A stretch of DNA of 64,000 nucleotides from Raillietiella orientalis (GCA_036172245.1 JAYWIR010000001.1:10540001-10604000), one strand, 5' to 3'. Shown: positions 1 to 64,000, counted from the first letter of the stretch. Numbers and translations are program-made. The notes: generated from the letters alone by a model not told the origin.

Positions 1-619
1 CGTTCATCTCCCAGGATCACCTGGGAGACCCCGTTCCTCTCCCAGGAGGCAGGCATGGGCTGCATGTAGGGACGCAAGAGACCTCTCTACCCATGCTGTT
101 GGCTGGCTCCTTCCTGGCTCAAAGGCTCCAACTTCCCCTCTTGCCTTCCTAGGACGGATCTGCCCGTGTCGAGGTACCCTCCCCATATTGATGGGAGTGC
201 TCCTCGTCCCTGAGGTTGCGGAAATTGAATTCCGATCGGAAACTCGATTGGAAACGGAGACCCGATGCTCCAAGAGTTTCCTACCCGGAGTCACCTCCTC
301 CCCCCGGCAGACTTTATCGTGCTTTCGCCGTCTCATCAAAATTTGATGCGCCTCCCTCGAGAGGCCTTAAGGAGCAAGAAGCAACCGTGCAAGAAGAAAC
401 TTCCTTCCACATACATCCGTTGCTACACTCAACTGATTTATTTCCGTCGAGGAACTTCCACGCGAGGACGTCCGCGTCCACTGGAACTTTTTTGAGCACT
501 TTTGCAGAGTTTTCCTTTCTTTTCTAAAAGAAAAAAAAAAAGATCTCTGCCTGCTTCTGGATTGCTCTCCCGTGACGCAATTTAAAAAAATTAAAAGGAA
601 GAGAGTCCCCGTTTGACCC

Positions 620-1165
620 TTGGTTAACATCCCTTTCCGCTGCAGGGTTCAGGGAATGCCTTCACTTCCCCGCTCCACGTACGACGATGGTCTTCCTCCG
701 TACTTCGAAGGATGCCCAGCTTGTTCTCCCCATATGGAAAAAAGGCCACTGCAGATCCCTCCCGCGTTGCCTGCGAAATCCGACTTCAGGCTTCCGCCAT
801 TCGTTCTTTGGACGCAAATTCACGGGGTGGTAGAGATCGCAATAACGACGTGCTTCTTCCAGAGAGAGGAAAACACTGTGCCCCTTGCAGGGCATGGACG
901 ACATCGGAATCCTGGAGACCTGGAGTTCATAAAGGGAGATCCTGGAATCTGAACAGGATTCCACCTGCGAATGGGAGCGCTCCTACCCCTCCCTCGTGAT
1001 TGATAATGTGGTTTCCTTTGCCCAGTATCCTCTTTCCAGCTAACTCTCTGTCCAGGTCCAAAACGTTCCAGCTCTTTCGAGCAGAATCAGGAAAATAAGG
1101 GATGCTGGTTGTACCTAATGCTTCCCGCTGTCTGACTGCTCCGGATAGCTCTGGGTAGTTCGCTT
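620..1165 (-). mobile_element. Possible LINE reverse-transcriptase relic
   Basis: Minus-strand fragments LERFGPGQRVSW, then a frameshifted QG-SP-like segment (~930-945), then RYCDLY follow the order of the RT motifs (FGFG..W, QGxPLSP, YADD). Heavily degenerate. Confidence 0.35.
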
Positions 1166-1709
1166 CTTTTTTTCATTTTTGGTTCCCCATGTGCTCAAGA
1201 TCTGTTCGCCTAGAGGCTCATGAAGTTCTTTGATGCTGAGCACGACGCCCAAGGATGCATGTAGCTCCTCAGTTTAGGTGGTTACCCGGGAGGGGATCGT
1301 CCTATGAAACCAGGCAGATTCCGGAAAAAGGAGACCGTTCCTCTCATTCCTGGGAGAAAACCTCGAAGGGAACCTCTTCATCATTTGCTCCCTAGAGGTG
1401 GTCACTCCATTATTTCTTCTCCTGAGGGAACCCGCAAAAGAGTCTCTCCTGGTTTCCTCCTCTGAAGAGAACTCCGAAGGGACGCTTGCCAATTTTCACT
1501 GAAACGCACTTCTTGGAGAGGTATGAATCCATCAGCTCCATGGTACGAAATGGAGGGGGTCTCCCCCGAGAGGAGGGAAGGCTCCATCTTCCCCATCGCA
1601 GGGGAACCCCGTAGACTCCTTTGTTCCTGAAAGGACCCCGGGGGGTTAACTTTCATCCCGGCCAGTCAACGGGGGCATCCGGTTTCCGTCTTCCACCAGT
1701 ATCACGCCC
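1165..1709 (-). mobile_element. tRNA-headed SINE-like repeat, 3' body (interrupted by LINE copy A; 5' part at 2699-2790)
   Basis: Shares family blocks (GTTCGCCTAGRGGCT, CCTATGAA.CCAGG, CTCCATGGTACGAAATGGAGGGGGTCTCCCCCGAG) with 15470-16140, 33380-34120 and 63400-64000. Confidence 0.75.
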
Positions 1710-2698
1710 TTCTTGTCTGCACTTGCACGTGTTCTCGTCCTCCTAAAGAGTGCGTGGGCAAGCAGAACTGGGAGAGTGCGGAGACAAGGGACTTGTCTCC
1801 GCACTCTCCCCCTTGAGAGAACATATGGGCAGCAGCCTTGCGGCTACATGGGAGGTTACTGTGGAAATCTCCGGAAGGATCAAAGGACTGTGTGAGTGGA
1901 CGACGGGCCAGCTCACCGATCCTGTGACCCCGAGTGTTCGACCTCGTGGACTCTTGCTGGGTATTCCTGAGGAAGATCTGCAGTGACTTCAAGTTCTTCT
2001 GAATCGACGCATCCTCCCCTTAAAGTGGCAGGAGTTGGAATTGATGCTGCTGCACAGGGGCTTCGCGTGCAACGCCTTCCAGCATTAGTAGACACGGAAG
2101 GAAGGGATGAAACGAAACTGTGCAATGTGCGGGGAACGGGAATCCCTCCTGCACCTCCTGGTGGACTGTGTTGCCCACCAACCCCATTGGAAACGCTTTG
2201 CCGCGACCATTGGAAACCCCGGCAGCAACGCCAGAGACGTTCTTAAGCGCCTCTTCCAGCGCGATGCCTAGGCCGGTCACATCCCTAGCGCTGCCCACGT
2301 GGCGGGATTATGGCTGCATGGAGCAACGCCATAGGAGTCCAGAACTACAGCGACGCCATCTATTCTGCTGTCCTCTTCATGAGGATAACGCCAAAACGGC
2401 CCCACCTGGGAGTTTTGAAACGGGAACTTGCCGGCACCCTTACAAGGATGCAGAGGACGCCCTCTAGCACGCAGTGATCCCCTCCCGAACCTCCCAGTTT
2501 TTTGACTGCATTTTTCGTTTTGTTTTTTTCTTTTTGTTTGTCTCCTCTTCCCCTGTGCTGTCGAGGCGAACCCCGCTGGCCTGCGCGCCAGATCCCGGCA
2601 GGTTCCTTTTCGCATTCATAAGTAACGTGGCAGGATCAAACATCCTGCCACAGATGTGTAGGTTTTCTAAATGAACGCCCTGGCATGACCGGGTGTCA
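1710..2698 (+). mobile_element. 5'-truncated L1/Tx1-like non-LTR retrotransposon, copy A (ORF2 C-terminus + 3' UTR)
   Basis: From 2119 the frame reads CAMCGERESLLHLLVDCVAHQPHW, a CCHC zinc knuckle typical of LINE ORF2 C-termini, preceded by LMLLHRGFACN. It is clearly homologous, inverted, to 31378-32064. Confidence 0.8.
1770..1810. repeat. Perfect 19-bp inverted repeat with 3-nt loop
   Basis: GGGAGAGTGCGGAGACAAG-GGA-CTTGTCTCCGCACTCTCCC. Confidence 0.95.
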
Positions 2699-2790
2699 AC
2701 CACTGCCGCACCCGTATAGGTCAACCAGCGTCATCTTGCGTGGAGAACTCGAAATATACGACGCACCCCCCATTTATCGGAGCCGATCCT
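2699..2790 (-). mobile_element. SINE-like repeat, 5' part continuing after LINE copy A
   Basis: TGCCGCACCCG...AACCAGCGTCATCTTGCG...GAACTCGAAA...CGACGCACCC is the segment that directly follows CCACCAGT in uninterrupted copies (e.g. ~15980-16060). Confidence 0.75.
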
Positions 2791-2989
2791 TTATTTTCAC
2801 AGGGTCACGCTGGGAAGTCGATTGTAAAAAATTAAAAAAAACAACAGTTAATGTATTACTTGGAATATGAAAACGTTTTTCTTTGTGGTTGTCTCACATC
2901 ATCACTAAGAAGGGAAATGCCTTGGAGGTACTGCTTCTCATGAGCAACTCCTCCGATGAGGTCTGCATAGGAGAGCTGAGGGAAGGGTT

Positions 2990-3013
2990 AAAAAAAAAAA
3001 AAAAAAAAAAAAA
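2990..3013. repeat. Poly(A) tract (24 nt)
   Basis: Direct read. Confidence 0.9.
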
Positions 3014-4059
3014 CCAAAAGCTCAGTTTTAAAAAATGTTATGGGGCGAGGAAGGAATCACAGAATTTCTTCCTGTCATCCTCAGCATCCTCTTCAGACTG
3101 GTAGCTTCCTCCTTTTGTTAACAGAGATGAGGCCATCTAGTCGCCTTCCTCATGAAGGAGCAAGAGATTGGGATGACCTCACCGTTCGACTGGCCTCTTT
3201 CGGCGAGGCTTTTTGCCGCCACGATCCCACAAAGACAGCACTTTGATCTTAGCCAAAAGGCAGAGACAGCACAGAGCTGCAAGGGAAGCTGCAGGCGACA
3301 TCAAGTCGCGCGCGAAGAGGCACCGCAAGACCTCTCTGCCATTTCCATCGGGGATGGTAGGGCCTCAGCAAAGCGTTTCCAGAAGAAGGGAACGTTTTTC
3401 GCGTTTTCAGAAGGGCAACACAATCCAACGGCAGGTGCGAGATGGTTTTCCGTTTCTCGCAAATGGGGCTACACTCCCTTTTGTCCAGTCGTGGACTCGT
3501 GCGTTTCATGGGATCGCCCAGTGCAACAACTGTAATGTCGAGTCCTGCTGCTTCAGGGGGAGCGTGGAGCTGTCCACAAGCACTGGGGGTATTTCTGTTT
3601 CTTCAGGAGGAATGTTCAAAAGTTCCATCCAGCAACGAATCCCTTTGGAGAGGGTGGCAAGGTACATGCGTTAGCAAGTTGACACGCCGTCCAGCATCTC
3701 AGCTGCTTCTTTTTTCATGTGGTCTCGCAGGGTACTTGCCATCCTTGAAGGCCATCTCCACGTCCAGTTTGCCGGATTGGGATGAGCGTGGCTACAAGTG
3801 GTGTGTTCGATACCCGAGTGATTTTCCTTGAGCAATCCATGACTTCCTACGACGAGCAGTGAGAGCAGTTCGAGAATCACAAGCATCGCGATGGCTCCTG
3901 GTTCATGCCGTTTCTTCCCGCCCACGCCTGAACCGTTTCCTGCTTCCAAGCACTACAGTTGAAGCGGCAGGGAAACAGCCTCCTCTCCTGAGCAGAGGCA
4001 ACCATCTGCCGGTGCTGGTACCCGCGTCGGAACAACTCTCGGTGGTTATACACGAGGAA

Positions 4060-4145
4060 GGCGCCGAGTCGCTCCTTTACGGGGATTCGAACCCGCAATG
4101 CTTCGTGTCACGCGCGCAGACCCCAGTCACATGGTCTCCAACGCG
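4060..4145 (-). mobile_element. Isolated tRNA-like head of the SINE family
   Basis: The reverse complement of 4083-4093 is GGTTCGAATCC (Pol III B-box), and the upstream sequence matches the head at ~34050-34120. Confidence 0.55.
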
Positions 4146-4929
4146 GGCGAAAGTTGGTTTCAGGAAGACATGCAGAGATAAACACGCTCGCCTTCAAGAG
4201 CTAGAAGACACACAGGGATACTTTCAGATACTTAGTGATTTGCGGAAGAGGCGAGAAAAAAAAAACATTGCAGTTACTGTGCTCTTGCTGATCCATCGGT
4301 TGTTGTTTTCTTCTCGACGCGAGAAGACGTACCAAAACGGGAAAGGGATCTTGAACTCTCGCCTTCTTCAGTTACAGATCCAGGGGCCCTTGGAAAGATC
4401 CCAAGCCCTGCAAATGGGCTCGGCTTACGAGCTTTCGATCGGTTTGTTTGCGCCACTCTGCTTCTTGATTTGAGGTTTCCGGTTTTATCGCCGCATCTTG
4501 AGAGGAGGGTAAATGCGCTCCTTGAGGCGAAGACGGGGTGCCAATACCGGCACATCGCTGAACTGAGGGAGATCTCCGTTGGGTGCCAATCCCCATCTTT
4601 CCAAGATCCTTTTCATCAGCTGGCCGCTGGCCGTCCAAAGACCATCGCCAAGCTGCTGGTCTTTGTTTTAAAAATTTGAGGAAAAACCGCTCTCTGGATT
4701 TCAGCTTTTATCTTTGCAATCTTCCGGCTTTCACTCCTTTTAATCAAAATTCTCCCTGCTCCTCCAGCTCCTGTAAGCATAATTTACTTTACATTCCTGA
4801 GTGGGAGTCAGGACTTATTCTTTGTGATACTTGATGTATTTCCCGGGACCATTAATTGCTATTCGTGCTATTTATTTCCTCCCTTTCATTTGCAAACCAT
4901 CTTCCTAATTAATCCCGAAACCGTTCCAG

Positions 4930-5590
4930 TCGCTATGGAGGCCGCGTGGCTGCGGTCTCCAAGTGTTGTGGTTTCGAATACCCGTAAAGGATCGACGTCA
5001 GCGAGATGGAGGTGAACCGCGCGTTTCGAGCTTCCCTCCGCAAGATGACGCTGGTCGGCCTACCTTCGGGTGCGGCACTGGTGGAAGCTGGAAAAAGACG
5101 GGAGCCTCCGATGAGTGGCTGGGATTGGAAGTCGACCCTCCGGAGTCCTTCCGGGAATTAAGGAGTCCTTCGGGCTTTCCATGCGGTTGCGCAAAGGAAA
5201 CCGTGTCCCCCTCCCTCTTATGGGAGGACCGCTCCATCGCGTTCCGTGAAGCTGGGAGATTGATGCACTCTCCAGAGTGTAAGAAGAGGAGAGCTGCATA
5301 CTTGTTCAGCGAAAATCTTGAAGCCTCCCTCCGGGGTTCTTTCCCAAGCGTGAGAGGAATGGGACTCTTTCCTCTCAGGAGCACTTTCCCGGATTCATAG
5401 GGTGTTTTCCTCCCGGGGTACCTCTTAACTTGAAGAGTCCATACGCACCCTCGCGTGGGGCGGGCAGCATTAAAGGACTTTGTGAGCTTAGGAGGCGAGC
5501 GACAGCCCTTGAGGTATTCAGCGAACCAAAAAAAAAGAAAACTGGAAGGAAAACAGCGAAAACAGGAAAGAACCCAGAAGGTCATCCAAA
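4930..5590 (+). mobile_element. SINE-like repeat, near full-length copy
   Basis: Degenerate B-box (GGTTTCGAATA), CAAGATGACGCTGGTCGGCC...GTGCGGCACTGGTGGAA core and the GCGAACCAAAAAAAAA A-rich 3' region. Confidence 0.75.
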
Positions 5591-6259
5591 GGTCGTTTTA
5601 ACTCACTGTTCCACCTTAGTAACTTGCAGCCGTGGCGCTCCATCAGTGGTCCGCAGGGCATCGGAAAGAAGCGATTCTCCAGATACTACTGATGCCGTCC
5701 ATCAATGGGCATGTCTTCCTCTCCGCGGTTCTTCGATGTCATTTTCTTGTCATTTTCTTCGATGTCATTCACTCATGCACTCTCTGTGCGAAAGAAGAAA
5801 CTGCACAAGTTATTGACCGACTTGTCGCCTCCCTCGGAGCAGAGAATTGGGATGGTGATCTCACCCGTTCGACTGACCCTCTTTTGGTGTGGCTTTTCAC
5901 CTCCATAATCCCATGAAAGCAGCACAACAGAGAGTGGTAAGGCGGGGGAAGAGGGGGGGGAAGGAATCGAAACTCACGAGGCTTGCAGTTGTCCCCCTTC
6001 GTGCATAGCAACAAAATCAGGCAGCTGAAGTAATGGTGTTCCTTCTAGTTGAGAGATGTCTTTGAATCTTTGCACTTTCAAAAGTGACCGTTCCAAAAAA
6101 AAAAGTGGTGCTCCGGATGAGTCCGATCGGTACGAAGATTCATTGCCTGGTAGCGCCGGGACGTTTCTTTCGATATAAATAAACACACAGTGACCTAATC
6201 TAGCAGATAGGGGAGCATATCACTGCAGTGACACAGGGGTCCCTATGGGAACAGGGAAG

Positions 6260-8650
6260 TTTTTCACCTGGCTCTCCAGGGCGTTTATTTAATAAAAAAG
6301 AAACCAGTCAAGAACTCGGTAACCAACCGAAGACAAAAGAACTTCAAGGGGAGAGTCCACCCACACACAGGGATCGTGACGTCTGAAAGTGGGAAACGGA
6401 AGGGAGGGGACAGTGGATTAAAGGCTCCATTAAATGGAGCCCAACTCTTTGATTTGTTCCGTTCCTTCTAGAGGAAAAAACATGGAAAAGGTGGGAGAAG
6501 ACAAAAAATAATTAAATGAATAAATAAGGGGAAAGTGGAGATAGGGCTTACCGATGTCGGCTGTTCCTTCTTTTCAGAACCAGCGCTGGATGCCGGAGAT
6601 CTCTGACTTCACTTCTTCCAGGTGAGTTCACCTAAGATACGTCCTCATAAAGGTTGGATGCCTCCCGGATCACCTCCCTTCTCTGCGGGCGTCGTCTTCT
6701 CGAGCACGTGGTGGGCCGTGACGATGTCGCGGATGCAACACGCCGTTGCCATCACTACACCATCCAAGTCCGAAGCGCGTACGAGAAACTACCTCAGCAG
6801 GTCACGGACGGTGCCGCTCTGGTAACGGACTGCCGAGGTCAGCCTTCGCCACAGTTCTTGGAGATCACCGCAGTTCAAACTCAAGTGCAGGATCGACTCC
6901 GCCGACTCGCCCTGACACGATTCGAGGATGCCGCCTCCCTGGGAAACTTCACTGGAATTCCTGGTGTAGAAACAACGTCACAGGAAACACGGAAGTGTTT
7001 AAACGCGAGGGAGGGACCTCAAATTCTTCGGACCCCTGAAGACTTGGGACCACTGAAGGAGTTTCCTCGGCTGGATACAGGGAGTGGCAGCATCCGCCAA
7101 GGAGTTTCGTCTTCCGAGCAATGGAGCAGGAAAACTCCCACCTCACCGGTAGGCTTCTGGCGTCACTTGCCCTGCAGGCAGAAAACGCTGTGGCAAGGAG
7201 TGTGGCTGCCATGGGTGGACCAATTTGCCTTGTTCTGTATCACCGCTCCTAACAGTTGGGGTAGGAAGTGGTTCAGGGGCAAAGTTCCTCTGGGAGCATT
7301 CCCTAGAATGCAGTCTCTTGCCACCAGGCATTGAAGTTCATTGGGCGGCAGGAGGTTCACGGTTGGGTTTCCAGTAGGAAAGAGGCGAGTTGCCTCAGAA
7401 AGAAGCCAAATCCCCGCATCCTGTACATCAAGGATAGTAGGCCTTCGCTGTCTGGACAGGGAAAGTAGGGTGAGGTAGGAAGAGGGAGAATTCACCGGGT
7501 TTATTGTTCTTGATGTTCTGGGGATGATCGCCTCCACTTATGTGAGGACTCTTGTCACCAGATGCTTCCATCTTCGCAGGTTACGAAGCAGCGTACCCTA
7601 TAAAACTGGAGAAGTCTCTTTGCGTTCTTCTGGAATTCTACAGAGTGCCTACCCACGGCGGGCTCACGCAAAAGCCATGGTTGCTATGCAGCTCCTTGGC
7701 TCTCACATCCAGAAGGGATAGACTGTGCGCCACATGATGCCACCCTTGTTGGAGGTACTGGCATTCCGTAGGAAGGTGGTGCGGAAGCTTTTTTCTTCCT
7801 CCACATCTCCTGCAGGGACAAGGGTAGCCTATTTTCCCCAGAGATATCTAGCTGAGATCATTCCTGGTCGAGGCCCAGTGTGTTATCAGGGCTAAAAGAT
7901 GATGCGCTCTCGAGAGGATGCGCGAGGTTCCCGAAAAATGTGCTAGATTTCCACCGTGCTCTCGGGAAGGCTCGGGTAAGTTCGGCTATCGGAAAGGGTG
8001 CCCGCCGTCTCAACCCTTAGACTTTGGAGAGGTATCTTCCTCTCAGCCGAGCATCAGATCATCTTCCATCGTGGAATTTGGTCTGCGTTGGGCCGTAGGA
8101 AAATGTGGCGGTCAGCTCGTGCAGCTCTTGCATTCCCACAACGTCCATCCTATTTTCCGCCGTCACTACAAAAAGGGCCCACCTGGATGAGACTGGAGTA
8201 GATCCACCAAATCTTCACATCCCATGGAAGAACTCCCTCTTGTGATCATATCAACTCCACCCTGTCGCACCATCTCTCTGGTAACTGCACTCTTTCTCCC
8301 TCTCTTCACTGCTTTTCGTGTTTCATCTTGAATAACACATCCAGTCTTTTAGAGGCAAAAGGAAACTTGGAGCGTATTGTTATCTTCCGGCACCCCGATT
8401 TTGCTCTTTGACCTTGCGATTCGTGAACCCGAACATATGCAAACTGCACAAAGGAAAATGACCTGTCTTTCCTTGCTCCGGAAACCAAAAGAAAGCGCAA
8501 CCTTTGTGTTGATGAGATGTCATGATGACCCTCTCCAGGTCACAGGTCGAACCCTTTACACCACTGGTTTCCACTAGCCAATGTCATTCTTTAGATAAGC
8601 TTCATTCATCGTGAGACCACGGTGCCAGTAGCAGTCCGCGCCGAAAGATC
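6260..8650 (-). mobile_element. Decayed LINE related to copies A/B
   Basis: The minus-strand 3' end TAAATAAACGCCCTGGAGAGCCAGGTG (~6265-6291) resembles the 3' ends of copies A/B. There is a frameshifted zinc-knuckle-like C..HCSEDETPWRML near 7090-7130, and many stops. The 5' boundary is uncertain. Confidence 0.5.
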
Positions 8651-9749
8651 CGCTCACCAGTGACTTGTTAGCATACAGGGATCAGAGTGAAAATTGGGAG
8701 CAGGTGTAAATTCGTTTCAGAATCTCGAGGCTCGATTCTGTCCCCGAAAACTCTGAAAGATGGAAGGGAACAGCTTCTATGTGCGTGGAACCTCAAGAGG
8801 TTCACACTATGTGGACGCAACCTCTCCGAGTCTTTGCATTCGCCGAAGTCTTCCGGACCCAGAAGAGCACCTCCGACACAAATTTGCCTTCTCATGAACC
8901 TGCCAACTTTCTGTTGGGTGAAATTTTTCCGCTCAAGTGGTCGTAGGGGGCGCCTAAGCAGAAAATCCTTTTTGCACACGGCACAGGAGGAAATATCTGT
9001 TCCTCCTCTTCATTTTGACTGTTTTTTTTGCTTTTTTCTTCGTATCATATGGGATGAAAGGCGAGTGTAGGGAAAGATTCAAAGCACGACTACGCTTTCT
9101 CTGTTGCTAGCATCTCTGCGCATTGATTCATCCAGGGGAAAGGAATGGTTTTAAACTGGGGATCGTGAGAAAAGCTTTCAAAAGTTAGGGAAATGAATTA
9201 ACACTAGAAGGCGTTGGTTTCCCTTCGCGACGAAGCACGGCAAACAAAAAAAGCCATGTGCAAGCATCCTGTGATCAAGAAATCGATCAAGAAATGATCC
9301 CCGGCAATTGTGCATCTTTTAGCATCGCAGTTGCGGTGATCGAAGGTTTGCATCGACACCGGAACTTTGCCTGTCAGATAGAAGAGTTCAACGGAGGGAA
9401 AACGAAGAACTCCAGAACTCTGAAGTTCCTCGCTTTCCCTCCGTCGAACGATTGTCCCTCTGGTCGTGCTGCCTTAGGTCATCAGTTCGGAAAATGCGCC
9501 CAAGGATCTTCCTTTAATGGAGGAAGAAATCACAAAAACAACCGGCGTGACTACTATAGCAAGGACTCAATCCCCTTAGCAACAGGATTTATGTTCTTAG
9601 TTGTTCCGGTGGAAAATGTACCGGATCGAAAGAAAAAGACCATTCCTCAGAAGATGTGAGCGTCAATTCGCCGACTCGGCTCCCATCATTCGAATAAAAG
9701 AGAGAGAGAGCCGAGGGGCCGCCCTTCTATTGTCCGCGGACTCCTAGAT

Positions 9750-11600
9750 CTCTCCAGAAAGCAAACAGAATGCTGAGCATCCGCCTCTTGGTCACCCACG
9801 ACGCAGACTTAAGGGGCGCACACCTCGCGAAAGGAAACGTGAAGAGGCGAGGTCGCCCTCCCTCGGTCTTCAAACTTTACTGCTGCTGAAACCTTCGACT
9901 CTTCGATTCAGGAAGCAGCTTCTTCCCCAGTGCCCCTTCAACATCACAGCCCGTTGTACCCTCGAAAGTCGGGCCTTACACAACTCGTCCCCGCACTTTC
10001 ATCAAGACTTGTAATCCTTTTCATTCCACTATCCAGCTTCTCTTGCTCCCCTCCTCTCCAATTTCACCCCCTCGAAATCCTTGCTTTCACTCTAATCCCG
10101 GTTTTTTCCTTCCGCCCTCTCCCCTTGTTTCCTGAGGGAAGTGCGCTCAACTCTTTTCACGGGATAGGAAATGCTTGCAGAGGACTCGAGGAATTCCAGA
10201 GAGCGCCTTCCGTGTCGGCTCAGAATCCCTAAGCGTTCGACACCTGCCCGCTTGCAAAAACTCTGACGAAGAGTCGCGGCCGAAGGTCATGCACCGGAGG
10301 AGCTCGCTAGGCGAGGCTCATCTGAGGAGCAGCGAAAATTCGCAACTTCTCATGGACTTCTCCCTTCCCGCACGATCTGCACGCTTGGCGGCAGTGCATT
10401 CGAGATCGAAGTTCCAGAACCTTCCCCTCGACCAGGAGCGGTACATCTTTGGCAAGAGCAATCAGCGCATGGCCAACACAAGTAAACCAGCACACCCTCT
10501 CACTTCTGGGTTCCAGTTTTCCTTTGGATGAACGCGGGAGCTGCGAAGACGGAAAGCGTCTTTCTGGAGCACTGCAGGGTGCGGACAGCGGCAGCAGAGG
10601 AGAAGAACGATAGGTTTCCCCGCGTCCGAGGAGGATCAGAAGGATGAGCGCTTAGCAGCCTTGCATCCTTTGCTTGCAGCGTTCATTCACGTAAGGGATA
10701 AACGGGTGTTTTTCTCAGACTCATGTCTTCATCCGTCTTTTAGAGGTCATCTTCCTGAATGCTCTTTGGGGAGTTGGGGAACGCAGAAGAAAATCATGCA
10801 ATCAGCACTTCCTTTCGAGCCGGGTACACATCCAGGCAGGAGGATTTCTTATGCAACTTGTGTGAAGACCCTCGTCCGTCCACCAACTTGAAACATAGGA
10901 GGCGGACGCAAGAGGAACTCACACGAAACTCGTCAGACAAGCGGAAACGGAGCTTTCCAGGGCCGCGATGGGTCTCGGAGAGCTTTCTCACGAAGCGAAG
11001 CAAGTCACCCAACAGCACTGTTGCAGACCTCACACTTTTTCACTCTGTCGAAGAGAGAAGATCAAAGAAGGTACTATTGATGGAACTCTCTCGAGTTCCT
11101 GGAAGAACTCACAGGCGTGCAAGGAAATCGGCTGTCTGGCTGAGCGGTGTGACTTGCGAGCTATGTTTGGTTGCCATTGGCTACCGGGACGCTGCCCCGG
11201 CACATGTCTGACAGCTCCTTTTCTCTTGGGTCCGAACCAGCATTAGTTGATTAACTGATTTAACACTGAAAAATGAAGCAAAAGTTCAAAGAAATTTGTT
11301 AGGTTTTCCGGGTTAGCGATCTTCAGCAATTATCTGGTGAGGTTGTTCTCGAGATGAATCTGAATGACTTGTCCCCAGATTGCATCGTTCATGTTACTTA
11401 GGAGGATATCCTGCTCTTTAACGTCTGAGAGACTATCAGAAAATGTCTTCGATGAATTTTTCCTGAAAATAGTGACTCATCGTGTGGCACTCGATGGTGC
11501 TGGCTGATGTTGCCTGCATCTGTTGATTGGTTCTTTGCAAGCAGCATGGGAGACACGGACTTTTGTTCCGGAAGATGCGCACACAAGGAGGCAGAATCTA
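9750..11600 (-). pseudogene. Possible decayed KDZ (Kyakuja-Dileera-Zisupton)-type transposase
   Basis: Minus-strand fragments occur in KDZ motif order: VCWFTCVGHALIALAKDV (~10440-10498), FWNFDLEC, LRIFAAP, DSEPT/EGALWNS..PL...REKS.AH (~10140-10230), with a Cys pair KCEVCNS upstream. Many frameshifts and stops. Confidence 0.4.
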
Positions 11601-14600
11601 AAACCTGTTCTCACACCTTCGAAAGTTGAAAATGCTAAGCAGGAAAGGATTTCATCTTACCCGCACCGTTCCTCGCTGCCACGAAAGACCTTTTCGGACA
11701 TTCCGCTGCCCAAGGTAAACCTCGTGAAGAGTAATTCATCCTGCAGCTCATGCACTCATCCTCCAGCTCTTCAGTACATGTAGCTTGAGTGGACTTAGGG
11801 CTCTGAAAGGGAAATTATCTGCTCCCAATGGTGAAGAGGAAGGGGAAGGGGCAGCGCGACCGAGAAACTTGCATCTCTGATCTCCCCAAACGACCCAAAC
11901 AACAAAAGTGGTTGACTTTTCCAACGTGGGTCATGCGTCTTTGAGGGAAGAGTCATTGGTTCCCCATGAAAACAAAGAGGAGGGGAACATTCCCACTCTG
12001 AACCGTGGGTTCATTATTCCCCTTCCTTGCCTTCTTCAGCATCTATCTTCCGCGCGTTCTGGAAGAATTTTAGCGAAAAGAGAGACAGACGTCTTCTAGC
12101 AGGTTTCCCTCTGCCTATCAAGATGCCCAGCTTCATCGGCTTCCTCTTCCCACTTCCCTCAAGGAGAGACTTGGTCTGCGTTAGTGGTGAGGCATCCAGT
12201 CATCTCGGGGCGTTTGTCGCACCTCCCGGCAGGTACGAAAAAGGAAGCTAAAAGGATGCAGAGACTTGGGTTGCTTCCAAGGATCGAAGGATGCGCTGGC
12301 GAGAAGTCAGCAGATTCGCCTAGGGGAAGGGGATGAAAAAAAGAAGAAGAATCAGCTGCCTGATGAGGGGACAGGCGGTAGAAGGTCACCAGCAATCTCC
12401 TGAAGTCCTCTGCACAATCGTTCAGAATCCTGGCTAAGGTCTAACCTAGAGCATTCCAGCTATCACATTGCCGCGCTCAGTGCCCGCCCCAGTGGTCTCC
12501 ATGCGATGTTCCCCCGCGCCCGTGGCATCTTCGGCAGCGTCCCTATAAGCGTCGCAGAGGTAGGCTCACACATTCCTCCGAGGTCGTTTTGCATCGGCGT
12601 CTTCTCGCCGAGTAAACCAGTCGGGAGTCAGGCGGGTCCCCAGAGGGCAGGAAAGCACAAGGAGGAAATCGATGGGGCTCTAGTCCGGCCGCAAGAAGGA
12701 GCAGCGTGTGGTGTACGGGTGTCCCTCACCTATTTGTCTTCATCGGAATTCACCGCCCTCTCCTCCACACGCAGCCTACCCACGAGTAGGTGCACCTCCC
12801 TTCGAAGGCTTGAACGTGCGCGTTCATCGATCCCTAAGAATCGAACCGAAGTGACGAGACGAGGAAGAAAAAGAACAGCTTCCTCATCACGCATCTTTCA
12901 GGGGAACCGTGCATATCAGCGCAGCGGAGAAGGCAGCATCGGACGGGATGAAGTTTGGTCCTCTTGAGGGCGGGCGGACGTTGTAGTAGTCCTCCCGAAC
13001 GCCTGGGCGGGAAATAGAAGAGGGCGGCATTAGAATGGCCGCTGACCCTCCGCGGTTCAGACGAGGGGGAACAGAGAAAGCGGGCATTTTCGTTCAGCAT
13101 GTAGGGGGGAGCGATTTTCCCCGCCGCCGCCGCTACATTCTCTCTCCTCCTTGCGGACGCTCCTGGGACGAATGCTGCCCGACGCGGATCCTTCCCTGAA
13201 CGAAACGTCAGGGGACGATGCCGTCTCTTTTCCATATGCCCTCCCCAACAATCCTTTCGGGAAAGGGTTCCCTTCCCAGGCGGGCGTTCCTTGCTCATCA
13301 AAGCGGGATCCGGGAAGTCTGGCGGAAACCGACATCCACCAAGACTCGGGAACGCCCCCCAAGGCGCTGAGAGCTCAAACCGCGAGTTTCCGCCGCCGAA
13401 GAGCTCCACAGGCAGCGGGAGAGTGGCAGCGGCTTCCAGCGCAGTGGGAGGAGGGGAGAAGGGGGGAGGGCGGTTCTGCAGGACAACCCTTTCTCCTGCC
13501 CGCGTATCCGAGGAGAAGGAAGCGCCGAGGAGGCGCTTCCTCTTCCCGAGATCGCTGTTCTCGAGAGACCCGCCTTCTCGAATGACTCTGGGAAGGAAGA
13601 ATTGTGGCTCTTCGAAGAACTTTCTCTCCTCCCCCCAAATTCGGCGCCGTTCTTCGAGAGGTTTCGAACGCGCCAGAGGAAACCGAGGAGACGGGTGTGA
13701 CGCGTTCTTCGCCCCTGGAGGTGCATGAGAACCCCCTGCACCCCCCCCGAGGTCCCTCTTCTCTGTTTTCACTACGAGCACTCTCCTGCCTTCCTGATTC
13801 AAGTCTTTGACCTTTCTTTGCTCGCAGTCCTGTGATCTTGGTTGGCCCTGGGCCTCGTCCCTCTCCGCAGATTGTGCAGTGGGGAAAGCCCATCGGTTGG
13901 GGCACTGGGACGGAGGCGAACCTTCCCGGGACTGCCTCCCACTCTGCTGAAAAGGCAAGTTTCTCCTCGCCTTGCATCCAGGAGGAGCGCTGAATGCTGA
14001 GGGAAGCATGAAGTTCATCTGCTTTCCCGGAGGCTGTCAGAGCTTCCTTCGCCCACTACATCCCCGCCTGGGGTGGACCCCGTGACTGTTTTCCTGAGGG
14101 TACCCCCTCCTTTCCAATCGGTCGCCTATCTCAGCAACCACCGGTGCTATTATCTGACTGCTCCCATCTTCCCTGGGAACGAATGGCCTCCCCTCGCAGT
14201 CCACCTTCGGATGCTGCTCTCGCGATGGTCTCACTCTTCGCAGATCACCGCTGCTTGCTCTTGGCAGGAAGTGTCCGTCGAGCAGGCTACCGGTAGTCCC
14301 TGGGCCGGCACCCGCCGACAGGCATCTCCAGATCCGCATCATCAGATCGCTGAAGGCGTCAACAGCCAGCGGCATCGATCACTGGGAAAAGCTGACGAGG
14401 ATCGGCGCCGGCATCCGATGGCACGTCGAGGGCCGTGTGGATAAGCGGAGCACGGGAAAGCGCGCGTCACGCGTCGGAGAAGGCTCTGCCGCCGCGGGGA
14501 GGTGGGCGAGTGTCTTCATCCGCATGCACACGAATCTGGAAGGAGGATGACCTGGAAGCAGGGAGAGTCGAGAAATATCTCGCTGCGTCCCAAGTGACGA

Positions 14601-15469
14601 GAGAGGCCGCTGCTGAAGCCATGCATCCCCGCTCCTCAGCATCCTAACCCGCTGCTGCGCAACCAGACGATTTGCGTTCTTCGAAGGATACCGCTTTTAA
14701 GCACCACTCCTTCCCCTTCCTCCCTGCTTCTCTCTTCCGTTCCCAGAGCCTCCGGCATCGCGCAGGAGAGAGACGAAAGTTCTTCCACGAATCGGGGACG
14801 TCTTTCTCCAGAAACAAACGGACTGCGGGAAGTTCCCAGACTCCATCCCCTGCGGCTAAGGGAGGCTTTAACACGTGCTGGGACGGCTTCTCATCCATTG
14901 TGCGGGAATGCGGGATTTCCTGCAGATGGCACGAAGCCAGAGCGCGCCACCTTGCGACGTGGAGGCACCTCGATGGCGGGGTTGCTGCAACGCGCCTTCG
15001 AGATCCTCCTTCATGAGCTTCATCGTTTGACTCAGGATTAGGACGGAGAGAGGGGGCATCCATCGTTTGGATACCCGATGAGCTTTGGGTGCTTCTTTGC
15101 AGTCAGTCTAGAGGAGAGAGTTCGTTGCCTCTGCCGACCCCACCGCCCGCTTCCCTCCGGACGTCTCTCCTGGGTTGCTCCGCTTCCTGAACCCCTCTAG
15201 GCAGCAGCGCCACACGGAAGCTTTCTCGCGTCCGTCTCCGAACGAGCTGCTACAACTGCAGGATGAAGCGACGCCGTTGCGCCCGCACCCGCTTCTGGAC
15301 CGTGGTGCGTCCTTCCGCGGGGGCGGAAACGCCCGGAGACGGCGTCTCCAGCAGCTGTCTCCTGCACGCCAGTTTGGAGTGTCCTCGCGACAGGGCAATG
15401 TCGGCTGGAAACCTGGATCGTTCGAAAAGAAAACGGGAAATGATTCTCACCGTTTCCCGATGGATGGGT

Positions 15470-16140
15470 TTCCTTTTTTTTTTTTTTTGGTTCGCCAAGT
15501 GCTCAGGGATCGTTCGCCTAGGGGCTTACGAAGAAACTCTTCAAGAACTGGCCACGCTACCCGAGGGTGCGTGTCAATCCTTCAAATTAAGGGATACCCC
15601 GGGAAGAGACCACCCTATGAAACCAGGAAGGACTCCAAAGGAAGGAACCCGCTCCTCTCATGCTTGAGAGGGAACCCTAAGGGAAGAACCTCTTCCTTTT
15701 CTCCGGAGGGCACCCCCAAGGAGACCACTTCTTCTTGGTGCTCCTCTGAAGAAAATTCCGAAGGGATGCTTCCCATTTTCTCTTAAGGGAGCTTTCCGAA
15801 GGGAGCAGAACCCTACTTCACACTCTGAAAAGGTGTCAACCAGTTCCATGGTATGCAATGGTACGAATACGTCTCCACCACCGGAAGGAACTGTCGCTTC
15901 TTGGTTCCTGGAAGGACCCCGAAGAGTCGACTTCCAATCCCGGCCATTCAAGGGGACATCCACCAGTGCTTTAGGTTTTCACCAGTGCCGCACACGAATG
16001 TAGGCCAACCAGAGTCATCTTGCGGGGGGGGAACTCGAAACCTATGACACACCTATTTCTCCGGCGTCCATCCTTCCCCCAGGCAGGATTCAAACTCGAA
16101 GTGCTTGGCACCATGCTCGCAGACAGTGGCCGCACTGCCG
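15470..16140 (-). mobile_element. SINE-like repeat, near full-length copy
   Basis: T-tract + GGTTCGCCAAGTGCTCAGGGATCGTTCGCCTAGGGGCT through CACCAGTGCCGCAC to GGCAGGATTCAAACTCG (B-box, reverse complement). Confidence 0.8.
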
Positions 16141-17449
16141 CCAAAGCTGGAGTTTCTTGTGGTCCCCGCCTGCCGAGACACAGTGGCTGGCATCCCCCGC
16201 TTCAAAGAACACCTCAGCGTGCCATTATGGATGGGAGAAAGTTCCTCCTTCCCTTCCCGCTTCTCATGCTCGAACGGCGCCCCAGGGGAAGAGCGATTTT
16301 CCCTAGACTTTGCTCTACTCCGCGGGCCGCATTTCAGGCCTCCTCTCCCGTGACACCGTGTGAAGAGTGCAAGCGGTGTTTCGCCCGTGGTCCTGTCCTG
16401 GTTTCCTCCACATCCCCAATGCTCGATCCCCTACAGGCGCAGCCGCCACACGGGAGCGTTTTTCGCTCCCCGTACCACCCTCAGAAAGGTAACAACCAGC
16501 CTTCCAGAAAGCCGCGCTCACCGGCTTTGCTTCAGGACGTGAGGTCTCCTCACGAAGAGCATCAAATTCTCGACCTAGAAGGAACAGGTAAATAAAAGAT
16601 CCATGAATAATCAATGCAGCCTGCTGGGGCAAAGTTAAATTAAAACCCATGTAAAGGACGAGCAAACAAGGAAGCATTGCAGTTCGTTCCTCGGGAATTA
16701 TGTTGACACCAAAGTCAATTTTCATCTGTTTTCTTGCACATGAAAAATCAATACTGCAACTTGGAAGACCTGGACTGCATTCAAATTAATTTTTGGAGAA
16801 ATAGGCATAAAGTAGCAAAGAAGAGAACAGGGAAAAGAGGGCCGACAATGAAAATCGTCGTGGACATTACAAGAACCGAAAGCAAAGGATTAAAAAGACA
16901 GCTGGTGAGATTCTTTTAGAGACCCAGAAAGAGAGAGCGAGAGAGAAAAAATATCTGCATTTTCGAACGAGGTTGCTTCCCCTGGAAAGACAGATATCTG
17001 CAACACCCATTCCTGGGACCAGTTTTGTCGCGGGACAGAGATGGACAGCGCGTCCCGAAATGAGTCTCGCTGCACCTGCACGGCATTCCTGGAGCTCTGC
17101 TCCCCAGCGCGTACCACTGCAGCTCGCTTCCAGGTTCCCGGAAAACCTCCTCCCTCGTTCACGCGAAACAAAGGACATGAACGCGGATCCTTGATTTTCT
17201 GTGAGAGAGCGGCAAGTGGGGAAGGCACCAGGGAAATGCAGTGACATTCCCGACAGCAGCACGGTGATGCGAGGGGGGGGTTGGGGGCAAGAGAATTTCC
17301 TGCCCGGAGGAGGCGAAACAACGAAACCACTTCGATTCCAACCACCCTCCAGGTGACTGGGTGTGTAAGGGAGTGGGGATGAACCTCAGATAAAGAGGAA
17401 TTTTTCCCCTTCGAAATTCCTGAAGTCTGAAGTAGAAATGAATTTCCGC

Positions 17450-18450
17450 TCCAACGAAACTCTGATCCCGTGTTGAGGCAGTCAATCGCGGAATTGTCAG
17501 AGCATCCGAATAGCAAAAGAAATCTTTGAGAAGTCAGATGCTGGCGAATTATTTGCTTCCACTGTGCGGGGAGTTGCTTGTAACTCGACACCATCCTAAA
17601 ATACGATACAGTAAACACAGCATCGGCACGAAGAACGTGCTCGACAATCACGGGCAGCCATTACAGATGTCTCTCTTTTGCGTTGAGGGTGATCTGATTT
17701 ATTGTTTCTCTGAAGAGTAGGAAATGGAATTTTCTATCTCCTTCTTCCACCGAATTAGAAACCGCCTTGAAGCGTCTGAATGCTGCGCGCAGAAAATTCT
17801 CCACGTCAAAATATAAGGTCTGGCTGAGTCTAGAGGCAGCAGCTTCATTCCTTCTACAAGGACCTCACCCAAAAACTTAATTTCCATCCGGGCACTTTAT
17901 GGCTACTCCCTTGAACGAAAAAGCTCCCAGGTTACACTCGCTCGCCTCTTCCATCCTCAAGATTACGGTACAGTTGTCACAAGGCACAAAGATTCATTTT
18001 AACGAGATCATCGATCGGATCGCTCCTTGCACAACTTCTTGTACGTCTTTCGGCAACTTCCCTAGGATGTTCCCTTTCCATTTTAGGTTCTGGCCAAAGA
18101 AATTGAAATTATTTCAGAAGGTTGAAAAAGTCATGTTTTCTCGCAACCATGGTCGTCTTATTTATTCCTCTTTCCCTTGGCTAGTTCTCGAGTTTTACAT
18201 GTAAAATAAATTCGTAGGGAAGGTTTTCCCGTCAATCATCAGTTTCTAAATTCCATTGGTTGACTGGAAAAGGTCATATGGCTCGCCAGATAAGTTTATG
18301 GGCGAGCTTCTCATGGAATCTCTTGAAATGCTCACTCTCAAACGGCCAAGTTTAAAACCAAAATATTGACCAGAGTCAGGTGACGCATATGAAGCTGTCC
18401 AATGGGATCGAATGCTAGTGTGATGAAGAGACCAATCAGAACAGGATTGG
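17450..18450 (-). pseudogene. Unidentified decayed coding relic
   Basis: Lower-GC block whose minus-strand frame gives protein-like stretches (e.g. TLYFDVENFLRAAFRRFK...VIVEHVLRADAVFTVSYF) broken by stops. Confidence 0.25.
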
Positions 18451-18671
18451 AGTGAAAACTACCTAGTGGACGAAAAGGAGAGCAAGTGCAGAATTCACAG
18501 TCTCCGGGAAACAGTCGATAGTCACAGGCGCCATCAAGACAGGTGCATCCCTGGCTTCGAACTTCACCTTTGCACCACTTCCCAAAGAACAAAAACAAAA
18601 AAGGGGGAGCACGAGACGAAGACTCGTGAAAACTCTTAACGCAAGGACAACCTCTTTCTCGCGACGCAAGC

Positions 18672-18986
18672 ATCGGTACTCTGGCGAGACTAGACGAGCT
18701 CGTAACGAAGTCTCCGACGCAGCGACGGGAACGTTTCCCTTCCCCCTGATGGCGCAACAATCGGTACCCTGGCGAGACTCGATGTGTCCGAAGAAGTCTC
18801 CAACGCAACGACGGAGCGCTTCTCTTTCCTTTGATGACACAACAATCGGTAGCCTGGCGATACTCGGCGTGCTCGAAGAAGTCGCCGACGCAACGACGGA
18901 GCGCTTCTCTTTCCTTTGATGACACAACAATCGGTAGCCTGGCGATACTCGGCGTGCTCGAAGAAGTCGCCGACGCAACAATCGGT
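18672..18986. repeat. 85-bp minisatellite, about 3.6 copies
   Basis: ATCGGTA units start at 18672, 18760, 18845 and 18930 (periods 88, 85, 85). The last unit is cut after 50 bp and followed by another ATCGGT at 18980. Confidence 0.9.
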
Positions 18987-21199
18987 GCTCCAGGGAAACG
19001 GGACAGGGAGATCCCAGCACGGAAGTAGACAAGCAACGGGAACGTCCTACGCCGCCCACGACGTAGCAGCAATCCAGTGCTCACGAGGCAAGCCGATAAC
19101 AGGAGTTTGCTTCAGGCAGTGCTCCAGCCGGTTCAGCGGCAGCTGGAAGCCTGGAGATGCCTTCAAAGATCGCGGCAGCGCAGACGGGCGATGACGCCGT
19201 CGTCGAGGCAGAAGTGAATTCCCCGGAGCGGAGCGGCATCCGCGGGCGGCAGCGGACTCAGCCGAAGGTCATCTGCCGCTGCTCGGAAACCTGCCGAAAC
19301 AAAGGTGGCTCTGGAGGAAGCAAAGCGGGGAAGGGTGGGACCTTTTGCGTGGAGAAAGTGAAAGGAGCGAACAGAGCGCGCAAAAGGCGGGCGAATCCGA
19401 AACAGGATCTCGCCTTTCCTTCCCGGTCGCTTTCGGAATTCCTGCCGGGAGACGCTCCCCGGAAACCTCCGGAGATCTCTCCCCCCGCCGCTTTCTGAGT
19501 GCGCGCTCTGCCGGCACGCGCGCTGGCGCGTTCGAGATTCGCCTGCAGCCGCTGTGAGAAGCAAAGGGGTCCTCCCGGGAAGACGGCATGCATCCGCCTC
19601 CTCCGCTCCCCTCCATTCTCGCGGGAGTAACGCGGCAGGAAACGACTGAAGCTTTTGCCCCGAGTTCCAGCCCCGAGGAGCACCCGTTGCTTGAGCGTTC
19701 ATTGCAGCTTTCTTCACACCGTCCGCCGAGGAGCGAGGGCCCCGAGAGAAGGAGGCAGTAGGGAAGAAGAGAGGATGGAATAGATTTTTTCCATTTTTTT
19801 TTTTTTTTCCAGCAGTCTGCTGGGGCACACTGAGGCCGCTGATGACCGGGCAAAGTGGAAGTCTTGAATCTCTGGAAAGGGGAGGATGTTCTGCGGAAGG
19901 AGGTCGCCTCTGGAGCTCAGCGATCCTCACGCCGAGGCGAACCCAACGAGGATGCTCGCTCCCTCCCTTGTGGCCGCTTTTGTATCCGGTTCCGGGAGTC
20001 TACATCCCTCTCGCTCCCCTTTCACCGGGAGAGCTTTCCGCGTCTCGAAAGCGATCTTTTTCCGTTTCCCGCAGGGTCTCGGGCAGGAGAAGGGAGGGCT
20101 CCTTCCGTCCTCCTCTGGGTGTGCCTCTTTCTCTTCCTCACTTTCCCCTCCCCTATGCTCCTACGAAGCGTCCTGCGTAGAGGGAGGGGGTAATACGGAG
20201 CGGATGAATCCGCCGTTGGCCACTCCCTCCCGGGGTGAGAAGGGGGAACTTCTTCTCCGCCATGGGGCCACCCTTTCTCGCAATTAGTCCTCGGTGAGCT
20301 TGGGACTCGGGAAAAGATTCTCCAAGCCCCCCTTCCCTTCCCCCCTCTTCCTCCATCCACCCTTGGCAGGGGAGCAGGAGTCTCCTTGCCGAAGGGATCG
20401 ACGCTCTCGGTCGCAAGTCCGCCGACCTCTGACTGACCTCGTCCGCACCTACGAGGGGCGTGGGAGCTTTCCCCGTCCCTCCCGGATACCTGAGGCGGTG
20501 TCATCTGCGGGCCCCGTTGCCACCTCGAAGTCCAGCGCTATGGAGACGCGCGTCTTCTTCACCACCGCGCCTCGGGAGGACGACGAAGGGCATGACGAGC
20601 TTCCTCACGTCCCGGGGCCGGGCCGCCCGGGGCCGCAACTGCCGTTTCGAAGGAGGCCTCCTACGGAAGGTCAGCGAGGGATGGGGTCGCTCATACTGCC
20701 ATCGCCGGACCGGGATCGTTGGCTGTAGGGACTTCGTCGCCGTGGGGAGAGCAGAGCCTCCCACGGCGAGTGACACTCCGGTGCCTCTCTGCTTCCCGTC
20801 AGGAAGCAGCGCCTGAAGCCGAAGGCGGCCCCGACGGAGCCTGTCCCTCCGGCCGGTAAGGGCGTCTTTGCCGGCGGCGCCTTTGCCTGGCTCCCCCAAC
20901 TCCGGAGGAGGCGGCCTCCCCCGTGCGCGTTCCTCTCATCCCGAAACCCCCGCCCTGCGGTGCGAGATCTCTCTCCGGGAGGCACTCGGCGTGGGCGGCC
21001 TCTGCTTTCGGTCATGCGAGCCCTGTGGCTACTTCCGGGCGAGCCTCAGCGGGCCGGCGGCCCCTCCTTTCCAGGTCGCGCGCGTGCCTCCGGCTTGTCC
21101 CTCCAGGTTCCCCTGTTTCGGGGGAAAAAAATCCCTGCACGGGGACAGCGCGCGCGCGCTCCCCGCTCCCAGGAACGCCTGCGTGCGCCTGTGCGAGTT

Positions 21200-21477
21200 C
21201 GCCGTGCTCCTCGCTTTTCCTCCCTCCTCCTCCCCTTCTCTCTCCCTTTCCCTCTCCTCCTCCTTCTCTCCCCATCTCTCCCCTCAGTTCCCGCCGGCAG
21301 CCGAGTCCGGAGGATCCTATTGATTCCCGCTCTACTCTGTTCTCCCGGCACCTACCGCGTCGCACGTAGCGTTCCCGTCTTCCCGACGATGCGTTTCCTC
21401 CCTCGAAGGGAACGGAGGCGGCAGCAGGGAAGATTTTCGGCTCCGAGGAACCCGGCAGATCGCCCCGCGAGGTAAGT
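21200..21477 (+). promoter_or_regulatory. Candidate core promoter and non-coding first exon (Inr TCAGTT 21284-21289; donor GAG|GTAAGT at 21472)
   Basis: Very GC/CpG-rich block (~20400-22100) with a long CT-rich tract, an arthropod initiator consensus TCAGTT and a perfect 5' splice site about 185 nt downstream. Confidence 0.45.
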
Positions 21478-24400
21478 TTTCCTTCCTGTCGGGGGAGATG
21501 CCCGCAGGCGGTACCACATAAGTGGCCCCGGGAGCGAAAGCCAACCCCCCGACCCCGCTAGGAGCGGGGATGGGGGAGGGGGGTCACCTGGGCGCGCGGC
21601 CGGGTGACCCGGAGGGAGCTCGCAGGACCGAACCTGGCACTCTGCGAGGGCGGAACGGGAGCGCGCGGACGGAGATGGAGTATGGGGGGAATGCACCCTT
21701 TTTCGCGTTCCCGCGGAGTTTTCTCCCCCTGGGCACCCATAGCCCGGAGGCCGTCCGCGCGGGGTCGGGTCGGGTGCGCGAGGATGGGAAGGTCTTCCTG
21801 CCTTTGCCCTCCAGATCGGGTAGCTGGTCCCCCTGCTCCGGACTTCGGGATTCTCGGCTGCAGAGTATCTCTCGGAGCCACCGCGCTCTCCGAGCGGCTG
21901 GAAGAGGAGGCTCGGCTGACCAAACTCGGAGGGCATGAAGTGCCTCCCTCCCCCGCTTGCGCAGCCCCCGCGAGTGCAGGTGCGTGTCCCTCTCTCCTCC
22001 TCCCCCCTCCCGCTCACTCTCGGGGCCGAGTCGTCTCCAGGTTAGAGGGAGGCGCGCTCGTCAATGCGGGTCTTTCCACGTGGACTAGCGTCGCTCGCGC
22101 GAGGTGGAGAACCTCCCCGTCTGACTCTTTTTGAGATCACAAGCTGATGGCTCCACCCATCGAAGTATCGATCGCGTTGCCTAAAAGCCATTCGTGGAAA
22201 CGCAACACGGGGGCTTCCATAGAGAACCCCCCAAAAAAGGAGCCAAGGAGCACAGCGCAGTGGGATCCGCGAGCCGACCAGCATCCTTCGGTGGATGCCG
22301 GAGGATGGTCTCGTCAGACCCCCAGAACCCCTGAGGCAGCGTGGCATCTGCACGCCTCCCGCATCCATGGAGTTCTTCCTCGGCGGACCGCCGCACGTCC
22401 GTTCCAGAGGTGCACCGCGAGACCCAGTTTTGCGCCGACCGCTTTACCACCTCAAGTGAAACCACTCAGCATCCGCTGCATCCACTGGAAGAAAATGGAC
22501 GTGATAAGCGCATTCTGATTCCACCCGTCCAACCATTAGGCGAGTCCATCGAGTAAATCCATTGGAAGATGAACGAAAGAGATGCGAACTCGGTTTTGGC
22601 TTCCCCACCAACGTTCCCATAAAAGACTGCGGACCCGAGGAATCCATGGCAACCACCTTTCGCGTCGCGATCGTTGAAGTTCACCATCCCCAGTGTTCTT
22701 TGTCTTCCTTTGCTGCTCAAAAAGATCGGGCACGGTCGTCCCTAAAGAAGCCCTCTTAATAGCCCCATCTCCGTATTCAACAAATGAAAAGATCTGAATT
22801 CAAATGCAAGTGTCGTCGGGTGGTTGAGAACCTCCCAGATAGGAGGCCACTTACAATTGAACAAATTCTGGAGCCGCACGAAATGAGTGCCGCGTGGTCT
22901 GCCCTTCTTTCATTGCTGCTCTCTGCTTTGCCTGTTCGTGCGATGCACACCACGATTCTGGGGAGGGTGTGCAGCCTTGCATGTCGGTCCGGAGTCGAAG
23001 AGGGGAAAGGGAGGAAGTGAGGTCGATGAAAGTTCCTGGTCCCGCTTTCCAGGGGTGTTTGGTTCGGGGTCGTCGGCCACAACCGGCGCGCCGATGGTGA
23101 CGCGATGAACAGCCGACCGCTGGAGTCAGCCGACCGTGGGCTGAGAAAGGCCAGCCTGTCAAATCGTCCGGTCACCTGTGAACGTTGCGGGCGAGGTGGA
23201 TCGGGAGCATCGGCTCAAGAGCACACGGGAAAGGATCCTGAGCTGAGCTCTGCAACGGTAGCTCGCGCACGTAAGAGGAAGTAAGGACGGCCCGCGGAGG
23301 GAGTGGCTGCTCCTCGAGCCAGAAGAGTCCGCCGTGGCTTCCGCAGAACTGGGATCGGGTTGAAGCAGTCGGAGAAGACTCAGGCGCTTGACCGACGCGA
23401 CCCGACGGGGTCCAAAGATCCATCTCTGATTGACTTTCGTGCGGTACTGCAAGCAGCGCCAGCCGACCAAGAGAAATTCCGACAGGTGGCGGCGTCCCGA
23501 TGGGATGAAGAGCGCGGCCAGGAACCGGAAATAGACACATGCCTGCCGGCCGGGTGGCTGCAGCGCAGGGAGAAAACTCGGGCTCCACGAAGATGATGAG
23601 GGCGCAACTGCACATTCCCCCCTAACGAGGACTAATCCCTTTCGAACGAAAGGCGGCTGGGAGAAGTCGAGAGGGTCTCCGCCCAGGGAAGGTGTCGGAT
23701 GTTCTGACACTCGGCGTCACCGGATGTGGGAGGGGCTTCAAGGCGAAGTGAAACGAACCTTGGAGCTTTCACGTGCACGAACTCTCATTGAACTCTTTTC
23801 CGGGAAGAACAGGACGCACTCCTGCATTTTTGCCTTCAGGATCCGGCGAAGGGGTGGCTCCAGCTCCAAAGGAGGGGAGTGGGGGGCCCCCCACCTTGGC
23901 TGGCCTGCGAGGAGGAGGAGAGCCTTTTCTGGACGAGGCGTCGTGACCCGCAGGGAACACTCGATCGATGGGCGCAAGGGGTTGCGCCGCGTCTTGGAGC
24001 GCGCCGCGTACGGTCGTCGAAGAGTCGACAAGCTCCCGCTTAATCGAGACCGACGTCCCGAGAAATTAGTGCTCACGCCCAACTCCAAGGGAAGATTTTC
24101 AGATTCCCGCATCTCTCACCAGCCGAGCTCAATCAGAAAAAGAATGGCTCGCGCTAGAAAATTTAATCGACTTTCCAGTAACAGAAAATTAGTTATGGAG
24201 ATGATAAGAGCAGAAATTGGAAAAAAAAAAAAAACACGCGTGCGCGCTCCCGAACACACAGTAGGCAAAGTGGTCGCCGCTCTTAGAACGAGCGCGCGAA
24301 CTCTGCGCGCACGAAAACGCAGGTCACGCAGGCAGGGTGTGCTAAAAATTTCGACAGGAAATTCTCTTGCACTCAGAATCATAGTTCGAATGAATCATAG

Positions 24401-27400
24401 TTCACACGTGTTCGCGGATGGAACTTTGCCTGAGGTGAAATTGCATATGCGTCCACAGACATGGTTTTGCTCCGCCTGTTACGCACCTCCGGCTCATCAC
24501 CGTGTCTTCGGCTCATCTTCGCGTCGATGTCTCGCCTCCGGCGCTTCCTTGCAGCTCGAGAGGACCTCACGCGTTCATGGAGACCGGGCCGGCTTCGCCC
24601 TTAGGGATGTTCTTCCTCTGCAGCTAACCTCTTCCGTCGTCCTACCTTGCATTTCTCCAGAGCAATACTCGCTGGAGTATCCTCATCGGCTTCAGCCTGG
24701 TCCCGTTCCTCGTCTTCTTTCGGCGCCTTTGCGTCCGAGTTTCGTCCTTTGGTCTTGGGTGCGAATGGGGTGGGAAGAAACCGTCGAACGTCCATCCCCT
24801 CAGGAACGTGCATCCACTAACCAAAGAACGCCCGTTCCCGGCATAACGAGGAAAGGAAATTTTTCCATTTCCTTGACGGTTTCGCAGCAAGGTGATTCCA
24901 ACGCGTCCCCACGGACACTCTCGTTCCGGATTCTCTTTCCGGTGGTTCGGACTCAGAGTTTGGATCTTCGGCAGCGGAATCTTCAGCAGCGTCCTTTCTG
25001 GCTGTCGGAACCTTCCAGCATCGATCAGCGAAACCTCAGCACGAAGTGCGGTGCCAAATGCCTTGCCACCAGCGCAGGAACCGGCGATCGGGGGATCTCT
25101 TTTTTCCGGGCGAATCGCGCGGAAGAATGGACCTGCTATGTGGCAGCAAAGGAAGCCACACTTGATTGGCACTCGAGTGCGGCAAGCCGCTACCGCTCGC
25201 GGCCTGCTCCCTTTTAGAAAGCTGATCGGTTCCTCCTGCTTTGGGAGGGCTTGGCCCCGCTGTCTGCCCCTATTTCAATCATCCCTCTTTTGCTTAACTG
25301 CTCTAGAAGGAAGCTCTCGATGTTTCTTCTCGGTAATTGTCTGGAGATCGGGCAGGCAGAGACGTCTGCTTCGTTCGACATCCAGATACACCTCCTTCCT
25401 TGCTTTTACTTACTTTCATCCTTTCCTGATACGTCGGAAGAGAAAGAAGCAACCGAGATTAGATGAGAGAAGCGGACACGGAAGCCACCAGCGGCTGCCT
25501 GCTGATCCGTATCTTCTCTCAACAGAACAAGCAGTCTGCACTCATTGCAAGGGGAGAAGATAGCCAAATAGCTCTCTTCTGCTCTTCGTTAGCACGAGTC
25601 GTCTCACGCAGGCGTTCCCAGAAGCGTATCTTTTCAATCCACCCGTGCTCTCTTCTCGCCAGGAATATGGTCGGCTCTTCACGCACGCGCGAGACGCTCG
25701 GGAAGTCGTTTGCGAGCAGTGACGAAAGTTTGAGGGTCAATTCAGAATCTCCTGGGATGCCTTCCGGGGTTGGGAAGGGCCGGCCACCCACTATCGAAAG
25801 TTGACCACGAGTGAGGGTTTCAAATGGTGATGCAATGCAGCCGCGGCGTGGAACCGGAGACGCGAGCAGCCGCCACTCGCAAATCCATTTTCGCATCTCC
25901 ATCTTCCGCTCTTATTGATAGAGCGAAGGTCATCGCAAGCTTCCGTTGATCTCTGGATTAGATCGCTCCCGTCCATCCTATTTGTTGTACAAATGCTGAG
26001 GAGGAAAGATATGAATGCCATTCAGTTGGCTGCACACTTTCTTGGTCTTCTCTTAAGTCCTCGGGAACTTTGGAAACCTCGAGTGCTTCCAGCTAGATCC
26101 ACCTGACTCCTTTCGGTGCTCCTGAATACGCTAGAGAGACCTCCTGCGTTTTGTTTTACTCGTCTTTTCTTCTTCCCTTTGTTCGTGTGTGTGTGTGTAT
26201 GTGTGGTCTAAAAGCTACACGCACACTCAAACCCACATGCACTTTCATTCCTGAGGGCAAAATGCAACCACCGAGAATGGGGATGGAGTTTAGCATCTGA
26301 AAATGCAGGCTTTCTCTGCGAATGGATGTTGTGCCAGACAAAGCGGGCATTCCCGTAACGATCGTCTGACGCCAAAACCATCGGATGTTTCATTTTTCTT
26401 CTTCTTTTTCTTTTTTGTTTTCCTCTCACGGAGCTCCGTATTTTTATGTGCTTGAGGCAGGCAGACGCTCTTCTCCGCATCTCTGCTCTTGTCTTTCGCC
26501 GTTCATTTGCCTCGCAACAGTGGGGCTGCTGGAAGATCTAAGACGGAAAAATGCAAGGAGCTATTTTAAGAAGGGTCGGGGTGGTGGGCGCGGATAGTCC
26601 AAATCCAGGGATCCCTCAGACAAAAAAACAAAAAAAGAAAAGAATATGCCTGTACTGACGCCGGAGGGAAAACGCCTTTCTTCTTCACCAGTCTCCCGAG
26701 AGCAGCGACGGCAGCCTGGCCGGATTCAATCGCTCCACCGGGGGGAAGCGAAAAGGCTGTCCAGGATTTTTCCACCTCGCTTTGCTGGGCAGCCACGGCG
26801 CGAACCTCCCTGAGACCAAGGTCCCCTTTCGAGCAGCTTCCTACTGAGATGTCCAGAACGTTGCGCGCGGGAACGCCGCTGCGGAAACAGGCGGAAAGTC
26901 ACGAGGAAACGTGTGCTCGAAATGTGTGAAGAAACGTTGGTCGATCAAGGTGACCTTCTCGCGCGAGACCTTAGAAAGAGCTGTACAATAAAAAGTTGCT
27001 GTTGGCGTTATGAGTTCGAGTTTTATCGTGCATTTTCTCCGTTTCCATGTGTACAAAAGGCAAGAGGCTCCACGCTGTTTGCGGCGTTGAAATGAAAGAC
27101 GAAATTGAAGTCAACATGATGCCAAAACACACAGGCGGTGACCGTTGGACCCTTAGATTGCAGTCTGCAAACAGCGATTTCAGCGGCACGGCGTATGAAA
27201 TGCGCCCACTTTTGAGTCCCCTTGGTTTTCGGAGCGGTCTGGAATTATGGAAAAGACTGCCGCAGCAACCCTTCGTTTAAAGACGACTTGTTTGTTTTGG
27301 AGCATTGGAAAAGCATCAACTCTTTCTTTTGTCAAACTCAGGAAAGAAAAAGACCGTTTAGCGGATTCATGGTAATTGCAGAGTACCTCTGAGGGATGAT

Positions 27401-28299
27401 GTGTACCGGATGTGTGTCGCACGTGGCACCTGACTTGCGAGATGGTGAAGAACCACAGGGAATAATCGATTGAAAAAGCAGATAATCAAGCCTCAAAAGG
27501 CGTGCATCCTTCCACTGTTTTGGAGCAGTGGTTTTGAGAGATGATCGATATCAGTTCCCATGGAGATGAATGATGGAAAGTTAAAACTTTCCTGCTCTCC
27601 GAAATGAAAGATTTCGCAGGCGAAGCGACCGAGAAACTGCCTTCCTCTATCACGTGATCTATGGGCAAGCGTCTTGGAATTAGTTTTTCCTCCTTGAGCA
27701 AGAGACAGTCCGAAAGAAGAATTGTTTCAACGGGACCGATTCTTCATTCCGTTTAAGAAAAATCACCATCCGTGCTCAGATAGTTCAAGGACACGTGCGT
27801 CGTGAGTGCGACGCGCATCCCACCATCCGATGTTTCCAGCTGCCGATTCCCGGCTACATTCACGGTCAGGTCTCTCAGAAGACAAAATGAGACCTTGCGG
27901 AAGTATGAGTCCCCCTCTTCTTCAAAATGGGGTCCCAACTGATGATAGTCACGACCTTGTTCGCGGCCTAGAATACTGTAGCCTCGCACTGTTGCGAGGG
28001 GAAAGGTCCTTTTGGAAACTTCCAATACGCGACGGGATCTTTCGATCGTTAATCCAGAAATGTTTGAGGCCGGGTCGCAAAAGGCGGGAAAGGGGGGTGC
28101 TTTGAAATTCCGAAGACATGAGCTTCTGAGTTCCGAGGTGCTGAAGAAAAATACTCACGTCTCTACTACTTCAGCTTCTTCGTCTCCACGAGAGTTTCTC
28201 CGGGTTTGCAAAGTAAGCGTTTCTACTTCCGATTGCCCTTTTCTTCCACGATAAGAATCCCGTTTTTTTTTTTGAAAAAAAAAAAAAAAACCTGACCTT

Positions 28300-28900
28300 A
28301 GCCACAAGCACACGTTGGCGGTCATCGGTACGAATCCTGCGCGGGGAAGGGGGCGCATCGTACGTTTCGAGTTCTCCCCGCAAGATGACGCTGGTTGGCC
28401 TGCAGACTTCGCGGGTGCGGCTCTGGTGGAAACCGGATGCCCCCTTTGGCTGCCTGAGATCAGGAGTTGACCTTCTGAGGTCCTTCAAGGTGCGACGGGT
28501 TCCCTTCAGGGTCCCTTAACGGTTGCGAAAATGGAGCCGTACCATCGCGTGCCATGGAGCTGGTTGGTTCCCCCTTTGTGGGGTCGCTTCTCCATAGCAC
28601 GCTGCCCCCTTCGGGAAGCGCCTTTTCTACACTCTGGAGTACCCCTTTTCGGATTCCCTTCGAAGAAGAAATGAGTGCTCCCCCCCCTCCTAAGACAATA
28701 AGAAAGGAGGTTGCCTTCAGGGTTTCCTCGCAAGAGTAAGGGAGGAACGGCCTCCTTTCTCCGGAGCATTCCTGGATTCGTTGGGTGGTACCCCCTATAA
28801 TTCGAAGAGTCACACGCACCCTCTAATGGCGCAGTGTTAAAGCCCCTCACCCTAAAAGACGAACGGCCCTTCAGCACTTTGCGAACCAAAAAGAAAAAAA
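28300..28900 (+). mobile_element. SINE-like repeat copy
   Basis: GGTACGAATCC head, CAAGATGACGCTGGTTGGCC core, ends GCGAACCAAAAAGAAAAAAA. Confidence 0.75.
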
Positions 28901-29379
28901 GTGAGAGCGAGTGAACCTGTGCCTAAAGATCTTCCCCCAGGCTCCACATGCAGTTGACTTCCACGGCAAGCCAAGGAACTTTCCATCACCCGCATCCCCT
29001 TGTGCTGCTAACAGAATATGCGATCCCTGATCGCGGCTAAGTATCCCGCGGTAGTGAATCCCTGCGGCGCCCCCCAAGCAGTGGGCTGCGGCCTTGGTGT
29101 TCGGTTCGTCTGGTGCCGCGGTGGACGCCGCGGGATCCCGAGGTACCGGGCACTTGGATCCTAGCGAAGAAAATCACTCCGGGAAGCCCGTTCCACTCAT
29201 TTCCTACGCGTATACCTTTGGGGCTTCGGGGCTCTACGGCGAAAGCTGCGTTCCCTCGGAGTACCTGCATTTCTTCTTCTCCTTGGAATTTCGCGCGCCT
29301 TCCGGACTCGCAGCGTTCCGCTCGAGGACAGTCTCGAAGGAAAGTCTCTCTCGATGCGGCAGCTTCCGAAGCGAGCCCT

Positions 29380-30110
29380 CGGAGGCCACGTCTTCACGGG
29401 CCTCCGCGCTGGCGCCACATCACCAAGCGTCGCAGGTTCGCATGCTCGGAAAGAATCGATGCCGAGAGATGGGGGGTGCGTCGCGGGTTCGAGTTCCTCC
29501 CGCAAGATGCCGCTGGTTGGACTCTGTTCATTCGGGTGCGGCGGCACTGGTAGCAGTTTAAACCGGATTTCCCCGATGAGTGGCCGGGACAATCGGAGTT
29601 GACCCTTCGGGGTCTTCCAGGAATCAAGGAGTGAGAATTCCCCTCCGGTTGTGCAAAGGAGCGAACCCCCCATTCCAGGGGGACCCTCTGCGTCGTACTG
29701 ATGGAGAAAGTGTGTCGCCACCTCTCCAGAGAGTGCAGAGAAGTGCGCCACTCCCTTGCGGGAGCATTCGTCTGAGAAATTTCGGAAGAGTCCCTTCTGG
29801 GCTCCCTTCAGAGGAGCAAACAGAAGTTGATCCCTCCGGGGGTCCCTCCGGAGAGAATAAGCAGGCAGATTCCCTTCAGGTTTCCCGTCAGGGTGGAAGT
29901 GTTCCCTTTGGGGATCTCCCCCCAGGCGTGAGAGGAAGGGGCTCCGAGACCTTCCTGGATTCATAGGGTGGTCCCCATCCCGGGTTGCCCCCTATTTTGA
30001 AGAATTGCACGCACCCTCGGATGGCGTGGAACAGTGTCAAAGAGCTGCATAGGCTGCGCCAGGGACGCAACGGCCCTTGAGGCACTCAGCGAACCCCAAA
30101 AGAAGGGAAA
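29380..30110 (+). mobile_element. SINE-like repeat copy
   Basis: Same head, core and GGATTCATAGGGTGGTC blocks; ends CAGCGAACCCCAAAAG. Confidence 0.75.
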
Positions 30111-30899
30111 CCCGAGGTGAGGATATACCAGCCATCTTCGCCCGCTGTCATTCAGCTGGACATGCTCTGGAGATGGGGGCGTGGGTTTTCCCCTCTTGCG
30201 AGTATTGATGGGCCAGCTGCGGTCCGAGCCGCTTCTTTTTCGGAGTGCCATCTCGCTTTCCGGGGAGCGGGGCAACCCGGCATTCCCGGAAGCAACGCCT
30301 GGAAAAAAAATGGTTCGGATCTTCAGTGACGCAATGGAGCTTGGAATGGCATCATTCTCGACTCAGCGTGCCCTTCAGTGATGGGAGACGCAGGGGTGAC
30401 GCCTCAGTGCCGCCCCATTCTTCAAAACATGAGGGTCTTCGCTGGCGCATCCGTCAAAGTCGAAACCTGGAGACTCGCCGATCGAAGCGACCCTCCGCGG
30501 AGTGGCGCGGCGCGCGAAAACGCCCTGCCTGAGTGGTCCGCCGGCAGCACTCCGTCGCTCCCGAACGAAAGGGGGAAAGCGGAAGGACAAATAGCAGATT
30601 GTGGTAGGCGGTCAACGATCTCGCGAAGAAGGAGAAGTGCAGGGAAGAAAAGTAAGAAGGGAAGAAGGGCAACAGCAGCAACAACAGCAGGAAAGAGAGG
30701 TTGGGATTTCGCGGTGTTCGCTGGATGCGTAAAAGCTGGCGGGTGCCCCGGCGGCGACGAAGAACCTTTTTCGAGAGGTTTAGGAACCGGGAAGGCGAAC
30801 GCGAGCAGTGGGTGTGGCCAAGCATTGCAGGAGTCGTGCCACACTGCTGCTCGGCTTCGTCTCTCCCGGTATTTGGATGCAACTGCGACGGCAGATGGG

Positions 30900-31290
30900 A
30901 GATCGGCGGACCCACTGCGAGGCTTCGTTCTTCGAGCGTGGCACCGAACATCGTAGAACCGAATCCCGCCCAGGGAAGGATCGACGCCAGAGAAATGGGT
31001 GCGTCGTAGGTTCGTCAGTTCCCTTCCACAAGATGATGCTGGTTGGCCTACATTCGTGTGCAGCACTGGTGGAAGTCCAAAGCACTGGTGGATACCTCCT
31101 TGAGTGGCCGGGATTGGAAGTCGGCTCTTCGAATTCCTTCCAGGAACAAAGAAGCGACAGTTGCCTCCGGTGGTAGAGACGGAGCCGTACCATCGCGTAC
31201 CATGGAGCCGGTTGATGTCTCCCTTGAAGGGTTGCCTTTCCAGAGTGTCAGAAGCGTCCTTCAGAGAAACCGGGAAGCGTCCCTTCTGGG
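30900..31290 (+). mobile_element. SINE-like repeat, 5' half
   Basis: GAATCCCGCCCAGGGAAGGATCGACGCCAGAGAAATGGGTGCGTCG head and core, with an uninterrupted target site (GTGCAGCACTGGTGG). Confidence 0.7.
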
Positions 31291-31304
31291 GGGAGGAGAG
31301 AACG

Positions 31305-32625
31305 AGGAGCGGTTCGTTGGGTTTCGAGTTCCCCTTGCGAGATAACGCTGGTTGGCCTATTTGGATGCGGCATTGGTTGTCACCCGGTCACGCTGGGGAG
31401 TTTATTTATAGAATAAACGTGCACGTCAGTGGCAGGACGTTTGATCTTGCCACGTTACTTATGAATATGAAAAGGAACCTGCCGGGATCTGGCGCGCAGG
31501 TCAGCGGGGTTTGCCTCGACAGCACAGGGAAAGAGGGACAAACAAACAGAAAAAAACAAAACGAAAAATGCAGTCAAAAAACTGGGAGGGTTCGGGAGGG
31601 GATCACTGCGTGCTAGAGGGCGTCCTCTGCATCCTTGTAAGGGTGCCGACAAGTCCCCGTTTCAAAACTCCCAGGTGGGGCCGTTTTGGCGTTGTCCTCA
31701 TGAAGAGGACAGCAAAATAGATGGCGTCCCTGTCGTTCTGAAATCCTCTGGAGTTGCTCCATGCAGTCACGGTCCCGCCGCGTGGGCAGCGCAGTGCTGC
31801 TGGGGATGCGGCCGGCGTGAGGGCGTCGTGCAGGAACAGGCGCTTCAAAACGTCTCTGGCGTTGCCGCCGGCAGTCGCAAGCGTCGCGGCAAAGAGTCCC
31901 CAAAGGGGATGAAGGGCAACACAGTCCATTAGGAGGTGCACGAGGGGTTCTCGTTCCTCGCGCACATTGCAAAGTTTAGGTTTATCCCTCCCTTCCATGT
32001 CTACTAATTCTGGGCGCCGTTGCACGGGAAGCCCCAGTGCAGCAGCATCAACGCCAACGCCAACGATGCGGCACTGGTGGAAGCAACCGGAAACCTACTG
32101 CTCCCGTTGACTGGCCGGTATTGGAAGCCGATCATTCGGATCTTTCTAGGAATCAGGTTTTTCTTTTCCGGTTGTGAAAATGGAGATCCCCCGTTTTCCT
32201 CGGGATGCGATCCTCCATCGAGTAGCATGGAACTGGTGGATTGATACTTCTCCAGAGTGTCAGCGCCCATCAGAGAAACTGAGAAGCGTCCCTTCGTTCT
32301 CTTCTGAGAAGAAAACGAGTAGTTCCCTTGCGGGTTCCCTTCTGAGAAAAACCGAAAAGTAATCCCCCTCCCCCTCCGGAGGGACTCCCTGCCGAGAGAA
32401 CTAAGGAAGAGGTTCCCTTCGGGGTTCCCTCTTAATCGTGAGAGAGAAGCGGACTCCTCACTCCGGAGTCTTCCTGAATTCACAAGGTGGTCCCTGCGGA
32501 GTTGTCCTCTCACCTGAAGAGTGACACGCATCCCCAAGTGGCGTGGACGGTATCAAAGAGCTTTGTGAATCCATCCTAAGGAGGCGAACGGTTCTTCAGC
32601 ACTCCTAGAGAACCAAAAAAAGATA
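31305..32625 (+). mobile_element. SINE-like repeat interrupted by LINE copy B
   Basis: The 5' core at 31320-31377 resumes at 32065 (GATGCGGCACTGGTGGAAG) and runs to GAGAACCAAAAAAAG at ~32620. Confidence 0.75.
31378..32064 (-). mobile_element. 5'-truncated L1/Tx1-like non-LTR retrotransposon, copy B, flanked by a TSD
   Basis: Reverse-complement homolog of ~2035-2698. ORF 31603..32025 contains EREPLVHLLMDCVALHPLW. It is flanked by the direct repeat GATGCGGCAYTGGT at 31364-31377 and 32065-32078. Confidence 0.82.
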
Positions 32626-33379
32626 CTCTGGGGCAAGGGAGTCCCGGGTGCTTAAGAGAAGTCCAGACGCTGGGCCGCGTGAACGTGACTTCTTCCGAGG
32701 AAATCCATGGTCATCTTCTGATGGAAAACCTGAGAATTTTCAGACCTCCATTGACGCGTGAGCAGTTGGGAAAGATTGGATTCACTAGTTGAGAAACTGT
32801 CGGCAGCTGCACTCTCAGATGGATGGGAATAAATCTCTTAAGAATTCTACCAAACTCGAAAAAATGACCCTCGAGGAAGAAGAAGGAGAAGAAGAAGAAA
32901 AAAGATGGCAGTAATGAGGAAAGGATGCATGCAGAAGCGCGGCTCATGTTTCCTCAATTACCAGCCGGGAGGTTCCTCTGCAAGACGGATAGCCACCACT
33001 GCAGCCAGGGAAAAGTGTGAAAACCTATATATCGCAATTAGTGTCTGTGCACTATCTTCCCGTTCCTGCCTCGCTCTCTGGAGTGCTGGGACGACCGGTC
33101 GCTCGTGAGAGCGGGAATAGTGCTCGGAAAGGAGGAAGAACATCGGATGGCAAAGAGTTGACCGACAGCTTCGTGCTGTCATGGAGCCGTTCCTCCAGGG
33201 CGTTTCTTGCTGCGTGCACTCCGTGTTGGAAACTCCCGACGTCCGGTCCCGATGGACGCTGTCTTGGGAGCGTTTGCGGCTTCCCACGTGCGACATCCCG
33301 ATGGCTTGTATCCCCACGGTTCTGTCTCCCTCCCCCATTCCTCTTCCCCTTTCCAGCTCGTCTGCCATCTTCTTTCACT

Positions 33380-34120
33380 TGATGATCGAAATCTTTTGGT
33401 GTTCTTTTCTGTTTCCCTGTTTTCCTTCCAGCTTGTTTTTTTTTTTTTTGGTTCATCATGAGTTCTCAGGGATCGTTCGCCTAGGGGCTCACGAAGAAGC
33501 CCTTCAAGAGCTGTCGACGCCGTCCAAGGGTGCATGTCTACTCTTCAACTTATGGTATACCCTGGGAAGGGGCCACTCTATGAATCCAGGAAGGGCTCCG
33601 GAGGGAGGGAGTCTCCTCTCGCGCTTTGAAAGAGGATCTCTAAGGGAACCCTACTCCCTGATCGTCTTCCAGGGGAACCACCTCCGGAGACACACCTTGG
33701 AGGAGGCCATTTCTCATTTCTTCTCCGAAGAAAACTCGGAAAGGATCCGCTTCTGGAATTCCTTCTGGAATTCCCCGCAAGAGATGTTCTGCTCCTTGTT
33801 TCCTCCTCTGGAGAGACCGCCGAAGGGACGCTCGTTCGAAGAGAGCAGCGCGCTTCTGACACCTTGAAAAGGAACTCCTTAATTCATGGAAGGACTCCGG
33901 AGGGTCAATCCTGGACAGTCAGCGAGAGCATCCGGGAGTTTGCGGCTTCCACCAGAGCCGCACCTGCAAAGCCTGCAGGCTAACCAGTGTCCACCTGCTG
34001 GGCAAACTCGGACGACGCACCCATTTCTCTGGCGTGGATCCGAAATACCCGGGCGGGATTCGAACCCGCAGCGATTGGTGGTGTCACGCGTGGAGGCTGC
34101 AGCCGCACGTCCTCCGACGT
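33380..34120 (-). mobile_element. SINE-like repeat, near full-length copy with intact B-box
   Basis: The reverse complement of 34056-34066 is GGTTCGAATCC; family body blocks are present, with a T-tract at ~33436-33449. Confidence 0.8.
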
Positions 34121-35989
34121 GGACATTACTGTTCACCCTCCGATGGCCGTGGCTTTCGACGGATCGTGTCTCTTAGCAGTCCTTCCAGCCTGCTGAGTGG
34201 GTACGGGGATCGATCCTTCGTTCCTCTCGACTTTGCTCCTCGAAGGGCGAACTTTTTCGCTGGAGGCAAACTCGGCCCAACTCAGGAGCAGCAGAACAAA
34301 CCTGAACGGTCTTTTCCTAAAAAAGGAATCTGCCCGGACGGGAAGGACAAAAGAAAGGATCGGGAATTCCTGAAGGAGAGCGAGACGTGAGCGAATTCGA
34401 GCCGAATGAGGGCGTGGCGCGCATCTCCCCCGCACTCTCCTCCTCCCACATCTCCAACTCCTGTTTTGCACTGCTGACGTGCTGGAGGAATCGCTTCGGT
34501 AATTTGTAAAGTCCTATCTGGAAGACACTTTACCAAAATTCCATTTCCTTTTTCTCTCTCTTTCTCTCGTCTTCAATTCCCCATTTTTTTCCCATCCCCC
34601 TAAAGATGTAAGCTGCATACACGCGTTCCCTTGGGTTTTCTCCGGTTTTAATGAGATGCATGGCAACGAATCCGTGAGGATTCCACCGGATTAGCTGGAG
34701 TGCTGCTGCTACCGTTAATGTTGTCACTTCAAAAGCGTCATCCCTCCCCCCCAAGAGTCATCTCTCTCTTCGGTGCGGAAGAAGCTTCCAGACTGCTCCA
34801 CCTACCGATGTGATCTCCACGGTGTGAGAGAGTCCCATTACCCAAGAGGCGGGGATCATTGACCAGGGTTGTTTCCCGCACCGAAATTTTTCTCAGAGAC
34901 GGCAGCGGCCCTTTGCTGATGAATATTTGAAACTCCCCTTCGGTCCTCGTCCTCCGACCCATTTATCCGTCCGGCGTTCCCGCTCCTGGAGTGGATGCTC
35001 GCTCCAGTACTCCCGAGGAACCGTCACAGTTTCGAGCGCAGTCCCTCGCAGAGTGGACACCTTCGCGGGGACCTACGAAAAGGACCAGAAAGGAAGGTGC
35101 AAGGGACCAGACCAGGGAGCCGTCGCCCCAGCTGAGCTCACTTCGAGAGATCTCTCTGCCACTGCGAAAGCGCGCGGGGCTTCCGAGGCAAAAAAGTCTC
35201 ATCGGTGCGGTGGCTGAACCCCGGAGAAGCCGACAGCGGACCGCTGCCACTGCGGACCTTCGGAGCCCTTGGCTCGAAGAAGTCGTTCTTGTTGCTTCGA
35301 TTCGCAGGCAGCCCCATAGCGTGCTCTCGATGCTCAATCTGCAGAGAGGCACGTGGGAAAGTTCACGAAGAAATTGTCCCTCGGTCGGCGAAGAGCAGGA
35401 CGAGACGCTCGGGGGGCTGCCCGTGCAGGCGGATCCGTTCGGTGGAACCCTGGTGTCCAGAAGAATCCAAGATCACGATGTGGGAAAGAGGAACAGCATC
35501 CATGTTCCCATAAAGGTGGTGCATCCCGCTCGTGACTACGAACGCGCGTGATCTTTGCGTGCCCCACGCACTCCCGAAGCCGGCAGCGAGGTTCCGCGTG
35601 GCAAGAACAAATCCTTGTCAAGGAGAAGACGGACGCCGTTGTGGTGACGAGCGCCGAACGATGCCTTCCGTCAGGAGAATCAGCTGGCGGCTCTGTCTTC
35701 GCTAAGCGTCGATTCCCGCAGCGCTGGAGGAAGTTCGCTGACTGAGATCTCGTGAATCCGGAGACGGAGTGTGCCTTAACTGCCAGCAGCATCCGAAACG
35801 ACACGCTGAGCAAAGCTGGAATAGCGCCGTCTTTTCCTAAGAGGCTGATGAACGGGGATGAGCCCACAGGCGAGTTCACCTGAGACTGGACGTTCAGTGC
35901 CCGCAGAAACGGTTGGAAACACCGTCACGTGCTCTCTAGCTCACTAATGGATACCTAAAGTCTCCTTAAAACGCCATTATTCAAAAGTG

Positions 35990-36970
35990 GGGAGCGATGT
36001 TCGGAAAGGAATTCGGGATATCCTGTCTGAGGAATATCCTGCGCTGTCATGGCTCCTGTTCCAGCTGCGAAGATTCTTTTTCCCTGCCTTCTACGAGCGT
36101 TGCTCTCGCTCTCGCAGCAATGTCTGGAGGCACTTTTTCTTTCCCATCTTTCCCGTTCGCGAGCGCTGAACTGAAAGGTGTCGTCGAGGACAGAATCCAT
36201 CCGGACAGAATCGAAAAGCCTTTGATGCGCTGTCGAAAGTTCCCCGTGTTCGTCGCCTGTCCCTCGAAGCAATCCAAGAACGGATTGCAAAGCATTTCGC
36301 ATCTTGAAGTCTCTTCCCTGAAACTTGTTGAGGTTCATGGCTTGAAGACAGACGAACAAATGAGCAAGAAGATCGCTTGGATGACGGACAAAGCGAGCGA
36401 CTTTGATAAAAAGTAGTGCAACGAAGGAAGGATGGCCAAGGATGACGAATTTTTTCAAGGTGCGCAGGAAAGGCGAATCGGCAAATGCGATTGCAATCCA
36501 CCCAGATTACCGGAATCATCAGATCCGTTACATGCGGCTCTGGTGAAGACCATCGGATTCCATGAGGCAGTTCTTTTGGGTTGTTTCTTTGGAAACTTAA
36601 AGAGGAAACCGAGAGACGAGACGATGAAGCGACGCGCCCTTCCGCCAACGTTTGGTACTCTCAGTTAGGGAAGAGAGCCAATCTGAAACTACTGATGATT
36701 TCACATGATGATCCGTGTGCGGCTTTGCTGCCCTGCACGGGTTCGAAGATTGTCACGTTCCTAGGAAATCTGAAAGAGTGCGCGATCGCCGGAGTACTCA
36801 TTTCGAAGGCAATCACTACCTCGGTAACCACAAGAGAAGTATTGGATGGTGCGGTTGTCAGAATGGATACCTACGAGCGAACAAATGGGAACCAAGGAAC
36901 CGAAAGAAATCCTCGCGGAAGATCCGGAAGAGTGTCTTGCCAAGTATGCTTTGGGGAAAAGTGATGCGTT
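35990..36970 (+). pseudogene. Decayed coding relic, possibly a DNA transposase
   Basis: ORFs 35997..36416 and 36432..36668 are in the same frame, separated by a single TAG, and have protein-like composition (KIAWMTDKASDFDKK...GKCDCNP). The relic appears to continue by frameshift. Family not identified. Confidence 0.3.
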
Positions 36971-38729
36971 CACCTCCTGGAGAACAGCATTCTTCCTTGA
37001 AGAATGTCACGTGAGGAGATAGGTGTTTTCGGTGACCTGTTGCTGAATTCCTTTGTTACAGAGGTTTCTTAAGCTCCCAGAGAAAGAACGAAGAGAGAAA
37101 TGAAGAGAAAGGAAGGGTTAAGCAAAGATGTAACCAATCCCTTTTGTACGTGCGTGCAGGAGAAAGCCGAGAAGAAGAAAGTGCGGTTTCTCGGTTCCCT
37201 TGCTACTGCGCAACTGCTCCGGATGCAACACTGACCTTATGGCGGAAATGCTGGAGACGCACCTTGACAGACCCACGTATGCGTGGGCTGCAGTCGCTCC
37301 TGCAGTGATGAATCATAGCCGTGAAGTTTTGAAGCTCGCGGGAGAACCGTGCAGAAGTTTCATTCAGAACTCTTGGGTGCGGAAAAGAACACACAGCTAC
37401 TGTATTAGGAAATCCTGCAGAAAACACCCTTTCCAAGATAAGCAGTGCCATCGTATGGAGCGCCCTGGTGCCGCTTCTCCATGCGTCTTCATGCTCTTCT
37501 CGCTCTCTCGCTTACGGACTGCGAGTCCTCAGCCATGACCATGCGATCTCTGCATTGCAGCGTCGAGTCGAGTGCGGTTTGGCCACAGATAAAGCTGGGC
37601 GTCTGGGAAAGCGGACAAGAGGAATTTTCCGCTGACTTTGTTTCGGATCTCTGGACGCATGCGCACAACTCACACAATACGTTCGGGACCGGGAGTTTCC
37701 GCCTCGTCGTTATGGCGGAGTGGAATATTTAGAATGCGGGAAGTAAATGGAACGGTTCGATTTGACGGGAACCGCGATTTATCATGTAATCCATCTCACC
37801 CGCTCCTCCGCTTTGCACTGTCCAGGGCGGCGGCATGCCACGCGCAATCCCTCGGTCGGCTCGCAGGGCACGGCTCCAGATTCCTACCGCTCCTTGAGCA
37901 CGCAGGTGGCACGCCGCACTAACAGCACAGGATCACAGCACCCCGGTCGTTCAAGGCAAGGGGAGCCCTGCTGGGGATGCGGACAGCAGGAATCAGGTCT
38001 CGCGGACGCACCTTCCTTGTCTCTTCCGTTCACAGAGACCGCCTCTTCCGCGTTGGGCAATCCACAAGAGGGTCAAGCGGTTTCCAGCGGCAAATCGATC
38101 GCAGGTTCGACTCGAATCCAGTGGAGTGACCCGAGTGCCCTCACTTTGCTTGCAGCCACCGCACTTCACTTTACTCTGTAACGTCCCAAACGGATACCAG
38201 CAACGGGAGGTACCTCGGTAGAAGGAACTGGGATGCTTGTTGTTCTTGGGCAGCAGTCTATTGTGGGGCTATCCGCCCTGGAGGGCAAAAATCACCTACG
38301 AACAGCTGGGGAGAAAACGCGATCCCCGCGCTACTCTTCGGCGTTTGCTCGTCGTCGCCGTCTCGCTGCATGCGGCGTCAGGCGCGCGGCCCGCTTCGAC
38401 GGCATCCGTGCGTTACCCAGACAACCCGAACGGACCGAAGAGCGACCTCGTCCTCCTCGCGTGCTCGATGTCGGTGAGGGCGCAGTATCCATGATTCCCC
38501 GGTCCTCCGTGCTAGTCAAAAACATGTTCCCTTTGCGCCCTTCCTCTCCCTACCCCTCCTCCCCGGGCACATTGCAAAGAGTATGAAATGAAGGCACGTG
38601 ACGTACCGGGACTACCAACGAGCACGTGAGGAAGGCACTGCCGTGAAGACTCGAACACCCACCTGCTGAGCGAGGATGCGTAACCAAAGTGCCCAAACGT
38701 TATTTAAATCACACTTGTCACATATCTGC

Positions 38730-38750
38730 AAAAAAAAAAAAAAAAAAAAA
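38730..38750. repeat. Poly(A) tract (21 nt)
   Basis: Direct read. Confidence 0.9.
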
Positions 38751-39399
38751 GGCAACGTGAGTACTCGAGATCAGTGAGGGATTCAGCTTTTAAGCGTGAC
38801 GTAAGCAGAAATATCAAGCGATGCTCGAAGACGGAGATGAATGAACATTCTCTTCGAGCTCAGGTTACATGCGTTTCCCTTGCTTCAACGCACGTACTGA
38901 TTATTGTACATATAGTACCAGTACTCTCCATCTCAGTACTTTTTCAGTCCTTATCAGACGCGTGCCTTACTACTGCACGCGGGTGTACGTACCAAGTGGA
39001 CGCGCGCGTGATGCTGCTAGGCACGCGGCTTTGCACTCTATCAGGAAAAGCAGAATAAAGCGTATACGATGTGGACAGCACGTGGTATTGTACTCAAAAG
39101 ACGTGCGCAGGCGCGCTATCCTTACTCGTAGTACAGTGCGAGTACGCATGCTGTAGCCACCATGTTCACATAATGTTGTTGTACATGTGAAAAAACAAAC
39201 ATTCCGGCTTTCTTGCAGGTGCGTCGTGCTATGCAGATCCCATGAGGGAGGGAGGGTGCTAACCAGTGTGGATGATTAATGATACTGACGATTGACCCTG
39301 TCACGAAAATCAAGGGGCCTAGTGCGTCCTCATGGGTCTGGTTCGAAATTCTGAACTATCGCATTTCCGAAAGATCATAAGAAATGAGGACGTGTGCTT

Positions 39400-39995
39400 A
39401 TTCTACATAGATTGATGTGCAAATTTATTTTAATGTACGCAGTTATTCACGTTTATTGACATAAATTTTATTAGCATTCATATTATAGGAAGAGACATAT
39501 GTATTAAGATTCAATGGCATATATTTTATTAATAGAATTAATAAGTTCTTGATTATTTTGTTGATAGACATTGAAGATTATACAGAATAAATATGTGTGC
39601 TTATTATATAGAGATAAACATATTTATATGAAGATGAGTATATGGATTAATGTATACCATGAAAATTATTAAAAACATATATATATATATGTGTGCTTAT
39701 TATATGTATTCTATATTGTTACACTCACACGCACACACTTATTCATATTCATATATATATATATATATTATGTATAACTATTGATGTATGTAATGAGCAT
39801 ATGTATTTAATTTTATGATCTTTATTGTATGTATTAACAATGCAATCAACGACTTATCAATTTTATTAACAAAATGAGTGTGTGACTGAATCTTAATAAA
39901 TATATCTGTTCCAATAATGTTGCTGATAATAATATGTATGTTAACAAATAGGAATAACTATGCGTGTTAAAATAAATTTGTATAGTAATCTATGC
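39400..39995. repeat. AT-rich low-complexity island with (AT)n tracts and recurring GTGTGCTTATT
   Basis: Abrupt drop in GC; (AT)n at ~39677-39690 and ~39751-39768; GTGTGCTTATT at ~39392, ~39595 and ~39691. Confidence 0.85.
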
Positions 39996-42239
39996 AGAAT
40001 GAGCGCGCGTTTTTATTTCTTATGATCTTTCGGGATTTTGATCGGCATCGCGTTCCCATAGTCTCAGTCGAACGGGTACACCTGCCAGACCTTGGTAACT
40101 CTGGGTGGTCCAGGTGGCGTCCCCTACCAGAAACGCTTGCGGGCACCCCTTTCGCCCCTTCAGTGGAGGTTTCGAAGAGAACGTATCGTGCTACCAGCGC
40201 CCATGTCTTGGAAAGTCCGCGGAGCCTTTTCTCTCTGCTGCCCAACCCCTCTGGGCTAAGGTGACCCAGCAACCTCGAGAACAGCGTTACCAACTCCTTC
40301 TCTCCCGTGAGCACCGAGAAGGCTGGCATCTTCCGCCCTCTCCAGGAGGGGTCTTTGGCGGATTAGACCGGCACTAGAAGCGGGCACTTCCGCCCCTTTT
40401 CTTGCACGGCTCAACCCGCCAGTCTGCCAACTGCCGTTTTCCCAACAAACGGGGAATCCATTCTTCTTTTTGCATCCATACTCCTACCTCTTTCGTCCAC
40501 CTGTCGAACCTCACCAGAAACCGCTGGACCGCCTCCCACTTCTTTCGGGGGAGGAAGGCTGCCAAGGAACAGGAGTCCAAGCCACCGGCAAAGGCGCTGG
40601 AGGAACAATGGGATTTCTCCGTGAAGGGTGGCTGCTGGAACGATTCTTCCTATAGCCTTTGCCAAAACGAACCCTCAGGCAGCGATCCTTGAGGCGAGGT
40701 GAGGGAGATGCGTTCCACAGAGGGCAAAGCAGGCGTTCCGATCTCCCGTTTTCACGGTTCCTGGCTCGATGCGATTTCCAAAGCCTCGCAAGTGCCTGTC
40801 GAACGTGGACGCCAGGGTGGCAAAGAGGACAGGAGTTCCTTTCCCTCCCCATCCCAAGAGTGCCACTCGTTTGTGCTGTTGCCAGAGCTTCGCTGATCGC
40901 GGTAGCCTTGGTTTCCTGCTGCTGAATCTTTGAATGGAGTGCAAGGATGGCTCCAAAAAGAGGCCATTGGTTTTCTCAGGGAGCTGCGATCGATGACTCT
41001 TCCCGGTGGGGCACGGCGCGCCGACAGCTATACCTGCCATTTTCCCCTCCCAGTCTGATTGCATTTGTTCGCCTCGATGACCGCTCATCTACCCGGTCAC
41101 CTTTCCCTCCTTGCGAACTTCTTTCCCTTCTTCCCGGTCTTCGCATCCTTCATGGCGCGTGCGCGGGCCGTTGGGTCCCTCGGAAGCAACATGAGCCACA
41201 CCACCCTCGAGCCGTAAAGAACCCTTATAGGACTCTGCAGACCCCTTGCCGAAGAAAATTTGAAAACGACCTGACTATGCTGGGTCCGCCCTCCCGTCGA
41301 AAGGGAAAGCAGGAAAAACCCTGTGGAATCGCGGAACGTCTGTCGGGATCGCAGAACCAGATGCTCTCTTGCCTTCTGCTCCCTCATTCCCTCGGGCAAC
41401 CAGCTGGGTGAGCACCCCCGAAATTTCATCCTTCTTTGGGCCATCCAGGCCGAACCTTCTTTCTTGAGGTATTCTGTTTCTCCTCCTGAACAGCACTGTT
41501 GCGTCCGTGCAGAACGTGGGAGCGCTCTCTCCCTTTCAGAGGCTGCGACCACTGCTGATCGTTCCCTGGAGATGCTAGGGTCGCTTCCATGAATCCATGA
41601 GCCCTGGGGTCTTTCCCCGTGCCTCTTCTGGGAAACTGCCCAGAGGATCCGTCCTCCGCTGTCTGTGGGATCGAGCCGACTGCCTTGCCAGAGAACAGGC
41701 GTGAGCCTCCCTGGGAACGAATTCAATAGATCGGGACCAATGAGAGCGGTTGTGCATGCCAAGAAAAGGGGACAGGAAAGGACGGCGTGTGTGCTTGGAG
41801 GCCGGCGGCTGTCACTTGCGATCCGCGACCGTTGCTGAGATGGAAAGGAAAAGGTCGAAGACAAGTGCGGACGAGGCAATTGCGTCGAGCAGTGGATTTG
41901 TGGGTGAACTGGGAGCAACAGCGGCGACGTGGAGGGGAAAGGAAACGCTGCCGCCTCACCCTCGATCGGCCCACACTGCTTTGTGAAGCTATAGAAGACG
42001 TAATGCTTCCAGCCTCATTCGAGGAGGTGAGGACTCGAGCTGTTGATGCGAGACAACGGCAGTTGGTGATGGTGCCTCTGGCAGCTGTTACCCCGTGCTT
42101 CCGCTGAATCGCACTTCCGACCTGCTCACTCTGAAACCATGGATTTGGTTCTTTTTTCGAAACTCTGCTCATGGCAGCGTTCTCATTCGATCGCTCTGCT
42201 GTTATCATTTGCAGGCCTACTCTCTTCACCGTTCTTCTT

Positions 42240-43110
42240 TTCATGAAGACATAAGCCAGCTCATCTGAGATCCGTGCTAGAGGCCAACTCAAAGCAGCGT
42301 AGATTTGCAGGTTCATTCCTGGAGTTCAGGGAAAGGTCATAAGAGACCACCACCCACTACCGGACGGCTCGTTCTGTAGGAGAAAGGAACATTCAAGACT
42401 GGGGATCTTGCTCGGCAACTAGCAACTCGCCTGCTCTTTGAGCCAGAATTGCACGCTTAAGGAAGCCATCAAACACCTGGAAGGTCCCTTGTCATCTAGA
42501 GTGGCACTCCCTCCTTTTCCTCTTGCCTTTTTCGTCTTCTCGTGCCCTTCATCATGAAACAATTCATGGGAACTTCTTCCATGAGAAAAGAGAGCAGCTC
42601 TACTTGTCGAGAGGACTGAACACGGAAGCAACAACGGAATTCTACAACTATGGAATGCTCTTGAAGCCCACCTGGATGAATGCTGCACGAAGAAAGCCAT
42701 GCAGATGCTGCCTCATTACACATCTGGTTGAGCAAGAATTGTTGAGCACAGATGGTGCTAAATTCGTCTTAAAAGAAGAGCTAGACGACTCTTCCGGTAT
42801 CTCCAGAGCTGGGTGAGTGAGAGAGAACATCAGAAAATGAGGAAGAGTCACGAAGATCCAATCAAATTCTCCAGAAACAAATTTCTTTATTTGCTGTTGA
42901 CGATGCGAACCGATCATCCGAACTCGTTTCAGAACAGCAATATTTTCTTCATGGTCACGTCAGTTGAAGACATGTTTCCTCTAATTTGGAAATCTGAACG
43001 AGAGAACTTTTCCGGGCTGCAGATCTCTGTGGAGCGCGCGCATCCTACTGTACTTCGTGGCTATTTCCATCCCTCTGCTGGAAACCAATGGAAACAGGAT
43101 TGCGTGGCCG
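42240..43110 (+). pseudogene. Decayed coding relic, possibly a P-element/THAP9-like transposase
   Basis: Fragments QLACSLSQNCTLKEAIKHL, FLYLLLTMRTDHPNSFQN..FF and AHPT loosely resemble the P-element motifs LAxQLxS, YLLTxRxxQDxLExxF and HP. Confidence 0.25.
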
Positions 43111-43959
43111 TCTTTTGAAGTGCACCAGGAAGATAGGACATAGGCACAAATCCTTGACCCTCTGTTTTTTTGTTGTTGTTTTTTCCTCATGGTGGTTGAA
43201 ATTCAGTGACTCTGAGAGATTCCTCCGTGATGCTAACAGCAAGTCCTGCAAAATCCCTCTTTCGACATGCTCATGGGGACTGCTGCTTGCAGGCGGTCCC
43301 CACGCGCCTTTGCTTGCAGCGACGCTGCTTGCAGGCGCCTCTGCGAGCAAAGGCGCGTGCCTCCCAGGCACCAAGCAAACGCCCATCTATCCACCAAACC
43401 TCGGAAGAGCTTGCCGAGTGATCGGTGGACGTCTCTTGTGCTCACTCCCACAGAAGTGAGCGCTCCGCGGTAACCCACTTCAAGGACCGGTCCATGAGTT
43501 CACATAAACGGAAGCTGCTGTTTCGGCTGAAGACACGAGGCGAGATGATCGAGGGTTGCCGCACGCTCTTGGGAAGGAAAACGGTCCATCTTGACTAGAT
43601 CCTCCGTATTTGCCAAATGATGAAGGTGAGGAGGAGGAAAAGCGAAAAAGCGTTGAATAGGAAGGACTTCTCTGGAAAGCAACATCCTTTCTCCCAGACG
43701 AAGAAGGAAGGGTGTTCCCCCAGACAAAGAAAGGGTGCTCTCTTAGACGAAGAACGAAGGATGTTCGTTCTTCGAACGAAGGAAGAATCGATTTTCTAAG
43801 AGATTCCTGCCTGACATGTTCCTTATAGAAGGAGATGAAGATGCCTTGCGATAGCAAGTGTCACTATGGCGAGGAATCCATGACCTCCAGTCGCGTGGGA
43901 AACAATCTTGTGTGACCCGATATCCACAGGACGCGGTAGTCAGGCGCCACAAAATTCAA

Positions 43960-45800
43960 AAGCCCTCGAGCCTGTTTTGTCAACACAGCTTCCCTATTTA
44001 TACTGTCTTTGATAAGAAAAGATTCGTGGGAAATGGGTAGCGGGAGATAGCAATGGCTAGGAGGAATGGAGGGAGATGGAAGTTGACTCCTGAAAGCTTC
44101 AAGAGTGCGAAACCATGCCAACATGCAGCGACCTCGGCCCCTGCCTGCTTCTGCAGAGAAAGAAGGCGGATGCAGTGAGAGATCGCGTCGCCGAGAGCCT
44201 TCCCAGTCGCTCACCCTCGAATCCACACCCTTGGGGCTGCACGTGGCATCCTCCATTTCTGTTTCTGGACAAGTGGCCAGTAAAGCATTATCTTTCCGAG
44301 CCGGCCGGTGCTTCCCGAGAGACAGGGAGACTCTTATAGGGGCTGGAAGACATCCAAGGAATACCCGTAGAGGTCCCGTCGGGGGAGGTACGACTTTGGG
44401 GTGCGGTGGAAAGGCCATCCTAGGTTCCCGGGTTGGACGCAGGTTGCTTGGCGTCGTGATCGGGTGGAAGGCATCGTTTCCATCGCCGGACCTGGGTCGG
44501 CGGACCCTTCCTCCCACGTAATGCTCCCTGCTCAGAGCCTGCTCTACCGGGGGCGCGAGACAGAGGACCCCGCGCGCGCAGGCGCACTGACTCTCGGGAC
44601 AGGCGAGAAACCTCAGCTCTCGGTTTCCCTTCTGGATGACCAGTCCAGTTGACGGAAGGGTCCTTCCCCGGTGTCTGGTCCCCCCGGAGAACGACAGTCT
44701 CCTCGGCAAACGGGCGGGGAGGAAGTCCTGGAGCACCCTGCCGTGAGATTCGCCAAGAAGATCCGGAAACGCACTGAGGAAACTCGAAAGAGAGATCTCC
44801 GCGCCCCCTCCTGAGAGTTTCCCAGTAGCCTTAGAACTTTTTAGCCTCGTCGGGCGCTCACATGCCCCGGAGGCACGATTCGGGGAACTCCAGCACGCAG
44901 TTCGGCGGCAGAAGAGAAAAAGGGAGAGCTCTCAGTAGAGAAGCGTTAAGGGGGAGGCACGACCTAAAAATAAAGTGCATACGTGGTGAGAGCAGACACC
45001 GGGAGCATCGTCTCCGGGAGACAGGAAAGGAAGGAGGAGAGGAAAGTTTCTGTTGTGCGTCTTCCCTGCAGCCTTCTCGCAGTGCGAGCGATGATTTCGG
45101 GACGAAGGTATGGGAGGAGGCCATCTTATCATCCCCCTCTCCATCATGGTAGATGCATGGGCGTAAAATGATCAGAGCTTCCCTCTGATCCTTACTGCCG
45201 CCGTCGCTGCAGAGCAGCACGGGGTGATCGGTGGGTTCGCACCTGTCCTCGAGTGAAATGTCGCCACATGAGCTGCTGCGGGAAGCTCCTGGGAGGGTGG
45301 ACGGTGGATGCCCTCCTCTGCAGTTTCCGGGACCGGCGGCCAAGCGGGCTCTCGCCCATCCAGCGCCTGGAGTGGACCAGGGTCGCGCGTTCCAGCTCGT
45401 CAGTCCGGTGGCTGCCTGCGCCGCTCCCTGGTTGCCGGGGGAGAGTCGGCTGGCAATCCGATATTGCTCGGCATTGTGGACTTTGTGCGGTGGGGCCAGC
45501 GGCCTCCGCTGCTGACCGACAGGAGGTCGCGCCCCGACACGGAGAGTTCTCGACCGCGAAGAGTCCTCGCGCTTGGATTCTGGCTCTCCAAGAGCCCAGA
45601 GGTGTGTTTCACCACCTCCTTCGTCCCCTTTGCCGAGGCTGCAGCGGTCCGTCCTTCCTGGCGTCTAGGAGGATGCCCCGGGGTGTGAGTCCGGTGGACT
45701 CCCTCGCCGTTCTGCACGCATCAGAGACTACACCACGGCCGAGGGTTCCATCTCATGCAGCTCCTCTTTACACTCAAACGACCCGAGATGAGGAACTTTC
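43960..45800 (-). mobile_element. Possible decayed LINE (RT region to C-terminus)
   Basis: Minus-strand fragments AVRIRGKL*SF...RG..DGLLPYL...TTYAL resemble RT motifs, across several frameshifts. Confidence 0.3.
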
Positions 45801-46276
45801 GGCTCCCGGAGAGCGCCGTCGCTCCTAGGAGCTCAGCCCAATCCCAGAGACCCGGCGGGAGTCCCTAATGGCCGCCTTCCGTTGTGCGCAGCTTCTTCAA
45901 CTCCGCCGTTGTTGCCGTCGATGCAGGCGACGCGCGTCCGGTGTGCGGGAACGCGGCGGCACTCTGTTCCTGGGATGGGAGTTAGATCGCGGAGGTCGAG
46001 CTAGGCGTGGCTCCGCCGTCTGGCATCCCCCGAGATATTCCGTAGTCCGTGCTCCGCGCGCGGTCGGAGTCGTCCCGCCCTCCGCTGCAGGGTGGGCGAA
46101 GCGCCGCTGTTGCGTGAGCGCATGCGTGCCAACAGGTCGCTTCCTGCGCGCCGAGCGGCTCGACCTCAGGTCATCTGCGAAGGTCTGCGGACACGCCGCC
46201 GGATGCATCTGGACGCCACTCCGCGGGGAGGGCGCCTCCTCCACGGAAAGTAACTTCCTGTTCTCTTTCTTCCCAG

Positions 46277-46564
46277 GCGCGTCCCTTCCCACTCTGCCTT
46301 CCGGTGAGCCGCGGCTCCGATGCTGAAGGAAGCGAGGCATGGGGCCGTCTCCGAGCAGGGGGACTAGCGGACAAGAGTCGCCTGGAGGCGGCTCCACGGA
46401 CCCCACCGCAGCGGTCCGGCGTCCACCGAGTCGTCTGCTCCTACTACTACTACTACTCCCGGCCGGCAGTTCCCGGAACTGCGGTTTCCCTTCCCACCCC
46501 GCGTGGTGCGCGTCCCTGCGGTGTCGGCGGCGCGGCGTGCCCAGCAGCACCTGACGATGCAAAG
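46277..46564 (+). other. 5' UTR portion of the first neuroligin coding exon (contains upstream ATGs and a (CTA)n tract)
   Basis: Strong acceptor TAACTTCCTGTTCTCTTTCTTCCCAG| ending at 46276, 288 nt before the ATG, which implies an upstream non-coding exon. Confidence 0.6.
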
Positions 46565-47003
46565 ATGACTTTGATCCCCTTGCTGTGCTGCGCGGTGGCC
46601 CAACTCGCGTTCCCCTGCCTCCCCCAGCCCTACCACGGGTACACAAAGAAGCTGAGCAGCCGGGTGGTCCAGACCAAGTACGGGAAGCTGAGAGGTATCG
46701 TGATCTCGTTCGACGACACCAACATGAACTCGGTGGAAGCGTACCTGGGGGTCCCTTACGCCTCCCCCCCCGTGGGAAACCTGAGGTTCATGCCCCCGAT
46801 GACCCCTGCGATCTGGACGGAGATCAGAAACATGGACACGTTCAAACCGGTCTGCCCTCAGGTTCTCCGTGACCTGTCGAACAGAACAGCTGCTCTGGAG
46901 AGCATGCCCAGGAGGAGGTACGAATACCTCCAGCTCCTCTTCTCCTCGCTGAAGAACCACAGCGAGGACTGCCTCCACCTGAACATCTTCGTTCCCTATC
47001 GAG
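46565..47003 (+). CDS. Nlg: Neuroligin, first coding exon (signal peptide + N-terminal carboxylesterase-like domain)
   Basis: ATG at 46565 starts a hydrophobic leader (MTLIPLLCCAVAQLAF), followed by VVQTKYGKLRG, YLGVPYASPPVGNLRFMPP, PVCPQ and SEDCLHLNIFVP, which are type-B carboxylesterase/neuroligin motifs. The exon ends at a G|GTGAGT donor (47004), phase 1. The paralogue is not assignable by eye. Confidence 0.93.
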
Positions 47004-49859
47004 GTGAGTGGGGCGTTAGCTCAGGGGAGACACGCGGAGGGAGGTGAGGGGGAGAGTGGGAAGAGCTGCCGACGACCTCTCCTGCTCTCGGATGCGCGCG
47101 GCGCCCCAGGGTGCCTCTGCTTCCGTCTGACCACCGCCTACCTTTGCGTGGTGCTGTGCTCAGGGGCGCTTGCAATGGTCCCGTGTGCCCTTTGTTCAGC
47201 TAGCCAAGGGGATTCGAACTTTTCGGACGGGGGTGGGAGGGCGTGCGAGGCACCTCAGCCTCTGGGAACGCGGTCCAGGAACCTCCCCCGCCTCGCGCTT
47301 CCATGGGTACTCCGTCGACGCAGGTAGGGCAGGCTCTGTCGGTGCCTCTTCCGGTTCGCACGCCCCGACCGCGGGACCGCCGAAGAAGATCAGGCACCCT
47401 GGTTGCGCAACGACGGCGGGACGAAGCGCCGCCGTTTGCGAAACCGTGGCTGGGGCGCCAGACCTTCCCCTCCTTGAACGAAATTTTAATTGGGACCGCC
47501 ACTTTCTCGGGAGCTATCATTACGCCCTCCGGAGATTTATGGTCCCCAAAGAAATCCGATCGCTAGCGATGGCGCGGACTGCATTCCGCTGATGGATGCG
47601 GCTGTCGTGGAGCTCAACGAACTGATAGTCGAGAGCGACCGCCGAGGGTTAGAACTAAAGGAAAAGCTCCCCCTTATGCGATTCGAGCTGACCCTTCGCC
47701 TCTGCACGGAAAGGATGAGGCGCGCGAACTCGCCTCCTCTCCGACCGACCGCTCCCGGAAGTTTCGCGAGTGGCGTAACGGCCGCGCCCGTCCCTCCTCG
47801 GCCACCCTGCAGGACTCCTCCGAAACTCCTACCTCCCGCAGTACCGTGGCGGCATCCCAGGTGACTGCGCCCTCGCTGGTTCCGGAAGAGGCCGGTGTCC
47901 TCGGCTTCTCAGAAAGGGCTTCCCGTTCCTCCCCTCCATCTTTGGATACTCTGTCAGGAATGGGATTGCTGGATTCGAAGACCACCACCTCACGCGCGGC
48001 ACCTTCCGCAAGGGATCTCTGATTGGGGGGTCTGGAAGACGAGACGTCACTCTAATTTGGAGCCGTGAAACGAACCCATGCGTCCTTGAAAGCGGACGGG
48101 GGCAGTTCCGAGGGGATCAGCGTGGAATAATTTTCGGGAAGCATCGGTGGAGCAATATGCGGGTAAGGGGACACGTGAAACAGACGCCCGAGATCCGGGA
48201 GGCAACGTCTAGGGGAGGGGGGAAGGAGGACTGCAGAAAGCGGAAGATCCGGCTGTCTGGATGAACTCTGTGGGGCGGAAGATGCTCAAGATGCAAGGTT
48301 CGTTCGAAATGACAGAAGAATTCTGCGGACAAGGAAAATGCGGGGTTTGTAAAGGGGGCGCGGAAGAGAAGGGGCGGATGCTTCAGAAGCTACAGCGAAA
48401 GGAGTGGCAGGTGGCTCCAGACTTCGTCATCGGGAAGGTATCTGTCCAAGGAGGCCGAGGCGAGGAGGGAAGCGAAACGCGAAAGCGAGCGAGGTCTTTC
48501 TCCTGCGAATTCATGCAGATTCGGGAATCGGCCGGGATGCTTCCGATCTCTGCTTGGGAAAAGGCGGGAGACCCGGGAAGCGCGCGGCAGGTGCGCGCGC
48601 CGCCTCCTCCTCGCATTCTGGAGCAACATAGAGGGGCTCAGGAGGACGAACCAGCAAGACAAAGAGCGTCTGCGCCGTCCCTCGCTGGATAGGAGCCAGG
48701 ACCCGGGGAATCTGCGCAGTTAAATCCATGGCAGCGGGCAGAAGATGGTAGTCACTTTCTCTTCAGCTGAAGAGATAGCTCACTCTGCAAAGAGAGAACT
48801 TGTAAGACGAGGACAAAGGTGATCTTGATGGCAGCGAAATGCGTGTTCCAAGCAGGCCAAGTGAGTCACTCTCGTCACGGCTGCGCACTTGGAGCATTCC
48901 GGAAGAAACCGTCTTGACATCCTCAAGAGATTACGAAGAACTCGTGGCCCCCTGTTTTAGGGGGAAGCACCTTGAAGATCTCCCTCCTGATCGCTTTACG
49001 GAGAAGCATGGCTCCGGATCGTGCAGAAAGGCGGACCCCGCCTCTCTGTTCTGAGAATCTCTATCTCGGAAGGAAGGGAAATCAGTGCATCAGGAAAATT
49101 AACATCCCGAACGCTTGCAAGGATAGCCCGAAGCTTCGGAACTGGGATGGATGTTTTCCTGGGGATTTCTCTGAGAATGGACTAAGGCAAGTTCACAGGA
49201 AGAGCCTTTTCTCATCAAGCATCGACCCGCCTGGTAGTCTGGAAACTCGCACTCCCGTTTTTCAGGACAGTTCGGTGAGGATGGTGTCACTCTCACTGCT
49301 GAAACCCTGGTGCCATCTCCTCGAGGGATGTTCTTTCGGAGGCACAGGGCTGTCCCCGGCAAACATTGCCCGTTCGCTTCCCGATGCCAGATGTTCGCTC
49401 ACATGGATCATTTGGTTTCCGAAGCTACAGAGGCCATTTTTGTTTCTGGCATCTTTTGCGTGCCGGATGTTCCGATGATGCCATCACGTGGCGAGGTGAT
49501 CAAAATGGGGCACACTGAGGTCTCCTGATACTGGGAGGTCGGAGTTTCAATTGATCCTACTTGCTCCGCAGACCTTGCTTTGATGAAGATCATGAGTACA
49601 TGAGCCGGGCCTAATCAGTTGACCGTGGATCGTCTGAACAGATCCATCACCGAGCTGGAATTCTTTCTTGGATCACTAGTTTCGTCTTTCCTCCTCCCAT
49701 GCTCTTCTGTTTCATGGTGTCCGTTTTTAAACTGTGACCCGAAGATCTGACGCCATGAGCCGGAGGCCATCAAGCCGGATCCGAAGAAACAATCTGTAGT
49801 CCCAGTGAGGTTTCCGGAGCTCACGTTCCGACCATCGCCAGTCAGCGAAAGACGCCGCG

Positions 49860-50315
49860 AACTTCCTCATGCTCTCCGGAAGGAACTTGGAAAATATCCG
49901 TCCCTGGAATTTCTTCGGGAGGTATCCGTAAGGATAACCGCTTCTTGCTTATTCCTCTGAAGAGAACAGTGGAGGGACGCTCATCGAAGAAAACAGCGCG
50001 CTTCTGACTCTCTGGAAAGGCAACACTCCAACGGGGGTATCAACGAGCTTCATTGTACGGGTCCATCTTCTCTTCAAAGGATTCCTTGGTTCCTGGAAGG
50101 ACTCTGGAAGGTCAACTTCCAGTCTCGGCCACGCAACGGGAGTATCCAATTTCCGGCTTGCATGAGTACCGTACCTGAATATAGGACAGCCAGTGTCATC
50201 TTTCAAGGGAGGCTTTAAACCCCACGACACAACCCATTTCTCTGGCATCGATCCTTTCCTAGGTGGAATTTGAACCCTCAGCGTTCGCCATTACGCGCGG
50301 AGATAGCAGCCACCA
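49860..50315 (-). mobile_element. Diverged SINE-like repeat copy (neuroligin intron)
   Basis: TTCCTGGAAGGACTC..GGTCAACTTCC and CCCATTTCTCTGGCATCGATCC family blocks. Confidence 0.65.
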
Positions 50316-53300
50316 AAGCAGGCAGACCTTCCGCTGCCCAGGAAAAGCTACTGATGCCGAATGCGCTCTCGAGTCGTTGCTACGGCAGCCCTCCATCTGA
50401 ACCGCGCTGTAACGAAGGCGGTTCCTTTTTCTTTCTAAACATGGCACTGGAATGCCTCCCTCTTTCCGACTGCATTCTGGAGACTCCCTCCCCCGTCTTA
50501 GGAATTCTTCCCGTGCGTAGGAGGACTTGCACCTTTCGTAACTGGTTTTCCGTCAACAGATCTGATGACATCACATGGAGACCGAACAGCGATAGCGCAC
50601 GAACTCGCCCTCTTTTATCATTCCGGTTCCGAAAGCTGCAGTGATCAGACCGCACTTATCCCGAAAACTTCAGTGATCAGGCCGAACTCATGATGGCTCA
50701 GATGAGCCATCATGAGCTCTACAGGTGCCCTATACGTCGCTGCATAGCAGCCGTTATGCGTTCCGGAACTACTGCTAAGATTGCTTCCCGCACTCGTAGG
50801 TTTCCCATCAACCCTGGGAATATTCCACCTGACAGCGTCGGAGGGACATTAACGTCCACAGGTTTCGGCCCGAAAGCTCGTTCCCAGAGTGCACGCAAAC
50901 GTGCCCCCTCCCCCATCCGCCATTAACCATGGCGATGAGGGGGGATCCCTGTTCTTCCGGTGTTTACCGAACGAGTTGTCTCCCGATTCGTCCGAGCTCC
51001 GCAGGGAAGCGGAGGGTAGGTGTTCCCCCGTGTTTGTGGTTCGGCCAGCGGCCGGGCTCCAATTTTTTTTTTTTTTTTCCGGCTTGGAGCCAGGAAGTTC
51101 GACGCAGAAGGGTCGGGTGCTTCCGCCAGCGAAGGAGGACAGCCCGTGCTGCCATCTGCGTCGTCTCCGGGGAAGCATCCAGAGAGGGTCATTCGAAGCT
51201 CCGGGGGAACTGAAAGTGGCGGAGGTTTGCTGACGAACTGACGAGGTTCGGGACGAGGGTTCCCGAGGGAAGCACAGGTTTCCCCTCCGTCTCGCTCCAA
51301 AGCCTGCCTTCTCTCTCCAGGCTCCGGAATGGGGACCCATCCGCACTCCGCTATTCCGCCGGAGCGTAACGGGAACCACAGGTCCTGGGAACGCGGGGGA
51401 AGTCCGTGTTCCCGAGTTTGGCCTGTCGGAATCCGAGGAAGCGCGCCGGAAGTGCAGTCACCGCCGAATCCCACCTCGATCATGCAGGCGGACCTCCGAG
51501 AACGCGCGTGCAGCCACTAGGAGCGCACGGATGCATCCTCTACATTCCCCTCCGCCTGAGTCCCGGTCACGCTTTAGTTCACCAGAAAGCGCCCGAGGCA
51601 CCCGGAAAAGCCGAAGAAAATTCCAGTACAGACCGGAGATGGAGGAGGAGCCATCTCCTTTCCGGGCTGAATGCAGATCGTTCGGAGAAGAGGTGAGAAG
51701 AACTTCGACGAGACCTGGAGCAACGGCCACCGCCGCCGGCGACTGGCTGATTCTCGTTGGAATTCTCCTGGAAACAAACCAGAATGGCTGGGCAAAATAT
51801 CGAACGATCCAGAAGAATGCGGACGACGGAGTCGTTCCGGGAGAGCGATCGAGCCGTCGGGTGGGAGCAGCCAGCAGTCCTTCTGCTCTTTGATTCGACC
51901 GAGGGATGGGGGGAGGCAGCCGAAGTTCTCGAAAGTTCCTGCCGGGACTCGCGGGAAGGCGGTGTGGCTGGGTGATCACCCCTCAAAAGAGATCTGTGAA
52001 TGTCCCGTCCTACCGGGATCGCCGTATGCTCGAGTTCGAATGACGTCATCGATCGTCTGGATGCTGCACACAAAAAAACACACACACACACATCCCGCGC
52101 TCTGGACTGAGGCAAAGGAGCGAACCCTCGGGTGGACAGAAGAGGTTCCCGCTCTCTTCATCTAAAGAGCCTGTTTTCTTCGCAAGCACGTCGCGATCGG
52201 TCGGCTTTCGTGTGCCCTCAGGGAGTTGAGAATGCACCTTTCTCTTTAGGAGGCGGCATCGTCCTCTCTTCGTTCCGACATCCGGAAATGGTTCGGGGAC
52301 TGCATGTGGCGGTGGGCCGCGAGCGAGTCGGTCGCCTCACGGGACGAAAGCCCAACGTCCGGGAAGCCTTACCTGGAAGCAGCGAACAGGCTGTGGAGCA
52401 AATCTCCCCTCCTCCAGAGGGCTCTGCAGCAGTTGAGGCGATGCCTTCCGCCTTGCAAGAGTCAGCTTCCGACCGCCGGGAAAACTGACAGCGCCGAGGT
52501 GGTTCCACCCAGGGATGCGCGCCGCAGAGGCCGTCGGAGCCCCTCCCCTCCCCCCCCCGGAACTTTCCAAATCTCCAAGGTCTGATAGCGGCAAACTTTG
52601 CCTCCTCCGAGAAGAACCCAGAACGAAGCGTGGAGCTCCGGCTCGAAAACTCCCGCGGATGAATGATGTCTCGGCATTCATGGTCTCCGAGGGGCTGCTT
52701 GCCCTTTGAGGAAACTCGGCATTCCTTTCTCTCCCTCCCCCTCCCTCCACTTCTGCTCGAGCAGCTTGCAAGATGGACGGAGGCCTGGTAACAGAGCGGA
52801 ACCTTCTCCCGAAGCGAGACGCGCGCCTCCTGTAAACCGTGAAATTTCTTTTCCCGAGAGCTCCTCCTAACATCTCGTCCGTAGGCCACACTTCTCCCTC
52901 GATCCAGCGAGGGAGCTAAGAAACTTTCTGCCTCCTGAAGTGGATGCTGCTCTTGGACCCGCCAACCGAAATTAATTAGCAGCCGTTGCCTGAGTCCGTA
53001 ACACAAATAGAAGGCATCGCGATCCCGGAAAAAGATGTATCCTCGGGAGCGGTACGCATGTTCCTCGATCTTAAGCATCTGGTCCATTGGACGGTGGGGA
53101 GCATGGTTATCGATTCTACGTGAGTTCTCTCGCCATCCACTTCTTGTGGATATTGATGTCGCTGCGAGCAGGCGCGTCGAGGAGACGCTTCTGATGGACA
53201 GCCGTCGTCTGAGTGCATCTTTATGTGAGGCTTCGCTCTTCCCTCCCACTTCCTCTTCTGCAGCCATATCCGCTTGGTTGGCACAGGGACGCGATCCGGT

Positions 53301-56023
53301 TGCCTCTGGCACCGAAGCGGGCATAACCATCAGCAAGGCAACTGAGAGTTTAATGGTGTGTTGGGTGTCTGCTGAGATGGATCTTTAGGAGCTCGCGAAA
53401 AGGCTGCACCCTCGTTCCCTTAAGCAGGGTGCGCAAAGCAATGCTGTCCGGAATGAGCGAAGTGGACGCAATTCTCTCTTTCGGCTGTTGAGGAGCAGTG
53501 AAGAAGCGAAACCAGACGGAAGGTGTCTGCCGGCGCTGCCAGCATCCCAAGTGTTCTACGGACGCGGATGTGAGAACCGAAGTACCCGGAAGTCATGTCG
53601 ACGGGGAATCGGGCGTTCCTCGAATGAGCTGAAGGTCACTTGCGTCGCTGTGAAAGCCACCTCCGAAGAGCGTAGTCTAGGGAGTCTGGGGAGATCTGGA
53701 GGAAAAGAGCATGCCTTTCAAAAGAGGAGTCGCGCCCCGGTTCAGGCACGCGCAGGACTACCGACGTCTTCCCTGCGCCACTCTTGGGACACGGACGTGT
53801 CCAGGAGCAGGGAGCTGCAATCACTCGCCGCCCTCGTCATTGCTTCCGGCTCCGCTGGTGGGTCGAGCCCTCTGCCCCGCGGAGGAGGCGCCCGCTCGTC
53901 GCAGCCTGGCAAGAGGGTGCGGGGTGTCTGGAGCCGACTCCGCTGGTGCATGAGAGGCGGAAACTCTCCAGCGGGAGCTCCAGGGCGGAGGATCGTTCCG
54001 CGGAGGGGTCGGTCAAAGCAAGCAAGCAAAAAAAAAAAGAAGTGGAAGGGGAGAGGGGGGATACCTTTCGCGACCAGGGAAACACGTACGGACGTAGAGG
54101 GAGGAAGCCGGCAGCATCCACGAGCCGAGTTAATCTCCTCCCTAACGACGAGATTTGTGCCTGGATCGCGAGATAAATGATGGAGCCTTCGCGAAAAAAT
54201 CGCTTCCGTCAAGTCACGCTGCGCCGCCATGTAAATAAAACCGTCCTCATTACATAAAAAAAAAACCTGGAATTGTAATTGAAATCCTAATTGAATTTTT
54301 CCTGCCATCATTCATCTTGATGCCGCAAGTTCCACGCTCCTCCGGGCTGGAGGATTCCCGGATCGGTCCTTTTTTCCCCTCCCTCTCTCTCTCTCCCTCT
54401 CTCTGGATCCCTCGTGCTCGAACCTTCTCCAGGAGGGAAGAGAAAAGGAGGAGAGGGGAGCAAGACGGAGGGCGCGAACGCGCGCGCCGGTCATCCCCTT
54501 CCCCAGCGATGAATTAGCGAGGAGTTTGTTGATTAGCGCTGATGAGCGGGAGAAAAAACGGGATGGACCGCTCGCCCGGCACGCGGAGTGGAGAGCGGCG
54601 GCGTCCCAGGGAAAGAGGCCGCATCGATCGGTCTTCCTATTCTGAGGACGGCGCGAGCCCTATCCCTCAGGGGACACTGAGGGAGGTGGCTGTCTGGACG
54701 CGGAACGAGCGAGCACTCGCGGAGCCGCCGTATCGTGGAGGTGCCTGGGATGGTTCTCCGATACGGAGGGAGGAAGGACGCTCGGATCAGCTTTGCGGAG
54801 CGCCCTCAAGCGAGGCGCTTGAGTAGGGAGAGGGGAGGAAGAAGGAATGGAAAGGAACAAAGAAAGGAAGGGTGGGTTCTCCATTCCGGGTGGGTGGCAG
54901 CCCCCCCCGAAATCAAGGAAGCCTTCCCCTTCCTCTCTTCGAGGCTCCCACGGAGGGCGTGCCTTCTGCTGCCGCCCAGAGGACCCTCGACCCCAGCGCC
55001 GTATCCCTTGTGGAGAGCACAGAAAGGCAGGACACGCCGCGATCTGTTCGGAGCGCGCTCTCGGGATCGAGGAAAGGAAGGGGAGGGGAACCGAGAAAAT
55101 TTCCGAGATCCTCGTGGTCGTGACTCGACCGCAATCCCTTCCCTTCCTGTTGAGAGATCGTTGAGCTAGTCCGGCCGCTCCCGAAGGAAACCTCTGGAAG
55201 AGCAAACAGCCTGCAACCGCCCTCCGAAACGCAAATGATCTTTCCCGTCTCTTGGCTGAGGCAGGAGACTCGAACGGGAGCACGGGGGCGTCGACCTCAC
55301 TGACCTTCCAAAGGTTCGTCCGCCTCTGACCTCACCAGCGCCAATGCGAGCCTCGGAAGAGCGGAAGAAAGCAAAAGCATCGAAAGTGCCGGGGTGGGTG
55401 GGGGGGAGAAGGGGGGAAGAGAGCGATCCAGCAAGCTTGGCAGCAAAGGGCCAACAGAGGAGGTGCGGGAGCGCAGGGAGAGGAGGGAAGCACCAGGTTT
55501 CCAGTAAGGTGCCAGTTGCCACCCAGGGTGTCTCCAAGAGAACCTCGCAGCTTCGTCGGAGGGAGCCCTCCGGGGAGTCGCTAGGGATATTTTAAAGTGC
55601 TTTTCCCTCCTCGGCAGGCGGCAGAGGTCCGGAAAAACGTAGGCCGCGCCGTCCTAGGCGATCTTCACTCTAGAATTCAGTATCACTGTTCCAAGATTAA
55701 ACGTTCTGCTGCACTCCTCCGCTGGCCGTTATCGCCGTAGTCGCCTCTAATGCGTCCCTCATACGACTGCTTCTCTACCATCGGCGCATCTCTCTTCCCT
55801 TCTCCTCTCAGAATGCTTTCCTCTTCTCTTCCAATTTCTCTTGATCCTCAGCCTCATCGCCCTAACCTTGACTTTCACCCTCCTCCTCACTGTGCTCGTC
55901 TTCGTCTTCATAGTCCTCTCCCTTGTTCTCCGTCTCCCCTATCGTCTCCTCCTCACCCTCGTGGTTCACCCGTCGTTCCTCCTGATCTTCACGTTCTCTA
56001 AGTAATCCGCTTTCTGCTTGCAG

Positions 56024-56179
56024 GCATCCTGGAGTCTCCGGATTCGCCCTTCCCGGTGCTGGTCTACATTCATGGCGAATCCTACGAGTGGGGATCGGGA
56101 AACGCCTACGACGGTTCGGTCCTCGCCAGCTTCGGGAGGGTGCTCGTGATCACCATCAACTTCCGCCTCGGAATCCTGG
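56024..56179 (+). CDS. Nlg: Neuroligin coding exon 2
   Basis: Acceptor TTTCTGCTTGCAG ends at 56023. The exon encodes (G)[51 protein letters not shown](G); HGESY and YDGSVLAS are typical of neuroligins. Donor GTAAG at 56180. Phase 1/1 matches the flanking exons. Confidence 0.95.
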
Positions 56180-56979
56180 GTAAGAAGAGTATTGGCAGGG
56201 AGGGATTTGCTGACCTCAGAGGCTCCTGGAAGGCAGGGAGGGCGCTACCGTCCGCCGCTTTGCTTCTCAGGAAGCAACAATGGCTGCCTCCCTCCGTTGA
56301 CTGCGCGTTCAGAAGACGCCCCAAGGGGTCTTTCCTATTCTCGTCTCTGACCTCAGCATCGAACCACCCCTCTCGTCTAATTTGTTCTTCTCCGCCACTT
56401 CGTCTCCCCCTCCCTTTTCTTCCCCTCCCGTTTGCGGCTCTTCTTTCCCCTGAAGGTGTTTCGAAGAACGGTAGAGGTGGAAAGTAGGTGGCCATGGGAT
56501 CATGGCGATGCGACGACCATGATGACCACGATGACGGGGGGAAGAAAAAACTGACTTCCTCTTGTCCAGTTACTTTCCTCCTCCCACCGGGACTCTTCTC
56601 TTTCCTAGGGAGACGAGTAGGGGGAGTAGTGTTGACATGGAAACCGACTTCTTGGTCGCGAAGGGAAGGAGGTGAAAGAGGGATGGAAGGAAAGCCGTCT
56701 TTGCAGCACGATCGGCTTGCCGACGGGTCTGGTTCCTTCGGGAAGGCTCCACTCATTCCTCTTCCTCCTCCGCCTTCCTCTTGCTTCCTTCTCCCTTCCT
56801 CCTCCTCAGCGTCTTCCGAGCAGCGCCCGCGGGGCGCGCCTCTTGGAGGGATCCACGTGGCTGCCGGATCGGAGGCTGCCTCGGGATTTTTCCCCCACGT
56901 GCGAGTTCTCCGTCGCCGGGTTGCCCAGGAAAACACTCAGAGGAGGCAGTGCGATGCCAGAAGATGTCACTTCATCCCA

Positions 56980-57760
56980 CCTCCCGGTGAGCCACGTGGC
57001 CGGAAGGAGAATTTTGGGCACGTCTACCGGGGTCGCGAAGCACAACCACGTCGACCTGACCGAGGGAAGTTCAAGGAGCTCCACCACGACCACCTTCACC
57101 TAGTGGCGACCCACATTCAGGAGCTCAGCCAGGAATGATGGAGCTGTAAGAGCGACAACGGCGTTAGCGCTTAACGAACTGGAAACGGCGATGCTGTGCG
57201 AGGAGCCGGACAGCATATGGATGCAAACGAAGGCGACAGCACTGTGGAGAGTTCTCTAAAGAGACCACGGTCAAGTCCCGCAGGGCACGACGAACAAGTC
57301 CCTGGAGCCGATAGCAGGCGAAGAGAGGATGTTCAAGAACGTCGTCTTCCAGAGCTCGCTTCGAGACTGACGCGAGGCAGCGACCTTTGTCCCCGGCTTG
57401 AGAGACAGGAAAGAAGGTCGCTGGCAGCAGTGGACCAAGAAACTCACAGCTATCCAAGGGATAGGACGAAGACAAAGGACCTGGCCAAGAACCCTCTTCA
57501 GGAGGCTCATTGGCAACGCCCGGGTACTGCCGGGGCGCTCCAGCGAGCGTCGAGTGAATGGGAGTTTCCGGGATCAGGAGTCTTGGAAACTCCTGACCCA
57601 CTCTCCCCCCTTCCGATTCCTCTGTTCGGGTTCAGATGCGCCTTCGATCCTTTCGCTGGGCACAAGAGGTTCGGACACTCTTTCGAGGCATGCCCACGGG
57701 CGGCGACGATCCTTCGTGTCCGGATCACACGCGCCTGACCACCCAGGGAGACCCGCCTTG
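56980..57760 (+). mobile_element. Possible LINE RT relic in neuroligin intron
   Basis: HVAGRRI followed in another frame by DRGKFKELHHDHLHLV resembles the RT motifs FVxGRxI and DxxKAFDxVxHxYL. Confidence 0.3.
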
Positions 57761-57945
57761 CCCGAGGAATACTGACCCGCTGGCGTGGACGGGAGCTTCC
57801 GGGCGGGAGGTAAACAGTTGCCAGAAAGAGGGTGAAACACGACCGACATGCTGCGGACCACGCCCGAACGCTTTCACCGAACTTCGGCTTGACGGCTCGA
57901 CCGCCGCGCGGCAGCACGATGGCTCTACTTTCCCCCTTTGTTTAG

Positions 57946-58134
57946 GGTTCCTCCGAACGGGAGCTAAAAACAGCCAGATGGGCAACTTCGGTCTTTTGGA
58001 CCAGATAGCGGCTTTGCACTGGATACGGGAGAATATCGAATATTTTGATGGAGATCGCCAGAGGGTCACCATACTGGGTCACGGTCACGGAGCCAGCCTT
58101 GTGAACTTGCTACTAGCATCTCCGGTAACCAAAG
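57946..58134 (+). CDS. Nlg: Neuroligin coding exon 3 (gene continues beyond the window)
   Basis: Acceptor CTTTGTTTAG ends at 57945. The exon encodes (G)FLRTGAKNSQMGNFGLLDQIAALHWIRENIEYFDGDRQRVTILGHGHGASLVNLLLASPVTK; GHGHG replaces the esterase GxSxG. Donor GTAGGA at 58135. Confidence 0.95.
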
Positions 58135-60579
58135 GTAGGAGTCCACTTTCTTCAGCTCTTTCGCCGCTACAAAACAGCTGTCAATGGTCTTCTTTCAAAA
58201 AAAAAAAATTGTCCTTCAGCATTACCTCCGCTCCCACGGCACTGCTTGAATGAAATGCCCCCACGCGTTGCTACTGTGTCTGGAAGAAGAAGCTCTAGAG
58301 AGCTCAGAGACCAATTGTAACCACGAAAACAAAGACATGCAGCGCGGCACGGCAGGCAAGGGCAGTCCTGACCGAGAGAGGAGGGTGGAAATTACCAGAG
58401 GCTGCTCGCCGCCCGGATCAACGGCCGCGGCGCGTTCCCCGCTGCGCACACCTTGAGGCGAGCCTAAGGTTGGGCGAGTGGCTCCTGGAAGTGCATCCTG
58501 GCGTCAGCGCTGCTGGACCGGGCTTGCTCGCTTCCCCTGCGATCCGCCTGCTCTCTGCGAAGGCCGTGCGGACTCCCTGCCGCCATCCGGAGACAAACAA
58601 ACCCGCCGTCTCCCGTGTACCGCTTTCCCTTTTTGAACCGAGGCCTTCGAGCTCGCACGTTGGGAAGGGCGGTAGGGAGAGGAAGGGGGGGAAGAATCGA
58701 GCATCTTCCCCGTCGTTGGGTCGGCGGCAGCGCGCCGCCCATTCGTCCCAGATCGCTTCTCCCCAAAGGGGAGGAAAGGGACTGGGAAAGGAAGGAATGT
58801 GAGGTCACGGCAGGAACCCCGCACCGCACCGCACCCCCGAATCGCGACGCCGCCCGGTGGCAACGGGGGGAGAACCAGAAGTGAGCTCCCGCTCTCCGTC
58901 TTTCGATCCGGGCAGAGGAGCTCTCCCGTCACCCGTGGGAAGACGAAAAGTCCACCCCTCCTGAGTCACGTTTTTCGCGTTCGAATCACTTTGGAACTTC
59001 AGGAAGAAGAAAAAAAAGGTGGAGGGGGGGGGGGAGAGGAAGGCGTTTTACTGCGTTGCAGATTGGGTTGCCACCTCTGGGGATTTCCTCTTCCTCCTCC
59101 TGGAGAAGTTTGCGCTCCCGTGCGTGCGGACCGATGATTGGGAGAGATCCATTGGCAGCGTCCAGCTGGTCGCCGCAGTCTGCATCCTCAGTGCACGGAG
59201 CAGATTAGGGGGGAGTCGCCCCGCTGGTCAGCGAGGGGAGTTCGACGGGGAGGGGGAGAGGTGGAGTCTCGGAGCCGCGGAACTTCCGCAGCACGCAGCT
59301 AACCCAGAGATAAAGTAGGGCTGTGTCACACCACCAGCAGAAGAAAACTGCTCTGCCTTTGTGTGGTCACTCCGGGGAGTTTTTCCACCAGTTCCCCCTT
59401 CTCCCCCTCCCCAGGGAAGACGAAGAGTCCCGGAGGGAGGGAGGAGGGAAGGAATAAAAAAAAAAGGGGGTTGCCTTTCTCTTTTCCCTGTCATCGTGGC
59501 CATCATCGTCGTCGCATCGCCATGATCCCATGACCACCTACTCTCCTCCTCTGCCGCTCTTCGAGACACTTTTTGGAGAAAGCGAAACAAAAAAGCAGGG
59601 AAACTCGCTCGCTGCTGGAGGAAGAGCTGCCGCTTGAATTCTGCACGAGGGGGTGAGTGGGTGCTATCCGGTGAGCAGTTGGTTTGCAGGAACAGAGCCG
59701 TAAATAGGCAATAAATAACGGACGAGGGAGCGGCCACCCTCCCACACTGGTTTGAAGTCATCTGGGACCATCTTCCCTCTTCACCTCGGCCTGCCTCGCA
59801 TCTTCCCTCCTTATTCTCTCCCCCCTCCCTCTTTTCTTCTTCTCCAAGGTTATGTCCTCTCGCCGCCACTGGGAGTTCTCTTGCCTTAAGGCGAGCTGCA
59901 TCGTCGCTGCCGGTGTCACCAGAGGCCCCACCTTGGGCGGAGAAGCGTTCCGCAAGGCACGTGGGCCGTGGACTGCCCCAGTGCCTGGGAAATTCCTCCG
60001 TGGGCCTCCACCCCGAACACCGTGCTTCGGTAGGGTGTGTGGAGCGAATCTGTCCGTTGGGCACCTCTCGCGCACCGCGGGGGGACTCCACCTTTCGTCA
60101 GTCACGTGACGATGGCTTCCGCTCCGTTTCGCATGAGCTACTGATTCAGGCGGCCGGAACCGTCCAGACAAGGGGAAGGAATCGGTACGCGCATCCTCTC
60201 GAGGCTGCAGCCGGAATGTCCTAGAGACCTCAGAGAGATCGGGGTCTCGGGCCAGCTAGGCAATTGTCCCGTCCGCCGAGGAGTCTGCTGACCGTGCCGG
60301 GTGACGTCTCCCATTGCTCGAAGACCCGGAGCCGAAAGCAACCATGCCAGGAGTCCTCTGCTCTCCACTCGGACCGCATCTGATCGGATGCCACGCATCT
60401 GACGCAAATGCCAAGATGAGGACGGCAGTGGATCGAATTATAGCTGATCTACGAGGAGGACGCAGTCGACCTGTTGGGATCCTTCGGTCTTCTGGACCAG
60501 CTCGGAGGACGCCTCGGGGGGCTTCGGCCTTGCTCTCCCCTCCTTTTCCTCTCCCTTTTCCTCGTCGTCCCCTCCTGCT

Positions 60580-60800
60580 TTCGCTTTCTCTGCTTTCCCT
60601 TTAGCTTTCCTTTTTTTTTTTTTTTGGCTGGATGACCGTCCCTCTTTGGGAGGAGGAGGGAAGGAGAGGGGGGCTTAGGAAACTCTTTAAACACTGCTTG
60701 AGCCATTAGAGGGTGTGTATGATTTTATCTGGAATGTAACCCCGGAGGGGACGCCCTATGAATCGAGGGCAGGTCCGGAGGAAGGTTCGTTCTCCTCCAC
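60580..60800 (-). mobile_element. SINE-like repeat, 3' fragment
   Basis: T-tract plus GAAACTCTTTAAACACTGC..GAGGGTGTGT..CCCTATGAATC, shared with 63470-63640. Confidence 0.55.
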
Positions 60801-63399
60801 TCCCTCAATTCTTCCTTGCTTTTTTGTTGCCATGCTCTTACTCCTCCTCTTCCTTTCCTCTTCTACTCCCCTGCCTCTCTTCCCCCTCCTTTATCTTGTG
60901 CTCTTTCGACCATGATAATGGGGTCTGTGACCTTGGAAACGGTCCACTGTCACCCCCAAGACTTGGGGTCTCAGTCTGCTTGACCCCTCGCGCTCCACAT
61001 CAGAAGACGACTCGACAGACCTGAGGGGAATCCTTGGCGCAGTACCTCGTGACGAGATGAGTCCTGATGAGCAAGGGCTGGCTCTGGAGGTCGGTGAAGA
61101 GAGACAGAAGAGGAAGAGAAAGGAAGAAGGTCAAGCAAGGTGTCCGGAGGAATTAGCCATCGACCTATCCTGCAGGATGCAAATCCGAGGCATCTGAGGG
61201 GACGGAAGAGGTCGCGCGAGATCCATTAAGGATGCGAATGTTGATGATTTCGGGTCCATGGAACTCTTCTGCTATCCGAATCGTTGCCACGGTAGTGTAG
61301 ACGTGGCAACTGAGAGCTGCAGACTGTAGACTGGAAATCTTCGATGTGGCTCTACCTTCTTCTCGCTGGTCACCACTGCGAGGACGCGCTTCTGCTTGCC
61401 TGAGGCTGCTGTTCCTTCTGGGCTCTCTTTGTGGAACAGGTGGTGCATTATCTTTCGGAGTCTGGGCAAAAAGTTCTGCCAAGTTTACGGAAACTCTCCG
61501 AAAAAATAAACAAAGTGAAGCAAAACAAGCGACCTCTGTAGGTCAGAAACCGCCTTGCTCTAAGCCTGGGGAGATGCGTGAGTTCATGACCTGCTAGGAG
61601 CTAGAGGATTTAGAGCAATCAAGGAAGGTTTTTGGCCTTAGAGATTGAAGATGAGGATGGACTTTAGCATGAGTTGGAGATGGTGGTGCAGGGGCTGTTT
61701 GAAATGGCAGTGGCACTGTTGAGGGTGGGTCACGTGACATTGAGGAAAGCCAGAAAACGAGAGGGGATCTCATTGGTCCTCGCCGTCAGCTTCCCGGAGC
61801 CCAGATGTGTTTAGCGCTCCTCGATGTGGATAGGGGAGGATGGATAAGGGGAGAAGAAGTGCAGCTGCCACCGATTTTCCGTCATCCGTGCAGAGAGGAC
61901 CGTATGAGACTTCCCTCCGCCCTCGGAAAGACAGTCATTCGGCACCTCTAGAGGGAGCTGCTGCGGAGGGATGCGCGGTCAGAGCAGCAGCAGCTTCCCA
62001 CTCCCTCCCAGGCAAGATGTTCTCTGTTCTTGGGCGCGGAGCGCGCGGCCGAACTGGGAGGTTTCCCGCTCCCGGTTTCCTGGAGACGCGAGTGGGAAGA
62101 AGCAGCTGCACGGCACTGGCGACCCGACTCGCCCCTTCGTGGCTGGACCGGGCAGGCCTCATCTCTTGAACGCCCCAAGTCACAACAGGGAGGGATCCCG
62201 GGAATTTCAGGCCAGTCCCCGACAACATTTCCCGCTCACAACTCCTTCCCCAGAAGAAGCTGCTTGCTTCTTGGGGAGTGTGCAGTGGGACGCGCGCGCC
62301 CACGGAAGGGGCAAGTGCCCTGACTGCCGTGATCAACCTGACCTGGGTCTTCCCGTCCCCTTCAGACTGGTTGCTAGCCTCTTCCGCCTCCTCCCTTTCT
62401 TTTCGTCCTCTTCCCTTCCTCCTTCTCTTCCTCCCTCCTCCTTTCCTGAATCTTCCTTCTCCCTTCCTCCTTATGCCGTAAGCACGCTGTTTGAACGATG
62501 ACGTTCGGCGGCGGCCAACAGCGTGCCCTTGGCGAGTGTGCGGTGTGGCCTGGAGGGCGGGAAAAGTGCCCAGAACGGAAAAGGGGGACGATGCAGGCGC
62601 GTCTTCCGACAGGGTGGGAAGGCATGCTCTTCCTTTCGTATCTCTGGGAACTCTTCTTTCGACCGTCAGGAGATCGGTCCTCTTCTCTGCCACCTTGTCC
62701 CACGGGAATGGCAGTGAAGATATGAAGGCATCAGAGGTACATGTGCGGAGATAGGTAGAACGGTACACACGCGTGAAAGAGGATGAATGGGAAGTGGTAG
62801 CGGGAGGATACGTCGGCTGCGAACATCGTGCAACACTGGTGGCTTCCTGGTGGCAAGTGGACAGCAGATCTGTAGCTTCGCAGGAGAAGCTACCTAGGAT
62901 CTCTTGTTCCTTTGTCCGTGGAGATTCCAGAGGAATTCCCAGCTGCTTCACTGAGACCCATTTTACGTTATTAATAGCTTTGCTCTCCTCCTCGGAGTGG
63001 CGCCTCTGATTTCCGTCGGCTCTTTCTTTAGCATTCTTTAAAGCCTGAGTTTGCAGGTGCCTTTCCCTGTCGTCACCATGCCCTTCGTCTTCACCTCCTG
63101 CGATAAGTCCAAACTCGCTACTCGAGTATCGTGCCAGAGAGAATTGGAAGACCCGCAAGTCGGGAAGCGCTCCCAGCGCAGAATCGTCTCTCTGCTTTGA
63201 TCGCTGCTGAGGAATCGCGGATGCGCGTTCTTGCGCCGCTCATTTCCTTCCGGGCATGGGGATGGCTACCTGGTCCGCCCGCTGACTTTGGAATGTCGAG
63301 GGGTGAGAGGCTCATGGCTCGCGGACAATGAGAGCGAAAACCGGGGACCACGGACTGTGGCAGCAGCAAATCGTAGATCAAGTTCCAAATTTCACAACC

Positions 63400-64000
63400 G
63401 CTTCTTCTTCACAGTCACTTCACAGTCAGGATGGTGGAAATCCTTTTGGGTTCTTCTGCTTTCCCTCTAGCTTTCTTTTTTTTTCTTTTGTTGATTCTCA
63501 AAGAGAACTGGAGGAACTGTCCGCCTCTTTGGGGGAGCTCACGAAACTCTTTAAACACTGCCCATGACATTTGAGGGTGTGTGTGACTTCAGTGAGGAAG
63601 TAACCCCAGAGGGACCACCCTGTGAATCCAGGAAGGCTCCGGAGGAAGTTCCTCTTACGCTTGGAAGGGAACCTCTTCCTCATTCTCTCCGGGGGGACCC
63701 CTCGGAAAGGGTCTCTTCTCACTTCTTCTCCGAAGGGAACCCGCAGAGGATCCGCTCCTTGTTTACGCCTCTGAAGAGCACCCCAAAGGGACGCTTCCCA
63801 ATTTCTCTGAAGAGTCTCTTCTTGAAGGGAGCAGCTCACTTCACATTCTGGAGAGGTTTTAGTCCACCGGCTCCATGGTACGAAATGGAGGGGGTCTCCC
63901 CCGAGGTGGGGGTATGGCTCCATCTTTCCAGCCGGAGGAGAACCCCGAAGGGCTCCTTGATTCCTGGAAGAACCCCGAAGGGTCAACTTCCATTCTCGGC
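63400..64000 (-). mobile_element. SINE-like repeat copy, truncated by window end
   Basis: Contains CTCCATGGTACGAAATGGAGGGGGTCTCCCCCGAG, also present at ~1536-1570, plus other family blocks. Confidence 0.75.

Follow-up and report, generated by a model that had tools for sequence, protein, structure and literature searches.

Can a LINE use one fixed nucleotide within another mobile element as its landing site? This question is raised by a 64,000-nucleotide stretch of the Raillietiella orientalis genome (GCA_036172245.1 JAYWIR010000001.1:10540001-10604000; hereafter, the window), in which two LINE 3' fragments split different copies of one SINE. The initial annotation took them for independent insertions of a site-specific element.

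Two LINE fragments and the SINE site that they occupy

LINE A (1710-2698, plus strand) and LINE B (31378-32064, minus strand) are 5'-truncated 3' fragments of 989 and 687 bp, respectively, as read in the sequence. A self-BLAST of the window paired 2031-2754 with 32061-31322 (85.3% identity over 741 columns), and global alignment of the LINE parts gave 87.9% identity over 667 ungapped columns (JC distance 0.13). The central 250 nt are 96% identical, and the divergence of the best-conserved LINE stretch is 3.6%. The homology of the two fragments and their differing 5' truncation, both claimed at the outset, are thus borne out. The extra 5' stretch of LINE A is also LINE sequence: its translation from ~1792 aligns to a relative described below (LINE C) with a score of 70; the best of 200 shuffles reached 50. 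In LINE A, the ORF tail is decayed and includes a Cys/His knuckle; the 3' UTR, of ~220 nt, has a 10-bp hairpin at about 2627-2651, and no poly(A) is present at the 3' end. The ORF tail of LINE B comprises 153 open codons (31606-32064).

Both fragments are bordered by duplications, which could be read in the sequence as originally described. That of LINE A is 15 bp long and decayed, with 10 of 15 positions identical (ACCAGTATCACGCCC, 1695-1709, and ACCACTGCCGCACCC, 2699-2713); that of LINE B is 14 bp long, with 13 of 14 identical (GATGCGGCATTGGT, 31364-31377, and GATGCGGCACTGGT, 32065-32078). Five mismatches in 15 bp are more than would be expected for LINE A if the 3.6% LINE divergence reflects age.

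The interrupted element is ~650 bp long, ends in ...GCGAACC(A)n, and could be aligned in 10 copies or part copies in the 64-kb window. It is classed as a SINE, being short, dispersed, multicopy and A-rich at its 3' tail; its copies make up 8.8% of the window and ~9% of the pre-insertion sequence. The description of this SINE as tRNA-headed stood only in part. A T-arm/B-box-like sequence, GCGGGTTCGAATCCCGC, is present in the head (copy c7, 34053-34070), but the head scored below the gathering threshold of the Rfam tRNA model (14.6 bits, E = 3; gathering score 29), and ARAGORN reported no tRNA with default settings and inconsistent calls at a relaxed threshold.

According to the SINE alignment, the host of LINE A lies on the minus strand in three parts: 1165-1709, which runs from the target site to the A-tail and includes the 5'-side copy of the duplication (1695-1709); 2699-2793, which includes the 3'-side copy (2699-2713) and the body-side copy of the LINE C duplication (2782-2793); and the head, 4068-4150, which contains the B-box-like GGGTTCGAATCCCC and is parted from the body by LINE C. 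The host of LINE B, on the plus strand, is itself 5'-truncated. Its 5' part (31311-31377) and the rest up to the A-tail (32065-32625) each include one copy of the duplication (31364-31377 and 32065-32078), and it is directly preceded by a partial SINE copy, c6 (30961-31310).

In seven other SINE copies the site is uninterrupted: E2 (4940-5550; site at 5069-5087, plus), E1 (15976-15994, minus), c4 (28414-28432, plus), c5 (29535-29556, plus), c6 (31057-31075, plus), c7 (33946-33964, minus) and c8 (50155-50175, minus). Together with the two filled sites, this accounts for all nine copies in which the window covers the site region; copy c9, which the window end cuts before the site, was left out of the count. 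When the site GGTGCGGCACTGGTGGAAG was searched for with up to three mismatches, all six matches in the window fell within SINE copies, and 100 shuffles gave none. LINE A and LINE B interrupt the same SINE nucleotide and are both antisense to the host, in agreement with the earlier reading of a shared SINE-internal motif that is continuous in empty copies.

Independence of the two insertions

The shared site and orientation would also be expected if both loci went back to a single SINE-LINE composite, duplicated segmentally, through gene conversion or by retrotransposition of the composite, and later deletions had altered the lengths. The 96% identity of the central 250 nt could likewise reflect gene conversion between A and B, and the spacer just past the duplication is 2 nt shorter in both filled sites than in four of the seven empty copies. 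However, the host SINEs are only 64% identical (618 columns), compared with 88% for the LINEs, and resemble each other no more than they resemble other copies: identities among all SINE pairs range from 56 to 76%, and the closest copy to the LINE A host is c9, at 72%. In a tree of nine SINE rows, from which c8 was excluded as too short, none of 200 bootstrap trees paired the hosts as sisters; the path between them amounts to 0.52 substitutions per site, and their terminal branches to 0.22-0.25. An AU test that placed the hosts in one clade gave p = 0.067, which is no formal rejection.

The junctions point the same way. Each duplication abuts the 5' end of its own LINE copy, so that a deletion within a copied composite must have stopped exactly there. 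In the ~40 nt beside the LINE 3' end, compared by eye, the LINE A host and c4 are mismatched at 2 of 37 positions, and the LINE A and LINE B hosts at 6 of 37. Self-BLAST of the window revealed no similarity between the two loci beyond the SINE flanks, and the loci are therefore not a segmental duplication. Since the hosts are 64% identical and never sisters, and the 5' junctions differ, a single duplicated composite is rejected; this origin, which the initial annotation had named as one that would undo its claim, is largely refuted and, in our estimate, extremely improbable. The separate duplications, the distinct 5' junctions and the gap between host and LINE identity instead support independent insertion, on two occasions, of a single LINE subfamily at one SINE position. 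The LINE inserts are far younger than the SINEs that hold them.

Relatives of the LINE and its class

Profile searches of the window recovered further members of the family, which are absent from the initial annotation. LINE C (about 2794-4067, minus strand; nhmmer E = 5e-41) is a diverged relative of A and B of ~1.27 kb, with local alignment scores of 105-205 compared with a shuffle maximum of 36. It lies in the host SINE of LINE A, in sense orientation and at another site, where it parts the tRNA-like head from the body, and is bordered by a 12-bp duplication with 10 of 12 positions identical (TAAAGGAGCGAC, 4079-4068, and TAAAGGATCGGC, 2793-2782). Its translation encodes an intact knuckle, CSPICEKRKTISHLPLDC (CX3CX7HX4C). 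Three other relatives were found on the minus strand: D (6262-7290; nhmmer E = 7e-8); E (5816-5921; nhmmer E = 6e-10 and 5e-5), an ORF tail of the C type of ~105 nt that is 75% identical to 3137-3241; and F (about 6146-6189), a short 3'-end fragment with a marginal profile match (E = 0.31). Alignment of 3' ends showed that D and F have the 3'-terminal motif AAATAAAC.CCC.GG....CC.GGTGA, which is conserved in five family copies. No SINE match was found in 5560-7400, and the 3' flanks of D and F are not SINE sequence; among the five visible 3' ends of the wider family (A, B, C, D and F), three abut a SINE. With C at another SINE site and D and F outside SINEs, specificity, if real, is limited to the A/B subfamily.

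The copies have a common 3' end and different 5' truncations (687, 989, ~1030 and ~1271 bp in B, A, D and C, respectively), and A, B and C have duplications of 15, 14 and 12 bp, the combination by which LINE insertions are recognized. None of the protein-family matches reached its threshold. The Pfam family zf-RVT gave 15.3 bits (E = 0.033) and, in LINE A, 16.7 bits (E = 0.012), both below the cut-off of 27.5; the C fragment alone had no Pfam match. Among the 30 nearest Atlas clusters, 21 were zf-RVT sets at 0.92, which we treat as a lead only. No Pfam family, a reverse transcriptase (RT) or APE domain included, was obtained in three frames of 2797-4899 and 6900-10199 (both minus strand) or, one COesterase exon apart, in the window's nine longest ORFs. 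Since the fragments are 5'-truncated to 0.7-1.3 kb, absence of the RT is expected and is not evidence against a LINE. A phmmer search of 1.84 billion representatives with the ORF tail of LINE B returned only two matches, an 87-aa fragment (P0002, E = 5.6e-15) and one unrelated protein, neither with a LINE-related Pfam family, and a profile search of PDB chains gave no match to solved LINE proteins. We therefore treat L1/Tx1-like, the label in the initial annotation, as a candidate assignment.

These sparse matches, with zf-RVT under its cut-off and neither RT nor APE among the window translations searched, are what would be seen if the inserts belonged to another repeat class and the duplications came from another insertion mechanism. 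We consider this very improbable, because the shared 3' end, nested 5' truncations and 12-15-bp duplications are characteristic of target-primed reverse transcription, a CX3CX7HX4C knuckle is encoded, and the zf-RVT signals from Pfam and Atlas agree.

Proposed targeting of the SINE

The best explanation, to which we assign a probability of roughly 0.6, is that A and B result from two separate events of target-primed reverse transcription by one poly(A)-less non-LTR subfamily at the same 14-15-bp SINE site. The element's endonuclease would nick the SINE-sense strand at 5'-GCGGCACTGGT^GGAAG-3', a position deduced from the junctions, and cDNA, primed by the freed 3' end, would start precisely at the LINE RNA's 3' terminus (...GACCGGGTG(A/T)CA). 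A second cut, 14-15 bp off at 5'-GCCGCA(C/T)C^-3', would give rise to the duplication, and reverse transcription would have halted early at different points, leaving 989 and 687 bp.

Both window copies of the subfamily lie at the same SINE nucleotide; for two random insertions, the chance of sharing nucleotide and orientation is P ~7e-6. Taken with the separate duplications and different truncations, the shared site and orientation argue for a strong site preference. These two copies suggest that the LINE aims at the SINE, and its preference for the SINE-internal site is probably strong and a true sequence specificity. If so, the endonuclease would recognize the SINE site, most genomic copies would sit there, and the SINE may serve the LINE as a safe harbour.

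A weak nick preference (e.g., ..TGGT^GG..), with the motif occurring once per abundant SINE and most genomic copies located elsewhere, is possible though unlikely. SINEs occupy ~9% of the window, the 3' flanks of relatives C, D and F are different, and the subfamily is represented by two copies; by a rough estimate, a 5-6-bp nick motif present once per SINE could yield two insertions at this site with a probability of perhaps a few per cent. Against this, A and B share the identical nucleotide and orientation, and their second cuts are nearly equal (14 and 15 bp). In the window the 19-nt site occurs only within SINEs, a result that is silent on a shorter motif.

In Dictyostelium, TRE elements insert at fixed distances from tRNA genes. 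Integration could likewise be guided by position here, if the SINE's Pol III-type head, through its B-box-like motif, bound factors or chromatin, attracted the LINE family, which then inserted at set distances from it. This would account for the SINE location of every LINE copy whose two junctions are both defined (three of three; chance P ~8e-4), one SINE copy having received both C and A. As in the attraction of TRE to Pol III-type sequence, the B-box-like motif is upstream of all three by no more than about 100 nt: ~13 nt for C and ~95 nt for A and B. Unlike in TRE, A and B share an exact nucleotide, which would be rare under a distance rule alone, and the hosts are decayed SINE copies rather than tRNA genes. 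The age and decay of the hosts, evident from their terminal branches, make active Pol III complexes on them doubtful; moreover, the SINE head is not recognizable as a tRNA, and D and F are not beside a SINE. We therefore regard guidance by position as improbable, and return to sequence-specific insertion by the A/B subfamily.

Insertion into other transposons is documented for Tx1 elements. Tx1L of Xenopus laevis inserts in the piggyBac-type DNA transposon Tx1D, and crocodilian Tx1-Mar families insert in Mariner-N4_AMi (Kojima, 2015, PMC4494074). SINEU elements, SINEs thought to be mobilized by Tx1-Mar, often run antisense to their Mariner host; one such family, SINEU-3, which has the same Mariner target as Tx1-Mar, is flanked by a 16-bp duplication, AGGTTCCCATCAGCAT (PMC4494074). 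A and B resemble Tx1L and Tx1-Mar in their probable fixed landing site within another multicopy transposon and in their defined duplications, but their target is a SINE and not a DNA or LTR transposon. They also differ in being known from two copies, whereas Kojima (2015, PMC4494074) calls a LINE target-specific when one kind of sequence is found in >20% of its many flanks.

The R1 clade of arthropods, in which most members are target-specific, provides a second comparison. R1Bm, a LINE of the APE type whose ORF2 has a zinc-finger-like C terminus, makes sequence-specific nicks on both strands of a 14-bp target region (Maita et al., 2007, PMC1919474), close in length to the 14-15-bp duplications of A and B. 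The nick sites differ (ACA^GTG and ACT^ATC in R1Bm; CTGGT^GGAAG and GCA(C/T)C^ proposed for A and B), and the R1 target is the 28S rRNA gene rather than a SINE. The points of resemblance to R1 are the length of the duplications and a likely arthropod host, the latter suggested by an Atlas lead. Like A and B, the target-specific non-LTR retrotransposons treated in a 2016 account (PMC5035012) insert into repeated, dispensable sequence. No SINE was named as a LINE target in the portions of the literature searched, which lay outside Repbase Reports. If the proposed specificity is true, a LINE with a SINE as its target would join the known LINEs that target other transposons.

A SINE-internal position shared by two LINE fragments

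Self-comparison of the window showed that 2031-2754 (+) pairs with 32061-31322 (-) at 85% identity. The two related LINE 3' fragments concerned, LINE A (1710-2698 +) and LINE B (31378-32064 -), match at 87.9% of 667 ungapped columns when the inserts are aligned alone, and both lie antisense within copies of a ~650-bp repeat whose 3' end reads ...GCGAACC(A)n. The coordinates and strings of the initial annotation proved correct on direct reading of the sequence. Its description of the repeat as a tRNA-headed SINE held only in part: the head contains a T-arm/B-box-like GCGGGTTCGAATCCCGC, but a recognisable tRNA is absent, as ARAGORN finds none and the Rfam tRNA model scores 14.6 bits versus a gathering score of 29.

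In SINE-sense, the position occupied by both inserts reads GG(G/A)TGCGGCACTGGT|GGAAG; with the SINE in antisense, the 3' flank expected at the A/B target is ACCAGTGCCGCA(C/T)C. The B insert is flanked by 14 nt, GATGCGGCA(T/C)TGGT (13/14 matching), and the A insert by a 15-nt stretch (10/15 matching). The site is uninterrupted in seven other SINE copies, while copy c9 ends at the window edge before reaching it. When up to three mismatches were allowed, the 19-nt site occurred six times, every time within the SINE, and was absent from 100 shuffles. The spacer just beyond the duplication is 2 nt shorter in both filled sites than in four of the seven empty copies.

Two features of the SINE copies themselves were also observed. 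At 30961-31377 SINEs are nested: a partial copy, c6 (30961-31310), whose target site (31057-31075) is empty, immediately precedes the 5'-truncated copy that LINE B splits (B-host); the 3' part of c6 was looked for downstream and not found. Copies E2, c7 and probably c9 have ~30-40 nt in common beyond the A-run (CTGGAAGGAAAACAG...; 5542-5580, 33393-33431 and near 63440), with E2 and c7 87.5% identical over 40 nt, which reflects either a longer SINE variant with an internal A-run or a preferred SINE insertion context.

Independence of the insertions and a proposed target preference

The initial annotation had proposed independent insertion of A and B and a test of it against one composite insertion; run inside the window, this test went against the composite. 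A-host (the SINE copy split by LINE A) and B-host are 64% identical over 618 columns, mid-range of the 56-76% seen for all SINE pairs. The nearest copy to A-host is c9 (72%), and to B-host either c9 (68%, pairwise matrix) or E1 (71%, tree alignment). In a maximum-likelihood tree of nine SINE copies (c8 was excluded as too short), a path of 0.52 substitutions per site separates the two hosts, which were sisters in 0/200 bootstrap replicates; forcing A-host and B-host into one clade gave p = 0.067 in the AU test, which alone is not decisive. The LINE A-B distance is only 0.13. The 5' junctions differ (inserts of 989 bp for A vs 687 bp for B), each directly abutting its own target-site duplication, and self-comparison revealed no similarity between the A and B loci beyond the SINEs. 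Because the hosts are this diverged and not sisters, the LINEs closer, the 5' junctions and outer flanks unlike and the duplications each insert's own, we reject an origin of both loci by copying of one composite. Random coincidence is likewise rejected, the probability of two random insertions at the same SINE nucleotide and in the same orientation being ~7e-6; that all three fully defined LINE insertions lie within SINEs has a chance probability of ~8e-4. We conclude that A and B are independent insertions at one site, which is well supported.

Identity between A and B is uneven along the alignment (Fisher p = 8e-8): mismatches number 59/335 in the ORF-tail part, 9/248 in the ORF end and most of the 3' UTR, and 13/84 at the very end. 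Constraint acting on separate source lineages, or a tract of gene conversion, could explain this pattern; selection between two source lineages, measured as pN/pS of A versus B, was not significant (0.75, Fisher p = 0.27). The A duplication has 5/15 mismatches, four of them transitions in the 5' copy, and the pooled A and B duplications (6/29) are compatible only with the older of the LINE age estimates. As the cause of A's poor duplication, a 3' flank acquired by read-through or transduction was considered and dropped, since by a by-eye count A-host is nearer, beside the LINE end, to SINE copy c4 than to B-host.

We propose that elements of the A/B subfamily strongly favour this position within the SINE, probably with true sequence specificity. 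We regard site specificity as plausible, with a probability of about 0.6, on the basis of two out of two copies in the window. Insertion would begin with a nick of the SINE-sense strand after ...CACTGGT, the opposite strand would be cut 14-15 bp away, and cDNA would be primed at the exact 3' end of the LINE RNA. The proposed cuts and priming match those described for R1Bm on its 14-bp 28S target (PMC1919474). Under the main rival explanation, the nicked sequence is a short motif that by chance occurs once per copy of a very abundant SINE, which has 10 copies or part copies in the 64 kb (8.8% of the window).

Relatives and LINE character of the inserts

A-host carries two LINE insertions, A and C. 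Its head (4150-4068 -) ends in ...CCCCGTAAAGGAGCGAC, and its body continues from 2793 (-) as TAAAGGATCGGC...; between this tRNA-like head and the body lies LINE C (about 2794-4067 -), 1.27 kb in length and sense to the SINE, with a 12-bp duplication, TAAAGGA(G/T)CG(A/G)C (10/12 matching). LINE C is distant from A/B (nhmmer E 5e-41 to 5e-33). Its position suggests a second rival to site recognition, namely that A, B and C insertions were all guided by the Pol III-type head of the SINE. Sensitive search revealed further relatives: D (6262-7290 -), E (5816-5921 -; 105 nt of ORF tail) and F (about 6146-6189 -; E 0.31), a marginal 3'-end fragment directly past the 3' end of D. No member of this cluster (5816-7290) adjoins a SINE, and the D/F layout looks like a LINE-into-LINE or tandem insertion. 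A split of fragment E by SINE copy E2 was considered and dropped, as a search beyond E2 showed no LINE 3' end. Since C occupies another SINE site in the other orientation, and D and F are without a SINE, the specificity of A/B, if real, is a property of the subfamily; in this it would resemble the Tx1 and R1 clades.

We accept the inserts as 3' fragments of non-LTR retrotransposons. A, B, C, D and F share a conserved motif at the 3' terminus, AAATAAAC.CCC.GG....CC.GGTGA(C)A, and have different starts; their 3' ends carry 0-4 A and no longer poly(A), and the duplications measure 15 bp (A), 14 bp (B) and 12 bp (C). Neither an RT nor an endonuclease (APE) domain of the A/B family turned up in the window when C, the region upstream of D and the longest ORFs were searched with Pfam, so the case for a LINE is structural, with weak protein signals in addition. 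The extra 5' length of A is homologous to C as protein (score 70; 200 shuffles reached at most 50). The ORF tail contains a Cys/His knuckle (CX3CX7HX4C, intact in C) and scores 15-17 bits with Pfam zf-RVT, under the cut-off of 27.5; zf-RVT sets make up 21/30 of its nearest Atlas protein-neighbour clusters, a lead only. When the open 153-codon tail of B was searched with phmmer against 1.84 billion representatives, two matches were obtained in all, one of them a true relative: P0002, an unnamed 87-aa fragment from a 2.9-kb contig (54% identical, E 5.6e-15). The other, P0003, a repetitive 760-aa protein, gave zinc-ribbon-like noise only. A word-indexed search of longer proteins had no match to the tail at E <= 0.001, and the ORF-tail profile matched no solved LINE protein, PDB chains giving only chance matches (E >= 0.47). 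The clade could just as possibly be R1-type as L1/Tx1-like, the unsupported label of the initial annotation.

No Rfam family reached its gathering score in the window. The 3' UTR of copy A forms a 10-bp hairpin (z -2.6 vs shuffles), and those of B, C and D fold no better than shuffles (z -0.5, +1.8 and +0.8); as only A does so, a conserved 3' RNA structure lacks support. The 5' part of LINE A includes a near-perfect (92.7%) 41-nt palindrome at 1770-1810. A run of ~24 A at 2990-3014 (T on the LINE C strand), in the T-rich 3' UTR region common to A, B and C, looks like an expanded homopolymer.

The window has a single gene, represented by one neuroligin-like carboxylesterase exon (about 46565-47005 +). 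The exon opens with a start codon and what resembles a signal peptide, and it matches the N-terminal part of the carboxylesterases (Pfam COesterase, E 4e-27). The Atlas clusters closest to it are of neuroligin type and for the most part arthropod.

SINEs as possible targets of sequence-specific LINEs

Transposon-targeting LINEs documented in PMC4494074 include Tx1, which inserts into Tx1D, Tx1-Mar, which inserts into Mariner-N4_AMi, and further ones with LTR-element targets; PMC5035012 counts transposons among known LINE targets. Tx1L/Tx1D and Tx1-Mar/Mariner have already established that a LINE can aim at another transposon, and a SINE target would extend this concept, with no new principle. 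In the literature searched, which did not extend to Repbase Reports, no LINE is described as specific for a SINE. Exact-pattern scans with conserved LINE/SINE blocks gave 0 and 0 matches in genome contigs, 0 and 0 in viral contigs, and 0, then 1 chance match (bacterial contig L001) in metagenome contigs.

A broader reading, which we consider rather unlikely, is that a LINE lineage in an arthropod-like animal uses one SINE family as a dedicated landing pad, with sister subfamilies recognising their own sites. If so, A/B would use an antisense site at ~position 205 and C a sense site immediately beyond the B-box-like motif, and this would be the first LINE specific for a SINE in the literature searched and a target-site radiation within one host element. 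If genome-wide flanks agree, SINEs would join the repeats exploited by target-specific LINEs, and a natural endonuclease recognising a region of ~15-20 bp would be at work in high-copy, dispensable sequence. Specificity for a SINE site, if true, would bear on how APE-type LINEs evolve their target specificity and on targeted integration by means of retrotransposons.
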